From the IMG/VR virus record IMGVR_UViG_3300030044_000011: a stretch of DNA of 64,000 nucleotides; one strand, given 5' to 3'. The stretch is from a virus. Below, piece after piece: positions 1 to 64,000 of this stretch. Every line of letters starts with the position of its first letter. Within the stretch, counting starts at the first letter, position 1. The translations under genes were made by a program, and so were the position numbers. The notes beneath the pieces are model-generated. The model was not told the origin of the DNA. It ran no database searches and worked only from the letters and a program-made list of their open reading frames with translations.

Positions 1-249
1 TTGGCGAAAACGTAGCTGTCAATCTTCTCAACGACTCGCGTAACCAAATCCTTTTCTTCCATGGGGTTCTCCAAAACCTATGGCGGTTTACGGACTCCGC
101 CAAACGACCTGACTTATAGCTCAGGCAGCGTTCCGGCAGCTAACGGGTCGCCGAACGGACTCGGCCAGTTTAACCACACTGGCATGGAGTGCTGAGTTCC
201 CACATCCAAACAACGGGGCATTTGGTACCCCATGTGGTTCATCAGCAAT

Positions 250-326
250 TGGTTGCGGAACTCGGCCCCGACCCGAGCGGTTTCTAGCTTATGAGGCTAG
301 TGAGACTCCCTTTCTCCATTTCCGCG
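250..326 (-). tRNA. tRNA-Met(CAT), initiator-like, atypical T-loop
   Basis: Cloverleaf; C1xA72 mismatch; anticodon arm CTAGC-CTCATAA-GCTAG; T-loop GTCGGGG; encoded CCA. Confidence 0.75.
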
Positions 327-450
327 TCTTGTTGTGTGGACTTTGCCTACCACACAGATTTCATTTCCTCTGCTCACAATACATCGAACAGAAGTGGCGT
401 TCATCAAACGCCGTACTCGTTGTGAAGGGCTGCTTGCAGGTCAGGCTCAG

Positions 451-723
451 CTATTCCCGCAACCTCACAAGGCGCGGATCATCTTCTGCATTATCAACCA
501 GCTTTGCGCGAGTCTGCGGTCCGTCCTCCACATTCTGCATCCTTCTTCCATGCATCCCGCTCGCAATCAGAAGCCGCCTAAGCTCCCTCCATTGCTCAAG
601 CTCTTGGAGGTCTATTCTTGGGTTCTTCCGGACAATTTCTTCGAGATCAATCTTTGACGGCATAACGTTGCTCCTGTCGTTACATAAAGGGTCATCGACC
701 GCGTGACGGACTTGAGCCGCCAT
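451..723 (-). CDS. hypothetical protein
   Basis: 90-aa ORF with upstream AGG-rich RBS, same strand as neighbours. Confidence 0.55.
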   Translation of the reverse strand: MAAQVRHAVDDPLCNDRSNVMPSKIDLEEIVRKNPRIDLQELEQWRELRRLLIASGMHGRRMQNVEDGPQTRAKLVDNAEDDPRLVRLRE

Positions 724-854
724 ATCCTACCTCTCAGCGAGATAGTCGCTTTAATTAAGCTACCACGGTCAAACTTTGAAGGCCGTCTGATGGATTACTC
801 TACCATCAACCATCGCATTACCGACGCGGCGGGTAGGTGCGCTGAACAACGGCC

Positions 855-938
855 TTACTTGGTACAATCCTTCGCGTGTTGAGTACGCTTCCTCTTAGAG
901 GGTACTTTCTTTCCGCAAAAACCGCAAGTGTACTTCAT
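855..938 (-). CDS. small C2HC zinc-finger-like peptide (MKYTCGFCGKKVPSKRKRTQHAKDCTK)
   Basis: Manual translation; AAGGA RBS; CxxC...HxxxC. Confidence 0.5.
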   Translation of the reverse strand: MKYTCGFCGKKVPSKRKRTQHAKDCTK

Positions 939-962
939 CACGCTTCCTTCTCAAATCAAACT

Positions 963-1039
963 TGGGCGCGGGGGCTGGATTCGAACCAGCGACCTGAAGG
1001 TTATGGGCCTTCCGAGCTACCAGACTGCTCCACCCCGCA
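963..1039 (-). tRNA. tRNA-Met(CAT), fMet-like D arm
   Basis: GCGGGGTGGAGCAGTCTGGTAGCTCG; arm GAAGG-CCCATAA-CCTTC; TTCGAAT; CCA. Confidence 0.9.
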
Positions 1040-1199
1040 TATCCGGGTTCGACATTAGTCTACCCGGCTCAGAGACTTGCCTCGAATACCGCTACTTGAT
1101 TTAGCTACACACAGGCCACTAACCCAAGACAGTCGATTTGATACTTCATTCAGAGGGTCGCTCTACACACATAATACTCAAAGTCAGCTAAGTTGGCTA

Positions 1200-1706
1200 C
1201 TAAATTTTTTCGCCCTTAGCTTTCTCTTCTTCTGCTACTTCCTCATTATACTTCAAACGCTGGGCAAGTTCCTTATCCACCCACGCAATTTCCTGTGGAA
1301 ATTCTTTAAATTGTTTACGAGCCTCAGCGAGTGTCATCTTCCAAATCGGTTGAACCGTACCAACCCCACCGACATCCTTGTTCTTCCAAACCCACTGGCA
1401 GAAGGGGCTTTCTACCCAACAATGCCAATAGGTTCCTAAATCGTCACCCCAGTAGTCTTCCAACTTACAGGGCTCATCATCCGGTTCGTCTCCCCACTTG
1501 CGTTCCCAATTACAAATGAACTTGGGAAGCTTCACATGTGAGAGCCATTCGCATATGTGGGTGCAACAATCCCACGCAAAAAATTCAAGTGCAAGCCAGT
1601 ACCAAGCACACTCTTCCAAATGGATAGAGATTTCAGTGTCTTCGCCTGTGCCCCCGCCGAGCCAGAGACCTGACCAGCGACGTACTCTCCAGTTGAACAA
1701 CTTCAT
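1200..1706 (-). CDS. hypothetical Trp-rich protein
   Basis: 168-aa ORF, AAAGGA RBS. Confidence 0.7.
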   Translation of the reverse strand: MKLFNWRVRRWSGLWLGGGTGEDTEISIHLEECAWYWLALEFFAWDCCTHICEWLSHVKLPKFICNWERKWGDEPDDEPCKLEDYWGDDLGTYWHCWVESPFCQWVWKNKDVGGVGTVQPIWKMTLAEARKQFKEFPQEIAWVDKELAQRLKYNEEVAEEEKAKGEKI

Positions 1707-1721
1707 GGTTGGTTATTCCTT

Positions 1722-1821
1722 TCGGGGTACATCTTCTTCTCGGCGACTTGAAAGTTGAAAACCTTCCTTCCGATTTTCACCGTCCCGAACGGTACGCTCT
1801 GCCAGACTGAGCTACACCCCG
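1722..1821 (-). pseudogene. tRNA-Pro(CGG)-like RNA with T arm replaced by about 48 nt, no CCA
   Basis: Intact acceptor CGGGGTG/TACCCCG, D arm, and TACCG-TTCGGGA-CGGTG arm. Confidence 0.65.
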
Positions 1822-2030
1822 ATTAACCTCTTCGCATCTTCCGCCGCGTCGATGTCCTCCCAAGCCTTCGCTTGAAAGCAGTCGTCGCAGTCCACCTTCG
1901 TCTCCACAGTGTCAATCTCATGCGTGGTCACCCCTGTGCGGCCACAGTAGGTGACATGCAGCGTGGTGGGCATCCTGTACAGACCCTCGGTCGCCATCCC
2001 TGTGTAACGTTTGCGTGATAGATGCATCAT

Positions 2031-2691
2031 TTACCAAATCCCCCGTACGTAGTTTGAGTACGTCCAAACCTGTCCAGTCACGTGGTCTGTGACCTTCCCA
2101 TCCTGCTCCCGGATAGTGCGGCGTTTATCCCCCCGCTGGCCGGTGCCTATCTGCTGGCGACGGTCGGCTACTTCCTTGCCTACCTTTGCCTCTCGCTCCA
2201 ACGCTTCCAGCTTAGCACTCAGGATGATGAGAGCCAACTCTTTATTACGATACTGACTGCGTTCCGCCTCACAGCGCACCATCAACCCGCTTGGAAGATG
2301 ATGAACCCGAACTGCGGTTTCAACCTTATTGACGTTCTGCCCACCCTTACCACCACTTCGCATTGTGTCCCATTCAAGGTCTTTGGGGTCGATGCTGAAT
2401 GTTGTGGTTACCCTCTCTTCAAAGACGGCTACAGTGATTGTTGATGTCTGGCGTCGGCCTCGTCTTTCGGTCGGCGGGACTCGTTGCCACCGATGACCTC
2501 CAGACTCATTAGCAAAGACCTGCTCAACGTCTTTCCCCGTTACGCGGAATACTGCAATACCGGGTCGCGTCTCAAGAATCTCAACGCTAAAGACCCCTCC
2601 GCTGACCCAGCCTTGCATAAATAGCCAACTGGTCAGCCACTAGAAGCTTGGCGTCATCGCCACCTTCTGCTGCTCGAATTTCAACAATCAT
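2031..2691 (-). CDS. RF1-type peptide chain release factor homolog lacking domain 1, expressed via +1 frameshift at 2587-2592 (about 219 aa)
   Basis: ORF1 MIVEIRAAEGGDDAKLL.. with GGAGG RBS; ORF2 has ESGGHRWQRVPPTE (PxT), GGQ and ERSQ..NK; junction GGAGG-GGT-CTT-TAG-C. Confidence 0.9.
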
Positions 2692-2704
2692 ACTGCCTCC
2701 AAAG

Positions 2705-2781
2705 TGGTTCAGGGAGGTGGACTCGAACCACGCTATTCGTTCGACCTTATGAGGGTGAACGCCATACCATCGGACCCCTGT
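2705..2781 (-). tRNA. atypical tRNA-Met(CAT)-like RNA
   Basis: CTCATAA loop, GTGG-TTCGAGT-CCAC T arm, ACCA end; bulged anticodon stem, weak D arm. Confidence 0.6.
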
Positions 2782-2960
2782 GTAATCTGCATGGCCCCTT
2801 GGCGGGGCCATAAGCGCCCTAGACTTTCGTCCTCGGCACCGTTCGTCGCAACACTCAATAGCGTCCAACTATTGAGCACGGTATCAGCATGACTTAAATC
2901 CAACGCCCTCTGGATGAAGGCTGCACGAATTCAGCGGTCGGTTGCTGGCCTACGTTAAAT

Positions 2961-3038
2961 TGGTCGGGGTGGAGGGATTTGAACCCCCGATACCTTGCTC
3001 CCAAAGCAAGTGCGTTAGCCAGACTACGCTACACCCCG
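2961..3038 (-). tRNA. tRNA-Pro(TGG)
   Basis: Canonical cloverleaf, C1-G72, CCA. Confidence 0.95.
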
Positions 3039-3043
3039 TTGAA

Positions 3044-3152
3044 TTGCTGTGGGACTCAGACTCTAGGTGGGAACGACCCACCGCACTGTACCCCGCTTGA
3101 TAAGCAGTTGGCCGTTACCCTACTGAACCAGCACGCTCAGGCCACACAGCAA
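3044..3152 (-). ncRNA. structured ncRNA with long closing stem and tRNA-like arms (possibly Y-RNA-like)
   Basis: TTGCTGTG/CACAGCAA closing stem; GGTGG-GTCGTTC-CCACC and CTGC-TTATCAA-GCGG hairpins. Confidence 0.45.
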
Positions 3153-3155
3153 ACT

Positions 3156-3232
3156 TGGCCCCCATGGTAGGAGTTGAACCTACATCCCTCGGCCTCAACA
3201 TGCCGGTGCTCTACCGTTGAGCTACATCGGGG
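3156..3232 (-). tRNA. tRNA-Asn(GTT)-like with 8-nt anticodon loop
   Basis: Normal D and T arms, G73, CCA; loop ATGTTGAG; bulged acceptor. Confidence 0.65.
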
Positions 3233-3245
3233 ATAAATCTAAACT

Positions 3246-3322
3246 TGGTCAGCCCGGAGAGATTCGAACTCTCGACCCCACCCACCCCAAGGGTGTGCGC
3301 TACCAGACTGCGCTACGGGCTG
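3246..3322 (-). tRNA. tRNA-Pro(GGG)
   Basis: CACCC-TTGGGGT-GGGTG; CCA. Confidence 0.95.
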
Positions 3323-3345
3323 AAACTCTACAATACTACAAAACT

Positions 3346-3422
3346 TGGTCAGGGTGAGAGGATTTGAACCTCCGACTTCTCGTATCCGAAACGAGGACTC
3401 TACCAGACTGAGCTACACCCTG
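3346..3422 (-). tRNA. tRNA-Pro(CGG)
   Basis: CTCGT-TTCGGAT-ACGAG; CCA. Confidence 0.93.
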
Positions 3423-3434
3423 ATGGTAAAAACT

Positions 3435-3522
3435 TGGTCGGGGTGAAGGGACTCGAACCCTCAGTGCGCTTAAGCTCCTGTTTCCAAAACAGGTCGGCTA
3501 CCATCTACCGATTTACACCCCG
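3435..3522 (-). tRNA. tRNA-Pro(TGG) with long variable arm
   Basis: CCTGT-TTTGGAA-ACAGG; 14-nt variable region; CCA. Confidence 0.85.
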
Positions 3523-3540
3523 ATCGATTTACACCCCGAT
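3509..3540. repeat. 16-bp tandem duplication CGATTTACACCCCGAT x2 at the tRNA 5' end
   Basis: Read directly from sequence. Confidence 0.9.
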
Positions 3541-3553
3541 ACGACAACATGAA

Positions 3554-3743
3554 CACCGGGGATGAGAAAGTGGAAATTAGGGAAGTTGGAAATCAACCCT
3601 TCATCACATCCCGGCGTGGCCGCACGGGATGCTGAGGTCTCTAGTGGACTTCAGTCCCGTGCAACATAGGGCACGGTCGAAACGAACGGGTTGGTCGTGT
3701 GAAACTCATATATACATAATACACAGAAAGTCGGTAAGTTCAA
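3554..3743 (-). promoter_or_regulatory. promoter and putative attenuator of the Pro/Met tRNA array
   Basis: TTGAAC-16-TATTAT; alternative pairings 1:2, 2:3, 3:4, 4:5. Confidence 0.65.
3641..3709 (-). CDS. leader peptide MSFTRPTRSFRPCPMLHGTEVH
   Basis: ATG 6 nt after the -10 box (leaderless); Pro codons CCA, CCG, CCT. Confidence 0.65.
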   Translation of the reverse strand: MSFTRPTRSFRPCPMLHGTEVH

Positions 3744-3845
3744 ACACTATTTTTGAATATTCTCTATTTTCTTTTTCCACAGGTCGGGAGTATACTCTGA
3801 ACAGCAGGGTCATACCGACCCTCTGGATACCCATGGGAGGATAGT

Positions 3846-4106
3846 ATGAATCTTGAAGACTTCAAAAATCAACTGAGGATGGACATCCGGCGTATGCAAG
3901 CCGCGTTGGCCGCACTCGAAGGATCAGCAATGGCGGAAACCCCGAAACTATCAGCAAAGACCAAAGAGAAGATTTCCAATAGCATGAAGGCAAACTGGGC
4001 AGGTGGGCGGAAACGTACCTTATCCAAGGCTGTGAAGATCAAGATCGCGGCCTCACAACGTGCCCGTTGGGCGAAGCAGAAGGAAGCAGCAGCAGCGGCG
4101 GCGTAA
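3846..4106 (+). CDS. small basic histone-like DNA-binding protein
   Basis: GGAGG RBS; repeats KISNSMKANWA and KIAASQRARWAK. Confidence 0.75.
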   Translation: MNLEDFKNQLRMDIRRMQAALAALEGSAMAETPKLSAKTKEKISNSMKANWAGGRKRTLSKAVKIKIAASQRARWAKQKEAAAAAA

Positions 4107-4126
4107 CTTCTCTTAGGTCTTCTTAC

Positions 4127-4160
4127 CACCCCCACAGAGAGTACCTGTGGGGGTTATTTT
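4127..4160 (+). terminator. intrinsic terminator
   Basis: CCCCCACAG/CTGTGGGG hairpin followed by TTATTTT. Confidence 0.6.
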
Positions 4161-4276
4161 ATCCCGTGTCCCTTTTTGACCATACGCCTCACCAAGCATT
4201 AAGTAGACTCCGAAATAACCCGTCGTACAACCTTAACTAGGGGGTTGCATCTGATGGGATTGTAAGAGGAGGATAC

Positions 4277-4603
4277 ATGGATTTTGACGACATTGTTAAC
4301 GAACTCAGGGTTCAGCAGCGCCGGATCAATGCGGCTCTTGTTGCTCTTGTGGGGACGGCTCAGGCCGACGCTCCGGTAACACAACCTGCACCAAAGATCA
4401 CTGCAACCCCCAACCACCGTACAACCCGTCGTTCTTCAATGTCTTCAGGAGTGAAGCGGAAGATTTCGCTTGCCATGAAGCAGAACTGGGCAAGCCGGAA
4501 GCCTAAGCTCAAGTTGTCGCCGGAAATCAAGAGCAAGATTTCTTCCTCACAGAAGGCACGCTGGGCGTCGATCAAGGCAGCGGCTCAACAGATGGCAGCT
4601 TAG
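4277..4603 (+). CDS. small basic histone-like protein, paralog of 3846..4106
   Basis: GAGGAGG RBS; same repeat motif. Confidence 0.75.
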   Translation: MDFDDIVNELRVQQRRINAALVALVGTAQADAPVTQPAPKITATPNHRTTRRSSMSSGVKRKISLAMKQNWASRKPKLKLSPEIKSKISSSQKARWASIKAAAQQMAA

Positions 4604-4697
4604 CTGCTCATTCCACCAAAGTGGACTCTGACCTCCATGAGCAGCTTGCCGAGGATGTTCTCGCCTCGTGGCTCATGGGGGCCTTGCTTACATTACA

Positions 4698-5159
4698 TTA
4701 CAGAAACCGCGTCCACTCCCTCGACTTAAGCTGCCAACCCCTGTATGCCTTAATTTTCCCACTCGTAAGTTTGTGAAACTGACGGTAGCTGCTGCTGTTG
4801 ATTCGACAAAATTCTTTCAAATTACTCATCTGCACTTCTATTCCATCTGGATTAGTCAAAGTGTAGGTAACTCGATGTTTGGCGTTATGTCTAGCCTTGT
4901 CACTAAGCTGAGTCCCCTTAGCGGGGCGATTTGCTTGCAGAGCTACAAGTGTGACGGCGGGGACGGGGAGCCCTTTGTGTGACTGAGAAAGACGTTTCTT
5001 TCGAGCACCTGAAATCTTTCGCCCCTTAAGGGCTAAGCTAATTTTCTTCCCCACTTCGGGGGAGCACGAACCGGGAGCAGATTCCGTGCGCTTGGGAGGA
5101 AGCGGGATGGATGCGGTCGCGGGAGTGATTTTTGTCCACTGATACATAACTAGCTCCAA
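4698..5159 (-). CDS. NUMOD3-like DNA-binding protein or homing endonuclease remnant
   Basis: KKISLALKGRK, KRLSQSHKG motifs. Confidence 0.55.
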   Translation of the reverse strand: MELVMYQWTKITPATASIPLPPKRTESAPGSCSPEVGKKISLALKGRKISGARKKRLSQSHKGLPVPAVTLVALQANRPAKGTQLSDKARHNAKHRVTYTLTNPDGIEVQMSNLKEFCRINSSSYRQFHKLTSGKIKAYRGWQLKSREWTRFL

Positions 5160-5206
5160 GTATACAGGATGTATCCACCCCTACAATAAGGTGGATAGTC
5201 GAGTTA

Positions 5207-5704
5207 TTATGCCTGTAATTCCCTTTTACTGTATGTAGAGTAGTATTCGCGAACCTCCATGAGAATCCGACCAAGGTGGTTCAATCCCTCCGGTTCATGT
5301 GGCCCTTGTCTACAAGTCCCATCACACACCCCGAAGAATAGGTCATGCCAATTATTTCCTTCCACCAACTCCGCTGTGAAGGTTGAGATGAGTTTCCGAC
5401 GAAGAATAGTTGGGTAGAATTTCTGCATCAGCAAATCCCGCATGATGCCTATGTTCACTTCCTTCCAATCTGGCCGGAGCTTGCCACTGTCTGAAATGGC
5501 CTTACCCATGCGCTTAGCCCGACCCGCCGTTACCCCGGCGTAGAGAAACTTCTCCCGCTCTTTCAAGTTGAGTGTTTTAGCGGCCTGATACGCATGTTCG
5601 ACTGAAGGATAGGTCACTTCATCCAACACCACACTGCATGGGTAAAAGTTGGAGAGAAACCCCCACGGGTCTTTAAAACGGTCAATCAAAACGGGCAGGT
5701 CCAT
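5207..5704 (-). CDS. NADAR family protein
   Basis: FLSNFY, YPSVEHAYQAAK, LVEGNNWHDLFFG, GLNHLGRILMEVR. Confidence 0.92.
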   Translation of the reverse strand: MDLPVLIDRFKDPWGFLSNFYPCSVVLDEVTYPSVEHAYQAAKTLNLKEREKFLYAGVTAGRAKRMGKAISDSGKLRPDWKEVNIGIMRDLLMQKFYPTILRRKLISTFTAELVEGNNWHDLFFGVCDGTCRQGPHEPEGLNHLGRILMEVREYYSTYSKRELQA

Positions 5705-6114
5705 TAGTTCTTCTTTCCTGCAAGGAGCCGGTCAATCTCTCCTGCGTCATCCACATCTTTTACAATACTATGAAACACACATAGTGCATCAGTGGCTGCT
5801 GTAAAAATTCTACATATCTGTGGTCGGTCATCATAAATAGTGCAACGACCGTTCGTCCCGAGCTTTGGACAAGTGAACCATACATGAGCCCGTGTCCCCT
5901 TATGTGTGTGCCCACCAACCTCCAAGGGAATGTAGGGTAGTTTCTCCCTACGCATTGCAGCCTCGGCGTCTTTACGCCAACTATCCACCTTCCATGAGCG
6001 GTATCGACCAACAGGTGTGGTAAGCATGAACCTCTTGCAACAATGCCCCGGCTCCGGGCATACGCCACAGAGCCGATTAGCTTGATGGTCAATGATTGGG
6101 AATAGGCTACTCAA
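5704..6114 (-). CDS. YkgJ family cysteine-cluster protein
   Basis: CGVC..GHCC..CPKL..RCTIYDDRPQICR. Confidence 0.8.
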   Translation of the reverse strand: MSSLFPIIDHQANRLCGVCPEPGHCCKRFMLTTPVGRYRSWKVDSWRKDAEAAMRREKLPYIPLEVGGHTHKGTRAHVWFTCPKLGTNGRCTIYDDRPQICRIFTAATDALCVFHSIVKDVDDAGEIDRLLAGKKN

Positions 6115-6484
6115 GGGCAGTGGCGACCTCGCTAAGGAATTCTTTTGAATCGATGGCCTTGTCCAGCACCTTCACGAGGTTCAGGGGCGGGTAGTTCTTC
6201 AAAACGTTACGTACAAACGAAGGGTCTGAAGAAAACATCAACACCCGCTGTTTGTCATTATTACGGAGCACTCGTCGCATCAACTCGGCTCCATCCATGT
6301 GAGGCATAGACCAATCGCTTAGGACGAGGGTGAAGCCGTCGTTTGACCCACGGTAGGTTGCAAGCCCCTCAACCCCGTCCTGAGCCTCTACAACGTCAAA
6401 ACCAGCCCCTTTAAGGATGGTTCCGAAATACTCCCGGCAGTTCTTGTCGTCATCCACTAAAAGTACACGAGTTGATAGATTCAT
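6107..6484 (-). CDS. single-domain response regulator (REC)
   Basis: VLLVDDD, LSDWSMPHMDG. Confidence 0.9.
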   Translation of the reverse strand: MNLSTRVLLVDDDKNCREYFGTILKGAGFDVVEAQDGVEGLATYRGSNDGFTLVLSDWSMPHMDGAELMRRVLRNNDKQRVLMFSSDPSFVRNVLKNYPPLNLVKVLDKAIDSKEFLSEVATALE

Positions 6485-7444
6485 ATCCTCGGCCTCTTCA
6501 AAATAGCTTCACGCTGCTCCAGCGTCCAATACCCCAAGTCAAACTCTGCCTTCGTAATAGAGATGAATTTTGGTTGTTCATGTGCGTAGTTAAGTGAATA
6601 GCCTTCCCGGTCTTCTGTCACCCCCACGATGAATCAACCCTTTCCTGTAGCCTTGACTCCCCGTGAACGGAGAGATGAATCCAGAGACTGTTCCTTAATA
6701 GCCGCGTCGGAGAACACCAGACCATACCTATCCCCAAAGATGGCGGTAGCAAGACGTACAGCCTTGTACATATCCCGGAGGTATACCATCTCTTCGTCAG
6801 TGAGGTGGTCACCCATGGCGAACGCTTGAATAAGAGCACGAGGTTCTTTCATGCTCCATCCCGCTTCCCAGACTTTCCATCCGCAATACCGCGCTCGTAG
6901 GAGATTCGCATGGTTTGCTGAAGCACCATGTTAACGGCATCCCGAAGGCTCCGGCCAGCACCAAGCTCCATGAGAATGTAGCCGGTCCAATAGTTGAGCA
7001 ACTCGACAAAAGACATCTCTTCCAGAGTCTTTTCGTGAGACGACTTACTTGCCTTTGGCATGGGTTCCCTTCTTGGCCTCGTTGACGGCCTTGGCGACAA
7101 CACGAGTCGCCTTGGTGGTGTCACGACGGGCGTGCCCCTTGATGGGAGTGTTGCACTCAGCGCAGCGGGTGGATTTGGGCATCGTAAGTCTCCTAGTAGT
7201 TTTTGTGGGCGTCCCAGCCGCCACCTTCGTAGTCAATCTCTTCCTCGCGGTGTGAGAAACTACCCCGCAGGAGAGCCGCGTACTGCCCTGTTCGTTGTTC
7301 CTGCTTGACTGCCTTGCAGGATTTAGAGCAAAACCGAGCCCATCCGCGTTTGACATCAGCGAAACGAGCAGTGAAAGACTTACCACACTGCTTGTTCTCG
7401 CATTTACGCTCAACTCGCGTTGGCATCTATTACCTCACACACTC

Positions 7445-7484
7445 AGTATACCGGGAGTATAGAGGTTTTGGATAGTATTTTAGG
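7445..7484 (-). promoter_or_regulatory. conserved phage promoter (copies at 35231-35270 and 56586-56625)
   Basis: CCTAAAA(A/T)ACTA(G/T)C(T/C)AAAAC-N12-GGTATACT pattern. Confidence 0.7.
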
Positions 7485-7524
7485 GAATTTTTTTATGGGT
7501 AGGTAGCAAAGCAAAGTCGCACCC

Positions 7525-7938
7525 TTATTTCAGCTTATCTCGTACAACCTTATCAGGTGACAACCCATCTTGCCGGTAGTCCTCTAATAGAGCCAGAGAG
7601 TAATCGGCGATAGTAGTGTTAGAGCAATCACCCCAAACCTCAATAATCAATTCGGCGACTCTTTTATACCACGCTATCTTATCCATCTCATTCCTGACTT
7701 CACGAAGCCTATGAATGAAGGAGCGTTTGTCCAGTTCAATAGCCCCAAGCATTACAGCAACGGCACGCCTTGGTCTGAGCAAATCGTAGTGAGGGAACGA
7801 TGTCGGCTGGAACCATTGCCTCTTCATACCGATAGCATCCGCCATGGCGTGAAGCTCATCTATAGTATCCGCAATCATGTGGCAAGCATACTTCCATCGG
7901 CCATACTGTACTTAACGGATTGGATCGACATAAACCAT
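7525..7938 (-). CDS. DUF4031-like protein with in-frame TAA at codon 9
   Basis: MVYVDPIR*VQYGRWKYACHMIADTIDELHAMADAIGMKRQWFQ..PHYDL. Confidence 0.7.
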
Positions 7939-8357
7939 TAAGCAGGTATAAACGGCTGGTTCTTTTGTTCCCAGCCGTAGCAAAGATCACATTCGCAACA
8001 GAAGCCCTCTTCATCGTGCTCCTCGGCCAAATGTCCACATCTACAGACACGCCTGACGTATCGGGAGCATCCTGTGTCGTGTCCTCCCCGTAAATCGCGT
8101 TCACATTCTCCGCACTCAAGCCCCACGTGTTCTCCGAAGATGGTTCACCCACACTTGTTTCGCAGCATCCCTCATCGCGTTACGAGTGTCAATGCAGCTA
8201 TCGCAACCATAGCTTTTAGGCCCACCACCACATTCAGGACAACAGTCACAAGAGGGAATATCATCCTCAAAAGGGTCTCTGCAAAACTGACAAGCACGTC
8301 TAATGGTCACCGGCATTTTTCTTATCCCTCACACTGTAAAATTCATTACCATGCATG

Positions 8358-8693
8358 TTAATACCCTAAATCCTCACCTCTCCAAGCATACAAATCATCA
8401 ATAGCCAACTCATCCAGTCGGCCTATATTCTTGGCTCCGAAGTTTGGGGTTTGGGCATGACAGTTGGGACACAGAAAACGGATGTTATCCGGTTCATTGT
8501 TCAGCCAGTCGCCATCAATGTGGTCGATTTGAAGAACAATCGGTCGGCCTATCCATTCAGGGTTTTTGTGTAAGGGACATCTAGGATCAGAGCACCGATA
8601 GGGGACACCTGATTCCAACATAGCCCGTCGCAAGCGAGTCACATGCTCTCGATGTTTCTTGCGATTCCTAACTAGAATCTGGCTCCAGTGCAT
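8358..8693 (-). CDS. HNH endonuclease
   Basis: LQIDHIDGDWLNNEPDNIRFLCPNCH. Confidence 0.9.
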   Translation of the reverse strand: MHWSQILVRNRKKHREHVTRLRRAMLESGVPYRCSDPRCPLHKNPEWIGRPIVLQIDHIDGDWLNNEPDNIRFLCPNCHAQTPNFGAKNIGRLDELAIDDLYAWRGEDLGY

Positions 8694-8705
8694 TCATTGT
8701 AATAC

Positions 8706-8793
8706 TGGTACCCGACCCCGGACTCGAACCGGGAACCGCATTTCGCTTCTCGGGAGTTTAAGCCCCGCGCCTTTGCCATTTGACCAGTCGGGC
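8706..8793 (-). tRNA. tRNA-Leu(TAA)
   Basis: CGGGG-CTTAAAC-TCCCG; long V arm; CCA. Confidence 0.92.
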
Positions 8794-8800
8794 ATAACTT

Positions 8801-8889
8801 TGGTCGGGAAGGTGGGACTTGAACCCACAACCGTTTCACACTTATCGAGTGTTTGAGACTCGCGCCTTTGCCAATTTGACCACATCCCG
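8801..8889 (-). tRNA. tRNA-Leu(CAA)
   Basis: CGAGT-CTCAAAC-ACTCG; long V arm; CCA. Confidence 0.88.
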
Positions 8890-9005
8890 ATTTGAAACTA
8901 TTGGAGACCAGTTACTCAATCGCCTTGGCGTGTATCTCGCCTACCACAGCTTTCGCCAGTCATACGGGGATCAGCGTACGTCCGTTTCACAGACTTATCC
9001 AAATT

Positions 9006-9092
9006 TGGTGCGCCCGAAGGGACTCGAACCCATACCCCCTTGCGGGGATTAGCACCTCAAGCTAACGCGGCTACCAATTACGCCACGGGCGC
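9006..9092 (-). tRNA. tRNA-Leu(GAG)
   Basis: TTAGC-TTGAGGT-GCTAA; CCA. Confidence 0.93.
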
Positions 9093-9153
9093 AAACTTCT
9101 ACTACAACAAAACTTGGTGCTTCACATTCTTACCACAAGTGCCTGTGCCAGAA

Positions 9154-9231
9154 TGGTAGCCGAGGTGGGATTCGAACCCACACTGTACGGATTTTGAGAC
9201 CGTTGCCTCCTGCCAGTTGCGCTACTCGGCC
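9154..9231 (-). tRNA. tRNA-Leu(CAA), short variable arm
   Basis: ACGGT-CTCAAAA-TCCGT; CCA. Confidence 0.9.
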
Positions 9232-9246
9232 ATTACATCAAAACTT

Positions 9247-9330
9247 TGGTAGCCCCACTCGGACTCGAACCGAGACGCCTTTCGACATTAGTTCCTAAGA
9301 CTAACGTGTCTGCCATTCCACCATGGGGCC
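9247..9330 (-). tRNA. tRNA-Leu(TAG)
   Basis: TTAGT-CTTAGGA-ACTAA; CCA. Confidence 0.93.
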
Positions 9331-9338
9331 GTTAAAAC

Positions 9339-9569
9339 CTATCGCTCCGTACGCTGCGTCTTCGGAAGGTCGAGACCCCAGCCACGCTGGATATTCTCGG
9401 AGTCCTGACGCATGTACACAGCCGCAACTTTCCATTCACCACTCTCGGGCTCATCCTTCAGGGTGATAACAGAGCCGCGCTTCACACCTCGGTTAGCGGG
9501 AACCCACGCCACCTTACAGTGAATACCGCGTTCTGACTCTTGCTGCAACATTGTTTGAACTAATTCCAT
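9339..9569 (-). CDS. hypothetical protein
   Basis: 76-aa ORF filling the gap between tRNAs. Confidence 0.6.
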   Translation of the reverse strand: MELVQTMLQQESERGIHCKVAWVPANRGVKRGSVITLKDEPESGEWKVAAVYMRQDSENIQRGWGLDLPKTQRTER

Positions 9570-9586
9570 TTCTTTCTCTTTCTTTA

Positions 9587-9674
9587 TGGTGCCCGGAGAG
9601 GGATTCGAACCCCCACGAGAATTAACCCACTGGCTTCTAAGACCAGCGCGTCTCGCCAATTTCGCCATCCGGGC
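9587..9674 (-). tRNA. tRNA-Leu(TAG)
   Basis: CTGGT-CTTAGAA-GCCAG; CCA. Confidence 0.93.
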
Positions 9675-9679
9675 ACATC

Positions 9680-10318
9680 TTAAATTCGACCCCTTCTCCA
9701 TCCAATCAAAACGTAAGAGGTCAAATCGTTTTGCTTAATCTTGATGGCTCTTTCACCGTCCGTTACCCAACGAGTACCGAACTGTGAATTCTTATCCCCC
9801 GCTCTATTCACCAATGCCATCTTTGCTTTGGTGTCCGCCCTGTGCTTCCGACCAGTCCAAGTGCGTTTACTCGCCGCTGAAATCTTAGCTGACACATCCG
9901 GTTCAACACCATGTTCCCTAATCTGGTTGGCCCGAGCCTCACTCATCATCTTGTAATGCTGTGGGTCTCGATGACTCTGAGAACTGTGTGACACTCTGGC
10001 GGCATTGGCGTAGTCGGCCAACCCTTCTCGATTGATATAGTCAAACCCACCAGAGCCCCCTTTTCTCAAATTCATACAGAGAGGGTTACCCCGCCAACAT
10101 TGAATCAACTCATCCTCTTTGCCAAATGCTGATTCAACATCGAGGTAGATGAACAGGACTTCCTTATGGAAGTTTTGTTCCCCATATTTTGCAACGGCTC
10201 GTTTGATGTATGTACCGGAACCGAGGTACGCATCATCAGGGTCTTTCGTTTTGTGAACCCCGAAGTAGAACTTGCCGTTGAGCAGGTTGACGGTTTTGTA
10301 AACCGTGTAGTATGTCAT
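9680..10318 (-). CDS. GIY-YIG (Seg-like) homing endonuclease
   Basis: VYKTVNLLNGKFYFGVH, YLGSG, NLRKGGSGG, NUMOD3-like tail. Confidence 0.85.
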   Translation of the reverse strand: MTYYTVYKTVNLLNGKFYFGVHKTKDPDDAYLGSGTYIKRAVAKYGEQNFHKEVLFIYLDVESAFGKEDELIQCWRGNPLCMNLRKGGSGGFDYINREGLADYANAARVSHSSQSHRDPQHYKMMSEARANQIREHGVEPDVSAKISAASKRTWTGRKHRADTKAKMALVNRAGDKNSQFGTRWVTDGERAIKIKQNDLTSYVLIGWRRGRI

Positions 10319-10363
10319 GAACCTATCAGTGCCCTCTACATAAGATACTGATAATCACGAATG

Positions 10364-10448
10364 TGCATGGAGTAGGATTTGAACCTACGTAGCCCCAAGG
10401 GGCGGGTGTTTTACAGACACCTAGTTTTAACCACTCACTCATCCATGC
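10364..10448 (-). tRNA. tRNA-Tyr(GTA), CCA not encoded
   Basis: GGTGT-CTGTAAA-ACACC; long V arm. Confidence 0.9.
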
Positions 10449-10455
10449 AAACTTT

Positions 10456-10548
10456 TGGTGCGTCCGACAGGATTTGAACCTGTTGTGTTTACCGCTTGGG
10501 TGCCGAGTTTACAGCCCGGTGCCACTCCCCCGTCGTGACCGCGAACGC
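10456..10548 (-). tRNA. tRNA-Tyr(GTA)
   Basis: CCGGG-CTGTAAA-CTCGG; long V arm; CCA. Confidence 0.88.
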
Positions 10549-10549
10549 A

Positions 10550-10711
10550 TTACTGCTTCGGAACATGTTGAAGATGAAGTGTACGCACAGCCTCAAGGTT
10601 ACGCTGTGCTGCTTCTCTCGTAGTTCCCGAGGTCACCAGACCCCAAGTTCTATCTTCAGCCACCCAACGCTTTGTTTCCGCGTCGAGCCAAAATTGTTCC
10701 GTTTCAAACAT
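10550..10711 (-). CDS. HicB-like antitoxin domain protein (53 aa)
   Basis: GGAG RBS; WVAEDRTWGLVTSGTTREAAQRNLEAV matches the HicB pattern. Confidence 0.6.
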   Translation of the reverse strand: MFETEQFWLDAETKRWVAEDRTWGLVTSGTTREAAQRNLEAVRTLHLQHVPKQ

Positions 10712-10719
10712 CTTTCTCC

Positions 10720-10750
10720 AAAAACAAAAGCCGCCCCAATCGGGCGGCTT
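10720..10750 (-). terminator. attenuator terminator upstream of the Leu/Tyr array
   Basis: AAGCCGCCC-GATT-GGGGCGGCTT-TTGTTTTT. Confidence 0.9.
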
Positions 10751-10774
10751 CGTGATTCATCTGAACTTTGGGGT

Positions 10775-10867
10775 TTAGATTGAGCCCCCTTCAGACGACA
10801 CGAAGCCGTTGCTAAGCAGGTAATACAAGCTTAGGCTAAGGTTCGAGTTGACTGATAAGCGGTTCAT
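10775..10867 (-). CDS. leader peptide MNRLSVNSNLSLSLYYLLSNGFVSSEGGSI
   Basis: GAGGAAG RBS; promoter TTGAAA-16-TATTAT at 10908-10935; overlaps antiterminator. Confidence 0.8.
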   Translation of the reverse strand: MNRLSVNSNLSLSLYYLLSNGFVSSEGGSI

Positions 10868-11006
10868 ATTCTTCCTCTCGGGCAGTGCCCGTTTCACATC
10901 TGTATACATAATACCGCGAAAGTTGAGGTTTTCAACACTGTTTTTGAATTTATTTTCATAGCTTATGGATTTTTCACTTTCCACCTCCTCTGTAGGAGGG
11001 TTTGAC

Positions 11007-11750
11007 ATGCCAAATCCAAATGTGAAACTCGGTCGCAAAGCCGTTAAGACCGACTCAAGAACTTTGAAGCTTTCCCCTTATATGAAGATGTTACCCCCGC
11101 CCCCGGCCTCTGTGGACTGGACGAAGGGGAACACCTCGTGGGGGATGATGCTGAATGACACCCTTGGTTGCTGCACCATTGCCGGAGCCGCGCACGCTAT
11201 TCAAGTGTGGAGCACTGAAACCGGCAGTGAAGTTACCGTACCTGATTCTACTGTACTTCAATATTATGAGCAGTGGGATGGGTATGTAAACGGCAACCCG
11301 TCAACCGACAACGGGGGTGTCGAACTCGATGTTCTCAATAAATGGAAGTCACAGGGGCTCCTCGGTCACAAGTTAGTGGCCTTTGCTGATCCACAGGTTC
11401 GCAACCACACAGAGATTATGCAAGCAATCAACCTCTTCGGTGGTGTTTACATCGGGATGCAAGTTCCCAACTACATCATCAACAACATCCCGGCTCTGTG
11501 GCAGATTGCGACCGCAGGACAGGACACTGGCATTGATGGTGGGCACTGTGTGTTTGTCTGTGGTTATGATGCAGTGGGGGTATCCTTCATCTCGTGGGGA
11601 CAGGTCTACAAGATGACATGGGCCTACTGGGATGTGTATGTGGATGAGGCACACGCCCTACTCTCGCAGGACTGGATAAACTCCAAGGGAGTTGATGTCC
11701 AAGGCTTCGACCTTGCACAACTGCAAACTGACTTATCTCAAATCAGCTAA
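11007..11750 (+). CDS. papain-like cysteine peptidase
   Basis: NDTLGCCTIAG, GGHCV, SWG; AGGAGG RBS. Confidence 0.75.
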   Translation: MPNPNVKLGRKAVKTDSRTLKLSPYMKMLPPPPASVDWTKGNTSWGMMLNDTLGCCTIAGAAHAIQVWSTETGSEVTVPDSTVLQYYEQWDGYVNGNPSTDNGGVELDVLNKWKSQGLLGHKLVAFADPQVRNHTEIMQAINLFGGVYIGMQVPNYIINNIPALWQIATAGQDTGIDGGHCVFVCGYDAVGVSFISWGQVYKMTWAYWDVYVDEAHALLSQDWINSKGVDVQGFDLAQLQTDLSQIS

Positions 11751-11751
11751 C

Positions 11752-11778
11752 AAAAAGCCACCCAGTTGGGTGGCTTTT
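11752..11778. terminator. bidirectional terminator
   Basis: AAAAGCCACCC/GGGTGGCTTTT between convergent genes. Confidence 0.8.
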
Positions 11779-12098
11779 CTCTTGCTCTCAAGAGTAGGGG
11801 TTGTGGTGATGCTTGTGGTGGTGCTTGTGATACCATTCGCTGGCATGAATACGACGCCAGAAATCCTCACAGATTTCCGCTGCGTGTTCAGGATAAGCTT
11901 GAACGAATCGTGCCCATGCACGCTCTCTGGCTTCGACACCTTCAGCATCACAAATCCAACCGTAAGCGATGGTCTCCCAATACTGGACATCGTCTACACC
12001 GCTTGGGGTCGCTGGCTGCTTTGAAGCTACCGGCTTTTTCTTTTTACCAAAAATACCCATATGATTATCCATCCTCATATAAGAACTGAGTAATCGTT

Positions 12099-12425
12099 TT
12101 AGTGACCGTACCAAATCTTGGTCAGATAGATACCCATAATGGAACCTAAAGCACCCCCGATGGTGTACCCAATACCGCCCCACAAGCCGCGAGAATCATC
12201 CTTAATAGCCAACCGGGATATTACCATTGCCATCATGAATGCCTGAGCCCCATACACAGAGTCCACAATAACCGTCCAGACGTAGTTACCCTGTGCTGTA
12301 GCCCGGATGCTGGCTACGAAGAGGAAATACGAGGAGAACTGAGTAATGGCAAAAAATAGGCACTGCCCCAAGGGTGTCTTGGGAGCATGAAGGTTACTCA
12401 ACCACCTGTTGATGCGGTTCCACAC
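12099..12425 (-). CDS. membrane protein
   Basis: Three hydrophobic segments. Confidence 0.65.
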   Translation of the reverse strand: MWNRINRWLSNLHAPKTPLGQCLFFAITQFSSYFLFVASIRATAQGNYVWTVIVDSVYGAQAFMMAMVISRLAIKDDSRGLWGGIGYTIGGALGSIMGIYLTKIWYGH

Positions 12426-12853
12426 TATTTACGTGTCTCCTCAACTTTAAGCATACCTCACCCTCTCTACCCCGGCTCTGCGGCGTCTATAACTCCAATC
12501 AACGGTTACGTGGTAACTGGCGTAAAACCAATCCATCTTCTCCGCACCACCACATTCCGATGCTCCTGATTCAAACCCCAACGCTTCGTACTCTTGCAAC
12601 AAACCCTCCAAGTCAGGTTGAATGAATTGCCGCCATACATCTACCTCTTGGTTAGTTCTATATTTGGGGGAATGAATTTGGACTGCGGCCTGATAATCCC
12701 CTTTACCAACCGCCTCAAGCTGCGCCATGGTCATATAATCCCTAAACTCTTGAGTCCAAGGTTCACCCATCACTATGACCCATTTACTTAGTAGTTTTTC
12801 GTTCTTCAATTCATAGGCTTCATCAGACCACTTACGAGCAGTTTGAACCGAAA

Positions 12854-13813
12854 TCATCCGCGTACTCCCTCAGTCAGTTCCAACATTGAATACTGCGCCT
12901 TCAGCTTTTCAAACGCCTTCTTAAGGTGTGTGCCATATTGGTCGGTAACAATAAGCACTGAATTCATACGGGGGATCATGATACACATCTCCGAGGTGAT
13001 GTCGTGGGCAGCGAAGACCTCATCCATAATCTTTCGGGCGAACAGAACCTCTTGTAGAATTTCACCGCCAGATTTCGAGAAGAATGGGTATGGAATCCCT
13101 TCGGCCATAAATCCAGTTGTGGCGAAGCTACCACCGGGAGAGCCGAAAGTGGCCTTTGCCATGGTCGGACCTGAGTCTGGAGCCCAGTGGATATAGAAGG
13201 GTTTAAGGTTTGGTAGCGTTTTGAGGTACTTGTCACCGCCGACGCCGAGCATGGATATGTTACGACTGTCGGAGAAGGCTGGTGTGGTACCAATGGGAGA
13301 GAGGCGGTAGCTTACCTGAGGAGTGAACTGTGCGAGAATCTTCAACGACTTGAGCGTACTCAACACATTATTGTGTTGCTTCTCCTCATCGGTCGATGCA
13401 TTCTTCACCATTTTTGCCTTAGGCTCAAAAGGATTGAGCTTAGCGTCCTTCGGCCATGTAGCCTTCAACTTGTCCACCTCCGCTTGAGCATCCGATGTCA
13501 GATAAGCCATGCCGGTATATGACTGAAGGTTTAACAGCACCTGAGTGAAGAGAGCGTAATCAAGTTGATTGTAGAGACAACGAAGGACAGCCAGCTTGTC
13601 ATAGCCGGTTGGCTCTGACTTAATTTCTGGACCTGAGGCAATCCAACAATCACGAAACATCTTGTTAAGAAGCGTGCTGCCGTGGTCGGTGCGGCTGAAT
13701 TCAAGATGCTCAAAAGTCTTCTTGAATTCAGCTTGCATGGCTTCTTCAGACAAAAATACTTCATGGATTCGAGCGGCGAATGTGTCAGCGACACGTTGGT
13801 AAATCTCTTGCAT
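12854..13813 (-). CDS. hypothetical protein
   Basis: 319-aa ORF in operon. Confidence 0.75.
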   Translation of the reverse strand: MQEIYQRVADTFAARIHEVFLSEEAMQAEFKKTFEHLEFSRTDHGSTLLNKMFRDCWIASGPEIKSEPTGYDKLAVLRCLYNQLDYALFTQVLLNLQSYTGMAYLTSDAQAEVDKLKATWPKDAKLNPFEPKAKMVKNASTDEEKQHNNVLSTLKSLKILAQFTPQVSYRLSPIGTTPAFSDSRNISMLGVGGDKYLKTLPNLKPFYIHWAPDSGPTMAKATFGSPGGSFATTGFMAEGIPYPFFSKSGGEILQEVLFARKIMDEVFAAHDITSEMCIMIPRMNSVLIVTDQYGTHLKKAFEKLKAQYSMLELTEGVRG

Positions 13814-14055
13814 AATTTAACTCCCTAATTTTCTTTTCAGGTAAGCTATGCGCTTCTCCCTACGTTCTTGCTTACCCATAAGCTCCGAGTAATCGGGACA
13901 TCCACAGGAAGGGCAACAGACACCACCGTCTGCCCAAAACTCAACCCCCATGCGGTCGAGATAGCGTTCTGTACGTTCCACACTTCGCACAAGGTTGTTC
14001 AACTCAACCCGTAACGGGCTCAGTTTCTCTCTGCGGAACAAACGTGAGAACCAAC

Positions 14056-14817
14056 TCATCCCCCAACTTCCGGCTCTTCTTCATACTCTTCGTATAACCG
14101 GCAGATTTCCTGCACAAGTGGGTGACGAACAATATCCTCATCCTCTAAATCCTGAAAATGGATATTGTCGGTTTTGTCTCTTAGAACGTCCTCAGCATGA
14201 AGCAACCCCGACTTACTTTTCACAGGTAGATCAATCTGCGTCACGTCGCCAGTGATGACAACCTTAGAGCCCTCCCCCATACGAGTGAGCAACATCTTCA
14301 TCTGGTCTTGTGTGGTGTTCTGCGCTTCATCGAGAATGACAAACGCATGGTTCAATGTACGGCCTCGCATGAAGGCCAAGGCAGCTACTTCAATGCGGCC
14401 TTCATCAAGATACTGGTCAACCTGTTGTGGGGGCATCATAGCGTACAGAGCGTCATAAAGAGGACGAAGGTATGGATCAACCTTCTCTTGCATAGAGCCG
14501 GGGAGGAACCCAATCTTCTCACCAGCTTCAACCGCAGGACGGACGAGAATGAGACGGTTGTCCTTCTTTGCCAACCATTGAACAGCCTTGGCGACCGCCA
14601 GCCATGTCTTGCCTGTACCGGCTGGGCCGATAGCAAATACCATGTCCTTGGAATCAATCGCGTCAAGGTATGCCTTCTGATTAACTGTCTTGGGAGACAC
14701 CTTCATAACACCTAACCTAGCAGAGGGGTGGTGAGGCGACTTAGGTGCCCCCTCTTCCTCTTCCCATGCTGCTGGTTTCTTTCTCGCCGCGACCTTCTTC
14801 TTATATGAGTTGCCCAC
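14056..14817 (-). CDS. phoH: PhoH family ATPase
   Basis: [34 protein letters not shown]. Confidence 0.95.
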
Positions 14818-15036
14818 TAAGGTACGCTCCTCTTTCCTTTAGTTGCGTGGATATACTACCCTCCAGTTCAGAGAAAGGAATGACGATGACCGTATCAGGG
14901 TCTTGACGAGTTATCTCTGCACGGAACTTGATAATCTCATCCTTGGAATGAGGGTCATCTGCGTTTGGAACAAACACCATCTTGAAATCGCCCCTGAGAT
15001 TGTCGGGCGATGGGTCACCGGGTAAACGCATTGTCA

Positions 15037-16023
15037 TTAGTTATACCTTCCTTTTCTATATCCTTGACATTTAATACAAAGTTTTTGCCCCCTAATGGCA
15101 TCTCTTTTTACACAATTAAAGCAGGGGCTTCGACCCACCTGTACAGCTTCTTCTAATCGTTGTTTCTTGCGAAGCTTACTTTTCTGTTTGTGAATCCTGA
15201 CTCGACAACTCAGACAGTACACAGCGTGTTCACGACCTTCAATTACCTCATTGCATTCATCACAACGATGCTCGTACCGCTGAATGCTATCGGCGAGGGT
15301 TTTCTTCCTATCTAAGAATAAAGAGGCACCATTATACAACCGCCTTGCGAGTAATGCTGCATTGTAAGAGTAGTACACCAATGTGCTTATTTTATACTGT
15401 GTTCCGATTGTGCCTTCAATCCCACAAAATTCCTTGAAGGAGTTAATCACATCTCTTGTGCCTACCAGCCCCAAGTGAGGGCAGTTGTTCCCTTTGTTGT
15501 ACCCTAAGTAACCGTCACCATCTACCACGCCTCGCCAAAAATCACGGTTGTGTCGTAATTCTGGGGCGACGGTTGCGGTGAGGCTCTTGCGTTCGGTGAT
15601 ACCATAAAATTTGAGAGCATTGACAATGTGCTCACTGGTCACCTCTAATCGTGCAGCAGCCCCGAGATGACTAGGAGCTACTTTGGTGTCTGTCTGGATG
15701 AATTGACGAAATTTCTCAACGTGTGCCCAATCCTCAACACCAAGCTCCAACACCACCTTCGGGTACTTCCCCCGCAGGTAGTGTATACACCCATCTGCAA
15801 GTAAAAACCCCATCCAATAGGCTGACTCAGGAGTTATCTGGTCAAATGCGCCTTCATTGTGAATCGGTATCCTAAAATCCGACTTAGCCGCAACTCCACT
15901 CCTTGCCAGAACATTACATACAGTCTGGGCACAAACGGCGAACTGCGCCCCGACTGACTTACAGGTGCCCCCTGATAAGTAGGCTTCAACTATTTCATCG
16001 TCATTTCGTTTTAAGGATTTCAT
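15037..16023 (-). CDS. LAGLIDADG homing endonuclease
   Basis: YWMGFLLADG and FWRGVVDGDG. Confidence 0.88.
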   Translation of the reverse strand: MKSLKRNDDEIVEAYLSGGTCKSVGAQFAVCAQTVCNVLARSGVAAKSDFRIPIHNEGAFDQITPESAYWMGFLLADGCIHYLRGKYPKVVLELGVEDWAHVEKFRQFIQTDTKVAPSHLGAAARLEVTSEHIVNALKFYGITERKSLTATVAPELRHNRDFWRGVVDGDGYLGYNKGNNCPHLGLVGTRDVINSFKEFCGIEGTIGTQYKISTLVYYSYNAALLARRLYNGASLFLDRKKTLADSIQRYEHRCDECNEVIEGREHAVYCLSCRVRIHKQKSKLRKKQRLEEAVQVGRSPCFNCVKRDAIRGQKLCIKCQGYRKGRYN

Positions 16024-16676
16024 CTATAGACCTCAGTAACGAGGTCCATAGTTCTTTTTCTTGATAGCTATCCAAGGATTTCCATCGCTTTTCAACAAGA
16101 ACAGTGACAGCCACGATTAGCTTGAACAAGGAACCGTCATCTTTTCCCTCTAGTTGTGCTTGTTTGGCGTAGTTAATGGCGTCAAGCATTTCCTGCCCGA
16201 GGTCAGTAAAAACATCACGACCGTTGAACGCCCTCAAGCGAGAGCCGTACTTTTTCTCCCCCATACGAATTCGCGCTTCAATATCGTCAGCAAGGGAATC
16301 AAGCTGCATTGAGCGCAGGGCGAGGGCGGCTTCAACAGCGATATCTACGCCATTTCCAGTGGGGTTGGGTTGTATCTTAGTGGCTAAGTCAACAGTAGGG
16401 TCTAGGGGCATGTACTCCTCCAGCCCTCTAATACCGTAGATTAGGCGTTCTTATACCACTCAGGGTCAACCTTTTCAAGTGCCTTACCTAATTTACTGGG
16501 GTAGACAACTGCCGACTCCTCTTCGTTACCATCCTCGGCTGTACCAAAGTAGATAACATCGTGGTCGAAAGTTAGCTGGGCAACTTCCTTGTAGAACGTC
16601 TCCAGTTTTTGAAGACGTTCACGAAGGTGGTAATCCGCTGTTGGGTTTGAATCGTCACTCAAGCGAATGAAAGACA

Positions 16677-17399
16677 TTACTCTACTCTCCCGGAGTCCTT
16701 CAAAGACTCTTTATACTCTAAGTACGCTGGCATCTTGAGAGCCATCTTAGCCTTGATTTCTTCGATGCTCACTGGGTAGAAATCCCAACAGTCCACACCC
16801 ACGTCGAACGACAGGGAGTGTGGAATCTCAGGAAGCATTCCGTGACTGTGCCCATACAAATGCCATGAAGCATGGAATGAATTTCTCCACACTCGCATCG
16901 CGTAATGACAGAGAGCGATAAGCTGCTTGTCACCGTCGAAGTAGGGGGCTCCGAGATTGATTTCTTCAAGTGAACGGTACCACACATACAGCCGTTCCTG
17001 CACCAACCGCTGAGCGCACCAGTCCGGGTCGATTGCGAAGTGGTTAGGAGCATACGCCCCATCCTGCTTCGCTACCCTCTCCAGAATTTCATCATGATTT
17101 CCCTTGATGGCGAAAGTCTGGCCGTTCATACGACGACGGTAACCTATTGCCTTTTCGACGGTGGTCTTGAGGAAGATATCCCCAAGGTCGTACACAAGGT
17201 CACCCTTCCGCACACGCTCGTTGTGGCGGGAGATAATCGTCTCGGTCATCTCCTCAGTGGAGGAGAACTGAGGACGAGGCACCTTAGCGCCGGGAAGCAA
17301 TATCCCATCGGCGTCAACCATCCCCTTAATCATGAAAGGGTGGTCAAGGTGGTCGTCTGACCGGAAGAAAATGTTTGGGTATCCCTTTAGTACGTTCAT
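16677..17399 (-). CDS. metallophosphoesterase
   Basis: SDDH, LGD, GNHD, HLYGHSH. Confidence 0.88.
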   Translation of the reverse strand: MNVLKGYPNIFFRSDDHLDHPFMIKGMVDADGILLPGAKVPRPQFSSTEEMTETIISRHNERVRKGDLVYDLGDIFLKTTVEKAIGYRRRMNGQTFAIKGNHDEILERVAKQDGAYAPNHFAIDPDWCAQRLVQERLYVWYRSLEEINLGAPYFDGDKQLIALCHYAMRVWRNSFHASWHLYGHSHGMLPEIPHSLSFDVGVDCWDFYPVSIEEIKAKMALKMPAYLEYKESLKDSGRVE

Positions 17400-17875
17400 T
17401 CTTCTATAGTACAGGAAAGCTGGGTCAAGAACAAGATTTAAGGTTTTTGGGGTCGGTAAACCGACCATCCGCATATGGTGCTTTCCACCCACAGTAGGAG
17501 CACACCTTACCCGTGTTCCAGTGTTGTTGACCATACCCGCTGTCCCACTCCCACCGATAGTCGCTGGTCTCTGAGTGGTCACAACCATTCTTGATTATCT
17601 CAGCAATAAGAGCGGTGGTTTCAGCGTGATACTTATTGGATAACCTACTCCATGCTGCTCTCTTTCGAGCTAATAGGCTCTTTGCTTGTTTTACAGTTCG
17701 CATGTATTGTCCCCCTCCACTATGCCGCTGGCAACTTCCTCGTACTGACAACCATCGCATTGGATGATGTCAGGCTTATTATTGAACATGCAGCGATACT
17801 TGCTACCGCACTTAGGACAGGGCTCACAGCCATACATGTTCGCCGTCTTTGAATCGTAGTCAACAACACTACTAT

Positions 17876-18886
17876 TCATAGTTCACACAACTCCTTCACA
17901 AGGTTCAAAAGTGATTGCTCATCCGGGGGGCAGATGAGCTTGAGCACTTCACTCGGGTCCGTAGCTTCAATGTCGCTCACCTGTTCATCCATCGCAATGA
18001 AAAATTCTTTTATCTCATCTGACTTGGCAACATCTTGCACCGGCTTGTCTACCGCCTTGAACGCAATGTTCAATGGACTTACTGGAACTTCCTTTTCTTT
18101 GTAGCGAACGCCATCAGTAGCAAATGAAAGTATGGTAGCGACCACAGAACGGTCCAACTCGTCATAGTCATAAGCAGCACGAGCAAGTGAACCGAGATTG
18201 ACGTGCGTGATGTTACCTACCTCAACGGTTTCATGTCGAGAGTGGTCGTGGCCCCACAACATGTAGTCGTAATCAAGGTGCTTAATTTGGTTATATCCGA
18301 TGGCTTCACCAAACATTCCACCACCATTTCCCGGTTCTCCATAAGCATGAACAATGGCAATCCTATAAGTGGCCTCTGAAGGGCGCGGACCAGACGCTAG
18401 AAGTCGCTGTAGGGCTCCCTCTCCGCTGTGTTCATACGGGAAGGTCTCTACCAACACCCTCACTGTCTCATCCTCGTTAACAAACAGTACCGGCTCATCG
18501 TTGAGGTTGTGATAGGCTCCGGCAGCAACAAGGATACCTAACGGTTGATGGGGGAGAGAGTCCATACGGTCGTACAAAATGTCATGATTGCCGATAGCCC
18601 CATATACTTGTCTCGTTGGAAACTGGCGAAGCTGACGCAGCAGGGCGAAGAGCAGGGGCAATCCATTGGCAGGGGATTTGGGGTTCTTAACGTGGAATAC
18701 GTCGCCGCCGCAAAGTCCGATGCCATGTATCTTATGCGTCAAATCGCAAATGAATTTAACCTTGTTGAGGATGGCGCTTTGATAGTCGTCTTGACGACGA
18801 CCGGGAGGTCTAGTGGATGTGTGCCAGTCGGTGCTGTACACAAAGTTCACCTTATCGTGATGTAGTTTTACAGTCTTCACTCGCAA
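17876..18886 (-). CDS. SbcD/Mre11-like nuclease
   Basis: TDWH, GGDVFH, GNHD, GHDH, NLGSL. Confidence 0.85.
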   Translation of the reverse strand: MRVKTVKLHHDKVNFVYSTDWHTSTRPPGRRQDDYQSAILNKVKFICDLTHKIHGIGLCGGDVFHVKNPKSPANGLPLLFALLRQLRQFPTRQVYGAIGNHDILYDRMDSLPHQPLGILVAAGAYHNLNDEPVLFVNEDETVRVLVETFPYEHSGEGALQRLLASGPRPSEATYRIAIVHAYGEPGNGGGMFGEAIGYNQIKHLDYDYMLWGHDHSRHETVEVGNITHVNLGSLARAAYDYDELDRSVVATILSFATDGVRYKEKEVPVSPLNIAFKAVDKPVQDVAKSDEIKEFFIAMDEQVSDIEATDPSEVLKLICPPDEQSLLNLVKELCEL

Positions 18887-19384
18887 CCTTCAATTTCAGT
18901 AAATCTTCAAGCAGGGCTCTACGTGCAGCGGTGGCGACCAATTGAATAGCATCGTTCCGAGCTTTCGTATCATGCCCGGTGTTGTTATCTAAATAACTCC
19001 AGTAGAAAGCGACCACCTGACCCCGAATGTCGAAGCGTACTGCTGAACTACCATAGGTGTATTCATAGTAGTAGCACTTATTCGGGCAATCCTCAGACTC
19101 CTCGGATAGATAGCAATCTTCATAACCACGGAAATCGTTGGTCTTTGAATAACAAACTGGACATTCACTCATTGCTTGAATCCAATCTGTTTAAGTCTTC
19201 GCTGGGCCAGTTCAACCCGTGCCCAAAGCTCTTGTCCCACCGGGCAGATTCCACTCTCATCATCACAAACAGCACAAGAGTCCAAATGGACTTTCATATC
19301 CTCGTAGAGTGATAGAGAATGCTCAACCACCTCTATCTGTCGAGAGGCGGTCATTCTAATGCGGTGGCTCAAGGTGCTCTCCAG

Positions 19385-19801
19385 TTAATCCATGTCGTAC
19401 GGCACTGCGTACTCCCCACCTGTCATTGGGTAGATATACTTCAAAGGAAGTTCCAGTTCTTTGGCGAAAGCTATTTCAGCGGTTACACCTTTAGACTTAT
19501 CCCAGCCATCTAGGCACAACACCCAAATTCCATCACAACGAGAAAGCATCGCCTCATCATATTGTTTCCAATACTCCCAATGTCCGGGAAGTTTACACAA
19601 AGATGCAATCGGGTGCGTGTGACAGATAGGTGAGAAGAAAGACAAATTAGGAAACTTGTTCATCAAATAACCCATGGCCGCAGCAACGTGGATGTTGCGA
19701 ATCTCTTCAACAGACCGATCAGGGCTGGAGTAAGGACTGGCGACGTAGATTAGTTTACCCAGTGGTTGTGACAAGTGCCCTCTCCCATTCTCCTGCTTCA
19801 T
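19385..19801 (-). CDS. DUF1937-like protein
   Basis: IYVASPYS, SPICHTH, GWDKSKGVTAEI. Confidence 0.75.
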   Translation of the reverse strand: MKQENGRGHLSQPLGKLIYVASPYSSPDRSVEEIRNIHVAAAMGYLMNKFPNLSFFSPICHTHPIASLCKLPGHWEYWKQYDEAMLSRCDGIWVLCLDGWDKSKGVTAEIAFAKELELPLKYIYPMTGGEYAVPYDMD

Positions 19802-20714
19802 TCTTGCGGAACTCGGCTACAAAAGCATCCCCATTTGAACCGTAAAGGCCGATGAGACTTTCACCTTTGTTGTAGTCACAACTGCCACATTGATGTTCCA
19901 ACCTAATGAACAGTTTATGGCCTTGACTGCAACTCATTGTTGACCAAGATGCGTTTGGGTCATGATCGTGATATTTACCTTGCTCATCGTAGTAACTCTC
20001 ATGGCACATACTGTGCATCCCCCAAGAGGAAGGCCAATCCAATCGGCTGACTTTACCCTCTTCAACACAAGCAGGACACCTCATGCTTCAACCTCCACTG
20101 GGTCATAAACCAGCTTGAAGATGCGAGATTTGCAAGTGGTTATCGTACCCTTGTCTTCGTCATAGATGAGGTAGTCATCAGGTTCGGCTGTGTGCTCAAA
20201 CCCATCCTTATCTCTGACTTTCCAAAGAGCGTAGTCACGGTCGTCACCAAAGGGGTACTCTGAGCAACGCTTCTTGAAGCCATTCAGGAGTTTCAGTGAA
20301 AGGAGGGCCATCAAAGCCGGACGGACCCCAGTCGGGAGCAAGTATCTGAACTGCATCAACGACTATGTTCCTTTTCTTGTACTTCATCAGTCATCCTTCC
20401 ACTTAGGTACGCTCTGGCTCTCAAGTACAGCCGGTGACTCATCTGTCCATTTAATACCACGCATTCGGAGAACCTTAGCTCTGAATGCATCTCGTTCTTC
20501 TACGCTTTGAAACCAGAGGTGGAGTCCGGGTTGGCCTCCGCCAATTGTGCCTCGACCATTACATGTGCGGCAGGTTTGTTTGGCGAAGGTTCTATCCCAC
20601 CCATCTTCATAGGTTTCGTAGGTGGCAGTGCCACGGCCTCCACACTCTGTGCATCCCTGCTTAGTGCGACGACGGATGTTCTTCACCGCTTGTTCCAGTG
20701 TGTTTCTTAATCCA

Positions 20715-20924
20715 CTACCCTTGATTATTTCCAACGACATGTGTGAACCTCGGTACTTTCACACCATCCCCCACTTCCTCAAGAAAAACAGAAAGGGGAC
20801 GGACCCAAATACTTCCGTGTTCGGTGTACACTACAACCTTTTCTCCGGTCTCGGTGTGTTCTCCCACACCGAGTACCGAACAGACCTTACCTTTGTAATG
20901 CAGGTATACTCCGGGCTCTACCAT
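20715..20924 (-). CDS. DUF1653-like protein
   Basis: GVYLHYKG..HTETGEKVVVY..WVRP. Confidence 0.8.
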   Translation of the reverse strand: MVEPGVYLHYKGKVCSVLGVGEHTETGEKVVVYTEHGSIWVRPLSVFLEEVGDGVKVPRFTHVVGNNQG

Positions 20925-21866
20925 TACTCAGACGCTGCAATCTTGACCTTGGCCGATTCCTGCCAACCTTCGTCAGATGACTTAGCGGCTTTAGCCGACG
21001 TGTCGATGACCTTATTCTCATCGCCACTAACCTTGGCCGAAACGTCGATGCCCTTGGCCTTTTCGACCTTGTTCTTCACATTGGCAACGAACGTCTCAAT
21101 CTTCGACTCGACCGCAGCCTCCGTCTTTTCAATAGTGGTCTTGATTTCGGTAGTTGTCGCCTTGATCGTGGGCACTGCCTGAGCCTCAGCCTTCAATAAA
21201 TTGGCGGTAACCTCGGCGATGAGAGCAGCAGCGTGGGACTTCAATTGCTGTTTGATGTCCACATACTCTCTCGCCAATTCCTCGTACTCAAAATTGATGG
21301 TTGTGAGCACGACGTTGTTGTGGATGAGGGTGACATCAAACTTACCCTCTACGGTTTTTACATACTTAATTTCTGTGAATTCCACTGCCATTTAGTTCTC
21401 CTGTAATTCGTTGTATTTCTTCATTAGGTCTTCACCCTCCACCAACTTACCTTCAATGGCGGTGAGTTCTTTTTCGAGTTGAGCCTTGAAGGATGACTCC
21501 AACGTCCTCAACTCTTTGACAGTCATACCCTCCGGGTTTTCAACCCCGGACTCTTTGAGATTGCTATACGCTTGTTTGAGCCTTTGCTCTTCTACACGAG
21601 CGTCACCGATGATCTTTTCGCGGTTAACACTCAAGGTCTTTACCTTGGCCTGTGCCGCACGCAGCCTATCTTGAACAGATTGTTCTGACATCTTTACTCC
21701 CTTATCTCAGCGTAATCAACACGGTGCCATGGAATAAACACTATGCCGTTTTCAGTCCAATACCCTCCAGCCTTCCTGAAGCCTTCTATCACAAACTGGG
21801 CGTGCTGCTTACTGGGCTCTTCTGACTCATAGTTATAATCGCCGTCCCGCGTTCTGATGAAAACTG

Positions 21867-23096
21867 TTACTGACATACATGCTCCAATCCCTTGCCACAT
21901 TTAGGACAAGTACCCGGCTTAACCTTTGGTAGCTTTCTCTCCGCTTCTTCCACTGCGAAAGCCTGTCGTAAAGTATCTAACTCGGCTTCCGCGATTTCAA
22001 GCTGAGAATCGTAATCCTTGAGTTGATCAGCAAGTTCCTGATGAGCCTGATAAGCTTCAATGGCGACCGCTAAATATGAAATACTGCCATTCAAGGTTTT
22101 TACTTCGGTCAATTGTGAGTCAGTTTGTTCAATGATCGAAGTCAGTCGGTCGGAGTATTCTGTGCGCTGGAAACCGAACTTATCCAGAAGAGTGAGCAGT
22201 TCACACACTCCTTTATCCCTCTTGTAGATAATCAACACTTCTGCCCATGAAGCAGCCGTGGCATCAATAGCAGCTTCAAGCTTACGGAGGAATCGAGATA
22301 CCGATAAGGATTGGCTGGCGGTCTCCAGATTTTCGGCGACCTGAAGTAAAGTATCCGCTTTAGTTAGGTTGGGTAAGGTAAGGGTATTCAGGATCGTCTG
22401 TAGAGGCTGTAGACGCGCCTGATGGTAAAGAACCGACCCCAACTGCCCTACAAGCACCTCACGGGCTCTGATGTCCCTTTCCAAGGCAAGAACCGCGTCT
22501 GCAATAACTGTCGCACTGCCTGTGATTTCGAGTAAGGAGGCGCTTCGCTCCTCAGCTAAACGAATCTCAGAGGCCAGTGTGTTAGCCTCACTCTTCCGTT
22601 GAGTGATACGGAGGTTGGCTTCCTTCTTCCCGGCGTCCAACTTTTCCGTGCTGGAGAAGGCCCCAAGGACGGCGTTTATTTCTTGTGGTTTCCAACGGTC
22701 AGAGTCGATCAGAAATTGGGCTTTGTTTTGATGAGCAAAAATAGGATCAATGCTATAGTCCCCTATCTTCATCTCACCGAACTTCAGCTTTTCAATCTCC
22801 TCCGGTACCTTACCCCCAAGACTACTGTAGGTTTTTCCATCGAGGATGTATTTAGTCGAACCCTTTCGTTTACGGGACGCCTTGATGTTATGCCCGTCAA
22901 CCTCAAGTTCTATTTCAAGTGGTTCTTCCTGATTGTTCCGTATAAAATCCTCAGGGATGTCATTACGAAGAACCCCCTTGAGGGCACGAAACAAAGAAGA
23001 CTTGCCCCTGTTTGAGGGGCCGACCAAGACAGTCAGCCCCTCAATGTTCAAAGTCGCATCCGCCCACGGTTGAAAATTCTTGACACTAAGTCGCAT
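21867..23096 (-). CDS. SbcC/Rad50-like ATPase (N-terminal part)
   Basis: VKNFQ, GPSNRGKS, coiled coil, CPKC hook. Confidence 0.85.
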   Translation of the reverse strand: MRLSVKNFQPWADATLNIEGLTVLVGPSNRGKSSLFRALKGVLRNDIPEDFIRNNQEEPLEIELEVDGHNIKASRKRKGSTKYILDGKTYSSLGGKVPEEIEKLKFGEMKIGDYSIDPIFAHQNKAQFLIDSDRWKPQEINAVLGAFSSTEKLDAGKKEANLRITQRKSEANTLASEIRLAEERSASLLEITGSATVIADAVLALERDIRAREVLVGQLGSVLYHQARLQPLQTILNTLTLPNLTKADTLLQVAENLETASQSLSVSRFLRKLEAAIDATAASWAEVLIIYKRDKGVCELLTLLDKFGFQRTEYSDRLTSIIEQTDSQLTEVKTLNGSISYLAVAIEAYQAHQELADQLKDYDSQLEIAEAELDTLRQAFAVEEAERKLPKVKPGTCPKCGKGLEHVCQ

Positions 23097-24361
23097 CAGG
23101 CCAACTCATCATCTTCTTCCGGGTTGAAGCTGATTGTTTGCTTGCTCTCATCAAGGAAGTCCATCTCCTCAGAAGAGACCTCAGCAACAAACATATCCAG
23201 CTTGTCATCCACCGATTCATAAACCAGTGACCGCAGCTTGGCAATGACATCCGGGTCACGCTTCACAACGAGGGCTTCGAGGGCTTCCGCCTTGTTGGCG
23301 TATTGAGCGAAAGAGTCTTCCTTCGACTTACCAACATACCAACGCGCTCCCGAGTTTGTGATGTAACCGAATTGACGAGAGAGTTCAAGAATGTTGACAC
23401 TCTCATCAATACCCTTGCCGGGTCGGATGTAAATGTTGCCCTTACGGAATCCAGCACCTGTAACCTTGTTTTTCAAAGTACGGACACGCACCTTGTTGAT
23501 GGTTGGATCAGGCTTAGTTCCGGGGGCAGCAAGGTCAACGATGAAAAGGTCATCCGTTTCCATCTTCGCCATTTCCATTGGAGCCATGGCCTTCTCCAAA
23601 GTGAGTTCCAACATAACCGAAGGCATAAAGCGGCACATACGACCACCGGGCAGTGTGTAGATGCGATTCACGTAGTCATACTTGGTCGCATACTGGGCCT
23701 CACGGCTATTGTCGATACGGTCGCGTGTCTGGTTGACCATGAGAAGCGCGGCATCGTATTCCTGCAAGTAAGGGCGGAGAGTTTTATAGAAAAGACTCAT
23801 TGCCTTGGCATTTCCGCCGTAGTTGGCCTTGGCGAACTTACCGCTCTTGATGTCCTTCTCTTCAATCTTGGTATCCATGAAAGGGATGGAGTCATTGACG
23901 AACAGCCTAACACCCATCTTCATGAGGCGGATGTGCTCCCACACGGCAGTCTGAACACTGCTGGGGTACATCAGGAAGCAGAAGTCCATGTCAACGCCGA
24001 GCTTGCGGAGGTAGTCAGGAGTTGTGGTTGGCTCATAAGCAAAAAACCCAACCGGCTCACTCGTCTGCTTCTGATATTCAGCGACCATTGAGATTGTGGT
24101 GGTTGACTTGCCAGCGCCTTCATCACCATGAATCTGCGTAACAGTTCCGTGGTGAGCCATCCCCTTCAGGCCAAGCACCCGGTCGAAGGTGATGTGGTTA
24201 TAGGGTACGAGAGCCTCTTGAAAATCTGATTCGATAATTTGATAGTTTGCTGCGGTGTCCTTGCGACCTATGGAGAAGGCAGCACGGCGTTGTTCAGGTG
24301 TCCAGTCACGGGCGTGTCCGCTGGGCGCAGACGTAGATGATACTTGCTTTTTGGGCGGCAT
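23096..24361 (-). CDS. recA: RecA/UvsX-like recombinase
   Basis: GDEGAGKST, VNQTR, PGGR, KNKV. Confidence 0.88.
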   Translation of the reverse strand: MPPKKQVSSTSAPSGHARDWTPEQRRAAFSIGRKDTAANYQIIESDFQEALVPYNHITFDRVLGLKGMAHHGTVTQIHGDEGAGKSTTTISMVAEYQKQTSEPVGFFAYEPTTTPDYLRKLGVDMDFCFLMYPSSVQTAVWEHIRLMKMGVRLFVNDSIPFMDTKIEEKDIKSGKFAKANYGGNAKAMSLFYKTLRPYLQEYDAALLMVNQTRDRIDNSREAQYATKYDYVNRIYTLPGGRMCRFMPSVMLELTLEKAMAPMEMAKMETDDLFIVDLAAPGTKPDPTINKVRVRTLKNKVTGAGFRKGNIYIRPGKGIDESVNILELSRQFGYITNSGARWYVGKSKEDSFAQYANKAEALEALVVKRDPDVIAKLRSLVYESVDDKLDMFVAEVSSEEMDFLDESKQTISFNPEEDDELA

Positions 24362-24374
24362 TTGTTTCCTCCGG

Positions 24375-25304
24375 TTAAATCGAGTACCCGATTCGCTCCA
24401 ATTTGTTAGTATGACGCGATGCGTCGTTAACGATGAGCGTGTAGGTTTTTCGTGTATACGAGTAGAAATACTCTCGCCTATGTAGGAGTCCTTTAGTGAT
24501 GATTTTGGCGTTCCTGCCCTTACCCTTCATCTCCTGATTGGCGTTACATAGAGACACCAAAAACTTCTCTGGTACCTCCTCAGGATGACCTAAAAGAATT
24601 GAGGTTGTATGCCGAGCCATCATAGAGAGAAGAACAGCATCGCAAGCGTCAGTATCCAATTTTGGGTATGTTGCCTTGTCAATGTATTCATACGCCTTAT
24701 TGATGTTCTCAGCTTTGTTCTTCGCGCCGGTTTTAGTAAGGTTCATTAAAGACCGGAGCGTGGCTGCATTAGTGGTTAATACTCTAACTGTAGTGAACCT
24801 CGCCCACAGATTTGTCTCGAAAAACACCAAGTGCAGGATGCGGTTCAACGCCACTAGAAAGTCGTTCATGGGCGTTGGGTACTCCATGCTGATGATGAGC
24901 CCTAAAGCTGGCGTTCTATTAACATAGCTGACACCGTTTTTTTCAACAACCCCCTGATTCCACGCTGTGGGGTCATTACCCATGATGTCTGTTGAAGCTT
25001 TGTCAATTAGGTCTCTAAGGTAGAGAGACATCATCTTCCCTCGAAGCCAGATAGGATCAGCGGAGGACTCAGGCTTGACGGAGCCAGCCAGCCTCCAAAC
25101 AGCATGAGTCGTACCGTCTGCGCTTGGCTTAACTTGCATCAAAGCAAACCCGGTACGACTCATGGATGGATCAAGGCCGAGCACTAACCATTGTTGTACT
25201 TCTGGTAATGGGTCGGGGAGGGTGATTGGTGGTGCATTTTTAGCTTTTGTTGTCACACTACTTAATACTTGCTTTTGGCTCTTTCTTGTTCGCAGTATCA
25301 TCAA
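24375..25304 (-). CDS. RuvC-like resolvase
   Basis: LGLDPSMSRTGFA, SMEYP, DACDA. Confidence 0.7.
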   Translation of the reverse strand: MMILRTRKSQKQVLSSVTTKAKNAPPITLPDPLPEVQQWLVLGLDPSMSRTGFALMQVKPSADGTTHAVWRLAGSVKPESSADPIWLRGKMMSLYLRDLIDKASTDIMGNDPTAWNQGVVEKNGVSYVNRTPALGLIISMEYPTPMNDFLVALNRILHLVFFETNLWARFTTVRVLTTNAATLRSLMNLTKTGAKNKAENINKAYEYIDKATYPKLDTDACDAVLLSMMARHTTSILLGHPEEVPEKFLVSLCNANQEMKGKGRNAKIITKGLLHRREYFYSYTRKTYTLIVNDASRHTNKLERIGYSI

Positions 25305-26010
25305 GTAGTTTCTTTAACCGACTAACTGGAACGGCTACCTGCATCTGCCCTAAATCACCCGCATACACACCTACTGTAAAGGCACATATTTTCTGAGATG
25401 ACTCACATATAACAGAAGCGCCTGAAGAGCCCCCGAGGACACCGGGAAGTTGAAGGATAACATCTCCTGTCCAATCTAGCTTACTTTCTTTATCGTGAAT
25501 GGTGCGGTCAAGTTTACTCAAAGCGACGTATCCATGGAGTATCTGTTTACCCATACCTGCCGGGGACTCCACACTGACAATGGGTTCTCCACTAAGTGGA
25601 TCATCCCCTAAATCTACAATTTCGAAGTGCGTCTTTGTTCTTACAAAAAGCAAGCACACGTCATCCCCCATTTCCTCTGAACCGCAACTAGAACTCAAGG
25701 AACGAACGAACACCTTGTCTGTTCCAACCTCATCCAGAGATATAAAGGGTTGATGTTTATCATTGATGCAATGAGCCGCCGTGGCAAATATGTAAGCTTC
25801 CTGCTTGGGGTTGTAACCAATTGAGGTCGCTGTACAGGCAAACCTCATGCTGCCGTCGTCTTCTTGATGGAAAAGCAGCACAGTGGCTGGGTATAGGGTG
25901 TTTTTAACGTAGTCTAACGTGGATGGTTTAGGTGTCGGAGATTGGGCGTACGTAAGTTGTCCCAACAACAAGGTTCCGAGCACAGAGACAGCGATAGTCA
26001 GGGTTCTCAT
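25258..26010 (-). CDS. secreted trypsin-like serine protease
   Basis: Signal peptide; TAAHC, DVCLL, GGSSG. Confidence 0.8.
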   Translation of the reverse strand: MRTLTIAVSVLGTLLLGQLTYAQSPTPKPSTLDYVKNTLYPATVLLFHQEDDGSMRFACTATSIGYNPKQEAYIFATAAHCINDKHQPFISLDEVGTDKVFVRSLSSSCGSEEMGDDVCLLFVRTKTHFEIVDLGDDPLSGEPIVSVESPAGMGKQILHGYVALSKLDRTIHDKESKLDWTGDVILQLPGVLGGSSGASVICESSQKICAFTVGVYAGDLGQMQVAVPVSRLKKLLDDTANKKEPKASIK

Positions 26011-26088
26011 ATAAGACCTCGGGGCATAGATTAGACTTTCACCCTTTGACTATGCGGTACCAAGTGTTAATTTTCGTTGACTTACAGT

Positions 26089-26844
26089 TTAGTAAACCCC
26101 AGCAGGAATCTCGATTTGAGTTATAGAGAACCCAGCTTCCTTAACCAGAGCTTCTTCCTCTTCAAGCCGGTTTGCCTTTATCTTCTTCATCCAGAACTTG
26201 ATGCTACTGTTTTCCTTATCCTTGTACCAGAAATACCCGTTGTCCTTACCCCATTGATTCTTTTCAAATGGAATGGTCAGGCGGATACCTATTGTGGGGG
26301 TCTTAGCATAAGCGAGGACTTCCTCAATCGGGTACTTATCAAGTATGGTGAGCGTGGTCATAACATCGGCGAGAGCCTGATGAGGGAATGGATTGAGGAA
26401 CCCATGATACGCCGCGAGACAGGTAAGTTGACGACTCCATCTCTTGTTGGGATACTCAATGTCGGTCAGAGTATCAATCCAGAACTTATCTTCATCGAAA
26501 TCTAAGCCACAGGATTTTATCCATGCAAGCAGGAAGGGCCGGTCGCATGTATTTCCATTATGAGCCACAATAACATCGGCCTGTTCATACATGTAAAGAA
26601 GCTGACGAAGTGCCTTGGTTGATTCCTTACCATACTTGGCAATTAACTCCAAAGGCAGCTTGGTGGCCTTCATCGCCTCTTCTTCAAAGGGAGCGCCCTC
26701 GGGGACTTGCACAAGGTATCCCATGGACAAAACGGCACGGTGGTTGTCGGTGTCCCAAAGCTGAGCACCAACCTCGCAGATGGCATGAACCTTTGGGTCC
26801 AATCCAAGGGTTTCAAAATCTAACCCCAAAACAAGCATACTCAT
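26089..26844 (-). CDS. DEDDh 3'-5' exonuclease
   Basis: LDFETLG, VAHN, HQALAD. Confidence 0.9.
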   Translation of the reverse strand: MSMLVLGLDFETLGLDPKVHAICEVGAQLWDTDNHRAVLSMGYLVQVPEGAPFEEEAMKATKLPLELIAKYGKESTKALRQLLYMYEQADVIVAHNGNTCDRPFLLAWIKSCGLDFDEDKFWIDTLTDIEYPNKRWSRQLTCLAAYHGFLNPFPHQALADVMTTLTILDKYPIEEVLAYAKTPTIGIRLTIPFEKNQWGKDNGYFWYKDKENSSIKFWMKKIKANRLEEEEALVKEAGFSITQIEIPAGVY

Positions 26845-26964
26845 TCTCCAACATTTCAGTCGTCTCATTGCTAATACACCGTTTTAATTACAATTGGAAC
26901 CTGATGGCATAAATAAAGCCCCCTTGGTAGGGGGCTCATAGGGTTGTGTGTTTCAACATTTAGT

Positions 26965-27675
26965 TCAAATATCAATACCGGGCATTTTAGACTGAGCGTT
27001 CGAGCCCGGTTTAAACACCGCTTTGATGACTTCAGCGGTGTGCATCCAAACACCCTCTGGAAGTTCGGACTGACTGAACCACAACCACTCATCGAACTTT
27101 TCTTTCTCGCTCTCCGGGACATGCAAGTCTTCAGGGTTCACAGCAGTTCCGACATAGAACAGATTGATAAAATGCTTACCTTGCTCCGGGAACCAGTCGT
27201 TTGAAACTTTACCTGTGAACCACACATCCCTGAGTTGTAGGAAAGTCTCCTCCGCAACCTCACGCATGGCGGCGATAAGAGGAGCCTCACCAAAGTCTAC
27301 CTTACCTCCGGGAAGGGAGTATTGCCCTGTGCCGAGAGGCCCTTTGCGCTTACCGAGAAGGACACGCTCCTCCTTGTCGAAGATGATGACACTAACGGCC
27401 ACACCGGGGTAAGCCATGGGACGGACGGGGTGGTACTCGGACATCAACTCTTTCAAATCTACTTTGCAGTCAGGGCAGTAGTAGTCGATGCCGGGTGCCA
27501 GCACTTCAACCTGACCACACTTTGGGCACCGGGGGGCTATTTCGCACCCGTTGAGACAGAAGGGCTCAAGGTTTGCGTAGCTTAGCACGCTTCCGCACTT
27601 CTCGCACGGGTACAGGTGCAGCAAGGGTAACACTGACCTGTGAACTAGGCTCAATTTTTGGCTGTTCGGCTTCAC
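26965..27675 (-). CDS. Nudix hydrolase (start uncertain)
   Basis: PGGKVDFGE..AAMREVAEET. Confidence 0.88.
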   Translation of the reverse strand: MKPNSQKLSLVHRSVLPLLHLYPCEKCGSVLSYANLEPFCLNGCEIAPRCPKCGQVEVLAPGIDYYCPDCKVDLKELMSEYHPVRPMAYPGVAVSVIIFDKEERVLLGKRKGPLGTGQYSLPGGKVDFGEAPLIAAMREVAEETFLQLRDVWFTGKVSNDWFPEQGKHFINLFYVGTAVNPEDLHVPESEKEKFDEWLWFSQSELPEGVWMHTAEVIKAVFKPGSNAQSKMPGIDI

Positions 27676-28000
27676 GTTTCTTTTCCTCCCGCTCTCGTTG
27701 CTGCCGCTCCTGTTTTAGTGTCCTACCCTTCTCGGTTAGAAGTGGAAGAGGCCCTTTTCCGGTCTCTGTACTACCAGCGGCTATATCTACTATATCACAG
27801 GCATCCAAAGTATCCATCAGGCGCACCGCGTCCACGTATCTGATGTGGAACTCCTTCTGCAACTCAAAGCACGAGGCGTGCTTCTGTTTCCTCACAAACG
27901 CGAGTACCTGAGCGTAGTGTTGTTCGAACTGTAAGTCGTCCATTTTGAGTACCTGAGCGTAGTGTTGTTCGAACTGTAAGTCGTCCATTTTTACATCCAC
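27566..28000 (-). CDS. FtsK gamma-domain-like protein
   Basis: ASCFELQKEFHIRYVDAVRLMDTL. Confidence 0.7.
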   Translation of the reverse strand: MDVKMDDLQFEQHYAQVLKMDDLQFEQHYAQVLAFVRKQKHASCFELQKEFHIRYVDAVRLMDTLDACDIVDIAAGSTETGKGPLPLLTEKGRTLKQERQQREREEKKREAEQPKIEPSSQVSVTLAAPVPVREVRKRAKLRKP

Positions 28001-28238
28001 ATCCTTTAGTGTTACCGCTCCGTAGGTTGTCTCCAGATGCTATAAACTGATTCCCGCAATGGCATTGACACTCTTTATAGTTTGGATACTTCCTCATCGC
28101 ATTGAACAAGTAGGATGAACCAGTTTTTTGAGTGCGAGAATAGTAAAACTTCTTCTGAAGATATTGCTGAAGGTTGACCCCTTTGTGCTGACCGATGTAA
28201 ATCTTTCCTGTGACCTTGTTTGTTATGACATAAAAAAT
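27864..28238 (-). pseudogene. truncated chimeric GIY-YIG endonuclease with ATT in the start position
   Basis: FYVITNKVTGKIYIGQH in frame with CQCHCG..LRSGNTKGCGC; TAAGGAG RBS inside a hairpin. Confidence 0.6.
27902..27991. repeat. exact 45-bp tandem duplication
   Basis: KMDDLQFEQHYAQVL x2. Confidence 0.95.
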
Positions 28239-28282
28239 GGACTCCTTATTTTAAGGAGTCCATGAGTTGTGAAATTTTCTGA

Positions 28283-29137
28283 CTATGAAAGGTCTTCGAT
28301 GTCTTCGAGGCTCGCTTCCTTGCCAGAACCTGCTTGATGACCAGACAACAGGGCACGCCACTCGATAAGGCTCAACTTACGTCCCAGCTTGCTGTTGAGC
28401 TTCTTACCCCCATCCTTGATGAACTGCTGAGCCTCAGCCTCAACTTCTGCTGCTAGTTCAGGGTTCAAAGACCACTTTGCCTTGGTGGAACGGAGTACAA
28501 ACTCATACCCAATCCCACTGGTCTTCTTTGACATCACGATGTCAATGTCATACACCGAGGAGTCCTCAGGAGCAAGGCCGGATACCGAACGGAAGTTTGA
28601 CCGAGACAGATCAACATATCCAATCTGCCATTCAACCGGAACCCCTTTTTCATAGCTGCCGGTCTTTGCGTCGGCGTTCGTATAGTGGATGGCAAGGGCA
28701 ACGACGTGAATCATCCCTGCTTGATCGAGCTTAGCGCAGCAGAATGGTGTTTCATTGTCCTTGGCAGGAGCGCAACGGTAGGTACCCTTCTTCTCCACCT
28801 TATCGAGAAAGTGGGACTTACCAATCAGGGCGAGGGGCTTGCCGTCCTTACCCTTCAGAAAGGGCAGGAGAGCGAAACGAACAACCTTATCCTTATCCGG
28901 GCGGATTCGGTCAAGGCCGTCACTACGTGAAATCAGCTTTTGGTCGCCGAATTCAACGCTTTCAAAAACCTCTTCTTCGTCAGCCGGTGCCACCGAAGTT
29001 TTTGTGGAAGACTTTACTGGTACTTCATCGTCTTCCAACTCAGCCTTAGCTGCTGAAACAGGGGTTGTGGTTGTGGGCGTTGGCTTGCTGGAAGCCACAG
29101 GGAGTTCATCCAATTCATCATTAGCGAATTGTTTCAT
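28283..29137 (-). CDS. putative single-stranded DNA-binding protein
   Basis: Acidic termini, Cys/His cluster, replication context. Confidence 0.55.
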   Translation of the reverse strand: MKQFANDELDELPVASSKPTPTTTTPVSAAKAELEDDEVPVKSSTKTSVAPADEEEVFESVEFGDQKLISRSDGLDRIRPDKDKVVRFALLPFLKGKDGKPLALIGKSHFLDKVEKKGTYRCAPAKDNETPFCCAKLDQAGMIHVVALAIHYTNADAKTGSYEKGVPVEWQIGYVDLSRSNFRSVSGLAPEDSSVYDIDIVMSKKTSGIGYEFVLRSTKAKWSLNPELAAEVEAEAQQFIKDGGKKLNSKLGRKLSLIEWRALLSGHQAGSGKEASLEDIEDLS

Positions 29138-29208
29138 ATATCCTCTTTTTGTTTCGGTGTCTTGTTTCGGTTTCGAGTGTCTTTACTGCTTTTGTGTAGT
29201 GTTGCGTG

Positions 29209-29547
29209 CTATAAGGAAGCCTTACTCAAGTCTTCCTTATCTGCGACTTCAAGTTGCCTAAGCTTCCCGAGAGCCACAAACTTTACCTTACGTTTGGCGT
29301 TGGTCATCTTAGTCTCACCAGTGAAAGGTATCTTTCTATAAATACCCGGTTTGTGATGAATACTGAACTTACCAAAGCTATTTAATTTCATTGAAAAACT
29401 GTCAGAGCCAAGATTGTCAATTAGGGTATCTTCGATGCACTTAATGACCTTAGTGACAAGTTCCTCAGCTTCCTTCTTAGTGGATAAGTTGAGAACTTGT
29501 TGAACTCGACCTATCAGCAGTTCCCGGCCTATGCGTGAATTTGCCAT
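29209..29547 (-). CDS. HU/IHF family DNA-binding protein
   Basis: NSFGKFSI..RKIPFTGE..KVKF. Confidence 0.88.
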   Translation of the reverse strand: MANSRIGRELLIGRVQQVLNLSTKKEAEELVTKVIKCIEDTLIDNLGSDSFSMKLNSFGKFSIHHKPGIYRKIPFTGETKMTNAKRKVKFVALGKLRQLEVADKEDLSKASL

Positions 29548-29647
29548 TATGACTAACCTCAAACCTTATGGTGTGCAGCTTGCGCTATATACCATCTAAT
29601 ACTGAACTCTATAGTTGAATTTCCACAGTATTTACGGCAAAACAAAA

Positions 29648-29670
29648 GACCCACCCCAATGGGGTGGGTC
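29648..29670 (-). terminator. intrinsic terminator
   Basis: GACCCACCCC/GGGGTGGGTC followed by TTTGTTTT on the minus strand. Confidence 0.8.
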
Positions 29671-29689
29671 TATGTTAGATACATTACAC

Positions 29690-30319
29690 TTAATTCGACT
29701 TCACAGCGGCAGCGGCGGCGTCTTCTGCGACCTTATAGTTCTTTCTGACAGTCGCCCGTACCAACATTCTCTTAACCGCCAGATTCTGACTTACTGTTGG
29801 GTTGAAGTAATACACCAAACCTGTGGATGCTGTGTAGAAATCCTGAGAACCAAGATGCCCCCAACGGAAATCCACCGTTGACCATGAGATGCTGGGGGTC
29901 ACTCGATACTGAGTCCCGCCACCAATCAAGTAGGTAAACTGGTTAGGTGTAGTGTTGCTGAACGTGGAGTTACCAGCAGCAAAATCCGCAAACACCCCAA
30001 ACTGGTCAGAAGGGATATTTGTATGCTTCACGATACTGGAAACATCAGGTATAACATGGACCCCACCAAGATAGCTGTTGAATCCACCCGTGGAAGCAAG
30101 CACGGTATATTCACCGGCAGAAAGGCTGTTCCCTTTTTGTGCTCCCCAGTCAAACACGTCCAACAGCATCGTAGTTACATTACCGGCCCCCCATTGGTTG
30201 TTGTAATGGATACCAACAGCCTCGGTTGCGGTCGAAACTACGAGACCATTTGTTTGTGCAGATAGGGCACCGGCCAAAGAAAGAACCCCTGCAAGGAGTA
30301 GGACGAAATACTTCTTCAT
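29690..30319 (-). CDS. exported, probable outer-membrane beta-barrel protein
   Basis: Signal peptide; amphipathic strands ending TGLVYYF. Confidence 0.6.
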   Translation of the reverse strand: MKKYFVLLLAGVLSLAGALSAQTNGLVVSTATEAVGIHYNNQWGAGNVTTMLLDVFDWGAQKGNSLSAGEYTVLASTGGFNSYLGGVHVIPDVSSIVKHTNIPSDQFGVFADFAAGNSTFSNTTPNQFTYLIGGGTQYRVTPSISWSTVDFRWGHLGSQDFYTASTGLVYYFNPTVSQNLAVKRMLVRATVRKNYKVAEDAAAAAVKSN

Positions 30320-30354
30320 TTAGTTAATCTCCAAAGAGCCAATAGGCTCTCTCA

Positions 30355-31164
30355 CTAATACTCCGATTTCCAGATGTTTGAAATACGAAAGGCGCAGATG
30401 TAAGGATCGGTTCGCTTAGTTCGCCATAGGTCGAGTAGTTTGATAGTGTCATGCACCTTCGTGTAGTCCAGTTTCAACGTCTTAAAAAATTTGACCTTTG
30501 ATGGAGACGGATGAGGGTTGAACCTTGCCTTGCTCAATGTCGAATCATCATCCTTTTGAACCAACGTATAGACCGATAAGTCAATGTAGAGGCTGTGCAA
30601 CCGTCTCTCTGGGGCTACTCCGGGAACCGAGAACCAGAGCTTATTCTCCCATGGCTGCGGCCATCGCTTACTCTCTGGTGGCATAGTGCCCGTTAAAAGC
30701 CACACAGCCGTCCATAGTGCCACGACTATGTCCTCGATGGTTCCTGACGACGCCAACTGGTCTGCCAGCCGGTCTACAAGGTCTTTATCGGGTTTATCCA
30801 TATCCAGAAGAGTAGCGGCGTACCTCACAATAGCATTCGCTCCGGCTGAGCCTCTCGTAATTGGGTCCAGCGACCAAAATGCTGTATTGTCTCTGGCCTG
30901 AGGGGATAGAGTAGTGGTGGATTTGGAGGATAGAACACGAAACAGTTTAGGCGTATCATCTACTAACATGTCAGCATCTGTGACAACCTCGGTGAACACG
31001 CAAGAAACACCAAGGATTTTCTCTGCAAGCTTCTGCTGAACGTAATCCTCACCGACAAGAATGTTAAACCGTTTATGTACCTTGGAAGCTAACATGACAG
31101 GTGCTGGATTGAACTCAGACACCCGCCTACCGGGTCTAAACTTTGGTTGGACTTTATCTGCCAC
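30355..31164 (-). CDS. hypothetical protein
   Basis: 269-aa ORF. Confidence 0.7.
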   Translation of the reverse strand: MADKVQPKFRPGRRVSEFNPAPVMLASKVHKRFNILVGEDYVQQKLAEKILGVSCVFTEVVTDADMLVDDTPKLFRVLSSKSTTTLSPQARDNTAFWSLDPITRGSAGANAIVRYAATLLDMDKPDKDLVDRLADQLASSGTIEDIVVALWTAVWLLTGTMPPESKRWPQPWENKLWFSVPGVAPERRLHSLYIDLSVYTLVQKDDDSTLSKARFNPHPSPSKVKFFKTLKLDYTKVHDTIKLLDLWRTKRTDPYICAFRISNIWKSEY

Positions 31165-31642
31165 ACAAGCTAATACCTAACTAACCCTAGAAACCCGGAG
31201 TAGAATCTCAACCTCTTGTTCATTTATCTCTCCGGCGTGATACCACTTCATAACTCGCTCACGACTGAATATCATAGCCTCTGATTTACCCCAATCGGAG
31301 GTGCAGTATTTTTCAAATGCGTGAGGAATGTAAGGTTCGTCGTCTCTCATATTTGTTTCTTCTTCCTTATGTAGAAGCGAAGCGTGGTCAAATCATATCC
31401 TCGCTTTTCCAACTCATCCCACAGTGAGGGCTCATATGTTACCCAATCATGACGCTTGGCATCAATAGGCGCATCCCAGTTTAGATGTGCTCTTTCACTC
31501 CCCAATACGCTGTGCAGAAGGCGTGGGTCGGCACGTTGTGTTCCCGATCCGTTGTGATACACCACATCCTCGGAGCTATGCCGGTCGGCTTTGCCCCAGT
31601 AAATATGGAGTTCACCTTCTCGGACTATGGGTCTGCGTCTCA

Positions 31643-32332
31643 TTAAGTCATACTCAATTTAGGTTTGGCTGTTTGAAACTTGGCATGGGCTGTAGTCATA
31701 TCCTCCACGAACTTTGAAGCGTCCAAAAGGTGGAGTAACACTCGCTTCCCATTTGGAGTTATAGCTACTCCTCCCTTTTTCACCTTTACAATACCAAAGC
31801 TAGTACAGACGACTACCATAGTCTCAGCCAACTGGCTAACAAGGTCGCGTACAAACTCCTTCTGCTTTTCCTCCGACACAGCAACTCCAGTCTCATCGGT
31901 GACTTTAAAACGAAGGTGCTTTTCTAAGGGCTCGATCAAATACTCGTGTTGTGGATTATCGAGTTCATTCAGAAAAATGACGAACAAAGGCCGCATGACC
32001 TTTCCGAAGTGAGGATGAGCGCCATTCAATTGTTCGAAAATCAACTCACCTACAAGTAAGGTAACGCCAAATGTAGCCCCCCATTTATAGCCATCATACG
32101 AGCTAGGCATCAATTGAAATTCAGTCAATGTGGGGTACTTGGCATACTTCTCTAATAACTTTTTCTGCTCAACTAAAAACGTGTTGGCCTGTAGCCGGGG
32201 GTTTTCTTCGAGAGAGTTATCACTTATAAGAGCCATCAACTCATTCTTGGCCTGAGTTATGATGGTTTTCTGAAGGAAAAGAACCTTCTTAAGATCATCC
32301 ACGTTTTTAAGCTGTACTATAGAATCATTCAC
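31643..32332 (-). CDS. hypothetical protein
   Basis: 229-aa ORF. Confidence 0.7.
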   Translation of the reverse strand: MNDSIVQLKNVDDLKKVLFLQKTIITQAKNELMALISDNSLEENPRLQANTFLVEQKKLLEKYAKYPTLTEFQLMPSSYDGYKWGATFGVTLLVGELIFEQLNGAHPHFGKVMRPLFVIFLNELDNPQHEYLIEPLEKHLRFKVTDETGVAVSEEKQKEFVRDLVSQLAETMVVVCTSFGIVKVKKGGVAITPNGKRVLLHLLDASKFVEDMTTAHAKFQTAKPKLSMT

Positions 32333-33362
32333 CTATTTGCCACCCGTCCGCCCCTTTTACGTCCACCCTTTTTACCCTGAGGTCGAAATAACCGTGCCCC
32401 TAACAGCAATGTGCTATCCACCGTTGACACCATTCTTGAACTGGTTGCTTGCGCTTCGAGATACTCCCGAACATACCCGTTCGCACCGCCGCGATAATAC
32501 AATGCAATGGATAGTTTTTCGAAAAAGGTCAGGTCTCTCCAAGATTTCATCATATCTATCTATTACGGAGTTTTCAGTAGTTTTGAAACTTCATCCAATG
32601 GAATGACTGACTTTTTCAGTCGTCGGATACCAAGGCGGAAGCAGTGAATACTCAGCCACAAAGAGGGTCTACGCCACAGCAGGATGGACATGCTGTAGGA
32701 AGTCTGTTCATTGATGTCAGAGAGCACCTTGCGGTCGCGAAGGCCCGTGGCGGCAAGGTGGTCATAATATCCCCTATAGGCGCGGAGCACAAACTGTGTG
32801 TGAAAGTCCAGTTCGACCGGGCTTGCCTGATAAGGGAGCAGCAAGGTTAGCAACGTATACAACATGTGTGCCTCCTTGGCTACACGCTATCTCGCTGCTG
32901 ACCCCGGTTATTTAATCCCAAGCCTCAGCCAAAGGTAGCTCACCAAATTTGGAATAGTCCTGCATATTTCTGTAGAGCCACCCACCGTCACATGGTAGAA
33001 GTGGCCTCTATAAATATCAACGCACCATTCAATTTCATTGGTTTGTGATTTTAGCCGGAAATTGGGTGCCTGTTTGGTAAGAGAGAACCTCCGCTCACAT
33101 ACCAAAGCAACATCCATGGGGATGTGTGTTTGAACCGCAGTGATAACGGGGGCGACATCACGAGGTTGAGGGAATTTGGGGGTGCCTTTACGCAATTAGC
33201 CCTCAAACTCATCGAAGTTGGGATTGTCATTGGGTGGCCGGGTTAAAGACATGGAAACCCGTTCGTACTCCCGCGCCGCGTGAGGCCGACGCCGAACGTA
33301 AGCGATATTGGGACCGGGAGAGTTGCGTCCAGAATTTCATCAAGCGTTTTCATGAGCCTCCT

Positions 33363-35213
33363 TTAGTTAGGCCATACCACGGCGTCCATCCACCACTTTG
33401 GAAACAGTTTACCATTACGACCGAGGAAAGCGATGATAGCCGCATCCAGAATGAAGTGCTTCGCCTTATCCTCCTTGTGACGGTTGGAGCGGCCTGTAGC
33501 CTGTACCAGAGCCAAAGCAACGCGGCTGGCATACCATTCAGGGTCACGCTGCATACGAGCCTTGACATAAGGGTCGAGGCAGGGGAATGGTACCTTGACG
33601 ATAACCGAGAACCGCGACAGGTCGTCCTTCAGGTCGAGTCCTTCCGTCATGCTTGGGGAGAAGAGAACGGTAGGGTTCTCAGACTCAATATGACGACCAA
33701 TTGCGATGTCGCGGTCACCGCTCGTGTGGGTAAGCACACGGTTGCGAGAACCCATACTGTCGGCCATGAACTTATTCACCTTATAACTATGGGTGTGAAC
33801 GATGCCCTTATGAGCGGCGAACTTATCCATAATCTTACCAAGGAACTCAGCCACTTTTGGCATAGCAACATCAATCGAAGGTACCTGACCAGACTGCCAG
33901 CACTTGCGGCACCCAGCACCCTTACGGTTCTCACGGCCAGCATCCTCAGGGTTGGAGCACTCCGGGCAAGCAACTTTGGTGCTGGACATGTTCGCAATCG
34001 GCTTGATGAATACAGGACGATTTTCAATCGGAAAGTCACAGTCAATGCGGCAGGTTACGGCATCATTGGCGTCGATGCCAAGGTTACGCATAAAGAACTT
34101 GAAATCACCAATGGTGGCCGACATAATGATGACCTTTTCGGCCTTGCTAAACAGAATCTCATCAGCGAACAGAGTGGCCGTCAAGGGCTTGATGATGAGG
34201 CAACCAAACTCACTGCTGCCCTTGGTCTCATCAGTATAGGTAATCCAGTCGATGATGTTTTCAGCGGCGGAGTTTAGGAAGAGTACAAGCTTGCTTGTGA
34301 ATCGGCGAAGGCTGTTCAACTTCTTACCCAACTTGGTAGCGGCTCCGGTACTCTTGTCTTCCTTGAGGTCTTCCAGTTCCGATGTCCACGTCATGATGAG
34401 AGCCTGTGCAGCAGGAACAAAGGTCTCTGCCACCCACTCCACACCTTTGGTGGTCTGTCCCGGCTTCACAACGGGCATGGACAAAAAGTCGATACCCACC
34501 TCCTCGCAACGAAAACGGTTAATGACAGTGTCGGCTTGCGAGAGAATCTGTCCTTCGGTGTTGTGCCCTTCATCAAGAATGAGCATTTTACGAGGTGAAA
34601 GCTGACCGGCGTGGGTGGTCTCACCCAAGTAGTAGGCGAAGTTAGTTACGCCGAGGGGGTTTTTCACAAACAACTTCTTGGCCTCTTTATATGGGCAGAA
34701 GGAGCACCCCTTCTTCCCCTCTTCATCCTCAGACTTTTCGGTACGGCAGAGCATCCCACCCGTTTCACAATCCACAAACTTTCCGGTCTCATCATCTACA
34801 AACTCAGTGCAGGTATAATTCGAACGACCCTTGAGTTCCTTGAGACCGATGGACTCAAAATCACCCATGTACTGAGCAGTCAAACTTTTCTGCGGGGAGA
34901 GGATGTAGGCACCGGCTTCAAAACCGGGGCGAACGGGTTGAGTCTTGGCGTGAGAGCCAGCAGCGATGGCGATACCGGACTTACCAGAGCCTGTCGGGGC
35001 TTCGATGATAATGAACTTCTTGTTCTCGCGGTATGCCTGTTCAATGGCCTGAAATGCCTGTTCCTGAGCGGGACGGACCACAGGGAACGGAAAGTGATCG
35101 CGGATGTCGGAGGATGAAGCTAGATTGAGGTTCTTAAGGCTTCTCAGAGTCTCAGCTTGCGCCGAGGGGAAGTCAACCTTATTCGGAAAACCAATTTGAA
35201 CTAGCTCAGTCAT
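33363..35213 (-). CDS. DinG/XPD-family helicase
   Basis: EAPTGSGKS, Fe-S Cys cluster, DEGH, SAT, EGLD, QATGRSNR. Confidence 0.92.
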   Translation of the reverse strand: MTELVQIGFPNKVDFPSAQAETLRSLKNLNLASSSDIRDHFPFPVVRPAQEQAFQAIEQAYRENKKFIIIEAPTGSGKSGIAIAAGSHAKTQPVRPGFEAGAYILSPQKSLTAQYMGDFESIGLKELKGRSNYTCTEFVDDETGKFVDCETGGMLCRTEKSEDEEGKKGCSFCPYKEAKKLFVKNPLGVTNFAYYLGETTHAGQLSPRKMLILDEGHNTEGQILSQADTVINRFRCEEVGIDFLSMPVVKPGQTTKGVEWVAETFVPAAQALIMTWTSELEDLKEDKSTGAATKLGKKLNSLRRFTSKLVLFLNSAAENIIDWITYTDETKGSSEFGCLIIKPLTATLFADEILFSKAEKVIIMSATIGDFKFFMRNLGIDANDAVTCRIDCDFPIENRPVFIKPIANMSSTKVACPECSNPEDAGRENRKGAGCRKCWQSGQVPSIDVAMPKVAEFLGKIMDKFAAHKGIVHTHSYKVNKFMADSMGSRNRVLTHTSGDRDIAIGRHIESENPTVLFSPSMTEGLDLKDDLSRFSVIVKVPFPCLDPYVKARMQRDPEWYASRVALALVQATGRSNRHKEDKAKHFILDAAIIAFLGRNGKLFPKWWMDAVVWPN

Positions 35214-35967
35214 TTCTTCTCTCCACCATTAGTATACCGAAAACTCCACAGTTTTAGCTAGTTTTTAGGAAAAATTTTACACAATCACACAGAAGCAATC
35301 GGATGTGCAAGAGAACCCTTGAAGTTGTTCTTTTTCCAACAGTTGCCTGTGTTCCACTGACATGAATTCAGACACAGTCTCGGCCATCTCCGCTACCTTA
35401 GCACGGAACACATCGTCAGACACCCGTCCGGGGTAGACCGATGACAAACCACGCAATTTGCTGGCATAGACAGTGCAGACATCGGTAGGGAGCCCACTGG
35501 AGGCGTTGTTAGAGCACTGAGCGAACAAGGCAACGGTTTCTTGTATACGCTGGAGGGGGTTGTCTACATGGTTGTAAAGACAAGTTAATCTCACCCACAA
35601 CTTCTGACAATCACTTAGACTATCCCATTGAAACGCAGAGCGAGATGTGAGAATAAACATCACGTCATCATACATTCGTTCGATTTTGAGGAAGTGTTCG
35701 GCTTTCCTAAACTCTTCAGGCTCCATACACAAGAACCTTTCACGGCGAGATGCTTTCTCCCGTTGCACAAGGAAAAGAGAACAGGCCGCTGAACCAGCAT
35801 TGCCAATGCAGCAAAGATGAAGTTGAGCATAGGGTACAGCCGCAAGAGTCCGCTCTGTGAACCTTTTCCCTTGCTCGATCAATTCGCGGCGAAGGTCTGT
35901 GAAGTCACGCTGGGGCGTGTCCAATGATTCAATTTCAATCCTCATAGTCCTATAATACTAGGTTAAT

Positions 35968-36702
35968 TTACTGATAAACCCACGTACTACCATTAAACAA
36001 CACCATCAGGGTTGTAGAACTTGCCGGTGTTCCAGAACCAGCCGCTGTGCCACCCCAAGCAGGGCTACCTGAAGCATCTGAGATAACAGCCAATTGTCCT
36101 GCAACAGGCGAGACCGGGAGTGCCGAGTATAGCACAGGAGTTAAAACGACCTGATTAACTACCCTAGAGAGAGGGTAGGAGATGAAAGAGAATTGAACAT
36201 AACTATTCGATGTCCCACCAACTTGATAGATAAAACCAAGCGGTTGAATCAAATTAGGGATAGTGGGTACAGCTAACTGAACTGAGCCGGGTTGTGTAGT
36301 GCTCAAATAAACGGTGGCTCCAACGTTGGCCGGAGCAAACCCAGTTGTAAACGGACAGCTAACGATCCCCTCAGTGGTGATAATGACTGTAGCATTCATA
36401 GCCGCACCTACTGACACAAACCCCATAGCGGGGGCATTATCTGTGGACAAAGCCGAAGCTAGTTTGGCGTATATAGTGGAGCCTGAATAATACAGACTTA
36501 CCAATTGTCCCACTTGTAGAGCGACCGCAGCTTGAGCGATTACAGGAGTTGAACTGGTAAAAAAACTACCATCCAATGCCCCTTCAGCGTTAAGCAAAAC
36601 AGGGGCGAAGGCATCCGCTGAACTCCCAGTGTATACGGAGACACCGGGGGTGATGTCAATCAGATTCGTGGTTTGATTAAAGATGCATAGCTTTGTAGAC
36701 AT
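35968..36702 (-). CDS. putative virion structural protein
   Basis: Ala/Val/Thr-rich beta-type sequence; GATVYLS..G. Confidence 0.5.
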   Translation of the reverse strand: MSTKLCIFNQTTNLIDITPGVSVYTGSSADAFAPVLLNAEGALDGSFFTSSTPVIAQAAVALQVGQLVSLYYSGSTIYAKLASALSTDNAPAMGFVSVGAAMNATVIITTEGIVSCPFTTGFAPANVGATVYLSTTQPGSVQLAVPTIPNLIQPLGFIYQVGGTSNSYVQFSFISYPLSRVVNQVVLTPVLYSALPVSPVAGQLAVISDASGSPAWGGTAAGSGTPASSTTLMVLFNGSTWVYQ

Positions 36703-37386
36703 TTATCGCGTCCTCGGGGGCCAGTGAACTCTTTTATTTTTCCATTCGGCTAACTCAGGAAACTGTTTGTCGGCATCAGTGTCATGCATCAAATTAGCCG
36801 GATTTGGAGGTGTCTCGTGATGGTCTCCGGGTTGAGCCGTGTCATCAATGTTCTTCTGATTCTCACGATTGGCAAGCTCTCCTGAACCCTCAAAAACCTC
36901 TCCGCTGATGTCATACCCATAGGCCGTTTTTCCTGTTAAACTGGAAAACCTGTTCTTAGAAGGACTACTCGCTGCACGTGTCAGGCTTTCTAAAACCCCA
37001 TGAACCTTTGCCAAAGAATAGGACTGGAACAAAACGGCGGAGGAGAAATTTTCCGAGTTAGCGTACATTACAGAGATTTCGAAGTCATGACGTGCATTTT
37101 GCATATACCGCTTAACCATCGGCATCCAAGAAACTTGAGGGATAACATCCAACAGACTCAACACAAGTTCGCGGAGTTTAGGCTCTGTTTGTTTGAACAG
37201 AATAGAATCATGTTCTGGTGCCTTTAAACCCTCCCAAATCATGACGATGTCATTGTAAGTATCCCGAAGCCAATTAACATCCTGCGGCCATGTCTGTCCA
37301 TCCTGAAGCAATTCATTACGAAACCTTGGCTTACTCTCCAGCGGGTGGACAGGCGAGGCGGCTAGTTTGGCAGGTTTCAATCTCAT
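36703..37386 (-). CDS. hypothetical protein
   Basis: ORF downstream of the candidate late promoter. Confidence 0.65.
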   Translation of the reverse strand: MRLKPAKLAASPVHPLESKPRFRNELLQDGQTWPQDVNWLRDTYNDIVMIWEGLKAPEHDSILFKQTEPKLRELVLSLLDVIPQVSWMPMVKRYMQNARHDFEISVMYANSENFSSAVLFQSYSLAKVHGVLESLTRAASSPSKNRFSSLTGKTAYGYDISGEVFEGSGELANRENQKNIDDTAQPGDHHETPPNPANLMHDTDADKQFPELAEWKNKRVHWPPRTR

Positions 37387-37576
37387 CGTAGGTTCCCTAC
37401 AAGAGGAAATGAAAAGCCAAAATTTCACAGCTACCGGGTTTATAGTAGAGGCTGCTTGCTGATGAAGGTGTTTATCGAGTAGTTAATGTAGTAATTTTGT
37501 GCCCTTACTCGTGTGAGGGTGACCTTCCACAGGATGGAAGGCAGAGAGGCTGGGAAGCTCTGTTCCCAGCCTCTTT

Positions 37577-38350
37577 TTATATTTCAAATTCCGCGACCGC
37601 ATACCTCGTCCACTTACGTTCCTTAGGGTACCCATGAGGGTTACACACTACTCGGGTTTCACCCAGCATGTAATCGCAAGTCAAGTGCGTATGACCATGC
37701 ACCCACAGACGAGGCTTCTTATCCAAAATAAGCGGTGTCTCATCGGAAACAAAGAACCGATTGATGGGACTCTCGGCGTACATCCTGTTGGTACTCAAGT
37801 TTGAGGGAAGGTGATGAGACAACACAACTGTATCCGGGCGAATCAGTTTATTGCCGTTCTCACGAAACTCTGTGTTTTTCTGATACACCCAATCGTGAAT
37901 ATCCTCAATATACTTGAAGTCGTTCAATTGGTGCTCGTATATCTGGTTCAGCGGGTCGAATGGAAACCACATGGCTCCGCCGTAGAAATGAACACCATCA
38001 ATCGTAGCTTCACTATTCTCCAACACAATGTAGTTATCCGGCAGAAGGTCGCGGATGAATTTCTCAACATCGGCACCCACCTTTGAACTGTAATATTCGT
38101 GGTTGCCAAAAGTGTAGAGCACCCATTTAGCTTTCTCGCCCAAGAAATCGAACACACGGCGGCACTCATTCCGCGTCTGATGAGCGGGGACTACGATGTC
38201 TCCGGGGAGGAAGAGGACATCCAAATCTGGAACGAAGGGGATGCGACCCAAGGCATCGAAAGGATTACCATAGTAGAACTCGGTGTGGCAATCCGAAATT
38301 AACTGGGCTTTCACTGTATACACTCCCGTTCCATATACTCGCCGTAGCAC
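37577..38350 (-). CDS. metallophosphoesterase
   Basis: SDCH, PGD, GNHE, SHHLP, HGHTH. Confidence 0.9.
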   Translation of the reverse strand: MLRRVYGTGVYTVKAQLISDCHTEFYYGNPFDALGRIPFVPDLDVLFLPGDIVVPAHQTRNECRRVFDFLGEKAKWVLYTFGNHEYYSSKVGADVEKFIRDLLPDNYIVLENSEATIDGVHFYGGAMWFPFDPLNQIYEHQLNDFKYIEDIHDWVYQKNTEFRENGNKLIRPDTVVLSHHLPSNLSTNRMYAESPINRFFVSDETPLILDKKPRLWVHGHTHLTCDYMLGETRVVCNPHGYPKERKWTRYAVAEFEI

Positions 38351-39308
38351 TCACCGCCCGGTTGATAGAGTGGAATCTCTGGCAGTAGCTTTGTGGGAGC
38401 CGACTTCACCTTCTTGACCGCTGCTTTCTTAGGGGATTTCGGCGGAGCCGCAGGAATTGGTGCAGCCCACAACTTCTCAAGAAGGGGTGTTGCCCGACGA
38501 ATGAACTTCGCCCGGATACGCTTGCGGTGCTCTCTCCACTTCTTGAGACCGGCTTCGTTGTCTTTCCTGAGATAAGGTGCCCCGTACTTCGCCACATTCT
38601 TGTGGTGTTTTTCCAATATTTGTGAGGCTACTTGGTCGCCCAACTTCATGGCGAATCCTTTGGGAGTTGTATACTTCGTGCCATAATAGGTGACGGTCGT
38701 AAGTTTTTCGATTTTGATGTTCGACCACTCGTTGAAGAAGGCCATTAGCTCACCACCAGCTTACGGGACGGTATCACCATAGGAAGGGCACCTTCAAATA
38801 GCCGCAACGCCTCCTTGGTGCCTTCAGGGCTCCGGGGGATGAAGTGCTCGTACGTACCCCAACCGTTGGGAGCATTGAACGCTTCGAACCGGGGACGGTC
38901 ACCCTTCATCAAGGCAAGTCCGGTGGTGAGCGGCTCGATTAGTTCCTTAGCCTTGGTGATGCCAAGCCGCTCTGGACGCCATAGGTGCTGGTAGATGCCA
39001 GCTTCCATCGCCATCTTGTTCAAGTTGTGGGTGATGTTCTGGTCGAAGACTACATCGGTTTCGGCGGACTTGCCGGTGCCGTCGCAATCGGGGCAGTTCT
39101 TGCAACGTTCGCAGGGAACCTCACGAGGCTCACCCTGTACTAGCCCCACATCTAGGCTCATGTCGTACCTTCTTTCTTCAATACTCGTAATCCGCCGCCA
39201 CATAACAACTCTTCTGATTGTTACCCCCGTCCACGCGGTTCACTCTTGAAAGGATAGCTGCCTTTAGGCCAACCTCCCCAATCAGGTACTCTTCTAATAC
39301 TCAGAATT

Positions 39309-39384
39309 TGGTGTCGCCGATGGGAATCGAACCCACCATCATCTGATTGAAAGTCAGAGGTCCAGACCGATAGACGGCGGCGAC
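39309..39384 (-). tRNA. tRNA-Glu(TTC)
   Basis: TCTGA-CTTTCAA-TCAGA; CCA. Confidence 0.93.
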
Positions 39385-39438
39385 AAACTTAAATCCGGGT
39401 GCCTTACGTTGACTCCTCGATACACGAAACTCATAACT

Positions 39439-39553
39439 TGGTGCCGGGGTAGGTATCGAAGCCTACAAACTCACAAAACCCGTTCGCATAAACGGGCATA
39501 CTTTGTGATGCCTATGGATGCCTCCAGCGAATCTACCAATTCTTCCACCCGGC
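39439..39553 (-). ncRNA. 115-nt tRNA-like RNA with greatly extended central arm
   Basis: GCCGGG/CCCGGC-ACCA; D-loop AATTGGTAGA; T arm GTAGG-CTTCGATA-CCTAC. Confidence 0.6.
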
Positions 39554-39559
39554 GTAGCT

Positions 39560-39635
39560 TGGTGCCCTCGGTAGGAATCGAACCTACGACTTCTTCCGTG
39601 TGAAGGAAGCACTCGTACCGCTGAGTTACGAGGGC
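39560..39635 (-). tRNA. tRNA-Val(CAC)
   Basis: CTTCC-TTCACAC-GGAAG; CCA. Confidence 0.93.
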
Positions 39636-39832
39636 GAAACTTATTCTCAAGGAGGGGCATCGAACCCCCATCTCCGCCACGAACGGGCGGTGTCCTTACC
39701 GCTTGTCACTCCGACATCAGAGGCTATTACTAGCTTGGTGCTGACGGAACCCAGTTACATGCTGCTCAGTATATCGACAGCGGAGCAACATTTACCCGTC
39801 ATTGCTCTGCCATGTTAGACGACCTTGAAACT

Positions 39833-39907
39833 TGGTAGCCCTAGAGGGAGTCGAACCCTCATTCTCACCTTGAAAGGGTGCCTTCCTAGCCGTTAGAAGA
39901 TAGGGCC
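39833..39907 (-). tRNA. tRNA-Glu(TTC)
   Basis: CACC-CTTTCAA-GGTG; CCA. Confidence 0.93.
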
Positions 39908-39927
39908 ATAAACTACCACCGATTACT

Positions 39928-40003
39928 TGGACGCGGAGACGAGGATTTAACTCGTGTCTCAACCTTTGCAGGGTCGCGCCTGATTCGCCTCGGCCACTCC
40001 GCA
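39928..40003 (-). tRNA. tRNA-Cys(GCA), atypical T-loop
   Basis: CGACC-CTGCAAA-GGTTG; U73; CCA. Confidence 0.85.
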
Positions 40004-40340
40004 TTAAAAACTCTTGCTTCTGCTGGCACACAGGCCGCACAAAGGTGCTTTGCCTCGTGCTTGAAACTCTGTCCCGACCCCGTCTCGAAAACTACAGTGA
40101 AGCCAATATCATCGAAGTGTGGGCACTCTGGTATACCTTCCAACTTGCAGAACTCCGATAGTTCATAAGCCATCACCATCGTGATCCTCAGGGTGGTAAG
40201 CATCCCACACTTTCAATACCGCAATCAAAACAAAAATACCAATCAAAACGAAAAAAGTTCCAACATCAACGTGCCCGGTGAAACCATACTCGGGAGTCCA
40301 TGGTGCTTGCATAGTAGACCTCTACTATGCTTCTCATATT

Positions 40341-40415
40341 TGGTAGCCCTACGGGGTGTCGAACCCCGGTTGTCAGGTTGAGAACCTGCTTTCCTAACCG
40401 CTAGAAGATAGGGCC
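40341..40415 (-). tRNA. tRNA-Glu(CTC)
   Basis: CAGG-TTCTCAA-CCTG; CCA. Confidence 0.93.
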
Positions 40416-40429
40416 AAACTACAAACTAG

Positions 40430-40513
40430 TGACGAGTGAAGGATTCGAACCTTCGTTCCCGCCCTTCGCATAAAGCTACTAAGCGAGTTTTTAGGCCACT
40501 AAAGTAACCCGTC
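40430..40513 (-). ncRNA. tRNA-like RNA with expanded anticodon loop
   Basis: GACGGGT/ACTCGTC acceptor; canonical T arm; no 7-nt anticodon loop. Confidence 0.6.
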
Positions 40514-40517
40514 AAAC

Positions 40518-40566
40518 TGGAGCCGAGGGGGCGTGGTTATCCGCCACGGGATTTCCCTTACTCGGC
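40518..40566 (-). ncRNA. 49-nt T-armless mini-tRNA-like RNA (GAT loop)
   Basis: GCCGAG/CTCGGC-TCCA; CGTGG-CGGATAA-CCACG. Confidence 0.5.
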
Positions 40567-40798
40567 ATAAACTCGATTAACTGCGTCCGTCTTCACTTTA
40601 CTAGCCACCCGCCAAGGTCATGGTTGGGGAAGCAACTTTCGCTAGAGCTATCTTGGTGACCCCTACTCTTCCTTTCGGTACCATGGGTATGGGTCAGAGC
40701 CCATAAATCACCGCAGCCTTCACAGCGTGACAAAGCGACTTGCCACTTACGCACTAAGATACACCGTGTTCTGTAATCACACTATGCACTGTGAAACT

Positions 40799-40831
40799 TG
40801 GTGGATGTGACAGGAGTCGAGCTACACACCC
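40799..40831 (-). ncRNA. 33-nt Ala-identity minihelix
   Basis: GGGTGTG/CACATCC-ACCA with G3:U70. Confidence 0.5.
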
Positions 40832-41396
40832 AAAACCTCTTCTACCGCTTCATCAACGGTGGCGATGGCAATCACTTTGCCAGTTTCTGTCGTTCTCGGC
40901 CACCGTAGTTTACCTATGCATTCATCACCCTTATACACGCAGATACTGTACTTCCCGCTTCTCTCACCATCGTTCTCACATAGTGATAAAGTCGGGTCTT
41001 TCGAAATTGCAATTACTGCGTCAATAAAAGTCATTCACCCTCATCCACCAACTCAACCAAGAGTTGTATAGCTTCAATCTCGCGGTCTCCAACCTGTGAG
41101 ACCTTACCTGTTACTGTGTCCGTGACCTTGAGCGGCCATTGCTTTGCCTTGATGTCGGCGATGCTGACAGTCGGACAGCTTACTAACGTGAACTCAGGTA
41201 CACTATACTTCATTCAATCCACACTTCTCACAAAGGTCAGGGTCGTCTTCATCGCTGAGTGGTGCCTTACAACTCAAGCACCGCTTGTATGTGTCGGGCT
41301 CTTCCAACCCCGCGTACCACGGACTGCAAATACATTCACCCACACAAACATCGTTTTCGCAAACCGCGTTGAACTTCATCTCTTCCTAACTATTCA

Positions 41397-41500
41397 TGCA
41401 ACAGGTGGGATTCGAACCCACGGCGTCCATAACAATCCGCCAGCGATATAGGCCCTTAACCATGAGACGTGGAATGCTCTACCAACTGAGCTACCATTGC
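41397..41500 (-). ncRNA. tRNA-like RNA with insertion in the anticodon region
   Basis: Canonical D arm and T arm; TCCA/TGGA enclose about 40 nt. Confidence 0.65.
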
Positions 41501-41600
41501 ACAAACTTGGTGGACGCAGGGGACTTGGCACCCCATCGCTCGGCGTTACCACTATGGACGCCCACATTTCAATTCCTTAAGCCGAGTTCCGGACTTAACT

Positions 41601-41679
41601 TGGTGGAGCTATGGGGACTCGAACCCCACTGGATTCCTCATTGCGAATGAGGTGAACACCCCCGGCATTCCCTAGCCCC
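41601..41679 (-). tRNA. tRNA-Ala(CGC)
   Basis: CCTCA-TTCGCAA-TGAGG; G3:U70; CCA. Confidence 0.9.
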
Positions 41680-41763
41680 AAACTTTCGGGAGGAGAGGTT
41701 CTACGCATCTCACACGTTGAGAGCAAATCCCCTCTATCTCCCTGCATCTGTCAGACTGTCGTG

Positions 41764-41831
41764 TAGACACGGAGAGATTCGAACTCTCATTTCCCCTCGA
41801 TAGGGGCGTCCTACCATTAGACGACGAGCCT
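41764..41831 (-). pseudogene. tRNA-like gene with shortened anticodon loop
   Basis: Glu/Gln-like D arm; CCCCT-ATCG-AGGGG; normal T arm. Confidence 0.6.
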
Positions 41832-42439
41832 CAGCCCGACAAACCCTTAACCCAAACACTTACCGAACTCTTTGCAACCCCGAGTAAAGCTGCGATTTGG
41901 GCTTTACAAATTCCTTGTTCAAACAACTCCTGCGCTTTCATTCGTTCAACCGCTTTTATATTTCTCAACCTTGCGGCGGCGGAGCCTATCGCTGATAATC
42001 CTCTTTGCTTTGCCATCTCCGATGACCCACGAGCGCCACTACGATTGAAATTGTTGCGAATCATATCCCGATAGTTAGCGTCTGTCTTCCAACGCTCCGC
42101 GCTGTTAGTCCTATTGGCCGCTCGAACCCTCCACCCTTGGTTGGGTTGCTGATTTATCCAGTCGAAGCCACCACTCCCACCTTGTCTCAGGTTGTAGCAC
42201 AAAGGGTCGGCTCGATACGTTTCAATCAGTTCGTATTCTTTAGCAAATGCCTCCCCTGAGTTGTCGAAGATGAAGCACACGTTCTTTATGAACGACTGCT
42301 CACCGTGCTTACGAATCGCCGCCTTCAGAACCTTACCTGACCCAAGGTACCCGTCGTACGGGTTCTTGGTTTTGTGGACGCCGAAGTAATACTTTCCGTT
42401 CACCAAATTCTGTGTTCGATACACTGTGTAAAATATCAT
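41831..42439 (-). CDS. GIY-YIG (Seg-like) homing endonuclease with C-terminal HTH
   Basis: Paralog of 9680..10318; KAQIAALLGVAKSSVSVW. Confidence 0.85.
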   Translation of the reverse strand: MIFYTVYRTQNLVNGKYYFGVHKTKNPYDGYLGSGKVLKAAIRKHGEQSFIKNVCFIFDNSGEAFAKEYELIETYRADPLCYNLRQGGSGGFDWINQQPNQGWRVRAANRTNSAERWKTDANYRDMIRNNFNRSGARGSSEMAKQRGLSAIGSAAARLRNIKAVERMKAQELFEQGICKAQIAALLGVAKSSVSVWVKGLSG

Positions 42440-42505
42440 GAACCTATCAGCCTCTCAGGTTTCTGAGGACTTAACCTCTACTAAAGAGGTTGATAGTCAC
42501 GAATG

Positions 42506-42578
42506 TGCGCCTTGTAGGAATCGAACCTACGGTCCCTTCCATGTCAAGGAAGTGCTCTAGCCGCTGAGCCAAAGGCGC
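42506..42578 (-). tRNA. tRNA-Val(GAC), CCA not encoded
   Basis: CTTCC-TTGACAT-GGAAG. Confidence 0.9.
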
Positions 42579-42652
42579 AAAACTAGTTAGCGGCTGCAAG
42601 CGCGTCCGTCCTGCATTTAATCCCTAAACCTGAGGGAACCACACTTTAAAGT

Positions 42653-42729
42653 TGGCGGGGACGACGGGGCTCGAACCCGCGACCTCTACCGTGACAGGGT
42701 AGCGTTCTAACCAACTGAACTACATCCCC
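42653..42729 (-). tRNA. tRNA-Asp(GTC)
   Basis: CTACC-CTGTCAC-GGTAG; G73; CCA. Confidence 0.95.
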
Positions 42730-42739
42730 AACTTCAAAC

Positions 42740-42814
42740 TGGCGGAGACGGCGAGGGTTGAACTCGTATATTCTTCCGTGACAGGGAAGCCCATTGCCAT
42801 TATGGTACGTCTCC
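42740..42814 (-). tRNA. tRNA-Asp(GTC)
   Basis: TTCC-CTGTCAC-GGAA; G73; CCA. Confidence 0.9.
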
Positions 42815-42908
42815 TCAAGGGTGTGTTCCGCAGCTTTTAGTTCTCACTGCAAGCCCTAAGCCCGTGCGCCTTTGTGCGGTACGACGTTAGGTGCTACCCT
42901 TTGAAACT

Positions 42909-42984
42909 TGGCGGGGCTGATGGGACTCTAACCCACGATAGACGGCTCGACAAGCCGCTGCATTAGACGCTATGCTACAACCCC
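42909..42984 (-). tRNA. tRNA-Asp(GTC)
   Basis: GCGGC-TTGTCGA-GCCGT; G73; CCA. Confidence 0.85.
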
Positions 42985-43178
42985 TTGGTGGACGTGTCGT
43001 GCCGCTTACGCTGTCATTTAACGACCGGGTACCTCATCTCTCTAATTACGAGTGTGCTGTTCAACTGCACACACCCATACGATTTGAGCTACCACAACAG
43101 TGTCGTTCAGTAGAGCCATTTGGCTGGATTGTTCATACCCGAAGGGAACTCTCCGGCATCACATCCTCTACTAAAATT

Positions 43179-43253
43179 TGGTGGACCTAGAGGGGATTGA
43201 ACCCTCGACTTCTTCCATGCCATGGAAGCACTCTCCCACTGAGTTACAGGCCC
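43179..43253 (-). tRNA. tRNA-Ala(GGC)
   Basis: CTTCC-ATGGCAT-GGAAG; G3:U70; CCA. Confidence 0.92.
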
Positions 43254-43261
43254 CTAAAACA

Positions 43262-43471
43262 TCAAAACCTTTTGCCACTGTTCAGCATATTTATCCTTTC
43301 TAATACCGAGGGCTCCGTCAACAGCAGACGTAAATTCTCATTCGGCTGTGTTGGCCTTTCCAACATTGCAACAAACTCTTGCCACTGCTCAGGACTGAGG
43401 CGAATGTTGTTCTCTTCACCAGCCAGTCGGGTATGAACGCTTCTCATGTCGGCATCGAAGTTAATCTTCAT
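43262..43471 (-). CDS. TacA/DUF1778-like antitoxin C-terminal domain protein (69 aa)
   Basis: AAAGGAG RBS; IRLSPEQWQEFVAMLERPTQPNENLRLLL. Confidence 0.75.
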   Translation of the reverse strand: MKINFDADMRSVHTRLAGEENNIRLSPEQWQEFVAMLERPTQPNENLRLLLTEPSVLERINMLNSGKRF

Positions 43472-43487
43472 CGCTCTCCTTTCAAAT

Positions 43488-43563
43488 TGGAGGCGATGAT
43501 GGGATTCGAACCCATGCATAACGGTTTTGCAGACCGCCGCGTTAACCACTTCGCCACATCGCC
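43488..43563 (-). tRNA. tRNA-Cys(GCA)
   Basis: CTGCAAA loop; U73; CCA. Confidence 0.95.
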
Positions 43564-43581
43564 TATAACACCAACAAAACT

Positions 43582-43655
43582 TGGAGCGGATAGTCAGATT
43601 TGAACTGACGGTGACAGGGTGGAAGCCTGTTGCCTTACCGCTTGGCTATACCCGC
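43582..43655 (-). tRNA. tRNA-Gly(TCC)
   Basis: ACAGG-CTTCCAC-CCTGT; U73; CCA. Confidence 0.93.
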
Positions 43656-43881
43656 TTTGAATCAGAGATATTTTCGTACCTCCAGTGGTCCGAATCGGTA
43701 GCTCTCATATGAGCTACATCCCCACATAAGAGAACTGTTCAATCGGAAGGTCTTTCCAAAAGACCAACTCCGCCACCAGAAATAGTACCTCCACATATCT
43801 CCTCAATTTCTCGACGCCTCTCCGCCGTGCCACACCACTTTAGTCCGCAGGACTCGGTAGGTGTCACCCCGCTTAAAACTC

Positions 43882-44277
43882 TGCACTAGACTTATAGCCG
43901 GAGTTCTGTCCAGAGGGTTACCCCTCCTGTACAATCATTCGTCTCGGCCAGCCGTTACCGTCTGGCTCTAGCCCCCAACCCGCCGATTCATAACGGTACG
44001 AGCAGTACCTGTCGGCCTATTTGAGGTTGCACCGCGTAGAGATTGCCCGTTTCACCCGAATTTAATCGGCTCGTCTCTGTTGCTCTAATCGTCACACTCA
44101 ACATCGGACGGGTTGTTCCCATAGGGTTGGTGGAAATCAACCAGACGTATAGCTGCGTCCCCTTACGCTACGTCCCCGAACAAGTGTGCTAGGGTGTTAC
44201 CCTATACGCTGCTCTGTGGTGCTCCGAACTTCCTCGAAGTGGTATTGCGCCACGTCGCGATTGTCCAGTCTAGTGCA
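43882..44277 (-). ncRNA. rnpB: RNase P RNA
   Basis: P1 TGCACTAGACT/AGTCTAGTGCA; GAGGAAGTTCGGAGC and ACAGAACTCCGGCTAT (P4); GCAACAGAGA, GGGTGAAACGG. Confidence 0.92.
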
Positions 44278-44304
44278 TACTTAATGAAACCGAGGCCGAA
44301 GCTG

Positions 44305-44649
44305 TTACTGTACTGCCGACGTGCGCTGTACTGCCACGCTACGAAGGTAAGCACGCATCTCGTCCGAGAACTCATTGAACATCTCACCCTTATCCAACCA
44401 GTGCAAAATGGTCTCCCAGTTCTCTTCCTCAGGCGTCCACTGACCCTCCAAGCCGTAGCAAGAGCAGTGACCGCCACTTACTGAGAACAGCTTCCCGTCC
44501 TTCTCGAACAGAACGAATGCCGAACCCGAATAGTCCTCGTAGCTATACACCGCTGCGTAGACCAACGCATCCTTCAATTCATCCTGACCAATATTGAACT
44601 GGTCGCATACATCCTCAACGCTGCCGAACCTATCTACAAATACTTCCAT
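44305..44649 (-). CDS. conserved phage hypothetical protein
   Basis: AAGGAG RBS; YEDYSG..GGHCSCYGLEGQW. Confidence 0.75.
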   Translation of the reverse strand: MEVFVDRFGSVEDVCDQFNIGQDELKDALVYAAVYSYEDYSGSAFVLFEKDGKLFSVSGGHCSCYGLEGQWTPEEENWETILHWLDKGEMFNEFSDEMRAYLRSVAVQRTSAVQ

Positions 44650-44718
44650 CGTTTTCTCCTTGTGGTACAAACCATCGAGAGAAACGGTGAGGTAATTGTT
44701 CGACCTCGGTTTCAAATT

Positions 44719-44797
44719 TGGTGGACCGTCAGAGATTTGAACTCTGCTGATATTCTGTGTGCAAGACAGATAAACACTCCTAGCATTTCCACGGCCC
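44719..44797 (-). tRNA. tRNA-Ala(TGC)
   Basis: TCTGT-CTTGCAC-ACAGA; G3:U70; CCA. Confidence 0.9.
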
Positions 44798-44934
44798 AAT
44801 ATTGTCAAACATCATGTAATCACCGGCTGGCCGGGATTAAAAATCTTGGTGGCTTTGGCTCACGCCGGGGCACCACCCGCGCCCCTCGAAGTAAACTTAC
44901 CCAGTCTTGTGGACTGGAGTCTTGCTCCAGAGCT

Positions 44935-45009
44935 TGGAGCGGCTGGTGGGATTCGAACCCACGACCTCTTCCTTGGCAAGGAAGCGTTCTACCACTGAAC
45001 TACAGCCGC
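44935..45009 (-). tRNA. tRNA-Gly(GCC)
   Basis: Canonical; TTGCCAA loop; CCA. Confidence 0.96.
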
Positions 45010-45039
45010 ATATACTTCAATACTGCAAAAACCAAAACT

Positions 45040-45115
45040 TGGTGCTCCAAGTGGGACTCGAACCCACGATAGTCTGCTTGTAGGGCAGATGATTTAGCCG
45101 CTAATCTACCGGAGC
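45040..45115 (-). tRNA. tRNA-Val(TAC)
   Basis: TCTGC-CCTACAA-GCAGA; CCA. Confidence 0.92.
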
Positions 45116-45127
45116 AATCTTTACTGC

Positions 45128-45159
45128 AAAAACGAAAGGCCAGCCTTTTCGGCTGGCCT
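45128..45159 (-). terminator. attenuator terminator upstream of the GNN/Cys array
   Basis: AGGCCAGCC-GAAAA-GGCTGGCCT-TTCGTTTTT. Confidence 0.9.
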
Positions 45160-45179
45160 CGGTTTCGATTTCAGACTGG

Positions 45180-45323
45180 TTAGTTAGTCTTAATCTCTCC
45201 CGAGGCCATGGTATCCTCTCCCGCGCAACCGGCTTCAGCGGCTGCGACAGCTACGACTACGCCCACGACGCCAGTGTTCGGTGCGTCCATGGTGTTAATC
45301 GAAATGTTGGTACGGATAGTCAT
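45180..45323 (-). CDS. leader peptide MTIRTNISINTMDAPNTGVVGVVVAVAAAEAGCAGEDTMASGEIKTN
   Basis: AAGGA RBS; promoter TTGCAC-18-TATTAT at 45344-45373; overlaps antiterminator. Confidence 0.85.
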   Translation of the reverse strand: MTIRTNISINTMDAPNTGVVGVVVAVAAAEAGCAGEDTMASGEIKTN

Positions 45324-45402
45324 GGTGTTTGTCCTTCTGTTACATAATACGCAGAAAGTTGAAATTTGTGCAAGCTGTTTTTCATTTATTTTCACAGCTT
45401 AT

Positions 45403-45434
45403 GTTTCAACCCACGCACCTGTACAAGGTGAAAT
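45403..45434 (-). repeat. solitary type I-C CRISPR-repeat-like unit
   Basis: ATTTCACCTTGTACAGGTGCGTGGGTTGAAAC (32 nt, hairpin plus TTGAAAC end); single copy. Confidence 0.5.
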
Positions 45435-46216
45435 TCCTCGGTGTGCTGCCTGTGTTGCACCACCCAAACTCGGCTTGACGTTAGTCTGGAACCGGACCAT
45501 CGAACCCGGTATCTCCGAGGAACCCATAAACTGAGAGTACCACCACCCCGTTGTGGAAATCAACCCCCATGTGCCTTACGATAACCATCGGCTATCGAAT
45601 TCAACAATGAAATGGATTGGCCTTTTGTCTCCACTTTCACTTTCCGGGTTCGAGGTTCCCGCCTGCAAACGATACTTCACCCTCGAATACCCCGCCAGTT
45701 GCTTCCCAAGAAGTATCACCTCATTCATAATACACAATTCAGAGGTGCTAACACAACCAAATTTGAAAACTCCCGAGGGAGGGACGGTTCAGTCAGGTTT
45801 ATCTGTGCCGTCCAATCCTTCCCGAAACCCTTGCGGGTTTGCGTACCTGACGAATTAAATCCATAGTACACCAACGAGGAAGAAACCGCAACTACCTGCC
45901 ATTTTTGATGACGTTTATCCATCCCTGTGTTTGCTCACTTACAGTAGGTGTGGGTTTTACCGTCTTGCGGGTTCGAGGCTTGGAAGTCTCGAACCGCTCG
46001 GTCTCCGCAGCGTACCGCACTAGAGCTTGCCGCAGATTCATAGCAGCCTCGTAACCCTCCAGTGCAGACTCACAGCCTTGGCACCGCCCTATAATGGCAC
46101 CACGGCCATGTGCAGGGTTGTAGCGTGGGTGCTTGGGACACCGCAGTGTCAGTTTGCTCTTGGATACAGTCTTCAGCCGCAGCTTGGTGGCGTCGTCAAA
46201 GCAGAACTTCAACATG

Positions 46217-46861
46217 TCATCTCTCCTGTTGTTTGCAGTCGCAGTCTTCTTCGCAGGGTTCCATACTCAGTTGATACGCATCAATGGACTCCCGCACATC
46301 TTGTGTTCCCCAACAAATGTAGCTATGGGCTCCATTACCCAAGTGATGCCCCTCTTTGGCGAATAGCTCATACTCACCAGCACCAAGGTCCACCAGCGTG
46401 AACCCATACTTCATCGCCAGTTCAATAATCGTCAACTCGACCGGCGGACGCTTTGTGGTCGTCTTGGGTGTTGTCGGCTCCAGTGGAAAGTCAGCACCCC
46501 AAGCGAAAATCTGCTTGTACTTGCCGGGGTAGCGGCGATAGCGGGGGTGGTTCCGCATCTTGTCGTGGTCTACCCCACGAGTGTGGGCTAATTCGTGAGC
46601 AATGACAAAAGCAAAGTCCACCTTATCCGGGTTGTGTTTGCTTACCCGAACACACATGGAGTTTGACCGAAGCGTGGCGTACCCTGAGCTACTACCAGTA
46701 CTATTGCGGGTGTATACTACCCGCACATGAAGAGCCGGGGCTCCCCGTTTACACAAGTCAGGCCGCTCATCCTTTGCCACATGTGCGATGAAGGCTTTGA
46801 TATGGTCTGACCGCCAATGCGTTTTGTTGTTCAGTTCGATTCGCATGTCTTTATTATACAC
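46217..46861 (-). CDS. zincin metallopeptidase-like protein
   Basis: HELAH..G..H. Confidence 0.65.
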   Translation of the reverse strand: MYNKDMRIELNNKTHWRSDHIKAFIAHVAKDERPDLCKRGAPALHVRVVYTRNSTGSSSGYATLRSNSMCVRVSKHNPDKVDFAFVIAHELAHTRGVDHDKMRNHPRYRRYPGKYKQIFAWGADFPLEPTTPKTTTKRPPVELTIIELAMKYGFTLVDLGAGEYELFAKEGHHLGNGAHSYICWGTQDVRESIDAYQLSMEPCEEDCDCKQQER

Positions 46862-47006
46862 CCACAGGTGCCTTAAACCTCTGATTATACACGTTTTAAG
46901 GTAATGTTTATCGAACTCACCAACGTAAACCCTTTATTTTCAACAAAAAATTTTATCAAATTTTCCTCTTGACACGCTATTTTCCATTTTCGGTTATTAT
47001 GACTGT

Positions 47007-47396
47007 ATGAACACTAAATCGTCCCGCGAAGAGCGGTTTGCAGCTTGGACAGAGGAAATGATGAAGGCCGAGGCAACTGTCACGGCTGTGGTCAAAACGG
47101 TTGTAGACAAATACGACCCAGAACAGCTTTTGAAGATCGGTTGTCCTTCGGACGAGTATGATTCGGTATGTTCCATCATCGCGGGTGCGATTGTGCGGGA
47201 GGGGATGCATCAAATAACAAAGCAGGAGTTGGGAAACCTTATTGCCTTTGCATGGCAATATGAGTTCGGTCCATGGACAACACCTGTTCGTTATTACTCC
47301 GTGTTTTACACGATAGCCGAGGAGATTCACCCGTTGATTCCAGAGTATGACCTAAGAATCAACTCTCAGGTTCAGACTCTTCCATCTCCAGAATAA
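47007..47396 (+). CDS. hypothetical protein (DUF1871-like)
   Basis: YDPEQLLKIGCPSDEYD; upstream TTGACA..TATTAT promoter. Confidence 0.6.
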   Translation: MNTKSSREERFAAWTEEMMKAEATVTAVVKTVVDKYDPEQLLKIGCPSDEYDSVCSIIAGAIVREGMHQITKQELGNLIAFAWQYEFGPWTTPVRYYSVFYTIAEEIHPLIPEYDLRINSQVQTLPSPE

Positions 47397-47946
47397 TCTC
47401 AGTTTCATCCAAGCGGAGTCTTAGATAATCCTCATTGCATTGTTTTGCAAGGACACCAACACCCTCCACCATACCAAATTCGTGTGCTGAGATAAGAACT
47501 TCTCCACCAAATCGGTGAACAAAAACTGCGAGAAGTTGAAGTAATACCTCTTCTCGCAGTTCCTGTGGATTGACAATCTCAAAGCCGGGGTCACTCATCA
47601 CGTAAACCTCTTGATGCTAAAGGGTCAGAAAGTTCAAGCGATGATTTTCTTAAGGCTACCTGCCGCCTGAGCTACACGGGCTGTCTCGCTTGGTGAAGCA
47701 ACGATAAGGGGAGATATTTCAACCTCAACAAGAGCAATCTGATTACGTGGAAGAAGGGTGAATTTACCCCCCTCCTTCTTCAACATACCCACTTGAGAAT
47801 ATTGACCCATCATCTGATTGATGGCTGCTTCAGCCGCGTCAGCAGGACATTTAATGTCCTGCTCAACCACGGAGCCATCAAGTTTGGTTATAACGAAGTG
47901 TAGATTAGTTTCCATTCAATCCTCACTGGTTAATACTGGTTTTTAG

Positions 47947-50196
47947 TTAAACCAGTTCGCAAAACCCACCGGCACAGGCCAACGTCTCCTGAAGCTTGGT
48001 GTTGTCTTCCTCTTCGATGAGTTCCTTGTAGTCCACATCGACATACTCACGTTGAAGGTCACACCAATACTTCCAGTTGTGAACCTCCTTCAGGCAGTAG
48101 GTCATCTGCTTCCTGTCTCCCTCGAAATAGCGGTCAGCAAACTGACGAGCCCGACGAACCCAATCAGCTTTAGCCAAGCATTCCAGATAAGCCCTGCGGT
48201 CTTCGATAGTTTCGAAGTCAACATTCTCATCTGAAGTGGTAGCGATAGAATCACAATCCAAGGTGTTGACACCAGTAACGTAGTCACAAGCCAACCACAA
48301 GTTATCGTCAAACCGGGCAAGACCATCCACGATTAACCCTGATGCCATCAAAGAGCCGTCACCATACATCTTCACAATCTCAGCCGGGGTGTGAATAGCC
48401 ACAAACGGAGCTTGTGGATAGTCAAGGTCTCCTGTGTTAGATAACAATGAAATACCAGCGAAATCCTCGCGGTGTCCATAGATGTATGCTTCCACCTCAT
48501 CCCACTCGTTCGGCTTCACGTTGATCGTATTCGAAACGTTATGCCTCAAAAATGATTGAGCGCAGAGTTCATGATTACGCCCTGCGGCGACCCAGTTGTT
48601 TTGCGTCAAACTGACAAGCTCCAGTAACTTAAGCGCGGTTACATCCTTCTTCGTTCTTGCCCCCTCAGGGACTTCAATACAAAAGGAAATAATCTCGTCG
48701 GTACCATTTTTACTCCAGACACTTTTCTCAACCGCACGTGGGTTCCTCTGTTGAAAGAACTGAAGTGGGGCTTCAAGCATGTTGGCCTGTACACGACGGA
48801 TATAACGCTTCGAGTGGTGAGCGTGAATACCTGAAGAAGTCCCAAGGATGCAGGACGTGGTCCCGGCTGGCTTAACACATGTGCAACGGGCGGCTTGACG
48901 AATACCAATTTTGGCGGCTATCTCCTTGTTGACTGCGACCACAAGTGCTGCCATCTCCCGTTGAATCTCTGGATCAAACAAAACCTCAGGACTGTCCATC
49001 ATCCCTGTGATGGAAACACCTAGAAGAGCCTCACGACGCACAATATTCTCGGTGGTCACCCCAAGATATGAGAAGTCTGTGTAACCGGCCTGTGCAGTAC
49101 CTATAATGGCAGCAGCACGAGCAGCAATAGCAAAGTCTTCCTTCGTCTTGCACTTCTTACCGTTAATCTCGCAAAGGTTGCAAAATGCCCACCCCGACAG
49201 GCCAGTGGTAAGGTCAACTGGAAACATCCCAATCTCACCACACGGGTTGTACATTATCTCGGTGGAGTCCGACCAGACAAATCCCGGTTCACCAAACTGA
49301 CGTACCGACTCCATCAAATCATGAAAACTCTCCGGATTAGTAACACCTCGAACGAGCACGACTGAGTTGTTCGACCGACCACGCTGGGGGTTGGTGTAGT
49401 ACCAATCTCCTGTTTTGGCCTTAATCATCAAATCATCGTTGGGTGAAAACAAACAGATGGTGGCAGAGCGACGAACCCCGCCGCTGAGCACAGCATCACT
49501 GGCGTGCATCATGATGTCATAAGCATCAATCGAACGAAGACGAGTCTGACCACTTGCTACACAGCGGTCAAGCAGTTCCCGAATAGCTTCAAGAGATTTC
49601 ATCAACGGTTCGGAGCCGGGAGCCTTACCTACACCTGAGGATAGTTTCGAACCCTTTGAACGAATAAGGTCGAAGTTGAATTTCACTTCAAACCCCGCCC
49701 AGTCAGGAGAATCAGGATGAGGATGGTATGTGGCTAAGAGCACACCCAGAGCATCAGCCCAACCCTCAATGGAGTCAGGAATAACAAACTCACGAATAGG
49801 ACGATTTACAAGGTTGGAATGGAAGTCAGGAAGTTTAGCGATATGGTGTTGCTGAACAGAGAAACCCACACCGGCTCCACAGAGAAGCAACCAAAAACCT
49901 TCTTGAAAAAACCGAAGCCGGTCACAATAAGAAACGGTGCAGTTATACACACGGGCGTGTTTACTGAGGGCTGGTGCTCCGGCGTATTGAAGTGCTCGTT
50001 GACTCCCAAGTACACGCTTTGCCTTGGATTGTTCAAAAGCCCAAGTTAGTTCATCAGTGATTTGGGGGTAGCGGGATAGGTGCATTTCTAGCACCCGGTC
50101 GATGGCTTCATTCCATGTATCTCTACGCTTCAAGTCAGAGTTGTAACGAGCGTATTTGGAATGAAAAGTGTAAGACTGAAGAGCCTTGATAGACAT
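47947..50196 (-). CDS. nrdJ: class II (B12-dependent) ribonucleotide reductase
   Basis: YNC, GGVRRSA, NPCGEI, CNLCE, TCVKPAGT, C-terminal CAGGFCEL. Confidence 0.9.
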   Translation of the reverse strand: MSIKALQSYTFHSKYARYNSDLKRRDTWNEAIDRVLEMHLSRYPQITDELTWAFEQSKAKRVLGSQRALQYAGAPALSKHARVYNCTVSYCDRLRFFQEGFWLLLCGAGVGFSVQQHHIAKLPDFHSNLVNRPIREFVIPDSIEGWADALGVLLATYHPHPDSPDWAGFEVKFNFDLIRSKGSKLSSGVGKAPGSEPLMKSLEAIRELLDRCVASGQTRLRSIDAYDIMMHASDAVLSGGVRRSATICLFSPNDDLMIKAKTGDWYYTNPQRGRSNNSVVLVRGVTNPESFHDLMESVRQFGEPGFVWSDSTEIMYNPCGEIGMFPVDLTTGLSGWAFCNLCEINGKKCKTKEDFAIAARAAAIIGTAQAGYTDFSYLGVTTENIVRREALLGVSITGMMDSPEVLFDPEIQREMAALVVAVNKEIAAKIGIRQAARCTCVKPAGTTSCILGTSSGIHAHHSKRYIRRVQANMLEAPLQFFQQRNPRAVEKSVWSKNGTDEIISFCIEVPEGARTKKDVTALKLLELVSLTQNNWVAAGRNHELCAQSFLRHNVSNTINVKPNEWDEVEAYIYGHREDFAGISLLSNTGDLDYPQAPFVAIHTPAEIVKMYGDGSLMASGLIVDGLARFDDNLWLACDYVTGVNTLDCDSIATTSDENVDFETIEDRRAYLECLAKADWVRRARQFADRYFEGDRKQMTYCLKEVHNWKYWCDLQREYVDVDYKELIEEEDNTKLQETLACAGGFCELV

Positions 50197-50416
50197 AGGT
50201 ATGCGATGATTTCCTTAAAGGTTGAATGTCGGATTGTTTACCGCGACGTGGTGCGTAATTAGGGTTTGGAATTGAAGGACTCCACTTACTGGCGATTTCC
50301 TCTCATTATCCGATTTCGCAGTAAGACTGGAGTTTTGTACTCTATGCTTCACGGCTTAAATGGCTACTTTTCTCAATACCACTGATGTTTCTATTTTGTA
50401 TAGAAAATCGAGGGTC

Positions 50417-51424
50417 TTACTCGATAGCTTTACAGTTGATACCCACACAGTTGTCCACAATTCGACGCCACACTGGCTCCCCCGTATTGTTGATAGCTTG
50501 GTTGTCGGTTTTGCACAGCCACGCTTGAAAACTTTCCTTGCTGCGGTGGTTGGTAGTTATTACAATTTGACCCTCAGTTTCATCAATTGCACAAATCAAC
50601 TCAAACAGCTTGTTGGCTTTGAACTCTGTCAACCGGGATTTATCAATTTCCTCAATGACAACGCAAGAAGTTCGACCGAGTTGCTTGTTTTTCCGAATAC
50701 GGTTGGGTGAAAGAGTGGGGGCATCTGCATCATCAGGGTGGTTCTGATAATCCAGCAGTGATTGAATGTATGTATCCCAGTTGATGTAATGAATCCAGAA
50801 TGAATCAACATAAGTGTTGAACCCATACCTATCTTCGAGATGGTCATTCCAAGTGCGCTCCAATGCACTTCTAACCAAGGCGGTAGCGTAGGTAGTCTTT
50901 CCCGTGCCGGGAGCACCATAGAAAAAGTAACCCTTGTTCTGGTTGTCCCTCAAAAAGCGAATGATCCTCACTTGACGTTCTCTACTCATTTTGGAGTTGG
51001 AAGATGGCAGCAGTGATAACACGTTGGATTGCTGATACCGGCTAGGCAGAAGCCGTTTCAGGTAGTCTCTCTTCTCCTTCATCTTGACTTCGATAGGGCA
51101 GGGTTTATTTACAGTTTGGCGTCTTCCCGTGTCTTCTCCACCTTCAATCCATGTCTGAACCACAGGTATTTTACCCGTCCCTTTACAAAGGAAACACGGT
51201 TCTATGCCGAACATGATAGCATCGTAAGTTTTAGCAGAGATAGGATTATCAGGGTGATAAGGGCTCTCTACAGTGCGCCAGTAGGGGGCAGGAGGGTTGG
51301 GCTTGAAAGTACCCTGCTCCATCTCTTCGCGGATGCGTTCCAGTTCATCCTCGGCGTCTATCTTATCCTCTCGAAAAACATCTTCAAAATCGAGACCCTC
51401 ATGGGGCTTAACTTCTTCAGTCAT
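50417..51424 (-). CDS. DnaC/IstB-like ATPase (helicase loader)
   Basis: GAPGTGKT, VIEEID, ITTN, WRRI. Confidence 0.8.
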   Translation of the reverse strand: MTEEVKPHEGLDFEDVFREDKIDAEDELERIREEMEQGTFKPNPPAPYWRTVESPYHPDNPISAKTYDAIMFGIEPCFLCKGTGKIPVVQTWIEGGEDTGRRQTVNKPCPIEVKMKEKRDYLKRLLPSRYQQSNVLSLLPSSNSKMSRERQVRIIRFLRDNQNKGYFFYGAPGTGKTTYATALVRSALERTWNDHLEDRYGFNTYVDSFWIHYINWDTYIQSLLDYQNHPDDADAPTLSPNRIRKNKQLGRTSCVVIEEIDKSRLTEFKANKLFELICAIDETEGQIVITTNHRSKESFQAWLCKTDNQAINNTGEPVWRRIVDNCVGINCKAIE

Positions 51425-51426
51425 GA

Positions 51427-51987
51427 CTAACCTTCCACCCTTTTTAATACCGCAGCGGCCTCAACATCTGAGGTAAATATGAAAAACTCGCAATCCCAAA
51501 CAACTCCGGTGGATGCATGAAAGTAAGCCCCAAAATCAGCATAAGCACACAACCCTTTTTCGAAAAGAGAAGACACTCGGGCCTGACACGCCTTGTAATC
51601 AGCAGAGCCCACCATAAAACCATCGGCCTTTGTGTTACACCAGACATTAGCCGGGATGGACGAAACCCTTGTGTGTTTTTTGCCTTTCTGGTTAACCCTC
51701 CAAACTTTAATGAGACCAGAGGCGTGCTTAACTAAGGTCACCATCGGGTCATTGGCTTTCGCCAGATAATCCACGGAGGAGAATTTAGGATTATCGGAGG
51801 TGTTCTCCGTTACAGCCCACGTCATGAACTCTTTGAGTTCAGTAGGAGTGAGGCTGTGCTCTTTAAGTAAAGGGCGGATATATTTCACCCAAGGCATTAG
51901 GTTTGTTACTCCCATTAGTTGCTTGAAGTGAACAACACAGTCGGTAGCTTCCGGGTCTTTAGGCAAGTTCGTCATCTTCTTCCTCAA
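51427..51987 (-). CDS. hypothetical replication protein
   Basis: Located between initiator-like and loader genes. Confidence 0.55.
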   Translation of the reverse strand: MRKKMTNLPKDPEATDCVVHFKQLMGVTNLMPWVKYIRPLLKEHSLTPTELKEFMTWAVTENTSDNPKFSSVDYLAKANDPMVTLVKHASGLIKVWRVNQKGKKHTRVSSIPANVWCNTKADGFMVGSADYKACQARVSSLFEKGLCAYADFGAYFHASTGVVWDCEFFIFTSDVEAAAVLKRVEG

Positions 51988-52516
51988 TACTCAAATTACC
52001 TACCCTTTCCTGCTCAGTTTCGGTGAAGTTAGAATGTGATTCTAACTGTATATGTGACTGTGTATGTGTATGTATATGTGAAGGCATGGCTGGAGCATAT
52101 GCTTGGACGATGCTCGTAGCAATGCTTGGAGCATCACCTGTAGCATCCTTACCCCATCTTGCTTTAGCGGCGTTTGATGCCTTCTCCGACGCCTTCTTAG
52201 AGCGTACCTTCTCCTTATCCACTCGCTTCTGATGCCACATACCCTCCCCATCTTGTTGAAAATACTCATCAAGAATTGCACCAACCACTTTTTCGGCTCT
52301 ATCATTCCACAGTTTAGCAATCCTAATCAGGGTTGAAATGTTGTTGGGTAAGCATCCTCTTTTCCAGCAGTGGAGCATAAGCAGTAGGTATGCTCCACTG
52401 CTCTCCGCATCAAGGTGCATTGTGTCGGCCAGAAAATCGCCAATGTAAAACGGCATCCAGAAGTCTGCTGACTTATGCTCAGTAGCATCCGATTCGTTGG
52501 TAGTTTTCTTGCTCAT
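51959..52516 (-). CDS. DUF1376/YdaU family replication initiator-like protein
   Basis: WMPFYIGDFLADTMHL..GAYLLLM..W..G.LP. Confidence 0.88.
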   Translation of the reverse strand: MSKKTTNESDATEHKSADFWMPFYIGDFLADTMHLDAESSGAYLLLMLHCWKRGCLPNNISTLIRIAKLWNDRAEKVVGAILDEYFQQDGEGMWHQKRVDKEKVRSKKASEKASNAAKARWGKDATGDAPSIATSIVQAYAPAMPSHIHTHTQSHIQLESHSNFTETEQERVGNLSIEEEDDELA

Positions 52517-54057
52517 ATTCCAAGCTCTTCCTCAGTGAAATTCCCGAGTGTCTCGGGGGATTTATTGTCGCCAACCTGTTTAGTAACTCCGTCCTTCATA
52601 TATTCAAACGCCCCGCTATTTGGGTTGAGCATCATTTTGATTGTGGGGGCGCGACGACCCTTACGTTGCTTAATCTGTTGAATTTCAATCTGGTCCCCCA
52701 TTTTCATGTCGTCATCCGACCAGACAGAAAGACACAGGTCAAGATCATGTTGGAACTCAGAGACGGTAGAGATGGCATTCAAATCGTAACGAGCCTCCCC
52801 TTCCTCAGCCTTCTGAGCCTTCTTGTTGCCTTCACGGTTGACTTGAATAGGGGTAAGTACAACGAGCCCTTTGTTGCTATCAAACGAACGGGTAAGTCCT
52901 TGTACATCATGCACAAGCTTCTTTTGTGCTTGTTCACGGAATCGAGCATCACCCGGAGTATCCAAACGACCTATATAGTCAATGATGAGGATGTCATACT
53001 GGTTAGCTTTGTGGTTTTGATTGAGATGGTCAACAATACTATCCCAGTCGCGGAACTGCTGACAATCGAGGAGTCCCGGTAAATTCTTCCGAGTCTCAAT
53101 GTCTTTCAATATCCGACTCAGGTTGGCTAAGTCTTGCGGTGTAATTTTGCTTTTTTCTCCATCCCAGTCATTTAGGGGTGGTAACTCAAAGTCATAATCA
53201 GGATGCGATTGGTGAAGGAACGCCATGAACTCCCAAATTTCTTGGGGGTTATGCTCTGTCGAGCAGTAAAGAATGTGCGCTCCCTGCTTGAGCCAGTTGT
53301 AGCAGATGAAGTTTGTCAGTGTGGTTTTACCATCACCTGACATACCCAATGCGGCAAGGAACCTCAAATTCTGCTTGCCTACCTTAACGCACTCATCTAT
53401 ATGTGGGAGGCCAATAGGGAATCGGTCACCTTTATTTTCCTTCAGCCGGTCAACCACTCCCTCGCGAATAGTTTGTGTCTTCTCATGGAGAATACCTGCG
53501 GGTGCGGGTATCTCAGGGGTGAAGTCTTGGGCAAGCTGTCCACGCAGCCATGAGATGGCAGCATCTGGTCCTGACTCTTTTAACTTGTCAGGGGTCTCAT
53601 TACCATTGGCAATCCCACCAGCCACTTTACATTGATTTGCAATCCATCTTTTTCGGGCGGTTGCAAGTAAGGTATCAAACAATAGGTTATTATCCAGAGT
53701 AAGGTCTTCACTCTCTGACGTATATTCGGCCAACTGGGTTATGTTATCGTTGAGCCCCTCAATTTGTTTGAACTCTTTTATCTGGTCTGTGTTGTGGGTT
53801 ACGTAATAGAGTAGAGCGCCTACACTTCCCGGAGAACGTTGCCGCTTCTGATAGTGTAGTATAACTGCTCGAAATGTAGGAAGGTTTACAGTCTCATCCC
53901 TATCACCATCTACCCAACGTCGGGCTATCCATAGAAAGGCCGACTTATTTTGCAGGTAAAAGGAGTATAGGTCTTTGGTGCAGAGACGATACACCATCTC
54001 AGTGAGGTAGGCTGGCATTGTTAATCCCCATTCATAGTCTCTCTTCCCCATCTTCAT
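52513..54057 (-). CDS. DnaB-like replicative helicase
   Basis: GMSGDGKTT, STE, IIDYI, QVNR, KQRKG. Confidence 0.85.
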   Translation of the reverse strand: MKMGKRDYEWGLTMPAYLTEMVYRLCTKDLYSFYLQNKSAFLWIARRWVDGDRDETVNLPTFRAVILHYQKRQRSPGSVGALLYYVTHNTDQIKEFKQIEGLNDNITQLAEYTSESEDLTLDNNLLFDTLLATARKRWIANQCKVAGGIANGNETPDKLKESGPDAAISWLRGQLAQDFTPEIPAPAGILHEKTQTIREGVVDRLKENKGDRFPIGLPHIDECVKVGKQNLRFLAALGMSGDGKTTLTNFICYNWLKQGAHILYCSTEHNPQEIWEFMAFLHQSHPDYDFELPPLNDWDGEKSKITPQDLANLSRILKDIETRKNLPGLLDCQQFRDWDSIVDHLNQNHKANQYDILIIDYIGRLDTPGDARFREQAQKKLVHDVQGLTRSFDSNKGLVVLTPIQVNREGNKKAQKAEEGEARYDLNAISTVSEFQHDLDLCLSVWSDDDMKMGDQIEIQQIKQRKGRRAPTIKMMLNPNSGAFEYMKDGVTKQVGDNKSPETLGNFTEEELGI

Positions 54058-54196
54058 TGAAAAGAGAGGTAGGCAGTGATGGGGTAGCTGCCTACCATAG
54101 TGTTACGTCGGGGTGTACGTGCCCGAATAACCCTTAATACTCGGTTCGTGCGGTGACAGCGATTTTAGAGAAAGCGGCTTTTCGTTCATTCGATGT

Positions 54197-54700
54197 ATGG
54201 AACAGTTAGAACAGGTTGAAGTTAAGCTTCTAAACTATACCTTTCAGTTCAAAAAAATGAGATGGCGTGAGCACGCCGCCATTAAGTTTGAGAAGGGTAA
54301 AGACCCCCAGCGAATTCTGTTGGCTCACGCTTTGTTGACGGTCTCCGGGATTAAGCCTAGTTTTGAAGAAGCTATGCGTGTGATGGCAGCAATCCCGGCT
54401 CCTTACGTGGACCGAGTGTTCAAGGTTTGGCGGAGCTCTTTCCCTCCGGCCCGGAAGTTTACTACATCCATGTTGTATTGTGCCCCGGAGCCTGTTCAAT
54501 ATAGTAAACAGGTTGAATTGGATGAGGGTGAAGAGGATGTGGTTCATGATAGGTCGATGCAAGAGATGGAGTCTAAGTTTGGGTCTCAGGAGTTAGCTGA
54601 GACCCGTGAGTTAGAACAGAGAATCCTACTCGCCGCCCAACGTAAAGAGGGTGGTTACCGTGGGGCAGTTAGAGCCACCGAGGATAAGAATGGTAAGTAA
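54197..54700 (+). CDS. hypothetical protein of the tail module
   Basis: 167-aa ORF, start of the plus-strand block. Confidence 0.7.
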   Translation: MEQLEQVEVKLLNYTFQFKKMRWREHAAIKFEKGKDPQRILLAHALLTVSGIKPSFEEAMRVMAAIPAPYVDRVFKVWRSSFPPARKFTTSMLYCAPEPVQYSKQVELDEGEEDVVHDRSMQEMESKFGSQELAETRELEQRILLAAQRKEGGYRGAVRATEDKNGK

Positions 54701-55790
54701 AAACCAACTCAGGAATGCAGCTAAGCAAAACCCCAACATCCCATCGGGTGTAGACCTGATGCGGAAAATCAATGAGGGGGTGTCTCAGAAGACTCCTAGT
54801 GAATACATCCAGACCGTCCGCACCTCTATTGTTGATAACTGTGATGAGCTTCTTGAGGTAGGAGCCCGTATCCGGCCTATGTTGGTTGAAGGTAAGCAGA
54901 TTGGGTGGGTAAGAGGTATTCATCATACAGAACGTCGTAGGTTGTCCCGATGGTTGTTCGATTCAAACGAGTATCTCGTGACAGTTCTTACTCTGGCTAC
55001 AACTCTTACTCGACCAGAGATAGAGGATTTAAGCCCATTGGAGTTCCGCAATCTGATTATGTTAGTTCAGAAAATGTCTGATTACGACATTTCTCTTTTC
55101 CCCTATATATCAGCGTTCACCAGTACATTTGTCTCCGAGAACCTGTGGCATGGTCAAGGAACACGTCTTACATCGTTTGAGAATCGAGTTATTGACCTCC
55201 CTGATGGGAACACTATGAAGATTCTAGTGCCTTCGGATCACGCTCGACTGTGGGCTTCTTTGTGTGTCTACCGGGAGCAAGCAAAGGTGCGATTGGATGC
55301 AAGCTGGAACGCCGTCTTGCAGGTTCGTCCTATGGCAGGAAAGAGTGTAGACCCCTTGGCGGCAGAGTTGAAAAAGACATCCCGGCAGCTTGCCGCGAAT
55401 AGTATGGAACCATGGGAGAGCCTTGTCAAATCCCACGAGGCTACTGACCTCGATGATGGCTGGGCTCACGCGGAAAACTTGGAGACCCGTGAAGGTATGC
55501 TCAAGGAACTCCATGGTATGTTGGCGAACGACCGTCATGAGCAGCTTATGGCGAAGTTCGAGAAGCAGCAAATTGACGCAGCCGAGGAGCGTAGGAAGGC
55601 GATTGAAGCCATGTCTCGTCGTCGCGGTGGTCCGGGTATCAATGAAGAGACCATCCGGGTGGAGACAGATGCTGATGTACGTCAAAGGGAGAAAGACCTT
55701 AAAAAAGGTAGAATGGCTCCGGCTCCAATTGACCGCAGTAAGACGGAGACCACACCCAATCCGGTGGAGAGAATAAAGCGGTATCAGTGA
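54690..55790 (+). CDS. hypothetical protein of the tail module
   Basis: 366-aa ORF overlapping the previous gene. Confidence 0.75.
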   Translation: MVSKNQLRNAAKQNPNIPSGVDLMRKINEGVSQKTPSEYIQTVRTSIVDNCDELLEVGARIRPMLVEGKQIGWVRGIHHTERRRLSRWLFDSNEYLVTVLTLATTLTRPEIEDLSPLEFRNLIMLVQKMSDYDISLFPYISAFTSTFVSENLWHGQGTRLTSFENRVIDLPDGNTMKILVPSDHARLWASLCVYREQAKVRLDASWNAVLQVRPMAGKSVDPLAAELKKTSRQLAANSMEPWESLVKSHEATDLDDGWAHAENLETREGMLKELHGMLANDRHEQLMAKFEKQQIDAAEERRKAIEAMSRRRGGPGINEETIRVETDADVRQREKDLKKGRMAPAPIDRSKTETTPNPVERIKRYQ

Positions 55791-56002
55791 TTTTTATTTT
55801 AAGGACTTGAGGAACCTCAAGGTAGAGGAGTGATTTATGAAAATCAACACCACACGTTCGGTATCAAATGGCTTCGAGTTAGACCGGGACGACTCGATTC
55901 CCGGCCTACTCAAAGAACTTGATGCCTTCATTCATAATCCCGACGAGCATGAGCGGGTTATGGCCGCATTTGACCAACAACACTGCAAAAAGTACAGCGA
56001 GA

Positions 56003-56581
56003 CTACAACCGCGACGGCCAAGGTCGAGGCCATTTGAGGTAATCATGACCATAACGTTCAATCATATAACCCCTCACGTCTCTATCCATCGTGTCATATT
56101 GATGGGTACAAACTTCAAGATTTGCTTGGTTGAATTGCTCTTGAATGCTTAATCGTTTTGGCTTGGGTTCCTTCGGTGGGTCAAATAAACGATGGCGGAT
56201 ATACCGTTGCAGGATGCCGACGATGAGGAAGGCGAAGAGCAGGGAGACATCCCCTTCCTTAGACATGTTCTTTATGATGAAATCGCCTTCGGCTGCGGCA
56301 ATCACAATGGATATAATCCCACCGAAAACGGTGTACAAGGGAGCATAAAAGAAGGTGAAAATCGCGAGGACCGTAAAAGTCGGAACGAGGATTGAGGCCA
56401 GTGACAAGGGCTCCCCATTGCACAACTGGATTATTGGGTAGATAAGACCGAGGGTGACAACGAGGACAAGAAAAAGGACACCCTTAACACCATCAATAAC
56501 AAATTGAACAGGGGTCAACACCGTGTTCATGGTTTCGTAGTACGCATTTTGTGGGTTTTGGTTTTCCATGGACTCCTCCAC
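56003..56581 (-). CDS. membrane protein
   Basis: Several TM segments; has its own conserved promoter. Confidence 0.7.
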   Translation of the reverse strand: MEESMENQNPQNAYYETMNTVLTPVQFVIDGVKGVLFLVLVVTLGLIYPIIQLCNGEPLSLASILVPTFTVLAIFTFFYAPLYTVFGGIISIVIAAAEGDFIIKNMSKEGDVSLLFAFLIVGILQRYIRHRLFDPPKEPKPKRLSIQEQFNQANLEVCTHQYDTMDRDVRGYMIERYGHDYLKWPRPWPSRL

Positions 56582-56650
56582 TCACAGTATACCAACAACA
56601 CATAAGTTTTAGCTAGTTTTTAGGAACTATTTCATCTAATAGGAGCTTTT

Positions 56651-57283
56651 ATGGAAGACAACGTTTATGTATTACCCTCTGAGAAGATTGAGACCGCTGT
56701 TCCAACAGCCACTCCAACAGCCACTATACCAGTTAACAAACCCACTTCTATCGAAGATATTATCGCCGGTCTAAGGGGGTTTGGGGTTGAGGAAAATGAA
56801 GAGATTTTGACTTTTACCAGTCGGACAGGTAGAAACGTTAGGCTTCGCATCACTAATATGCCTACCGATGAAGAACTTAACGCTCTCGTATCCGCTGAAG
56901 AATTTAAGGGATACGCATGGGTTCAACGCATTCGAGTGGAAATACTCTCTCGTTCCATATCTTGGATTGATGGGGTAGATATTCGAAGCCTTCGGGAGCA
57001 AAAGGCGGCTATTACCGACGTAGATGGTGTTAAGCGTGATGTTCAAATAGTTCTCCGCAATGTCATCTTAGGTTGGGGGCAAGAACTGGTGCAGACTCTT
57101 TGGAAGATTGCCATGGTTCACTCTGACAAGATCGAAAAACGGTATCAGGCGGAATTCCCGGACTCTACCATTATGACTGAAGTTGAACGTCGATTTATGG
57201 AGACAGTGATGCGGGAGATTGAAGATACCAGCAAGGAAATAATTGAAGATTCAGTAAAACAAATGTTTGAAAAGGAAGAGTAA
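56651..57283 (+). CDS. putative tail assembly chaperone
   Basis: Acidic protein directly upstream of tape measure. Confidence 0.55.
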   Translation: MEDNVYVLPSEKIETAVPTATPTATIPVNKPTSIEDIIAGLRGFGVEENEEILTFTSRTGRNVRLRITNMPTDEELNALVSAEEFKGYAWVQRIRVEILSRSISWIDGVDIRSLREQKAAITDVDGVKRDVQIVLRNVILGWGQELVQTLWKIAMVHSDKIEKRYQAEFPDSTIMTEVERRFMETVMREIEDTSKEIIEDSVKQMFEKEE

Positions 57284-57286
57284 CTA

Positions 57287-60200
57287 ATGCCCGAAGACCT
57301 ACCTGCTGACGATACAACAAGCACAGGAAGTGCTGCCCCCGGCGAAGCTGCGAATATTGGACAAGCCACAGCTTCTGTGGATGTTTCTGTTGCTGCCCTT
57401 CGGATGGCACAATCAGTGGATAAACTGGTTAATAGACTGGAGGAATTCTTTGAGTTTCAAAAAAAGGCATTTGAAGCAACAGCAACTAGTGCCGAAGATT
57501 TGGTGAACCATACAGGGAGTGTGAGGGATAACCTCAAGTCTATCATTGCAGCTTCGAAGAAGCTAAGTCAGAATATAAGCTTTGGACAGGCTACAAAAGA
57601 GGTTCAAAAGATGCGAAGCGAAGTTGAGCATCTTTTGAAGACCACTAAAGAAAATACGACAGAACACCGTAATCTTAGGCGTGTTCAAACTGATTTGATA
57701 GAAGGGGAAAGGCTACTTGAGAAGCATAAAGGGGAGTCAAATAAGTCATTAAAATCCGATGTGGAACTCGCTAAGCAACTTAAAACCATTATGCACTCGG
57801 TAGAAGATAGCACCGTTAAAATAACCAGCGCCTATAACACTGTAAAAACAGGAAAACTCAACCAAGCATTCATGAATATACATGATGTCATGGGTCGCGG
57901 TGGCGCTCGTGTTCATAATTTAAGGCGGACGGCACAACGAGCGCATGATGTGAAATTAGATCGAGAGGATAAGACTGCGGAGAAGAAAGCGCAGTGGGAG
58001 GATAACAAGAAAAACCTCATTAAAAAAATAAAGGAGAGACCTGACGCAGATGTCTTCTTCGATTGGGAGGGTAATTTTGATATGAAGAGGGCATTTAACC
58101 ATCCAGAGACTAAAAAACTGATGATGGACACTATGCTTAGCGGCGGCAGTGAGGGGAAAGGACCAAGTAATTGGATTGATCGTAAAATTGCAGCACATGC
58201 AATGGGAGGTTTTGGGTTTACAAACCAAATGGCCGGTAAGTTAATGGAAGAGACCGGAGGTTCGGGTGCAGTGGGGGGTGTACTTGGGGGTGTACTTGGG
58301 GGTGCTGAAAGTTTGGGCGCTGGAGCTTTGACCAAACTAGCTGGTCCTATTGGTCTTGGCATTGCTGGTACGCTTGCTGTTAAGGACACCTTTGATGCGG
58401 TAGCTAAGCAGAGCCAAGAGATGGAGAAAAGTCTCGGTAAAGGGGGTATATTCACAGGTGAGCATGGTGGTCTTGAGGGGATGATGAATGCCAAAGACAA
58501 CCTCAGGGCTTTTGGGTTAAACAGGTTTGGTGTCACTACAGAACGCAATATAGCCGTTGCTCAAGCTATGCAAGAGTCAGGAGTTAACATTTCCGGGCTT
58601 GCTAACAAAGGCACAGGTATGAGAGATAGCGGGGTGGGGGACATCGCAGAAATTGCTATGAAACAGGCTCGTGAACTGGGTTTGAGTGATGTTGAAGGAA
58701 CGAAGCAGACTCTTAAAATGATGCAGAACTATAAGCTTACTTTGGATGGTACACAAACTTTTTTCAGGACTGTTGGAAAGGACATCACTGCTGCGGGGCT
58801 TTCAACAGGGAAATATCTGGAGTTACTTGATGATGTTACCGGGCAGTTCGATAGTATGGGTAAGTCTATTGAAACTGTAACAACTCTTTTACGTGCTATG
58901 GGCAACAGCGGGACTGAGGACGCCGATCAGTTGAAAGAGAACCTCACTTCGCTTATGGGTAAACCTCAGACTGATGAGCAGAGTCTATTTGGAATGTTCT
59001 CAATGTCGAACCCGGCTTTTCAGAGGTATGCTAAGAGTCAGCAAGACAACGCTGCCACACAAATTAAAAAGTATAAAGACACCATCGACCAAGCGTTGAC
59101 TCACATGAATGCCCCACAAGGTGCTTCTGAAGAGATTTGGAAGGGGTTGGATTTAACAAAGACCAAAGATTTAGACACCGCTAAGTCTAGGTTTGATGAA
59201 ATTAAAGAGAAAGTAGGGGGGGTATCTAATCCATTCACAACTGCTGTAGGCCCCAATCTTCTAAATGCAAAAAATGCAATGGCGACTGCTGAGGCGTCGA
59301 AGATGGGAAGGTTAAACGCCGCCACTATAGGGGGGGTCACAGATGATAATGCTCTTTCAAGAATGAACTCAACAATGAATGATTTGAACAATGTACTTGA
59401 CACCGCAGGGACATCCACTGAAGAGCTTGTTACAAATTCTACAAAAGCATTAAACACAAATCCACTTCTACAAAAACAAGTGTCAGAGCCTTTAGGTTTA
59501 GACCCGCATAAGATGTTGCGGATAAGTGCGGCTGTGGGAGACATATCTGACTCTATCGTTAATGAGTTTTATAATGGGCTTTCGGCTTCCTCCACAGCGG
59601 GAATGGGTAAGGAGGCTATTGATGCCGAGTATGGAAAACAACTTACAGCCCTTGGTATACAATACAAGCCCGGTGAAGCCCAAAAGACGTATCAATCTAT
59701 GGACAAAAATGTTTTGAAAGAGAAAAACCATGTGGCCTTGATGCAACGAGGGGCACTTACTGGAGCCGTCAGTGATTCAGTAATCACTAAAAGTCTTGAC
59801 GATCATCATAAAGATTCAATAGAGACTGTGTTGAAGAACAACGCAGATTTGGCTATGGGGACAAGGACAACCAACGGGTACCTAGAGGGTATAGAAGATG
59901 CTTTAATCAATAAAGCAGGATGGCTACAAAAAATGTTCGACATCATGGATAGTCACTGGGGGTTAAAAGCGGATGTTAAAGGGACCGCTGCTGCAAAAGA
60001 GGCTGCGACCAGCAACCAAGCGATGTCGGATTCTGAGTTGTTAAATCAAATTGTCAATTCAATTAAGCCGGATGGATCAGGCACTAATTGGGATTGGGTT
60101 GATCCCGCAGCTAAGGGGGCGGCTAAAGGTAAATCGGCTTCATTTATTCAGCAACGTCTACAAGAACTTGAGCCTCTTGCAGCAGCCGGAAATTTAGGGG

Positions 60201-60643
60201 ATCGAAAAAAAGAATACGACGAGTTCTTCGCCGCAAGAGCGGAAATGATGAACGACTTCAAATTACAGATGACTGGTCGGGGGGCTTTTGCCGGACTTTC
60301 GGCGGAACAAAGGGCTCAAGGAAACGCAGGGATCGGTTATGACAAAACCACAGGTAAGGTTATCTCTTTGGTAGGCCCTCCTGATGTGAAGCAAGCAGGA
60401 GACACTCCAGCAGCGACTAAAGTGAAATCACAAACCCCAACAGTTGGTAATGTCAACAGTGGCAACTCTACTACGACGACAAACAATACGCTTGTTGGTG
60501 GACAACAAGTTCAAGCGGCAACTCCCGGTGCAGGAAAAGCCAAAGAACAGAAAACTCAAACACCAGCACCGGCAGGGGCTCCTGTTCAGACTCCGCCACC
60601 TCATCTTTCTGGTAATTCAGGGGTCTCCGTTGGAGGTTGGTAA
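57287..60643 (+). CDS. putative tape measure protein
   Basis: 1118 aa, helical Ala/Gly/Lys-rich, central Gly-rich hydrophobic stretch. Confidence 0.7.
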   Translation: MPEDLPADDTTSTGSAAPGEAANIGQATASVDVSVAALRMAQSVDKLVNRLEEFFEFQKKAFEATATSAEDLVNHTGSVRDNLKSIIAASKKLSQNISFGQATKEVQKMRSEVEHLLKTTKENTTEHRNLRRVQTDLIEGERLLEKHKGESNKSLKSDVELAKQLKTIMHSVEDSTVKITSAYNTVKTGKLNQAFMNIHDVMGRGGARVHNLRRTAQRAHDVKLDREDKTAEKKAQWEDNKKNLIKKIKERPDADVFFDWEGNFDMKRAFNHPETKKLMMDTMLSGGSEGKGPSNWIDRKIAAHAMGGFGFTNQMAGKLMEETGGSGAVGGVLGGVLGGAESLGAGALTKLAGPIGLGIAGTLAVKDTFDAVAKQSQEMEKSLGKGGIFTGEHGGLEGMMNAKDNLRAFGLNRFGVTTERNIAVAQAMQESGVNISGLANKGTGMRDSGVGDIAEIAMKQARELGLSDVEGTKQTLKMMQNYKLTLDGTQTFFRTVGKDITAAGLSTGKYLELLDDVTGQFDSMGKSIETVTTLLRAMGNSGTEDADQLKENLTSLMGKPQTDEQSLFGMFSMSNPAFQRYAKSQQDNAATQIKKYKDTIDQALTHMNAPQGASEEIWKGLDLTKTKDLDTAKSRFDEIKEKVGGVSNPFTTAVGPNLLNAKNAMATAEASKMGRLNAATIGGVTDDNALSRMNSTMNDLNNVLDTAGTSTEELVTNSTKALNTNPLLQKQVSEPLGLDPHKMLRISAAVGDISDSIVNEFYNGLSASSTAGMGKEAIDAEYGKQLTALGIQYKPGEAQKTYQSMDKNVLKEKNHVALMQRGALTGAVSDSVITKSLDDHHKDSIETVLKNNADLAMGTRTTNGYLEGIEDALINKAGWLQKMFDIMDSHWGLKADVKGTAAAKEAATSNQAMSDSELLNQIVNSIKPDGSGTNWDWVDPAAKGAAKGKSASFIQQRLQELEPLAAAGNLGDRKKEYDEFFAARAEMMNDFKLQMTGRGAFAGLSAEQRAQGNAGIGYDKTTGKVISLVGPPDVKQAGDTPAATKVKSQTPTVGNVNSGNSTTTTNNTLVGGQQVQAATPGAGKAKEQKTQTPAPAGAPVQTPPPHLSGNSGVSVGGW

Positions 60644-60646
60644 TCT

Positions 60647-62005
60647 ATGCCTAACTCATCAACAGTAACCAACTCGCAACAAACCGTGGTCTCCGCTGCG
60701 AATAACTGGAACGCGGCGAACCCCACCCGACCTCAAATCGACCCTAACATTTTGTTGGGGATCATGATGCAAGAGTCTGGAGGGAATCCAAATGCCATCA
60801 ACTACAACTCTAATGGGAGTGTTGATTATGGTTTGATGCAGTTGAATACTGGCTCATTTCCTAACGCGGCGTCTTTAAGCCCCGGTGATAATGTCACCAC
60901 AGGGACAGCTTATTTTGGGCAGTTGATGAATACCTTCAATGGAAATACCTATCAAGCCATCGCTGCATATAACTCAGGGGCGGGTAGCGTCATGAAGAAC
61001 GGCATCACCAACCCTAAATATGTAGATGGAGTTCTTCAAAAGGCTGGAGGGGATTACAGCGGAGGCACTATTTATGATGGAACAAACTCCGGTGGCAACC
61101 CTTCGTGGGCCACACAACCAGTTACTGGTATGGCCGCTCAACCATTGAACAACAATACGCAGAATGTTGACCTAAATGCCTTGGTGCCACAGATCGTAAT
61201 CCAAGAAGGGCTGGACAACACACCGTGGTACGACGACTATGGTCTGATAACGGGAAATCCAAGGCTTCGCGCTGAAGTACAACCCGTAAGTTTTCAAGTC
61301 ATACTGCATGACAACAAAAGCTTTCTACTCTCATCCAAAGGGGAAACAGGAAACCCAATTCAGATTCAGTTGAACGCTTCCATGAAGAGTGTTAACTGGT
61401 CAATGAAACATATTTACCATCACCAACGCACTCGTACGGCTCACCATATTACGATGTGGGGTATGCAAGCTGACCTCATTGAGGGGCAATGCACGACTGG
61501 AGTCTTTATGAACCAGTTTGGTTTAACCGACTACTACAGCACCCGCACTATCAATGATGGTTTGAAGAAGTTGATTACCAGTGGTCAAGCGTTCGATGAT
61601 GTCATGAATAATGCAGCCAAAGGAAACCCCTTCTTCACTCAGACGGATGCTTTTCGTGTAGCGGCACAGGATGCCTTCATGGAGTTTTTAGCTCTTTTCA
61701 AAATGAATGGGTCGGTTTGGTTTTGGAATAATGTGTACACAGATGACTTAGGCAACTCACGCGATTGGACAGGAATACAGGCTTGGTCGCCCACGCTTGG
61801 TATGAGTTCCGCCCAAAAAAATGGAAGGAACAATGACGTACTCACTCGCGGCGGTGTGCTCATGTCCTATCGCAACTTTGTGTATCAAGGTTACTTTAAG
61901 ACCCTTCAGTGGACGATAGACGCACGCAATCCTTTCAAATGGGACTTCTCATTTACATTTCAGGTGGAGAAAACGGTAGGTCAGCAATTCATTCCTGACA
62001 GGTAA
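60647..62005 (+). CDS. SLT lytic transglycosylase-domain tail protein
   Basis: QESGGNPNA, GLMQ, AAYNSG. Confidence 0.88.
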   Translation: MPNSSTVTNSQQTVVSAANNWNAANPTRPQIDPNILLGIMMQESGGNPNAINYNSNGSVDYGLMQLNTGSFPNAASLSPGDNVTTGTAYFGQLMNTFNGNTYQAIAAYNSGAGSVMKNGITNPKYVDGVLQKAGGDYSGGTIYDGTNSGGNPSWATQPVTGMAAQPLNNNTQNVDLNALVPQIVIQEGLDNTPWYDDYGLITGNPRLRAEVQPVSFQVILHDNKSFLLSSKGETGNPIQIQLNASMKSVNWSMKHIYHHQRTRTAHHITMWGMQADLIEGQCTTGVFMNQFGLTDYYSTRTINDGLKKLITSGQAFDDVMNNAAKGNPFFTQTDAFRVAAQDAFMEFLALFKMNGSVWFWNNVYTDDLGNSRDWTGIQAWSPTLGMSSAQKNGRNNDVLTRGGVLMSYRNFVYQGYFKTLQWTIDARNPFKWDFSFTFQVEKTVGQQFIPDR

Positions 62006-62008
62006 ATT

Positions 62009-63295
62009 ATGACAACATCTAACACAACCACGCCTATCGGACCTTTTTCGGAGAATAGCCCCTCTCCGACGATTACCCCCACTACGCCTGCCTCTCAAAC
62101 GCCGGTAAATGCTACATCCACCAATCCGAATAGTCGTGGGGTCAATGACCTTAGTGACATCCGTCCAACGCCAAATCTTTCACCGCTACCAACTCGTGCG
62201 GAAAAGCGGTTAATCCCTACAATGGTGGATGCAACACAGATTCAACAGAATTTTTTCACCTCATCGGGAGGGCAACTTGCACAAGCTCTCGGATTGCACC
62301 CACAGAATACAGTTCATGACACCGACTTTTACACCTACGCAAAGTCGGAAGCTCGACGGTTACAAAATGGTGTGGATTACATTAAGATTCGTATCCCTCA
62401 TCGTGGTGTTCTTTCTAGTTCTCAGCTACCAGACACTAGTCAAGCAGCGGAGTTTAGGTTCTTAACTAACCCCTCCACGCTGACGGTCAATCGTCAAACT
62501 GTGGACTCTCAGTCCATGACTCGTGGCGGCTGGCAGTTTGGTGTGTGGGGTGAGGATACTTTCTTGGTTTCGATGCAAGGCACATCGGCGGGTTCATATT
62601 TCTCTCTCGGTACGACTGACGAGTTCTCTTATTATGCTGTGTCATATCGTAATCTTATGCAGCTTCAAGAGGTTTTTGAGAATAATGGGTATTGGTTTGA
62701 GGGGGAGGAATACAACGAGGGGCCTTTGGCAGCGGACTATCTCCGTCGTCGCATTCGTATGCACCAAGATGTTGAGTTGTGGTGTGGGAATTTTATATGG
62801 TCGGGGATGTTTGATAGCTTTACCATCTCACAAGACGCTACTCAACCTTTCATGTTGACTTTTTCATTGAGTTTTTTCGTTTGGAAAGAAAGGTACCGCA
62901 CTACATCCCCTTATCAAAACAGCATTGCGAACAACATAGAGCGTGGGCATAGCTATAGTGCAATAGAGGGTCAAACCGATACAACCCAAACCAACAATGC
63001 CTTGGCTCAATTCTCTTCTCCATCAACAGCGACTCAGGCACAGCTTTCGAGCGGCCAGTCTGCTGGTGTTGGTCTTACGCTTGGAAGCGATGGACGCTAC
63101 TATCCTCCTTCAAGCATCGTAAACGGGAACATGGTCGGGCCACCAGCCACCAATCAACCCTATGGGGGTTCTCCAGCCATCGCTGCTTCTATCTCTGAAG
63201 ACTTATCCCCAAACGTCCCAACTACTGTGACAGACATCATGGGTGTCGGACCAATGAATGATTTGATGTTTCCTCAGAAGAGCCCACTGTTTTAA
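62009..63295 (+). CDS. putative tail/baseplate protein
   Basis: Tube-initiator-like features (NPSTL, WGED, FSLSF); context. Confidence 0.55.
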   Translation: MTTSNTTTPIGPFSENSPSPTITPTTPASQTPVNATSTNPNSRGVNDLSDIRPTPNLSPLPTRAEKRLIPTMVDATQIQQNFFTSSGGQLAQALGLHPQNTVHDTDFYTYAKSEARRLQNGVDYIKIRIPHRGVLSSSQLPDTSQAAEFRFLTNPSTLTVNRQTVDSQSMTRGGWQFGVWGEDTFLVSMQGTSAGSYFSLGTTDEFSYYAVSYRNLMQLQEVFENNGYWFEGEEYNEGPLAADYLRRRIRMHQDVELWCGNFIWSGMFDSFTISQDATQPFMLTFSLSFFVWKERYRTTSPYQNSIANNIERGHSYSAIEGQTDTTQTNNALAQFSSPSTATQAQLSSGQSAGVGLTLGSDGRYYPPSSIVNGNMVGPPATNQPYGGSPAIAASISEDLSPNVPTTVTDIMGVGPMNDLMFPQKSPLF

Positions 63296-63307
63296 TAGGA
63301 AGAATCT

Positions 63308-64000
63308 ATGGCTAATCAACAGACGACAACTTCAAACTCTCCTTCCACTCAAGGGATGATTCGCAACATCAATCAGACCGTTCAAGAGCGGGAAATAATT
63401 AAGACCTGCCCCGACCTTATTGTGTATTTGGATGGGAAGACATATCTGCTTAATCCATATATTACGAACACCACCGCGAACCAGCCATACACGTTCGTCA
63501 GCTTCAATGATTATGTACAGAATTTTTCTTCTTCTTACGACGTGGATAATCTAGTCCCTTCAGCGAATTTTACCTTGCAGGTACCAAACTTTTCGAAATA
63601 CCTTTTTCAATCACCGGGGGGTAACAACCTCATCGACACCATGATGGAGGTTCAGGTGTTTGCTAAGGGCTACTTCCTGTCAGGTGATGGTGGGAATACC
63701 ATTTACTACAGGGTATTCAAGGGAGTCACTTCCCATGTGTCACACACTGACAATGGTATGTTCTTGGAAATTTCAATTCAATGCTTGGGGGTTCTGCACC
63801 TACTGGAACACATGTATGTTGACCTCAATCCTTCTTTGATGTCTAACTCGGAACGTCCAGTCACACCGATGACAAGCAACCAATCTCACATGAACCCATA
63901 TGAGATGCTTGCCGCAGAATTCCAGCAAGATATTTCATTCGAAGGGTTTGAATTGAACTCTATCCAGCAGGGTATTACGACCGGGGGGAGTGATTGGAAG
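63308..64000 (+). CDS. putative baseplate hub protein (partial, runs off the window)
   Basis: AGGA RBS; open frame MANQQTTT.. to the window end. Confidence 0.6.
   Translation, partial: MANQQTTTSNSPSTQGMIRNINQTVQEREIIKTCPDLIVYLDGKTYLLNPYITNTTANQPYTFVSFNDYVQNFSSSYDVDNLVPSANFTLQVPNFSKYLFQSPGGNNLIDTMMEVQVFAKGYFLSGDGGNTIYYRVFKGVTSHVSHTDNGMFLEISIQCLGVLHLLEHMYVDLNPSLMSNSERPVTPMTSNQSHMNPYEMLAAEFQQDISFEGFELNSIQQGITTGGSDWK

Follow-up and report, generated by a model that had tools for sequence, protein, structure and literature searches.

Probable leader-peptide attenuators ahead of the tRNA arrays of a large soil phage

Why should a phage place a short open reading frame (ORF) and a set of overlapping hairpins ahead of each of its tRNA arrays? 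The question is raised by a 64,000-nucleotide stretch of DNA (hereafter, the window) from a soil phage of ~310 kb. Leader-peptide attenuators are familiar from enterobacteria, with multivalent examples at ilvGMEDA (Ile/Leu/Val) and thr (Thr/Ile) and others at trpL, hisL, leuL and pheL; the pheST attenuator, with its pheM leader, brings an aminoacyl-tRNA synthetase operon of a cellular genome under such control via Phe. A sequence-only reading of the window had proposed trp/his-type leader-peptide attenuation of the tRNA arrays, and the proposal is supported here by the match between leaders and arrays in related phages, by covariation and by the folds of individual sequences. The elements are probably ribosome-mediated (leader-peptide) transcription attenuators ahead of tRNA operons. 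The observations consist of the parts, their conservation, the codon-array match and covariation in both alternative helices.

tRNA arrays and their promoters

ARAGORN identified 31 tRNAs in the window, all 31 on the minus strand and grouped in three arrays, in agreement with the earlier description of tRNAs sorted by amino acid.

3519-2961, minus strand: array 1, comprising Pro-tgg, Pro-cgg, Pro-ggg, an odd tRNA and Pro-tgg (ARAGORN)
10711-8706, minus strand: array 2, comprising a 53-aa ORF, Tyr-gta, two Leu-tag, two Leu-caa, Leu-gag and Leu-taa, with the tRNAs at 10448-8706
45115-39309, minus strand: array 3, comprising three Val, four Ala, three Asp, three Glu, two Gly and two Cys tRNAs (ARAGORN)

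The odd tRNA of array 1 has an anticodon loop of 8 nt, and downstream of the Pro set lie a release-factor-like gene and two Met tRNAs. The tRNAs of array 2 are interspersed with a GIY-YIG-like ORF and an HNH ORF. A second Tyr-like tRNA in array 2, at about 10548-10455, was called by eye only. Within array 3 lie a gene for RNase P RNA (44276-43879) and an ORF (43471-43262) whose TacA-like identity is confirmed by Pfam; the call of a HicB-like ORF was not confirmed.

The same promoter core, ACTTTC-N3-GTATTATGTA, had been noted ahead of each array, and a search of the window allowing up to two mismatches returned exactly three matches, all on the minus strand and one before each array. Only 0.04 matches are expected by chance, and no shuffle gave three. 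Each match sits within a sigma70-like site identified by a promoter scan.

3716..3743, minus strand: promoter of array 1, hexamers TTGAAC-16-TATTAT, core at 3731-3713
10908..10935, minus strand: promoter of array 2, hexamers TTGAAA-16-TATTAT, core at 10923-10905
45344..45372, minus strand: promoter of array 3, hexamers TGCACA-17-TATTAT, core ACTTTCTGCGTATTATGTA at 45359-45341, with an A-rich tract upstream

Leader ORFs and their codon content

Each array has a short leader ORF with translation start signals (22, 30 and 47 codons), and we infer that these ORFs are translated.

3709-3641, minus strand: leader ORF 1 (Pro), 22 codons and TAG
10867-10775, minus strand: leader ORF 2 (Tyr/Leu), 30 codons and TAA, with a GAGG Shine-Dalgarno sequence
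45323-45180, minus strand: leader ORF 3 (Val/Ala), 47 codons and TAA, with AGGA 8 nt upstream of the ATG

Because the ATG of leader ORF 1 lies exactly 6 nt 3' of the TATTAT -10 box, a spacing that is identical in the related leaders L036, L107 and L030, its mRNA is suggested to be leaderless. Shine-Dalgarno sequences (AGGA or GAGG) in the leaders are found 6-8 nt upstream of the ATG.

The Pro codons of leader ORF 1 (CCA, CCG and CCT) match Pro-tgg, Pro-cgg and Pro-ggg. Leu is encoded six times in leader ORF 2, by five different codons (TTA, CTT, CTA, TTG and CTG), and both Tyr codons (TAT and TAC) are present. Codons 18-37 of leader ORF 3 specify exclusively Val, Ala, Gly, Glu, Cys and Asp. 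Leader 3 holds Watson-Crick codons for 13 of 13 array anticodon species (P < 5e-5 versus windows of real genes). Synonymous codons are spread without bias in the window leaders, with five Leu, four Ala, three Val and three Pro codons represented. The claim that the leader ORFs are rich in codons for their own arrays stands as regards codon coverage, since each of the 22 anticodon species in the three arrays finds a readable codon in its own leader, but is weaker in other respects: the link of leader 1 to Met depends on a single internal ATG that is missing in relatives; leader 2 is rich in Ser codons as well, with no Ser tRNA in array 2; and, taken one at a time, the window leaders show modest amino-acid enrichment (p = 0.06 to 0.005). 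What makes the leader-array match strong is codon-level coverage and the relatives, not enrichment in single leaders. The Tunturi_5 leader related to leader 2 precedes an array that has Ser tRNAs.

Leaders follow their arrays in related phages

Relatives from peat and soil metagenomes carry Ser and Ile/Thr/Gln arrays, both of which are missing from the window. The Ser arrays are preceded by Ser-rich leaders that also contain TTA and ATA, matching the Leu-taa and Ile-tat encoded there, and in one of these (L060) codons for six of six anticodon species are present (P < 5e-5). The Ile/Thr/Gln arrays lie behind leaders rich in Thr, Ile and Gln codons (L030 and L120). The cultured relative Tunturi_5, a phage of Acidobacteriota with a DNA polymerase 47% identical, divides its tRNAs in a different manner (Leu/Cys/Tyr/Ser; Gln/Gly/Thr/Pro/His/Ala/Phe; Trp/Asp/Met/Lys/Val/Arg/Glu/Ile/Gly), and its three leaders track this division of their own. 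The window family is tied to Tunturi_5, with covariation for both helices; Caulobacter phage CcrBL9 represents a different lineage, whose leader has no sequence similarity to those of the window family, and there 33 of the 38 residues of gp149 belong to the eight amino acids served by the 12 tRNAs of the array that follows.

Control codons matching the regulated product are evident in the coverage over 11 leader/array pairs (56 of 57 anticodon species with a readable codon in their own leader), in the true leader-array pairing, which ranks first of 120 permutations, and in the Tunturi_5 comparison (3x3 chi-square p = 8e-8). The sequence-only reading had staked itself in advance on leader codons co-varying with array content in related phages, and the correspondence recurred in eight further array types, drawn from the Ser and Ile/Thr/Gln arrays of the metagenome relatives, three arrays of Tunturi_5 and one of CcrBL9.

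Mutually exclusive hairpins at the ends of the leader ORFs

The predicted structures of the three window leaders are as follows.

45224..45246, minus strand: hairpin within the control-codon block of leader 3, CGCAGCCG / CGGTTGCG, -11.7 kcal/mol
45154..45208, minus strand: antiterminator 3, UGGCCUCGG pairing with CCGAGGCCA, -26.9 kcal/mol, z = -6.4
45127..45160, minus strand: intrinsic terminator 3, canonical, called at 45160-45136 by the terminator scan, 10-bp stem and U tract, -21.0 kcal/mol
10746..10807, minus strand: antiterminator 2, GGCUUCGUG pairing with CACGAAGCC, -32.2 kcal/mol, z = -7.0
10717..10751, minus strand: intrinsic terminator 2, canonical, called at 10751-10727 by the terminator scan, 10-bp stem and U tract, -20.2 kcal/mol
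3655..3676, minus strand: segment 1:2 of the Pro leader, CCGUGC / GCACGG, -10.3 kcal/mol
3622..3662, minus strand: segment 2:3 (antiterminator) of the Pro leader, -21.2 kcal/mol, z = -5.7
3606..3632, minus strand: segment 3:4 hairpin of the Pro leader, -18.8 kcal/mol, invariant in relatives

The long hairpin that had been described at the 3' end of each ORF is found in all three leaders, with the stop codon in its apical loop (TAA at 45182-45180, TAA at 10777-10775 and TAG at 3643-3641), and is far more stable than shuffled sequence (z = -5.7 to -7.0). Its proposed exclusion of the next hairpin also holds, in that each window copy overlaps the 5' arm of its neighbour: antiterminator 3 captures 7 of 10 nt of the terminator 5' arm and antiterminator 2, in its fold, takes 8 of 10. 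The 5' arm of the antiterminator is itself inside or close to the ORF. As originally read, the next hairpin is an intrinsic terminator in two cases, lying between ORF and first gene in arrays 2 and 3, and in array 3 it is 12 nt from the first tRNA (Val-tac). A terminator is also present in all Val/Ala, Tyr/Leu, Ser and Ile/Thr relatives and in Tunturi_5. The 3:4 hairpin of the window Pro leader has no U tract and is therefore not a canonical terminator; a short U run does follow it in L036 and L107.

The antiterminator is the more stable partner in all three window leaders (-26.9 versus -21.0 kcal/mol in array 3, -32.2 versus -20.2 in array 2, and -21.2 versus -18.8 for the Pro 3:4 hairpin). 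In the equilibrium fold of the Val/Ala leader, a shortened antiterminator coexists with a 7-bp terminator, and exclusion there would depend on the bottom pairs of the terminator and on folding kinetics. The stretch holding the hairpin at 45224..45246 is nearly invariant in nucleotide sequence in eight relatives, and this hairpin may serve as an RNA polymerase pause hairpin.

The CCG and CCU control codons fall within segment 1:2 of the Pro leader, which rivals the antiterminator for GCACGG. Such an anti-antiterminator is confined to Pro leaders; in Val/Ala and Tyr/Leu leaders, the upstream hairpin is no competitor of the antiterminator. Segment 1:2 is typical of the attenuator family and not strictly defining, and the leaders without it represent a variant layout. 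Unlike trp and his, an untranslated transcript of the non-Pro leaders would read through by default. This behaviour of the Val/Ala, Tyr/Leu, Ser and Thr leaders when no ribosome arrives, together with the greater stability of antiterminators over terminators, would suit leaders that gauge translation capacity in general, or that act as coupling devices, with read-through on any slowing of ribosomes or failure of initiation and with a codon match that would be a by-product of phage codon usage or shared ancestry. We regard this as improbable, however, as codon content differs among the leaders of one genome and tracks the arrays, even after their re-division in Tunturi_5, and a null drawn from the phage's own genes was rejected.

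Covariation and conservation of the alternative folds

An alignment of eight Val/Ala-type leader sequences shows compensatory changes in three terminator pairs and two antiterminator pairs; in L137, a shared G has changed to A together with C to U changes in both of its partners. The ORF and Shine-Dalgarno sequence are kept in these eight relatives, and changes in length preserve the frame. A stretch of ten codons (GAA GCC GGT TGC GCG GGA GAG GAT ACC ATG) is invariant in seven of the eight, the sole exception being one third position in L140. Its first eight codons are all different, each corresponding to a different tRNA species of the array, and the flanking codons vary. The inner stem of the Pro antiterminator likewise differs in sequence in each of three relatives with pairing kept.

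When the terminator-bearing leaders were folded singly, a segment in or just before the ORF 3' end took 5-13 nt of the terminator 5' arm in 17 of 18; the minimum-energy fold of the exception, L060, is without antiterminator pairing. In these per-sequence folds the stop codon lies in or adjoins the apical loop despite differing peptide-tail sequences. The alternative pairing, for which folding of the leaders had been suggested as a check, is supported by covariation and single-sequence folds alike.

Short ORFs and hairpins are common, and the elements might be ordinary promoter-proximal terminators or insulators beside chance or unrelated small ORFs, with no switch. The ORF, start signal, frame-preserving indels, stop-in-loop geometry and composition are, however, kept over at least 20 leaders from three phage lineages and eleven tRNA groupings, and covariation is seen in both alternative helices; this explanation is disfavoured and highly improbable.

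A model for control by the leaders

We propose that a strong sigma70-type promoter would start the transcript, the first product of which would be the 22-47-codon ORF. The middle of the ORF would act as a 'test strip' of codons that the downstream tRNAs decode, often one per isoacceptor, and its 3' end would fold as a very stable antiterminator with the stop codon in the apical loop and with a 3' arm that doubles as the 5' arm of an intrinsic terminator directly before the first tRNA. On fast reading of the test codons, the ribosome would enter the antiterminator, rest at the stop codon and hold the arms apart, and the terminator would form with few tRNAs made. Were cognate tRNAs scarce, damaged or uncharged, the ribosome would stall on the test codons, allowing the antiterminator to form and transcription to read through into the array. 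As the products of the circuit are the tested tRNAs, it would form a negative feedback loop on decoding capacity, one for each tRNA set. The geometry points to read-through on stalling and to this direction of the switch. The physiological trigger may be host cleavage or depletion of tRNAs, as the earlier reading proposed, and antitoxins might likewise be made on demand. A ribosome stalled at the last two or three test codons would cover the antiterminator 5' arm, and the matched codons therefore cannot all act in the same way.

The same machinery could conceivably respond to amino-acid supply through uncharged tRNA, raising tRNA output in host starvation, as the architecture is that of amino-acid attenuators and stalling cannot distinguish a missing tRNA from an uncharged one. 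Extra tRNA would not relieve amino-acid starvation, however, so that such feedback would be useless. Moreover, the leaders sample isoacceptor codons, with the rare codons TTA and ATA occurring precisely ahead of arrays that encode Leu-taa and Ile-tat, which fits sensing of tRNA species and not of amino acids. A signal from amino-acid supply thus appears unlikely, and attenuation of tRNA operons coupled to feedback via the tRNAs made is the best reading.

Comparison with known systems

Like the enterobacterial attenuators, the phage elements have a short leader ORF with control codons for several amino acids, and a terminator and exclusive antiterminator that overlap at the terminator 5' arm, with the fold presumably selected by ribosome position; the Pro leader has the full four-segment layout (1:2, 2:3 and 3:4). 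They differ in that the regulated genes are tRNAs and not biosynthetic enzymes, so that the sensed molecules would be the products themselves. Control codons are spread over synonyms, sampling isoacceptors for up to 13 tRNA species per leader. Most leaders are without the 1:2 protector, and the stop codon is in the antiterminator apical loop. The elements are also phage-borne, with one copy per array. The pheST system is similar in that leader-peptide attenuation acts on a gene of the translation apparatus and not on amino-acid biosynthesis, but it concerns a protein enzyme, a single amino acid (Phe) and a cellular genome.

T-box riboswitches likewise sense tRNA status via a terminator/antiterminator choice upstream of translation-related genes, and an RNA-only switch of this kind, binding tRNA directly with leader codons as specifiers, may be considered. 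T-boxes bind tRNA through the specifier codon and T-box sequence without ribosomes, whereas the phage leaders conserve what appears to be a translated ORF: their codons lie in a frame that has a Shine-Dalgarno sequence or a leaderless start and whose stop codon is positioned, and match up to 13 tRNA species per leader. No Rfam family, including the T-box (RF00230; stem I specifier loop and T-box sequence), matched any leader at the gathering score. We give direct tRNA binding almost no credence.

In the window and seven related loci, the Rfam leader families (Leu_leader, Thr_leader, His_leader, Trp_leader and others) gave no match at the gathering score, and matches were to tRNA, RNase P RNA and tmRNA families only. 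Rfam and literature searches found no published precedent for leader-peptide control of tRNA genes, in keeping with the earlier supposition that none had been described for phage tRNA operons. In this phage, each tRNA set is probably made only when its own codons are read slowly.

Organization of the tRNA arrays and their leaders

The 31 tRNA genes of the window, all on the minus strand, were located by ARAGORN and lie in three arrays. Within the window, the motif ACTTTC-N3-GTATTATGTA matches at exactly three sites, even when two mismatches are tolerated (chance expectation 0.04), likewise on the minus strand and one upstream of each array, and a consensus scan recognizes a sigma70-like promoter at each. 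The anatomy described in the sequence-only reading, three arrays with a shared promoter motif, was thus accurate, as was its statement that, of the three hairpins preceding the arrays, just two are terminators: the same consensus scan found canonical intrinsic terminators in leaders 2 and 3 and none in the Pro leader. The elements are arranged as follows.

3709–3641, minus strand: leader 1 (Pro) ORF, 22 codons, starting 6 nt after the -10 box
3519–2961, minus strand: array 1, four Pro tRNAs and an unusual tRNA whose anticodon loop has 8 nt (ARAGORN)
10867–10775, minus strand: leader 2 (Tyr/Leu) ORF, 30 codons, GAGG Shine-Dalgarno
10751–10727, minus strand: canonical intrinsic terminator of leader 2
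10448–8706, minus strand: array 2, Tyr and six Leu tRNAs (ARAGORN)
45323–45180, minus strand: leader 3 (Val/Ala/Gly/Glu/Cys/Asp) ORF, 47 codons, AGGA Shine-Dalgarno
45160–45136, minus strand: canonical intrinsic terminator of leader 3
45115–39309, minus strand: array 3, eighteen Val/Ala/Asp/Glu/Gly/Cys tRNAs (ARAGORN)

The start of leader 1 coincides with the expected transcription start position, and array 1 is followed on its 3′ side by a release-factor-like gene and two Met tRNAs. Extra tRNA-like elements are present at 41397–41500, 41764–41831, approximately 10455–10548 (minus) and 3156–3231 (minus). Two Rfam tRNA matches in the window have no ARAGORN call, a putative second Tyr-like class II tRNA, recognized by eye, adjoins tRNA-Tyr upstream, and the 8-nt anticodon loop of one array tRNA contains gttg.

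The promoter looks like a general promoter of stable-RNA genes, and the leader cassette looks specific to tRNA arrays, because the promoter core or its -10 region also precedes tmRNA genes at two other loci. In L010, on a 463-kb viral contig, the core ACTTTCTGGGTATTATGTA lies immediately 5′ of a tmRNA gene (882–1245, minus) that has no leader ORF, and L120 too encodes a permuted tmRNA (5916–6256, minus), with the -10 region GGTATTAT.

Codon content of the leaders

Enrichment of each leader for the amino acids of its array is modest (p = 0.06, 0.016 and 0.005), and the match is sharper at the level of codons. Leader 1 contains the Pro codons CCA, CCG and CCT; leader 2 carries six codons for Leu, representing five kinds, and both kinds of Tyr codon; leader 3 includes a 20-codon block restricted to Val, Ala, Gly, Glu, Cys and Asp. 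Watson-Crick codons for 13 of the 13 anticodon species of array 3 are found in leader 3, a coverage reached by none of 20,000 random windows drawn from the phage's own genes. When wobble pairing is permitted, each anticodon species of the three arrays (22/22) has a readable codon in its own leader.

The Val/Ala leaders, the sole family widened through a protein search, were aligned as a set of eight sequences. A 10-codon stretch, GAA GCC GGT TGC GCG GGA GAG GAT ACC ATG, is nucleotide-invariant in seven of the eight, and the only deviating leader, L140, differs at one third position, while the codons on either side vary. This invariance is consistent with selection on codon identity, because the first eight codons are all different and each is readable by a separate tRNA species of the array. 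A small conserved hairpin that may act as an RNA polymerase pause site folds from part of the same stretch. No sign of protein-level purifying selection was seen at the leader N terminus (29 synonymous versus 153 non-synonymous codon differences), which fits a leader peptide without a function of its own and is not positive evidence of translation.

Leader and array correspondence in related phages

An exact-protein match places the window at bases 144,773–208,772 of a 310,335-bp metagenome contig (ERZ27249201:k141_1013972). At the DNA level, matches between deposited phages and the window are of tRNA length only; the closest cultured relative is the Tunturiibacter phage Tunturi_5 (308,711 bp, Acidobacteriota host), with a DNA polymerase that is 47% identical. 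Searching metagenomes for the promoter motif yielded 116 loci, with a tRNA downstream of the motif in 12 and a leader cassette in 11 of those 12. Locus L123 was rejected as a leader locus, as it is without a leader ORF and looks like a chance match. The strict motif matched only L012 and a tmRNA locus in IMG/VR, and the relaxed motif of the L137 type gave 23 chance matches there, none with tRNAs downstream. No relatives were found through the gene upstream of array 3.

All three leader types of the window recur: the Tyr/Leu type in L070, L118 and L132, the Pro type in L036, L107 and L112, and the Val/Ala type in, among others, L012, obtained from the viral-contig scan. Array types new relative to the window follow the same pattern. 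The Ser array of L060 comprises four Ser tRNAs, Leu-taa and Ile-tat, and its 23-codon leader contains nine codons for Ser, five different kinds among them, along with a single TTA and a single ATA, so that six of six anticodons are covered (P < 5e-5). A second Ser leader, in L055, uses six of the six Ser codons; an exact-protein look-up for a link between the L055 contig and the window's phage gave no match. Among Ile/Thr/Gln arrays, the leader of L030 contains Gln and Ile codons and eight codons for Thr, with each of the four Thr kinds represented, and that of L120 carries a Thr run with Ile and Gln.

Not all tRNAs of the window's phage belong to a cassette, since a lone tRNA-Phe(gaa) at L147 13457–13532, about 1.8 kb past the window start, is preceded by neither the promoter motif nor a leader ORF nor a terminator. 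Across 8.8 kb past the window start, L147 contains no leader and, of tRNA genes, this tRNA-Phe only.

Tunturi_5 provides an independent and stricter test of the leader/array match because its tRNAs are divided differently. Its 41 tRNAs form three clusters partitioned unlike those of the window, each with a short ORF and a terminator on its 5′ side:

Cluster A, Leu/Cys/Tyr/Ser tRNAs: Leu, Cys, Tyr or Ser make up 16 of the 31 leader residues, two Cys included
Cluster B, Gln/Gly/Thr/Pro/His/Ala/Phe tRNAs: leader with Gln, His, Thr, Phe, Ala, Pro and Gly codons
Cluster C, Trp/Asp/Met/Lys/Val/Arg/Glu/Ile/Gly tRNAs: 37 of 48 residues of the leader, annotated as gp308, match

The correspondence proposed from the window therefore extends to homologous arrays: the true leader–array pairing ranks best among 120 permutations of five array types, and the 3 × 3 table of Tunturi_5 leader residues against array sets gives a chi-square p = 8e-8. 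Leader A of Tunturi_5 is recognizably homologous to leader 2 of the window and serves an array that includes Ser tRNAs, so the Ser-richness of the window's Tyr/Leu leader is plausibly explained by shared ancestry with a Ser-array leader. The description of Tunturi_5 counts 43 tRNA genes and does not mention their control (PMC11924767). In the Caulobacter phage CcrBL9, an annotated 39-residue protein, gp149, is encoded directly 5′ of a 12-tRNA array (Pro, Thr, Lys, three Leu, His, Ala, three Ser and Trp), and 33 of its 38 post-start residues belong to the eight amino acids of that array. The design may be widespread among tRNA-rich phages.

Hairpin structure and covariation

Leaders were folded one at a time. 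In 17 of 18 terminator-bearing leaders, 5–13 nt of the 5′ arm of the terminator pair with a sequence located within the 3′ end of the ORF or immediately upstream of that end, and the stop codon falls in or beside the apical loop of the resulting antiterminator. The exception is L060, in which the pairing is present (9 of 10 bp by eye) and the minimum-energy fold chooses otherwise. The peptide tails past the test block are wholly different among relatives; the stop codon nonetheless stays at the top of the hairpin. Each antiterminator of the window is more stable than its terminator (-26.9 versus -21.0, -32.2 versus -20.2 and -21.2 versus -18.8 kcal/mol), with antiterminator z-scores of -5.7 to -7.0.

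In the alignment of eight Val/Ala leaders, two-sided changes occur in three terminator pairs and in two pairs of the outer antiterminator stem. Paired cells amount to 95% for the terminator and 93% for the outer antiterminator stem, and sliding the partner lowers these values to 17–48%. In L137, G has become A at the shared position, and its partners in the antiterminator and in the terminator have both changed from C to U; this triple change is direct evidence of one nucleotide serving both helices.

The Pro leaders, with inner stems CUGAAGUC/GACCUCAG, GCACAC/GUGUGC and GAAGC/GCUUC, are predicted to adopt the classical four-segment layout, since a 1:2 hairpin covering the CCG and CCU codons competes for the 5′ arm of the antiterminator. 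This hairpin is absent from the other leaders, so that their transcripts would read through if untranslated. There are further weak points. The Pro hairpin of the window is missing a U tract; a C-rich tract is present downstream, and output from this leader may depend on Rho. In leader 3 a shortened antiterminator and the terminator are able to coexist at equilibrium, and exclusion would there rest on the bottom pairs of the terminator and on folding order. Stalling at the final two or three matched codons would place the ribosome itself over the antiterminator.

Proposed mechanism

From this geometry, the cassette most likely operates as a switch. Fast reading of the test codons would bring the ribosome into the 5′ arm of the antiterminator, opening it, and then onto the stop codon between the arms; the terminator would form and the array would stay untranscribed. 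A ribosome delayed at the test codons would leave the antiterminator intact and allow read-through into the array. As the array encodes the very tRNAs being tested, each cassette would constitute a negative-feedback loop on decoding capacity. The quantity sensed could in principle be amino acids, as in biosynthetic attenuators, but extra tRNA would not relieve starvation, and the isoacceptor-wise design argues for the sensing of tRNA species. Host attack on tRNAs, put forward as the trigger in the sequence-only reading, would be one possible cause of such stalling.

Genes located within the arrays

Several genes are interspersed with or adjoin the tRNAs.

43262–43471, minus strand: TacA-like 69-residue ORF, in array 3 between tRNA-Cys and tRNA-Ala
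43879–44276, minus strand: RNase P RNA gene, inside array 3 downstream of attenuator 3
2031–2868, minus strand: release-factor-like gene downstream of the Pro tRNAs, split across two overlapping frames
8358–8693, minus strand: HNH endonuclease ORF among the array 2 tRNAs (weak Pfam match)
9680–10318, minus strand: GIY-YIG-like ORF among the array 2 tRNAs

Two ORFs had been read as antitoxins. One identification held: the 69-residue ORF matches the TacA antitoxin family (PF08681; 29.6 bits, cut-off 21, E = 6.8e-7) over the C-terminal, toxin-binding part of TacA, with no toxin gene nearby. TacT-type toxins acetylate aminoacyl-tRNA, and the ORF may be a decoy against toxins of this type. The HicB assignment of the 53-residue ORF behind attenuator 2 was rejected, as it has a sub-threshold DUF7387 match only and no supported family.

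The RNase P RNA is a full-length bacterial class A molecule (162.5 bits, gathering score 100), also encoded in the relative L012 (3694–4068), and the phage thus seems to supply its own ribozyme for tRNA 5′-end processing. A literature search for RNase P RNA in jumbo phages returned nothing relevant.

In the release-factor-like gene, a 195-residue part matches Pfam PCRF and RF-1 and is 86% identical in L036; a prfB-like +1 frameshift at UAG was suggested in the sequence-only reading. TAG ends three of three distinct Pro leaders (the window; L036, identical to L112; L107), and TAA ends most others. Amber-suppressor tRNAs with anticodon CUA lie just 5′ of the Ile/Thr arrays of L030 (1982–2134) and L120 (3333–3407), and UAG might therefore undergo late-stage reassignment in this group of phages; the window contains no CUA-anticodon tRNA. 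Homologues of the HNH ORF are found inside arrays of L012, L030, L055, L070 and Tunturi_5, and homing endonucleases may be responsible for moving tRNAs from one array to another.

Relation to known systems and implications

No leader matched any Rfam family, T-box and known amino-acid leaders included, and membership of these classes was rejected. Leader-peptide attenuation is a textbook mechanism class, known for amino-acid and synthetase operons, and the closest relatives of the window leaders in mechanism are the multivalent ilvGMEDA and thr leaders; the pheST leader, which controls a translation-apparatus gene, is likewise close. Full-text literature searches turned up no report of tRNA genes, phage or cellular, being controlled by leader-peptide attenuation. 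New features of the proposed attenuators are their target (operons of tRNA genes whose own products would provide the feedback), sampling at one codon per isoacceptor, a stop-in-loop layout from which the protector hairpin is usually missing, and a phage-borne cassette repeated for every array.

The reason for the large tRNA sets of phages, and the use to which they are put, is a long-standing question; explanations put forward include compensation of codon usage and substitution for tRNAs that host shut-off or anticodon nucleases eliminate. We suggest tentatively, giving it slightly less than an even chance, that unrelated lineages of tRNA-rich phages (acidobacterial jumbo phages, Caulobacter phiCbK-like phages and others) control each tRNA operon through its own products, by means of a translated "test strip" of isoacceptor-specific codons that reports decoding capacity in real time, replacing tRNAs that the host lacks or that anticodon nucleases destroy and co-inducing anti-toxin decoys such as the TacA-like ORF.

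A built-in sensor of slowly read codons would make the question of phage tRNA sets directly testable, as the leaders would name the tRNA species that the phage monitors and read-through would signal when these are limiting. Tunturi 5 and Tunturiibacter psychrotolerans X4BP1 are a cultured phage–host pair usable for such experiments (PMC11924767). The one-codon-per-isoacceptor design could also provide a natural biosensor for the availability of tRNAs. Leader-peptide attenuation would be extended to stable-RNA genes and, if the proposal is true, the cassettes would represent a general, previously unrecognized layer of translational homeostasis and counter-defence.

Follow-up and report, generated by a model that had tools for sequence, protein, structure and literature searches.

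A predicted ribosome-coupled attenuator without a U-tract precedes the Pro/Met/Phe tRNA operon of a jumbo phage

Jumbo phages carry tRNA genes by the dozen, and a short region upstream of one of the tRNA arrays described here bears on why they do so and how they dose the products. The window, by which we mean the whole 64,000-nucleotide stretch that was analysed, belongs to a jumbo phage from environmental metagenomes (JGI samples that we take to be peat), and identical proteins are found on contigs of up to 310 kb. It contains 31 tRNAs according to ARAGORN, grouped by amino acid in three minus-strand arrays, as well as a phage-encoded RNase P RNA. The leader discussed below and the operon behind it lie on the minus strand, and their coordinates are given in the direction of transcription. 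With regard to the host, an IS1-like element on L002 precedes genes for PadR and ADOP-like permeases, as typically found in Acidobacteria (L002:12200-17035), the matches falling just below the curated cut-offs; this junction is only a hint of an Acidobacteria host, and may be an assembly chimera instead.

Two of the arrays, Leu/Tyr and Val/Gly/Ala/Asp/Glu/Cys, share the promoter motif of the leader discussed here, and in both the promoter is followed by a codon-matched short open reading frame and a canonical hairpin-plus-U terminator. Sister operons that combine a matched leader with a U-tract terminator carry Val/Gly/Ala/Asp/Glu/Cys, Leu/Tyr, Ser or Trp/His/Arg/Asn/Gln/Lys tRNAs, the leader and terminator of the last having been read in G002. 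Such codon-matched leaders with canonical terminators are present at L155:900-1100, L157:1712-1867 and L158:1505-1721: a poly-Ser leader ahead of the Ser operon and a Lys/His/Asn/Arg/Gln/Trp leader ahead of its matching operon. In a regular-expression search no leader turned up for the Ile/Thr/Gln or the Lys/amber-tRNA operon, and a search with the promoter motif returned mostly noise, recovering one sister GNN leader (L044). Two or three tRNAs with a CUA (amber) anticodon lie beside tRNA-Lys in L152 and L159 (G001 and G002), and L156 has a tRNA with a UUA anticodon; these are possible suppressors.

The third array begins with tRNA-Pro genes, and its leader starts with a predicted sigma70-type promoter (3743-3716) bearing the motif of the other tRNA operons: a -35 box, TTGAAC (3743-3738), a spacer of 16 nt, and a -10 box, TATTAT (3721-3716), with TG-TG directly before it. 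The putative leader ORF (3709-3641) comprises 22 codons and a TAG stop. The initial annotation described it as leaderless, with Pro codons CCA, CCG and CCT, an internal Met, and Arg, Thr and Phe codons, and this reading is correct for the window phage: the ATG at 3709 lies exactly 6 nt past the -10 box, so placed that the start codon would coincide with the transcription start site, and the codons are Pro at 6 (CCA), 12 (CCG) and 14 (CCT), Met at 15, Phe at 3 and 10, Arg at 5, 8 and 11, and Thr at 4, 7 and 19. Divergent from this promoter is a pair of paralogous small basic ORFs on the plus strand (3846-4106 and 4277-4603), the first of which has no NCBIfam match.

Downstream of the promoter, five segments with alternative pairings are present where the initial annotation had placed them. 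Segment 1 (3676-3671), covering the codons for Pro12 and Cys13, pairs with segment 2 (3662-3651), which can pair instead with segment 3 (3635-3622); the TAG stop (3643-3641) sits within the loop of helix 2:3. Segment 3 has segment 2 as its partner in the ON state and segment 4 (3616-3607) in the OFF state. Segment 4 resembles the 5′ acceptor strand of a tRNA-Pro, and its ON partner is segment 5 (3564-3554), which when free has a possible partner in the 5′ end of the first tRNA. The interior of helix 4:5 (3606-3565) holds an inner hairpin and most of a C-rich tract devoid of G (3593-3558), a candidate rut site. The motif GTTGATTTCCA occurs in this inner hairpin (at approximately 3597), in an extension of the RNase P RNA and upstream of the GNN promoter (at approximately 44140 and 45565), all on the minus strand; it is possibly a protein-binding loop.

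Homologous leaders were collected with DNA patterns and by using a release-factor-like gene of the operon as a synteny anchor, which gave 25 distinct leaders plus another five anchor loci, of which some are nearly identical to members of the 25 (approximately 30 homologues). Most were retrieved with a pattern in which R5-P6 and F-R-P are fixed, and conservation is therefore inflated at those positions; the fair test is provided by the anchor-derived loci, found without a DNA pattern, which keep Pro, Phe and the helices, one of them (L163) reading M-F-P-P with no Arg in region 1. All 25 leaders preserve the frame and have Phe at codon 10, their indels are multiples of three, and the distance from the start of segment 2 to the stop is 16-25 nt. 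The leaderless start claimed initially is lineage-specific and does not extend to most homologues (it is found in about one-third): the ATG is exactly 6 nt after the -10 box, without a Shine-Dalgarno (SD) sequence, in 8 of 25 and in L163 (9 nt in L127), most of the others possessing a 5′ untranslated region of 25-120 nt, mostly with an SD-like motif. In a tree the leader of the window falls in a clade of six leaderless leaders.

The helices covary. In alignment A1, 192 of 192 cells of helix 2:3 are paired (at most 69% in slid controls) and both sides have changed in four of its eight pairs, while helices 1:2 and 3:4 together are 94% paired with five double-change pairs; as the aligned leaders are related, these pair counts are not probabilities. 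Helix 4:5 forms in 21/21 long forms, those with a separate 4-5 domain, and shows covariation at four positions. It is this covariation among homologues that gives support beyond chance, the single-sequence fold of the leader being modest (z = -2.1). That modest value and the lack of any known output element would suit a decayed or non-regulatory leader, an explanation that becomes hardly credible when the frame has been kept and compensatory changes have accumulated in three mutually exclusive helices across some 30 phages. We are highly confident that the switch is genuine and under selection. A pattern search of GTDB genomes gave a single match, in an Actinomycetota metagenome-assembled genome, which fails the leader profile, so that no chromosomal copy was found, and no cis-regulatory family in Rfam (T-box or other) reached the gathering score in the leader. 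We considered a T-box-like specifier in which the inner loop presents a Pro codon, and discarded it; the bases are partly paired, and C-rich loops trivially mimic Pro codons. In L149 an ORF-bearing insertion after segment 4 replaces segment 5 and parts the leader from its tRNAs.

What might the leader peptide sense? Region 1 of the 25 leaders is enriched in Pro (26% of codons vs. 4.4% in phage proteins), Thr (15% vs. 6.7%), Arg (13% vs. 5.0%), Met (11% vs. 2.5%) and Phe (11% vs. 3.9%). All homologous leaders precede tRNA-Pro arrays, followed by Met(CAT) and, where the contig reaches that far, Phe(GAA) as the last tRNA, and so the leader codons match the operon for Pro, Met and Phe and have no match for Arg and Thr. 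The initial annotation had predicted Arg, Thr or Phe tRNAs beyond position 1 of the window. Phe is indeed there: tRNA-Phe(GAA) at L001:14346-14421, approximately 1.7 kb past position 1, closes the operon and is the sole tRNA in that region, being followed by an oppositely oriented gene and a DNA polymerase gene. Arg and Thr belong to separate operons, in two complete relatives the Trp/His/Arg/Asn/Gln/Lys operon and an Ile/Thr/Gln cluster, respectively. Arg is also dispensable in the leader, as L163 lacks it in region 1.

A ribosome-position scan on the nascent RNA, with an assumed footprint of -18 to +13 around the A site, points to codons 9-12 (3685-3674) as the sensing window. In this model, an A site at these codons lets helix 2:3 win over 3:4 in 67-83% of leaders. 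From codon 14 to the stop the figure is 0-17%, so that 3:4 is favoured, as it is in most leaders in the absence of a ribosome. A ribosome stalled at codons 9-12 (M/S/T-F-R-P) is thus predicted to flip the switch to 2:3 plus 4:5. The window phage has S-F-R-P at these codons; 11 of the 25 leaders have M-F-R-P, which brings all three amino acids of the operon together. Codons 4 and 9 are commonly Met, and the invariant Phe10 is encoded by both synonymous codons. The pairings 2:3 plus 4:5 are approximately 10 kcal/mol more stable at equilibrium than the OFF fold, and the OFF state must therefore be kinetic or ribosome-driven.

Intrinsically slow translation of R-P or P-P, depending on EF-P status, Mg2+ or tRNA modification rather than on charged tRNA, could also serve as the input, in the manner of MgtL. 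R-P occurs twice in the leader with CGA codons, the operon has no tRNAs to match the enrichment in Thr and Arg, and MgtL and CorL sense Mg2+ via Pro and acidic residues (PMC11552253). We consider this improbable, as against it stand the invariant Phe10 and the common Met, which match the operon, the dispensability of Arg in L163, and the sister leaders, which match their own tRNAs. The input is most likely a ribosome that decodes Pro, Phe or Met slowly at codons 9-12.

The operon begins with an 88-nt tRNA-Pro(UGG) (3522-3435) whose variable arm is long and whose D arm is atypical. It is followed, between 3422 and 2961, by tRNA-Pro(CGG), tRNA-Pro(GGG), a tRNA with an 8-nt anticodon loop (3231-3156) and a further tRNA-Pro(UGG), and then by a tRNA(CAT) at 2781-2705 (L001:9838-9914), recovered at a relaxed ARAGORN threshold. 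An N-truncated RF1-like release factor gene (2618-2031), which served as the synteny anchor, lies within the operon, which makes its co-regulation with the tRNAs probable. Both ARAGORN and Rfam missed a degenerate tRNA-Pro(CGG)-like sequence at about 1822-1740. Two tRNA(CAT) genes (1039-963 and 326-250) precede the terminal tRNA-Phe. The first tRNA is of the same kind in 21 of 24 homologues: a tRNA-Pro(UGG) measuring 83-86 nt up to the discriminator, again with both arm features. This long-arm tRNA has a class II (Leu/Ser-like) body combined with C1:G72, A73 and CCA, and it scores 28.7 bits, narrowly below the Rfam cut-off of 29. Were it charged with Leu or Ser, this would amount to deliberate misreading of Pro codons. 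In the window, an extra 16-nt tandem copy of its 5′ end (3540-3525) offers segment 5 a decoy partner; the duplication is a strain polymorphism, found in L001, L003 and L004 and not in L002, L005 and L006.

The Met and Phe tRNAs lie 0.9-7 kb downstream, so that operon-wide control is needed, which favours termination of transcription as the output. A candidate internal promoter (1199-1171) ahead of the three distal tRNAs (Met, Met and Phe) complicates this for the window phage. L106 likewise has internal promoter-like sites, approximately 3.3 and 3.9 kb into its operon, and there are none in seven other operons checked. Both phages with such sites have leaders without Met at codon 9 (n = 2), and in both the internal promoter may uncouple the distal Met/Phe tRNAs, which counts against control of the whole operon by Rho termination.

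How the OFF state would stop transcription is less obvious, as the initial annotation had recognised in noting that no U-tract follows helix 3:4; the promoter/terminator scan finds no terminator there either. Helix 3:4 is a GC-rich hairpin (-15 to -21 kcal/mol) and about eight long-form homologues have 3-6 U shortly past it, so that it might be a weak intrinsic terminator assisted by NusA/NusG, with 4:5 serving only to keep segment 4 off the acceptor stems of the tRNAs. Neither the leader in the window nor the short forms have a U tail, and the full U-tracts of the sister operons indicate that the host reads canonical terminators; we give this possibility little weight.

Factor-dependent termination by Rho is the leading hypothesis, by virtue of the architecture and by elimination. 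No Rho gene was found in four relatives, and host Rho is assumed. The initial annotation had proposed a rut-site switch, in which the G-free tract is free when 3:4 forms and enclosed when 4:5 forms. A C-rich tract is present as claimed (36 nt from 3593, 15 of them C) and does open, partially: its 5′ part still pairs with 3606-3594, and enforcing 3:4 raises the expected number of unpaired nucleotides in the tract of the window from 17.1 to 21.5 of 32. Switching exposes little more of it in the long forms, the median gain being 1.4 nt and 1.8 C. Eleven G-free stretches with a length of 30 nt or more and 12 or more C occur on the minus strand of the window, and the tract alone is therefore not exceptional. 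Nor is its length conserved, the 36 nt of the window phage being the extreme compared to 8-24 nt in other long forms; the short-form relatives have no such tract. An optimal rut site has 60-90 nt, although approximately 30 nt is sometimes sufficient (PMC12360218). These points, and the greater stability of 2:3 plus 4:5, weigh against Rho. In its favour are the C-rich nature of the unpaired interior nucleotides (C/G = 2.85 vs. 0.7-0.9 in spacers), the intact frame, the covariation of four helices, the flip in the codon scan, the matched sister leaders and the resemblance to Salmonella corA and mgtA in layout. The leader ORF is itself C-rich (C/G 1.75), and the Rho loading site, if any, may include this ORF or an opened tRNA instead. 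On this analysis we put the chances that the OFF output is termination by host Rho, and not an intrinsic terminator, at about even.

The short forms suggest where else the output may lie. L068, L071 and L057 have no separate 4-5 domain; in them the two acceptor strands of the first tRNA-Pro(UGG) serve as segment 4 (the 5′ strand) and segment 5 (the 3′ strand), and in L068 coupled changes extend across segment 2, segment 3 and both acceptor strands. From its sequence, the tRNA would itself be the expression platform of the switch in these phages. A marker hairpin is found after segment 5 in L143 and L145 and after the first tRNA in L071 and L057, so that the 4-5 domain occupies the slot of the tRNA. 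Trees do not separate a single from a double origin of the short form (p-AU 0.485); the release-factor tree contained no short-form loci.

These observations also bear on a switch of maturation or decay without any termination, in which the OFF state hides the 5′ acceptor strand of the first tRNA-Pro, RNase P is blocked and the precursor decays; the strand would be hidden by segment 3 directly in the short forms and by the freed segment 5 in the long forms. Predicted acceptor pairs collapse in the OFF state in short forms (0.1 vs. 7.0 in ON) and in long forms (median 0.5 vs. 5.8), and 12 of 22 long forms capture the nascent 5′ strand of the tRNA more in OFF while none does so more in ON. The freed segment 5 pairs with the duplicated 16-nt copy in the window and often with the 5′ strand of the next tRNA in long forms. 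The coupled changes in L068, the occupation of the tRNA slot by the 4-5 domain and the RNase P RNA of the phage fit this as well. On the other hand, co-adaptation of segment 5 and the 5′ end of the tRNA is borderline (p = 0.054 and 0.076), failing in L130 and L150 and being weak in L010, and tRNA tertiary structure lies outside the folding model. Taken alone, moreover, such a switch leaves the sensing of Met and Phe for tRNAs kilobases away unexplained, and we regard it as unlikely, if distinctly more credible than a weak terminator. A combined scheme, in which the leader decides whether the acceptor stem of the first tRNA-Pro or its tRNA-mimicking 4:5 stand-in folds, and a misfolded tRNA triggers Rho termination or decay of the operon, is tentatively proposed at somewhat less than even confidence.

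Taking Rho as the preferred output, the leader would act as a ribosome-coupled attenuator of the Pro/Met/Phe tRNA operon. With slow decoding at codons 9-12 the translating ribosome would be held on segment 1, allowing 2:3 to form; segment 4 would then close the 4:5 domain in long forms, or the acceptor stem of the first tRNA-Pro in short forms, and with the RNA behind the ribosome folded, transcription would continue. Fast decoding to the stop, or the absence of a ribosome, would lead to 1:2 and 3:4; the 4:5 or acceptor helix would open, C-rich untranslated RNA would be exposed, and Rho would stop transcription.

The multivalent leader-peptide attenuators of trp (trpL), his (hisL), pheA (pheL), pheST (pheM) and ilvGMEDA follow the same 1:2/2:3/3:4 logic, with control codons in region 1 and the stop codon in the 2:3 loop. 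The phage leader shares with the classical attenuators a short conserved leader ORF, matching control codons and mutually exclusive helices; it differs from the trpL/hisL type in lacking a U-tract after 3:4, in possessing a fifth segment, and in that the regulated products are tRNAs.

Closer in layout are the Salmonella leaders of corA, where stems A+B expose pyrimidine-rich rut RNA that C+D hide (PMC11552253), and of mgtA, likewise controlled through Rho, where Pro codons slow the ribosome in MgtL (PMC12360218). In both, an upstream ORF overlaps the first stem, A+B and C+D are alternatives, and there is no intrinsic terminator. We claim no sequence homology, and Rho is a hypothesis in our case; theirs are chromosomal mRNAs for Mg2+ transporters, whereas the phage has a codon-matched leader on a tRNA operon, with the tRNA supplying the last helix in short forms. 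Mycobacterial leaderless polycysteine sORFs are reported to be Cys-responsive attenuators of operons of protein genes (bioRxiv 10.1101/834739). They would share with the phage leader the use of a leaderless short ORF as an amino-acid-responsive attenuator, and differ in sensing Cys, in regulating protein genes, and in that leaderlessness is optional in the phage leader family.

The sister operon leaders share the promoter motif and a leader rich in the amino acids of their own operon; they end in the canonical hairpin-plus-U, whereas the Pro leader lacks it and is coupled to a tRNA or tRNA-like acceptor helix. The literature that we searched, with few subscription papers in it, yielded no case in which a leader peptide controls tRNA genes and none of a tRNA acting as the output helix of an attenuator. 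Codon-matched attenuation of tRNA arrays is itself not unique to this locus; what is new here is the terminator-less, tRNA-coupled output. The element is shorter than 300 nt and testable in a reporter strain. As each of the five operons with readable leaders has a codon-matched leader, the supply of tRNAs in these phages would track the speed of decoding.

Follow-up and report, generated by a model that had tools for sequence, protein, structure and literature searches.

The window analyzed here is a stretch of 64,000 nucleotides of viral DNA (IMG/VR record IMGVR_UViG_3300030044_000011). This is DNA of a phage, with genes for a ribonucleotide reductase, helicases, a UvsX-like recombinase, and a lytic tail protein. 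It also carries 31 tRNA genes, grouped in blocks by amino acid, and a bacterial-type RNase P RNA. One stretch of these genes, on the minus strand, combines Tyr and Leu tRNAs downstream of a compact arrangement of promoter, short leader ORF, and hairpins, hereafter the cassette (Table 1). The original prediction for this locus had counted six tRNA-Leu and two tRNA-Tyr genes in the array. The six tRNA-Leu genes and one tRNA-Tyr gene are called by both ARAGORN and Rfam, whereas the second Tyr-type gene is atypical and was missed in the window by ARAGORN and, at threshold, by Rfam; its homologue in the related viral contig L001 is recognized as a tRNA-Tyr by ARAGORN. The 53-codon ORF that separates the cassette from the first tRNA in the window has a weak, sub-threshold match to DUF7387 and no relatives in viral contigs.

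Table 1. Features of the Tyr/Leu locus and of the second, related cassette (window coordinates)
Feature	Position	Strand	Description
Divergent gene	11007–11750	opposite strand	PHROG without known function; shares the intergenic region
Promoter	10905–10935	minus	Sigma-70-like; −35 box at 10930–10935, 16-nt spacer, −10 box at 10908–10913; 10/12 consensus matches
5′ untranslated leader	10868–10900	minus	Small hairpin at 10880–10890; Shine-Dalgarno site at 10871–10879
Leader ORF	10775–10867	minus	ATG at 10867; 30 codons plus UAA
Segment 1	10838–10862	minus	5′ half of leader ORF; predicted to pair with segment 2 (protector helix, 1:2)
Putative effective stall zone	10820–10840	minus	Codons 10–16: three Leu, two Ser, two Tyr; from geometry
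Apical 6-bp hairpin of 1:2	10812–10834	minus	Both Tyr codons in the loop
Segment 2	10786–10808	minus	Antiterminator 5′ arm; doubles as codons 20–28
Leader stop codon (UAA)	10775–10777	minus	Inside the antiterminator apical loop
Segment 3	10742–10773	minus	Antiterminator 3′ arm; final 7 nt (10745–10751) are the start of the terminator 5′ arm
Intrinsic terminator (3:4)	10720–10751	minus	10-bp G+C-rich stem at 10727–10751, 5-nt loop, U tract to 10720; −19.6 kcal/mol
53-codon ORF	10550–10711	minus	Own ribosome-binding site; first gene past the terminator; in the window and the near-identical L049 only
Atypical tRNA-Tyr-like gene	10456–10548	minus	GTA anticodon, intact acceptor stem, CCA end; aligned with L001 homologue
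tRNA-Tyr (GTA)	10363–10448	minus	ARAGORN and Rfam
ORF	9680–10318		Between tRNA-Tyr and the tRNA-Leu block
Six tRNA-Leu genes	8706–9674	minus	Anticodons TAG, TAG, CAA, GAG, CAA, TAA; ARAGORN and Rfam
HNH-like ORF	8358–8693		After the tRNA-Leu block; weak HNH match
Sister cassette	45128–45358	minus	Promoter motif 45341–45358, ATG 45323, terminator stem 45136–45160, U tract to 45128

Every cassette element quoted in the original prediction—the leader codons, the ATG at 10867, the long hairpin, and the terminator with its U tract—is present, and all are read on the minus strand. Transcription would start near position 10900 of that strand, just past the sigma-70-like promoter. An 18-nt extended motif that includes the −10 box (10905–10922) has three copies in the 64-kb window, where 0.1 would be expected; the other two are at 3713–3730 and 45341–45358, all three lie on the minus strand, and each precedes a tRNA array. 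The same motif was found in all relatives.

The comparisons below draw on four distinct variants of the cassette: the window itself, the viral contig L001, and two metagenome lineages (L048/L050 and L051). L001 was reached without bias, through a neighboring protein gene at 82% identity, and its cassette precedes two tRNA-Tyr and four tRNA-Leu genes. The remaining sequences came from a peptide-level pattern scan of metagenome contigs, which returned L049 (near-identical to the window), L047 (the same as L001), L048/L050, and L051; because the pattern required the core peptide, conservation of that core in L048 and L051 is partly a matter of construction. All four variants possess the promoter motif, a ribosome-binding site, the ATG, the long hairpin, and the terminator. 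The ribosome-binding site is purine-rich in three of the four and is represented in L051 by a weaker purine-rich stretch, and the 5′ untranslated leader as a whole varies among the four in both length and sequence.

The leader ORF encodes Leu-Ser-Leu-Ser-Leu-Tyr-Tyr-Leu-Leu at codons 10–18, that is, five Leu and two Tyr. Its Leu codons are TTA, CTT (twice), CTA, TTG, and CTG, and its Tyr codons, TAT TAC at 10820–10825, are unchanged in all four variants. The frame set by the leader ATG is the only one open in all four; the first 19 residues of the peptide are near-constant among them, and its tail is not conserved. Between the window and L001, the unbiased pair, codons 1–23 show six synonymous and three nonsynonymous differences, the synonymous ones including switches between the CTN and TTR families of Leu codons and a three-base switch from AGC to TCC for Ser. 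The comparison shows signs of amino-acid-level selection on the start of the leader ORF, the signature of a translated frame.

The ORF ends inside a long imperfect hairpin with two small bulges, in which segment 2 pairs with segment 3 (2:3). In the window, this hairpin has a predicted energy of −35.7 kcal/mol (z −6.5), matched by none of 200 shuffles. Every variant forms it while the 3′ arm of the terminator is still to be transcribed, at energies from −30 to −36 kcal/mol and z-scores from −3.2 to −6.5, with 0/200 shuffles as good in each variant. The interior and apical sequences cannot be aligned among the variants and yet they fold, which indicates that structure has been kept and sequence has not. 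Every variant has the leader stop codon in the apical loop, to within 1 nt. At the base of the hairpin, a 10-bp helix is nearly invariant and shows no significant covariation among the four variants.

The original prediction had also proposed that the antiterminator captures the 5′ arm of the terminator, and the overlap is borne out: the seven bases at 10745–10751 belong to both helices and make 2:3 and 3:4 mutually exclusive, and both helices are found in all four variants. The terminator carries compensatory changes at 4 of its 11 pairs, a degree of covariation reached by only 3 of 500 shuffles. In L048, one shared position of segment 3 changes together with its partners in segments 2 and 4; this three-way change indicates that both of the alternative helices have been kept.

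A further pairing, between segments 1 and 2, is predicted for the nascent RNA. In each of the four variants, the stretch from the ATG to about nucleotide 84 folds as a single extended hairpin (−20 to −30 kcal/mol). This protector pairing is significant in L001 (z −5.5) and L051 (z −4.9) and weak in the window (z −1.8) and L048 (z −1.5). The small hairpin at its apex keeps six of six pairs in the four variants, one of them through a change that involves a G-U pair. Its stem is built from Leu and Ser codons that are invariant, and adjacent Leu and Ser codons vary; the 6-bp apical hairpin forces part of the Leu-Ser pattern of the peptide, and two Ser codons are fixed by it. The 1:2 pairing and the placement of the stop codon in the antiterminator loop are additions to the original prediction.

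Equilibrium folding without a ribosome favors the antiterminator in the window variant and the terminator in the relatives, so the default state of the RNA is uncertain. Equilibrium folding with a masked ribosome footprint was dropped as a line of support: only ribosome positions from codon 17 onward consistently favor the terminator, and the outcome is ambiguous for earlier positions because the decision is kinetic.

The arrangement is likely, judging from sequence comparison and predicted folds, to be a ribosome-mediated (leader-peptide) transcription attenuator of the four-segment type that controls the Tyr/Leu tRNA operon of the phage. The phage would then probably make these tRNAs only when Leu or Tyr codons are being read slowly. 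This is the reading that the original prediction had offered, and computation supports it through the four variants, the selection on the ORF, the structures, the lack of an additional promoter, and the sister cassette discussed below. As far as sequence can establish them, the parts and their order, their conservation, the exclusivity of 2:3 and 3:4, the want of room for another promoter, and the compositional match between leader and cargo are all in place. We infer the stalling itself, the direction of its effect, its amino-acid specificity, and the induction of the operon by Leu or Tyr limitation.

In the proposed mechanism, transcription would proceed from about 10900, a ribosome would load on the 30-codon leader ORF, and the outcome would be set by the speed of that ribosome. 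When decoding is fast, the ribosome would unwind segment 2 and reach the stop codon in the 2:3 apical loop, leaving segment 3 unpaired; the free segment 3 would then form the 3:4 terminator, and the transcript would end at about 10720. A leader that is not translated at all would be expected to terminate too, the 1:2 protector forming first. When charged tRNA-Leu or tRNA-Tyr is short, the ribosome would stall at codons 10–16, covering segment 1 and the apex and leaving segment 2 free; the 2:3 helix would then sequester seven bases of the 5′ arm of the terminator. RNA polymerase would continue past the terminator and transcribe the 53-codon ORF along with both Tyr-type tRNAs and all six Leu tRNAs. 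Geometry suggests the limits of this stall zone, as segment 2 would stay free so long as the A site of the ribosome is at codon 16 or before, and a ribosome at codon 17 or later would cover the base of the antiterminator. The net effect would be a demand-driven supply of tRNA.

The specificity of such a sensor must be sought in the composition of the leader, which we compared with the codon usage of 22 long ORFs of the window. Leu and Tyr together account for 8 of 29 leader codons, a modest excess (P = 0.017), and Leu, Tyr, and Ser together for 16 of 29 (P = 1e-5). In bacteria, these are the three amino acids whose tRNAs have a long variable arm. The leader is depleted in codons for Val, Gly, Ala, Glu, Cys, and Asp. 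The original prediction had laid weight on the sampling of five different Leu codons; five distinct codons among six are within chance given the codon usage of the phage (P = 0.18), and we have rejected this diversity as evidence. It had also remarked on the lack of a Ser tRNA in the array, and this is upheld: ARAGORN and Rfam find no cognate tRNA in the operon for the seven Ser and four Asn codons of the leader. As to its suggestion that related phages might retain a tRNA-Ser, L050 does have Ser-like genes with long variable arms, but these are called by ARAGORN only and fall below the Rfam threshold.

A second cassette with the same promoter motif, the sister cassette, bears on the same question. 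Its leader has 47 codons, of which 20 consecutive ones specify Gly, Val, Ala, Glu, Cys, or Asp; it has no Leu and no Tyr. Downstream lie tRNAs for exactly those six amino acids. In the relative L044/G002, the homologous sister leader precedes 16 tRNAs, again for these six amino acids. The stop codon of both sister variants sits at the apex of the antiterminator, whose 3′ arm overlaps the terminator. The sister cassette is the strongest support for a match between leader peptide and cargo.

It is unlikely, in our estimation, that the cassette instead attenuates in response to translation status at large, reporting any slowing or lack of ribosomes (as under global translational stress or ribosome shortage) and not the decoding of Leu and Tyr, with a composition that is mostly a by-product of RNA structure. 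The Ser and Asn codons, as prominent in the leader as those for Leu and Tyr and yet without a cognate tRNA in the operon, would fit such a role, as would the use of invariant Leu and Ser codons to build the apical hairpin and the chance-level diversity of Leu codons; general translational stress is known to induce one bacterial tRNA array (PMC8421152). Structural constraint alone, however, does not predict the reciprocal matching of leaders to arrays between the sister and Leu/Tyr cassettes, and the Tyr-Tyr pair is invariant in an unpaired loop, where it is free of such constraint.

A different kind of explanation would detach the cassette from the tRNAs altogether. An independent micro-gene or small RNA could yield a transcript of about 180 nt that ends at 10720, with hairpins serving stability or processing, and the tRNAs could be expressed through constitutive leakage of the terminator or from an unrecognized phage-type promoter. 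The strength of the terminator (−19.6 kcal/mol, with a good U tract) and the conservation of the N-terminal part of the peptide are compatible with this. On the minus strand between 10935 and the array, a sigma-70 scan, to which phage-specific promoters are invisible, found no other promoter-like site. Escape from that scan would leave a promoter of the phage's own type conceivable, but in three variants (L001, L048, and L051) tRNA-Tyr begins only about 10 nt past the U tract; given this spacing and the lack of a further promoter-like site, any expression of the tRNAs must pass the terminator. Nor does a simple micro-gene account for the fate of the 3′ half of the leader, where the peptide tail is unconserved but the overlap of hairpin base and terminator arm is kept with the three-way compensatory change described above, or for a stop codon held in the apical loop in all variants, which would have no role there. 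We regard an origin of this kind as quite improbable.

Least probable, and very improbable in absolute terms, is an RNA-only switch, such as a T-box-like tRNA sensor or a protein-binding leader. The loop with the Tyr codons would then bind a factor or the anticodon of a tRNA, and the ORF would be incidental. The display of the Tyr codons in a hairpin loop that is conserved would suit such a switch, as would the nature of the regulated genes, which are tRNAs. Against it, neither the T-box covariance model (searched over 10300–11200) nor any other riboswitch family gave a match at E up to 10, the Shine-Dalgarno site (weak in L051) and ATG are conserved before a single open frame, and the mostly synonymous substitutions point to selection on the peptide reading frame.

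Within the attenuator reading, a more specific function is possible, and we offer it tentatively. Each codon of the stall zone may test for a single tRNA species among those for which the array holds a replacement, so that the cassette would act as a sensor of individual isoacceptors. The phage could then notice when particular host tRNAs are depleted or cleaved in the course of infection, as retron effectors that degrade tRNA-Tyr or anticodon nucleases might do, and switch on exactly the replacement set, block by block, across its arrays. The cassettes would in that case form a sensing layer for counter-defense and would not be a form of nutritional control. A phage tRNA-Tyr has been found to evade a retron defense (PMC11555353). 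The leader of L051 has five different Leu codons, and they match the five Leu anticodons of its array one to one, which also counts in favor of the attenuator reading as a whole; the correspondence applies to L051, the other arrays being cut by contig ends or lacking one anticodon.

Several searches addressed the wider distribution of these cassettes. A scan of viral contigs with the promoter motif gave mostly chance matches; those that are related are L024 (on the same contig as L001), L044, and perhaps L042. Searches with the gene beside the promoter of the Pro array and with a 50-residue query from the sister leader gave no confirmed relatives. A homologue derived from a host was considered among bacterial species representatives and rejected, as the peptide-pattern scan gave a single chance match, located out of frame in a membrane-protein gene with no tRNA nearby. 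Among cultured jumbo phages, those whose tRNA-Tyr is similar (Erwinia phage Kaldavass) lack such cassettes, and their tRNAs are scattered.

The likeness to classical attenuators is one of logic and layout. The leader of the leu operon (leuL), like trpL, hisL, pheL, and thrL, is a promoter-proximal short ORF with clustered regulatory codons; leaders of this type likewise form mutually exclusive 1:2/2:3/3:4 helices, with 3:4 an intrinsic terminator and a stalled ribosome favoring 2:3. Their cargo consists of biosynthetic enzymes, whereas here it would be phage tRNA genes. They rely on a run of one codon, whereas the regulatory codons here are mixed and diverse in their synonyms. A further difference from leuL-type leaders is the position of the stop codon, which in the phage cassette falls within the 2:3 apical loop. 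None of the Rfam leader families for Leu, His, Thr, Trp, and Phe reached its gathering threshold: the best was Phe_leader at 23.6 bits against a threshold of 55, through the terminator only, and leader families other than Phe_leader gave no match at E up to 10. The pheL leader has itself been surveyed (PMC3082878).

Leaders that respond to more than one amino acid offer a parallel for the mixture of codons, as they too combine codons for several amino acids in one leader peptide. The ilvGMEDA leader senses Ile, Leu, and Val, and the thr leader senses Thr and Ile; shortage of any one of these relieves termination. The amino acids sensed there share a biosynthetic pathway, whereas the set encoded here mirrors the downstream tRNAs. 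For attenuation of a gene of the translation apparatus, a precedent is pheM-pheST, in which a leader peptide controls the phenylalanyl-tRNA synthetase genes in response to the level of charged tRNA. In that system, it is a bacterial synthetase that is regulated, whereas the phage cassette would regulate the tRNA genes themselves; as the tRNA genes are what is regulated, their product would directly relieve the stall, a direct feedback on tRNA supply. T-box riboswitches also choose between a terminator and an antiterminator according to the state of a specific tRNA. They bind uncharged tRNA directly and do not need translation, whereas the phage cassette is without a T-box signature and has an ORF with coding-type conservation.

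Among tRNA arrays, the trn operon of Anabaena PCC 7120 is a long supernumerary array that stays silent unless impaired translation induces it (PMC8421152). That array is bacterial and is not sorted by amino acid behind matched leaders, and the text describing it makes no mention of an attenuator, leader, or terminator (PMC8421152). Our literature search found no description of such control for tRNA genes, a negative search not being proof of absence. What is new lies in the cargo, which consists of tRNA genes, in the giant phage that owns the cassette, and in the way leader and array mirror each other; the logic itself is that of known attenuators.

The purpose and timing of phage tRNA genes are debated, with compensation for codon usage, decay of host tRNAs, and evasion of tRNA-targeting defenses all under discussion. 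If the attenuator reading is true, the phage would measure decoding speed at defined codons and feed the result back on its own supply of tRNA, and the regulated product would directly cure the signal that induced it. A textbook mechanism of amino-acid and synthetase genes would thereby be extended to tRNA genes and to viruses. The same reading would explain the sorting of the arrays by amino acid. The cassettes are also compact and portable parts, of about 180 nt, and may be candidate sensors for the availability of specific tRNAs. For the phages that carry them, the CheckV-based completeness of related contigs implies genomes of about 300 kb.

The sister cassette, which precedes the Val/Gly/Ala/Cys/Asp/Glu tRNA array, has a leader of 47 codons beginning with an ATG at 45323, in which 20 consecutive codons specify Gly, Val, Ala, Glu, Cys or Asp. 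The stop codon of this leader sits at the apex of the antiterminator, which in turn overlaps the terminator (stem 45136-45160), and the cassette is followed by tRNAs for exactly the six amino acids of its leader. A homologue of the cassette was found in a relative (L044/G002). The phage tRNA array itself also contains a class A bacterial RNase P RNA, matched with 162.5 bits and an E value of 1.5e-50.

Features of the window beyond the predicted Leu/Tyr attenuator
Feature	Window position	Strand	Remark
Sister cassette	45128-45358	minus	promoter motif in common with the Leu/Tyr attenuator
RNase P RNA, class A bacterial	43879-44276	minus	within the Val/Gly/Ala/Cys/Asp/Glu tRNA array
Region with third promoter-motif copy	3515-3745	minus	motif precedes the Pro tRNA array
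tRNA with eight-base anticodon loop	3156-3231	minus	among the Pro tRNAs
Atypical tRNA-Tyr-like gene	10456-10548	minus	GTA anticodon
53-codon ORF	10550-10711	minus	own ribosome-binding site; between the terminator and the tRNAs
Two ORFs	8358-8693; 9680-10318	minus	among or adjoining tRNA genes
13-nt motif, two copies	3587-3599; 45554-45566	minus	identical, by eye

Upstream of the Pro tRNA array, an ATG lies 6 nt past the -10 box of the promoter and opens a leaderless ORF of 22 codons that includes CCA, CCG and CCT. Folding of this upstream region is weakly above chance (z -1.8), and no clear intrinsic terminator was found within it; a search through the neighbouring gene recovered no relatives. 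Among the Pro tRNAs themselves, the one with an eight-base anticodon loop is assigned a four-base anticodon by ARAGORN and scores 49.9 bits as a tRNA in Rfam.

Downstream of the Leu/Tyr terminator, the 53-codon ORF occurs only in the window and in its near-identical copy L049, and is missing from the three other variants of the cassette; for this reason it is probably a recent insertion under the control of the predicted attenuator. Its match to DUF7387 is weak and sub-threshold. In the neighbouring tRNA-Tyr-like gene the acceptor stem is intact and the CCA end is encoded, but the D region is enlarged; the gene was not called by ARAGORN or Rfam in the window, and its homologue in the viral contig L001 is called as a tRNA-Tyr of 94 nt. 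As for the two ORFs associated with the tRNA genes, one gives weak matches to HNH endonucleases; the other resembles a GIY-YIG homing endonuclease by eye and has no Pfam match.

Further observations concern the surroundings of these cassettes and their relatives. The divergent neighbour gene, a PHROG of unknown function, is present as a tandem duplicate in L001 (2967-3749 and 3767-4504) and as a single copy in the window. In L042, a viral contig of 463 kb, the promoter motif is matched at locus 1227-1245 (minus strand), before a tRNA-like sequence; an apparent tmRNA with an alanine-rich tag, judged by eye, follows the same motif. Both 13-nt copies lie in transcribed regions, one 5' of the Pro array and the other 5' of the Val/Gly/Ala cassette, where it falls within a non-coding stretch of about 350 nt that follows a further promoter-like -10 box near 45725, also identified by eye.

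Follow-up and report, generated by a model that had tools for sequence, protein, structure and literature searches.

A 69-aa protein encoded inside a phage tRNA gene array is most likely a stand-alone toxin-binding module derived from a bacterial TacA antitoxin, as judged from profile comparisons. Our main reading, that the protein functions as an anti-toxin decoy which is at least co-transcribed with the array, is given a probability of about 0.62. The gene was found in the window (the whole 64-kb stretch of DNA that was analyzed), which also encodes a ribonucleotide reductase, DnaB, a RecA-like protein, homing endonucleases, a release-factor-like protein and a NADAR protein and contains 31 tRNA calls. 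As these phage-type genes and tRNA calls lie on a contig of 310 kb, the DNA is considered to be that of a jumbo phage. The coordinates of the features discussed below are listed in Table 1.

Table 1. Features of the trimmed TacA gene, its tRNA array and the leader (coordinates of the window)
Feature	Coordinates	Strand	Basis or comment
RHH-less TacA/DUF1778 gene, 69 aa	43262..43471	-	Pfam, profile-profile comparison and dN/dS
Purine-rich ribosome-binding site	43474..43483	-	Comparable element 5' of ATG in relatives
Residues 1-17, clade-specific conserved N-terminal segment	43421..43471	-	Predicted helix 5-17
Residues 19-59, putative toxin-binding module (strand-helix-Pro linker-helix)	43295..43417	-	Equivalent of KacA betaB-alphaC-alphaD
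Residues 60-69 and stop, tail private to this copy	43262..43294	-	Alignment of variants
tRNA-Ala(GGC), directly downstream of gene	43179..43253	-	
tRNA-Cys(GCA), directly upstream of gene	43488..43563	-	
tRNA-Gly(TCC)	43582..43655	-	Keeps G71 and U73
RNase P RNA, complete, class A, within array	43879..44276	-	Rfam RF00010, 162.5 bits
tRNA-Gly(GCC)	44935..45009	-	Keeps G71 and U73
Intrinsic terminator hairpin, then T run	45136..45160	-	
Leader ORF, 47 aa, GNN-codon run and one Cys codon	45180..45323	-	Codons match the tRNAs of the array
Antiterminator 5' arm	45200..45207	-	Pairs with 45155-45162, overlapping terminator 5' arm
Sigma-70-like promoter before leader	45344..45372	-	Consensus match only; similar hexamers in three relatives

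The trimmed TacA gene and its relatives

The ORF, on the minus strand, runs for 69 codons from an ATG start to a TGA stop. The motif I-x-L-S-x-E-x-W-x-x-F-x3-L-x-x-P-x-x-P-N-x-x-L, quoted in a preliminary description of this ORF that did not give the strand, matches residues 23-47 exactly. A longer version of the gene (95 aa, with a GTG start) was rejected because its frame crosses tRNA-Cys and because the conserved start is the ATG with its N-terminus. Predicted helices at residues 27-38 and 45-52 flank a proline linker, and residues 1-17 are in partial register with the distal end of TacA helix B.

The Pfam profile TacA1 (PF08681, the same as DUF1778) matches the protein with 29.6 bits (E-value: 6.8e-7, cut-off: 21 bits). 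The similarity to DUF1778 suggested previously therefore holds, for the C-terminal half only: the match spans positions 43-75 of the 80 in the profile. In a profile-profile comparison (hhalign) with 43 full-length TacA proteins (probability 99.5, E-value: 1.2e-22), residues 13-61 align to positions 50-96 of the full-length profile, and for the RHH strand and first helix there is no alignment before position 42-50 of 96. This comparison agrees with the earlier statement that an N-terminal RHH domain is missing, and as the RHH strand and first helix are gone, the phage protein is not expected to bind an operator. The protein is not a canonical GNAT-RHH type II antitoxin, as the N-terminal RHH is absent and the gene is not in an operon with a GNAT toxin gene. 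The term "antitoxin mimic" used in the preliminary description is right about the likeness to antitoxins but not in its wording, as the protein is a trimmed true homologue of TacA. The best sequence match in the PDB is the antitoxin chain 7ak7_C (residues 57-95), a match that is weak alone (E-value: 0.06); the toxins linked to related cellular TacAs find their best match in chain A of this entry. We take 7ak7 to be Salmonella TacA2-TacT2, and 5fvj and 7f36 to be TacT. No family for the protein was found in PHROGs or NCBIfam, and Foldseek gave no match with the lone model (pTM 0.30), a result that is uninformative for a short helical chain.

A homologue search with the single sequence matched the 69-aa protein alone; its variants came from an alignment-based search. 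Eight variants with 56-68% identity score 96-126 bits, everything else scores at most 58 bits, and these eight form one side of a tree branch whose support is weak (88/85, from 39 columns). A homologue is present in an IMG/VR record, one variant lies on a 346-kb contig behind ribonucleotide reductase, as in this phage, and no close relative was found by tblastn among isolated phage genomes and plasmids. The dN/dS of the gene is 0.17-0.31 against five relatives (a sixth pair is saturated), and pairwise values across the variants with finite dS are 0.07-0.31, several pairs being saturated. Full-length variants have only in-frame indels and share the start codon, ribosome-binding site and N-terminus. 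The 69-aa ORF is a maintained gene under purifying selection.

Column conservation is 0.90 for residues 1-17 and 0.91 for residues 44-59 (ending LLTEPSVLE), and these best-conserved stretches reach beyond the motif quoted earlier. Nearly all of the residues that are invariant in cellular TacAs (F33, L37, P40, L47, L50, T52, E53 and P54) are kept in the phage group. At positions 44-45, the group has an N-E signature, while most cellular relatives have K-P or R-P. The length of the linker differs among the phage variants, and position 49 is Leu in this copy and Lys or Arg in its relatives. We also considered whether the phage protein avoids glycine as an adaptation to blocked Gly-tRNA and rejected this idea: glycine makes up 1.4% in the phage group but just 0.3% in the corresponding region of cellular TacAs, which are almost devoid of it there already.

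The tRNA array and its leader

The gene starts 16 nt after tRNA-Cys(GCA) and ends 8 nt before tRNA-Ala(GGC), and its position is fixed: the latter is the next downstream tRNA in all seven variant loci with DNA, and the upstream side, where present, has tRNA-Gly(TCC) and then Cys or Asp. The preliminary description had placed the gene inside a Gly/Ala/Cys tRNA array. While this location stands, the content must be extended, as the array consists of Val, Gly, Ala, Cys, Asp and Glu tRNAs and an RNase P RNA. In one relative (L024) with the same leader and array, the slot is empty and tRNA-Cys abuts tRNA-Ala, which indicates that the gene is accessory.

In the window, tRNA genes for the same amino acid, or for codons with the same first letter, cluster together, in blocks at 250-10448 (-), with Met, Pro and Leu/Tyr tRNAs, and at 39309-45115 (-), with Val/Gly/Ala/Asp/Glu and Cys tRNAs. 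Inside each block lies one of two related GIY-YIG-like ORFs: the first, at 41831-42439 (-), has weak GIY-YIG and HTH matches, and the second, at 9680-10318 (-), has no Pfam match. The release-factor-like gene extends across two overlapping frames at 2031-2868 (-), where a 195-aa ORF has PCRF and RF-1 domains and an upstream 93-aa ORF ends in a release-factor-like N-terminal stretch; these frames are possibly a prfB-like frameshift or a split gene. In a related phage, the array ends in a tRNA called as SeC (anticodon TCA; L017 6540-6612).

The leader, which has five Gly codons, is conserved in L017, L022 and L024. In four of four phages, its 3' part can pair with the 5' arm of the terminator, and a compensatory T/A pair is found in the antiterminator of L022 and L024. 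With the leader's 3' part masked, the folding analysis gives the terminator hairpin. The GNN attenuator invoked in the preliminary description is thus upheld, in terms of folding and conservation only, as a terminator/antiterminator switch conserved in four phages. For the GNAT toxin AtaT2, ribosome stalling at each of the four Gly codons has been reported. Co-induction of the gene by the GNN/Cys leader is plausible because this switch is conserved and because a low-power search identified no promoter-like site on the gene's strand between the leader and the gene. Provided that the protein does neutralize a toxin, we see somewhat better than an even chance that the attenuator leader governs the gene, which would then be co-induced with the array.

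A second family of RHH-less TacA proteins (P0034, 54 aa) is encoded in another tRNA array, with RtcB, an RNA ligase and an HD protein (L025 243-7007 and L044; also in an IMG/VR record), and this array does not have the Gly/GNN order. In L025, one tRNA is called with the anticodon TTA (stop). Because L024 lacks the gene and the P0034 array lacks the Gly/GNN order, the slot may reflect merely that tRNA arrays collect anti-defence genes. An antidote unrelated to the attenuator, with its own expression or carried as a passenger in a highly transcribed region, would be compatible with these two observations and with the distance between the gene and the terminator (1.67 kb and five tRNAs). We regard this explanation as unlikely, although it deserves serious consideration: the gaps to the flanking tRNAs are just 16 nt and 8 nt, the low-power promoter search between the leader and the gene was negative and the slot is unchanged while synonymous sites are near saturation.

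Evidence for a GNAT toxin as the probable target

Among the nearest cellular loci in a set of one-per-species genomes, 9 of 15 are from Acidobacteriota. These 15 loci encode mostly full-length TacAs, and a GNAT gene adjoins in 12 of them. Sequence relationships thereby suggest that the donor of the gene, and perhaps also the host of the phage, belongs to the Acidobacteriota. On the group of 7ak7, 5fvj and 7f36, the toxin of one close-relative locus (L019) and its family reach 150-158 bits, compared with 70-87 bits on KacT and entries like it. Most GNAT toxins, including TacT and TacT2, are specific for Gly-tRNA (PMC9177977). In KacAT, the C-terminal hook of the antitoxin wraps a toxin monomer in what is described as a high-affinity contact (PMC6698736), and AtaR neutralizes its toxin via the C-terminus (PMC7758455).

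The preliminary description had proposed the prediction of a complex with a GNAT toxin as a check. With the L019 toxin as a stand-in, the predicted complex scores 0.74, compared with 0.01 for the best control; solved look-alikes exist, and memory of these in the prediction is possible. Of 80 solved complexes, 58 reached the score mark used, as did 2 of 110 mismatched pairs. The runs have at least 55% of their contacts in common, and the partner pLDDT is 66 or higher. The modelled interface consists of residues 21-58, with residues 23-25 paired with the toxin, while residues 1-17 lack a confident placement, so that the model speaks neither for nor against a duplication of the hook by these residues or a substitution by them for the contacts of a second antitoxin chain. 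The prediction shows likeness to TacAT complexes, as distinct from binding. We judge it probable that the phage protein neutralizes a GNAT toxin.

In KacAT, RHH helix A and the extended helix from additional antitoxin chains contribute to neutralization as well, and these contacts are absent from the phage protein; its N-terminal helix might replace them. KacA R77 is required for neutralization in KacAT. At the equivalent position, the phage group has Asn or Lys, whereas 74 of 103 cellular relatives have Arg and six have Asn, among them the toxin-linked P0030. On the tRNA side, TacT recognizes U73 and G71 (PMC9976931). As both bases are kept in the two phage tRNA-Gly genes, these tRNAs should also be TacT substrates, and extra tRNA alone would not escape the toxin; escape of phage tRNA-Gly via acceptor-stem changes was rejected on the same grounds.

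A different use of the hook can be envisaged, in which it has been adapted to bind another protein (such as a non-toxic host acetyltransferase or a translation factor) and the N-terminal helix gives specificity. Residues 1-17 are as conserved as the end of the hook (0.90 vs. 0.91), the N-terminus is unlike cellular TacA before residue 13 and the phage-group N-E at 44-45 replaces the K-P or R-P of most cellular relatives. However, residues invariant in toxin-linked cellular TacAs are kept and the model puts residues 21-58 on the toxin, and we consider such re-use improbable.

The earlier statement that no toxin gene is adjacent was confirmed, as tRNA genes flank the gene on both sides. A GNAT-toxin HMM gave no match in six frames of the 64-kb window (of a contig of ~310 kb) or in any of the phage loci fetched. 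No GNAT toxin was present in three related viral records (26, 89 and 42 kb, with the relatives' records being 8-29% complete), and none was annotated within 20 kb around P0004. These results bear on the proposal that the protein is the antitoxin for a GNAT toxin of the phage itself, encoded elsewhere and used for superinfection exclusion or for host shut-off with self-protection. Approximately 246 kb of the contig lies outside the 64 kb searched, and Dolichospermum phage Dfl-JY45 carries a TacA-like gene adjoining an acetyltransferase gene. Given that the toxin searches were negative and that loss of the RHH removes the autoregulation used by such pairs, this proposal has a low probability.

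An equally low probability is assigned to the protein being a saboteur of the host system, which would join or displace host TacA and so break the repressor complex or free the toxin to stop host translation. Owing to conditional cooperativity, the host operon responds to the ratio of antitoxin to toxin; in addition, the phage protein lacks Arg at the R77-equivalent position and its conserved N-terminal helix has no assigned partner in the complex model. All of these features would suit such a role. Toxin freed in this way would stall phage translation too, however, since the phage tRNA-Gly keep the bases read by TacT; moreover, the RHH that dimerizes TacA is missing and the entire toxin-facing hook is conserved. 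Finally, decay of a toxin-antitoxin cassette that had integrated at a tRNA gene, a frequent type of insertion site, would fit the missing toxin and RHH, the non-conserved tail and the Leu at position 49 of this copy, but this reading is largely refuted by the dN/dS analysis (0.07-0.31), by indels that are in-frame only and by the start codon, ribosome-binding site and N-terminus common to all full-length members, and is extremely improbable.

Proposed mechanism, related systems and significance

In the mechanism that we propose for the decoy, a TacA fragment would have kept the toxin-wrapping hook, shed the DNA-binding ribbon and acquired a new conserved N-terminus. During infection, the protein would bind a TacT-type tRNA-acetylating toxin of the host (probably one of the Acidobacteriota, with a toxin that is probably Gly-tRNA-specific) and hold it inactive, so that translation could continue. 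The gene would most likely share the transcript of the GNN tRNA array. When Gly-tRNA is acetylated, ribosomes would stall on the Gly codons of the leader, the antiterminator would form, and the tRNAs, RNase P RNA and antidote would then be made together. The complete circuit, in which a stall sensor in Gly/Ala/Val/Glu/Asp/Cys codons would detect attack on the cognate tRNAs and induce their replacements, the RNase P RNA and a single-chain antidote to toxins that acetylate Gly-tRNA, is put forward tentatively, at rather less than even odds. The literature that was searched, mostly without subscription journals, contained no TacAT-type system shown to defend against phage, no phage protein tested as an inhibitor of GNAT toxins and no phage tRNA array under attenuation.

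The phage protein has true sequence homology to TacA, KacA and AtaR over the C-terminal strand-helix-Pro linker-helix hook, and by spacing W61, P71, N75 and L78 of KacA correspond to W30, P40, N44 and L47 of the phage protein. These antitoxins grip a GNAT toxin, and the phage protein is modelled to do likewise. Unlike them, it has no RHH strand or first helix and no toxin gene beside it, it has a new conserved N-terminus of 17 residues and an R77 equivalent that is Asn or Lys, and its gene lies in the tRNA array of a jumbo phage.

By analogy, the protein most likely works like the phage orphan antitoxins against DarTG1. These NADAR-type anti-DarT proteins of T-even phages are likewise relatives of a host antitoxin that occur without the toxin, and there too an N-terminal domain has been lost (PMC11257639, PMC13728456). 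Anti-DarT is, however, a tested enzyme that reverses a DNA modification, whereas the phage TacA hook is a putative stoichiometric binder of a tRNA-modifying toxin. A lone NADAR gene is also present in the window itself (5207-5704 (-), E-value: 1.1e-21). Phage tRNAs that counter the tRNA nucleases of PARIS and of Septu/retron systems (PMC13728456) similarly keep translation going under tRNA attack, but they act by resistance or overproduction. Against an acetylase that recognizes U73 and G71 of the acceptor end, the phage tRNA-Gly described here offer no escape, and this is in line with a requirement for a protein inhibitor.

Other TacA-like genes have been found in phages or in related settings. 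ORF106 of the lytic cyanophage S-CREM1, which has 24 tRNA genes, is annotated as TacA and occurs without a toxin; it is proposed as a counter-defence from annotation only, and the table there gives no TacAT pair for the host of S-CREM1 (PMC9964418). The gene for a 68-aa RHH-less TacA (L014 2100-2306) immediately follows a pair of genes, one for a methyltransferase and one SacI-like restriction gene, with no tRNAs. The cultured Dolichospermum phage Dfl-JY45 has a complete TacA-like and acetyltransferase pair (L061 2489-3269) that is annotated merely as "ICP1 protein" and "NAT-SF domain". In the Atlas, there are clusters of 65-69-aa TacA1 proteins with 64-99 members, which are treated as a lead only. 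Within the window, a 53-aa ORF upstream of Tyr/Leu tRNAs (10550-10711 (-)) has a weak match to DUF7387 that is below the cut-off (E-value: 3.5e-4), and its top Atlas match is a HicB-antitoxin cluster (0.89, also a lead only). From its sequence, this ORF may be a second trimmed antitoxin, HicB-like, behind a Leu/Tyr sensor.

Phage orphan antitoxins are already known as a strategy, and RHH-less TacA fragments are widespread, as the Atlas clusters indicate; what is new is a trimmed TacA in an attenuated tRNA-array setting. Both the role of GNAT toxin-antitoxin pairs and the reason why the majority narrowed to Gly-tRNA have been stated to be open (PMC9177977). A toxin-binding half that is kept under purifying selection beside tRNA-Gly genes is indirect evidence that GNAT toxins fire during infection. 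The finding also suggests why tRNA supply falls short against acetylases, and it links an antidote to a codon-sensing switch. As the gene is small (58-69 aa) and could be set against a cloned toxin, the question is cheap to test. If true, the proposed circuit would demonstrate natural restriction of phages by TacAT-type systems and would supply a small inhibitor with which to test it.

Follow-up and report, generated by a model that had tools for sequence, protein, structure and literature searches.

Phage tRNA clusters, such as those of T4, T5, jumbo and huge phages, are thought to offset a mismatch in codon usage, the loss of host tRNAs or tRNA-targeting defences. The locus described here, from an uncultured giant phage, raises the question of whether transcription of such a cluster is governed by the decoding of a short open reading frame (ORF) placed ahead of it and, if so, what that ORF would sense. 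The original prediction, made from the DNA sequence, answered both parts at once by describing an attenuator that senses individual isoacceptors and acts as an OR gate over six amino acids. The two parts are taken separately below. Throughout, the window denotes the whole 64,000-nucleotide stretch of DNA that was analysed.

A leader ORF between a phage promoter and an array of tRNA genes

The window is part of a 310,335-bp contig of an uncultured giant phage and encodes phage-type proteins (an RNR-like protein, a DnaB-like helicase, RecA, an SLT lysozyme and a 1,118-aa tape-measure-like ORF). Neither megablast and blastn searches with the region and the leader nor a tblastn search with the flanking SprT-like protein gave a match among 50,697 phage records, and the DnaB-like protein has only 25%-identical matches, in Tunturiibacter and Microbacterium jumbo phages. 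ARAGORN identifies 31 tRNA genes in the window, all on the minus strand and grouped by amino acid: Met and Pro genes at 250-3519, an array of six Leu and two Tyr genes at 8706-10448, and the array considered here, which also carries a gene for the RNA component of RNase P.

39309..45115, minus strand: tRNA array, the putative target of regulation; 17 ARAGORN tRNAs, confined to Val, Gly, Ala, Cys, Asp and Glu; also short ORFs and two further tRNA hits from Rfam
43879..44276, minus strand: bacterial class A RNase P RNA gene, inside the array (Rfam, 162.5 bits, full length)

The ARAGORN tRNAs of this array are Val (tac, gac, cac), Ala (tgc, ggc, cgc), Gly (gcc, tcc), Asp (gtc, three copies), Glu (ttc, two copies; ctc) and Cys (gca, two copies). 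They agree with the original prediction that the canonical tRNAs of the array serve these six amino acids only, an 85-nt call for Ala (agc) being the one addition. The first gene, for tRNA-Val(tac), is preceded by the following elements.

45344..45373, minus strand: sigma-70-like promoter (promoter scan); -35 TTGCAC (45373-45368), 18-nt spacer, -10 TATTAT (45349-45344)
45332..45337, minus strand: Shine-Dalgarno sequence GAAGGA, read from the sequence, 8 nt before the ATG
45180..45323, minus strand: leader ORF of 47 sense codons and TAA (ATG 45323-45321, TAA 45182-45180), peptide MTIRTNISINTMDAPNTGVVGVVVAVAAAEAGCAGEDTMASGEIKTN
45213..45272, minus strand: putative control block, codons 18-37 of the leader, read from the sequence; 19 GNN codons (Gly, Val, Ala, Glu, Asp) and one Cys codon (TGC)

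The promoter contains a core, CTTTCnnnGTATTATGTA, that recurs in this phage: three copies are present in the window (3713-3730, 10905-10922 and 45341-45358) versus 0.1 expected, and each lies upstream of a tRNA array. The promoter scan found no other promoter-like site on the same strand near the terminator and tRNA-Val. Searched as a pattern, the core had a single match in IMG/VR, unrelated and due to chance, and the promoter pattern retrieved only the site of one relative (L009) from the relatives' own records, being too strict; promoters of the same type nevertheless align ahead of the homologous leaders in relatives, where purine tracts of the AAGGA or GAGNG type occupy the position of the Shine-Dalgarno sequence.

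The codon block matches the array

The block consists of exactly the 20 codons named in the original prediction. GNN and Cys codons make up 34.8% of the codons in the long ORFs of the window, and among its 127,884 segments of 20 codons, taken in six frames, the leader supplies the sole one in which all 20 are of these kinds (8.7e-5 expected); the next-best of 1,040 ORFs reaches 16/20. The composition of the block is therefore not a matter of chance. Its amino acids, Val, Ala, Gly, Glu, Asp and Cys, are those decoded by the array downstream, and the enrichment for the amino acids of its own array is 20/20 (P = 7e-10), so that on sequence grounds the match between leader and array is strong at the level of amino acids. 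The leader contains no Leu and no Tyr codon. Outside the block it is less selective, 21 of the 46 sense codons that follow the initiator ATG having no matching tRNA in the array (seven Thr, four Ile, four Asn, two Met, two Ser, and one each of Arg, Pro and Lys). tRNAs for Thr, Ile and Asn may lie elsewhere in the 310-kb genome.

Terminator and antiterminator share an arm

Between the leader ORF and tRNA-Val lies a GC-rich stem followed by a U tract, which has the form of an intrinsic terminator. The original prediction held that a segment just after the block pairs with one that overlaps this terminator, with TAA in the loop; GGCCTCGG (45207-45200) is indeed complementary to CCGAGGCC (45162-45155), which overlaps the 5' arm of the terminator, and the folds agree. 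Arms are numbered 2, 3 and 4 in the order in which they are transcribed.

45200..45208, minus strand: antiterminator arm 2, UGGCCUCGG, from per-sequence folds and the partner table
45180..45182, minus strand: stop codon TAA of the leader, in the apical loop of the antiterminator (folds)
45154..45162, minus strand: antiterminator arm 3, CCGAGGCCA, sharing GAGGCCA with the terminator 5' arm (partner table of arms 2, 3 and 4)
45128..45160, minus strand: predicted intrinsic terminator, 10-bp stem GAGGCCAGCC/GGCUGGCCUU, loop GAAAA, U tract UUUCGUUUUU, -21 kcal/mol

In DNA coordinates, the 5' arm of the terminator (GAGGCCAGCC) occupies 45160-45151, the 3' arm (GGCTGGCCTT) 45145-45136, and the U tract (TTTCGTTTTT) ends at 45128, 12 nt ahead of tRNA-Val(tac). 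The U tract is interrupted, and in two relatives (L004 and L018) it stands 3-4 nt away from the stem.

The antiterminator is the more stable of the two helices in naked RNA, whose minimum-energy fold contains it together with a residual stub of 4-5 bp. For termination, a ribosome should hence be required to disrupt or occupy the antiterminator, and the default without translation should be ON. Neither single folds nor the RNAalifold consensus showed a segment that pairs with arm 2 (a 1:2 protector). The folds thus predict that termination should depend wholly on efficient and tightly coupled translation of the leader. As judged from coordinates only, and assuming that the ribosome covers about 12 nt 3' of its A site, stalls up to about codon 35 would leave arm 2 free, and a ribosome at the TAA would cover the inner stems and sit between arms 2 and 3. 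Since 21 of the 46 codons are unmatched and a 1:2 protector is lacking, a stall at an unmatched codon should also derepress the array; the specificity of the leader is in this sense partial.

Both helices are maintained in homologous leaders

Whether the two helices matter to the phage can be judged from relatives. These were reached through the contigs that encode homologs of the SprT-like protein, whose ORF (46217-46861) lies upstream of the leader, and through a scan with an invariant 21-nt core of the leader, TGCGCGGGAGAGGRTACCATG. The SprT-like homologs are 42-63% identical and lie on contigs of up to 435 kb, which are syntenic and carry homologous leaders ahead of tRNA-Val(tac); a related-locus search with the SprT-like protein on viral contigs gave no match. 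The scan with the core hit three contigs in IMG/VR and six in JGI metagenomes, and in all of these it lies in frame within such a leader.

Nine distinct homologous leaders were obtained in this way, with ORFs of 40-47 codons. All nine have a GNN block with a Cys codon (two in L020), a Shine-Dalgarno sequence, the same type of promoter, and tRNA-Val(tac) about 20-70 nt downstream. The indels that separate their coding parts measure 3, 15, 3 and 3 nt and keep the frame, and public gene callers call the ORF in five loci (L002, L004, L018, L019 and L020). Where the array is complete or nearly so (L004, L019, L008 and L021), it comprises 14-17 tRNAs, the canonical ones without exception for Val, Ala, Gly, Asp, Glu or Cys. 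Two odd ARAGORN calls at the array margins fall outside this set, an unassigned tRNA in L004 and, past the end of the L008 array, one resembling SeC(tca). The RNase P RNA gene holds the same place in the arrays of L004, L019 and L021.

In each of the nine leaders the antiterminator folds at -25 to -34 kcal/mol, the terminator at -16 to -25 kcal/mol, and the two have 5-7 nt in common. Different lineages have entirely different sequences in the inner antiterminator stems while the hairpin is kept, and the stop codon lies in or touches its apex in 12 of 12 leaders, the nine described here and three of the other families described below. Covariation was tabulated from per-sequence folds, since a MAFFT alignment of the switch region misplaced arms 2 and 4 by 1-2 nt. 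The outer antiterminator pair (arm 3 offset -1 with arm 2) occurs as C:G, A:U and U:G, and the terminator pair at offset 7 (arm 3 with arm 4) as G:C, A:U and C:G. In L019 the change is three-way: the third shared position is A instead of G in arm 3, and opposite it arms 2 and 4 both carry U in place of C. This is what would be expected if both mutually exclusive helices were under selection, and it supports the existence of the switch. Seven of the nine homologs share an identical core of about 40 nt and so do not count as independent observations; the core is conserved at the nucleotide level, synonymous sites included.

Two more structures recur in the leader RNA.

45314..45325, minus strand: 5' strand of a helix that covers the start codon, CCAUGacUAUCC, pairing with 45216-45206 (RNAalifold consensus and single folds)
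45206..45216, minus strand: 3' strand of this helix, GGAUAcCAUGG, directly 5' of arm 2 and within the nucleotide-invariant core TGCGCGGGAGAGGRTACCATG
45225..45245, minus strand: hairpin within the block, GCAGCCG-CUGAAGC-CGGUUGC (folds and consensus)

The start-codon helix covaries, UAUCC/GGAUA in the window corresponding to CUACC/GGUAG in L004 and L018. It would close the initiation site once the leader has been transcribed and perhaps thereby limit translation to a pioneer ribosome. The hairpin within the block (45245-45225) does not compete with arm 2 and could be an RNA polymerase pause hairpin; it is identical in 7 of 9 homologs and hence shows no covariation.

Other tRNA arrays have leaders of their own

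The second copy of the promoter core (10905-10922) precedes a 30-codon ORF with a Shine-Dalgarno sequence (10867-10775, minus strand), which encodes the peptide MNRLSVNSNLSLSLYYLLSNGFVSSEGGSI. The ORF contains the Leu codons TTA, CTT, CTA, TTG, CTG and CTT and the Tyr codons TAT and TAC, an enrichment of 8 in 16 core codons (P = 2e-4), and after it come an antiterminator/terminator pair built like that of the GNN leader and then the two Tyr and six Leu tRNAs. Its homolog in L023, MNRLSNNSNLSLSLYYLLSDGSVSDGLHE, was located through a neighbouring 247-aa protein, a degenerate DNA pattern for the Leu/Tyr leader having found nothing. Over their first 21 codons the two leaders differ by six synonymous changes, including AGC to TCC (Ser), and two nonsynonymous ones, and in L023 the hairpin is rebuilt from a different sequence. 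A peptide that is kept while its synonymous codons are shuffled indicates that the Leu/Tyr leader is translated. This leader also conserves 7-8 Ser and 4 Asn codons, and no Ser or Asn tRNAs were seen in its array; these, too, may be encoded in another part of the 310-kb genome.

A third composition is found in a relative, G001 (L017), in which the same type of promoter and a long structured 5' UTR precede an ORF with a Shine-Dalgarno sequence, MRLTNQTRITTTTQTSVLRPRVFVRI. The ORF has seven Thr codons, with all four kinds in use, two Ile and two Gln codons (11 of 25, P = 7e-4); its stop codon lies in the apex of a hairpin, which is followed by a terminator and by tRNAs for Ile (two), Thr (five) and Gln (two). 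As far as can be read from the sequences, the three leader families share one architecture, and each is matched in its codons to its own array. The cassette is present in several related contigs, which come from peat, soil and sediment metagenomes, L007, L008 and L023 being from peat and soil, and at least three types of leader occur. The third copy of the core in the window (3713-3730), upstream of the Pro tRNAs, has next to it a weak candidate ORF, leaderless and with three Pro codons, and no clear terminator.

Amino acids or isoacceptors

The original prediction took the many synonymous codons of the block as a sign that individual isoacceptors are sensed. This argument does not hold: the number of distinct codons is what is expected from the peptide and the nearly uniform codon usage of the phage (P = 0.33-0.84, four leaders). 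The window leader does contain a Watson-Crick codon for every anticodon of the array (13/13, P = 0.02); in relatives the coverage is 10/13 (L004), 12/13 (L019) and 11/13 (L009), which is not significant. The three arrays that carry tRNA-Gly(ccc) all have leaders that lack GGG, and GCT is present in leaders both with and without Ala(agc) in the array. One anecdotal correspondence points toward isoacceptor matching: the Leu/Tyr leader of the window has TTA and its array Leu(taa), while that of L023 has three CTG codons and no TTA and is accompanied by two Leu(cag)-type tRNAs. The attenuator itself has strong support from its anatomy and from the relatives, given the conserved ORF, the covarying switch, the constant position of the stop codon and the matched families, and only its resolution to isoacceptors fails to find support. 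An OR gate over six amino acids is an automatic consequence of a mixed leader; as a gate at the level of isoacceptors it has no specific support.

A tentative reading would go further and see the leaders as isoacceptor-resolved sentinels of the host tRNA pool, in which each codon of the block would watch over one tRNA species, and the loss or cleavage of any one of these in the host would induce the matching replacement array and, with it, RNase P RNA; I regard it as possible but doubtful. If it were true, the triggers could be anticodon nucleases, other tRNA-targeting defences or host shut-off, and the tRNA arrays would constitute an inducible and self-limiting counter-defence as well as a means of decoding homeostasis, with one sensor per array.

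Proposed mechanism

The reading that I favour, with a probability of roughly three in four, is that the leader is a ribosome-mediated (leader-peptide) transcription attenuator controlling a phage operon of tRNA genes and RNase P RNA. Given the promoter, the ORF, the codon block and two mutually exclusive helices that covary, I infer how stalling would be linked to read-through, what the signal would be and how a feedback would arise. Transcription would initiate at the strong, conserved phage promoter, and the first ribosome would translate the 47-codon leader, the middle 20 codons of which would be read only by the kinds of tRNA encoded downstream. With fast decoding, the ribosome would pass arm 2 and halt at the stop codon in the antiterminator apex; arm 3 would then be free to pair with arm 4, and transcription would terminate 12 nt before the first tRNA. 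Slow decoding of any codon of the block, caused by a scarcity of matching charged tRNA (through a mismatch with the host pool, host shut-off or tRNA-cleaving defences), would stall the ribosome upstream of about codon 35, so that arm 2 would pair with arm 3, the terminator would not form and the array would be transcribed. The new phage tRNAs would relieve the stall and close a negative feedback loop. As the array supplies the very tRNAs by which the block is decoded, and RNase P RNA besides, the loop would be self-limiting.

Alternative explanations

Several features would also suit a generic translation-coupled attenuator, one that reports overall ribosome or translation capacity and owes its GNN/Cys composition to RNA structure or ancestry. 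Without a 1:2 protector, a stall at any of some 35 upstream codons would give read-through; 21 of the 46 leader codons are unmatched to the array, codon diversity equals expectation, and a core conserved at the nucleotide level down to its synonymous sites fits a constraint on the RNA. Such an attenuator is nevertheless unlikely, for the block of 20/20 far exceeds what structure alone would require, the Leu/Tyr leaders keep their amino acids while their nucleotides change, and three families of different composition each match their own array. This last point, that other arrays are preceded by peptides of unrelated composition fitted to them, also weighs against a functional hydrophobic micropeptide, for instance a membrane peptide, encoded ahead of a tRNA operon with an ordinary constitutive or leaky terminator. 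A Val/Ala/Gly-rich core with a conserved Cys, in an ORF that gene callers predict as a gene, would be natural for such a peptide. Invariant synonymous sites in the core would not, nor would a C-terminal third that varies freely provided that the hairpin is kept, and the three-way covariation in L019, which supports both mutually exclusive helices, and the stop codon at the hairpin apex in all 12 leaders count against it. A micropeptide gene with a plain constitutive terminator, rejected as the main explanation on the covariation, the apical stop codon and the array-matched peptides, is thus highly improbable.

The remaining alternative concerns the signal. The known trp, his and ilv attenuators work through charging-dependent ribosome stalling, and a stalled ribosome cannot tell an absent tRNA from absent charging; the leader could accordingly respond, through uncharged tRNA, to starvation for Val, Ala, Gly, Glu, Asp or Cys and tie the array to the amino-acid status of the host. 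In that case, however, extra tRNA would give no relief from the starvation, and the loop would lack homeostasis. What is regulated is the exact set of decoders of the sensed codons, with RNase P RNA, which fits the sensing of tRNA supply; I therefore hold classical amino-acid sensing to be very unlikely.

Relation to known attenuators

For fifty years, attenuation by leader peptides has been the textbook mode of control for amino-acid biosynthesis and for pheST. Multivalent leaders are known, in ilvGMEDA (Leu/Ile/Val) and thr (Thr/Ile), besides trpL, hisL, leuL and pheL. The present leader resembles these enterobacterial ones in its promoter-proximal mini-ORF with a Shine-Dalgarno sequence, in its run of control codons for several amino acids, in the intrinsic terminator ahead of the structural genes, and in an antiterminator that shares nucleotides with the terminator, the choice of helix presumably being made here too by the position of the translating ribosome. 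The hallmarks by which a leader attenuator can be read from sequence are all present except the 1:2 protector. It is in this respect that the leader departs from trp and his, as the absence of translation should give read-through and not super-attenuation. Unlike enterobacterial leaders, moreover, it is encoded by a phage, its block of 20 codons spans six amino acids, its stop codon stands at the antiterminator apex, a conserved helix sequesters its start codon, and its targets are tRNAs and RNase P RNA and not biosynthetic enzymes.

The E. coli pheST operon, with its pheM leader, is a case in which leader-peptide attenuation controls a tRNA synthetase in response to the decoding of the cognate codon, and the phage system likewise would apply leader-peptide attenuation to a component of the translation apparatus. 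pheST, however, is a protein-coding aminoacyl-tRNA synthetase operon with a single amino acid and a four-segment layout, whereas the products here are tRNAs, and the feedback would act directly on the sensed molecule. T-box elements are also cis-acting terminator/antiterminator switches on translation-related genes that respond to the charging state of tRNA, but they bind uncharged tRNA directly through the specifier loop and the T-box, without translation, whereas the phage leader contains a conserved, probably translated ORF. Neither the T-box (RF00230) nor any other Rfam cis-regulatory family matched 45125-45400 at E<=1, and T-box identity is ruled out on this ground; the Rfam amino-acid operon leaders (His, Thr, Leu, Trp, Phe and others) gave no match over 39000-45400 at E<=1, and no Rfam cis-regulator reached its gathering score in the homologous loci. 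The tRNA genes are grouped as in the clusters of T4, T5, jumbo and huge phages, but I know of no described phage tRNA clusters in which the genes are arranged by amino acid and each cluster stands behind a leader-peptide attenuator matched to it in codons, and a search of 8.4 million papers and preprints yielded no description of tRNA genes, operons or arrays under such attenuation. The kind of attenuator is known; as far as this search goes, tRNA genes would be a new class of target.

Implications

With a length of about 250 nt, a sigma-70-type promoter and an intrinsic terminator, the cassette could be transferred to a reporter, and it suggests compact, programmable and codon-specific sensors for synthetic biology. 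For the phage, the sensed quantity, which is the speed at which a set of codons is decoded, and the product, which is the tRNAs that read this set and the RNase P RNA that matures them, would form a direct feedback loop. The arrangement of leaders and arrays suggests that the phage probably makes these tRNAs only when their codons are decoded slowly. This bears on why phages carry large sets of tRNAs, be it for codon compensation, for replacement of lost host tRNAs or for evasion of tRNA-targeting defences, and makes the question testable. If the proposed mechanism is true, giant phages would gauge translational demand and make tRNAs to meet it.

A second putative attenuator and the Tyr/Leu array

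A second putative attenuator, of the same design as that preceding the GNN/Cys array, lies ahead of the Tyr/Leu array and has a counterpart at L023, a locus on a related giant-phage contig.

Window 10720-10935 (-): Leu/Tyr attenuator
L023 2740-2930 (-): Leu/Tyr attenuator counterpart

The leader peptide is MNRLSVNSNLSLSLYYLLSNGFVSSEGGSI. A TTA codon in the window leader is matched by Leu(taa) in the array and, at L023, CTG is matched by Leu(cag), so that the Leu isoacceptors of the array seem to be tracked by the leader's Leu codons. Ser and Asn codons are also numerous and kept in this leader, despite which neither tRNA-Ser nor tRNA-Asn was found in the Tyr/Leu array.

Two further genes of this array recur at L023.

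Window 9680-10318 (-): GIY-YIG-type ORF (YTVYKTVNLLNGKFYFGVHKT...) between the Tyr and Leu tRNAs
L023 about 1844-2482 (-): the relative's copy
Window 10440-10530 (-): second tRNA-Tyr(gta)-like gene, D region irregular
L023 2619-2712 (-): second tRNA-Tyr(gta)-like gene

The ORF, whose insertion between the Tyr and Leu tRNAs is retained in L023, is likely a homing endonuclease within the array. The L023 copy of the tRNA-Tyr-like gene was called; that of the window was missed by both ARAGORN and Rfam.

Divergent from the Leu/Tyr leader is a protein gene with more than 1,200 homologs.

Window 10965-11750 (+): gene for a 247-261-aa protein

Because one homolog, 61% identical, lies in a Terracidiphilus (Acidobacteria) MAG and DnaB weakly matches a Tunturiibacter jumbo phage, these similarities hint at an acidobacterial host.

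Other promoters, structured RNAs and tRNA-like genes

Window 3554-3743 (-): third promoter-core copy, ahead of Pro tRNAs

The sole candidate Pro leader here is a leaderless ORF, MSFTRPTRSFRPCPMLHGTEVH, which starts 6 nt past the -10 box and contains CCA, CCG and CCT; no U-tract terminator was found downstream of it in this interval. The 5' end of tRNA-Pro is partly duplicated at about 3540-3520.

L017 6230-6400 (IMG/VR contig of L007) (-): structured 5' UTR, promoter to Thr/Ile/Gln leader
L002 11150-11300 (+): extra phage-promoter copy (…GGTATTATGTAAA) immediately 5' of the leader promoter
Window about 45400-45560 (-): positional equivalent of the L002 stretch, structured and bearing the T-loop-like motif GGTTCGAT

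The L017 5' UTR forms four tandem hairpins with near-identical loops of GGGAAACCTT type. The extra L002 promoter drives a short non-coding stretch rich in hairpins.

Window 41764-41831: odd tRNA-like match
Window 41397-41500: odd tRNA-like match, 104 nt, with an insertion
Window 3156-3231: odd tRNA-like match, 4-nt anticodon call
L017 7918-7995 (-): suppressor-like tRNA, anticodon cta (amber), own promoter
L008 8278-8350 (-): suppressor-like tRNA, anticodon tca (opal), labelled SeC by ARAGORN

The suppressor-like tRNAs of these relatives hint that phages of this group read through or recode stop codons.

An RNase P RNA gene in the GNN/Cys array

The GNN/Cys tRNA array contains, 3' of tRNA-Ala(tgc), a full-length RNase P RNA gene of bacterial class A (141-185 bits in the window and relatives), whose position inside the array is kept in three relatives.

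Window 43879-44276 (-): RNase P RNA, class A
L004 13294-13619: RNase P RNA, class A
L019 12274-12644: RNase P RNA, class A
L021 1272-1646: RNase P RNA, class A

To my knowledge, no phage-encoded RNase P RNA has been described. The array tRNAs and the RNase P RNA would be expected to be regulated jointly.
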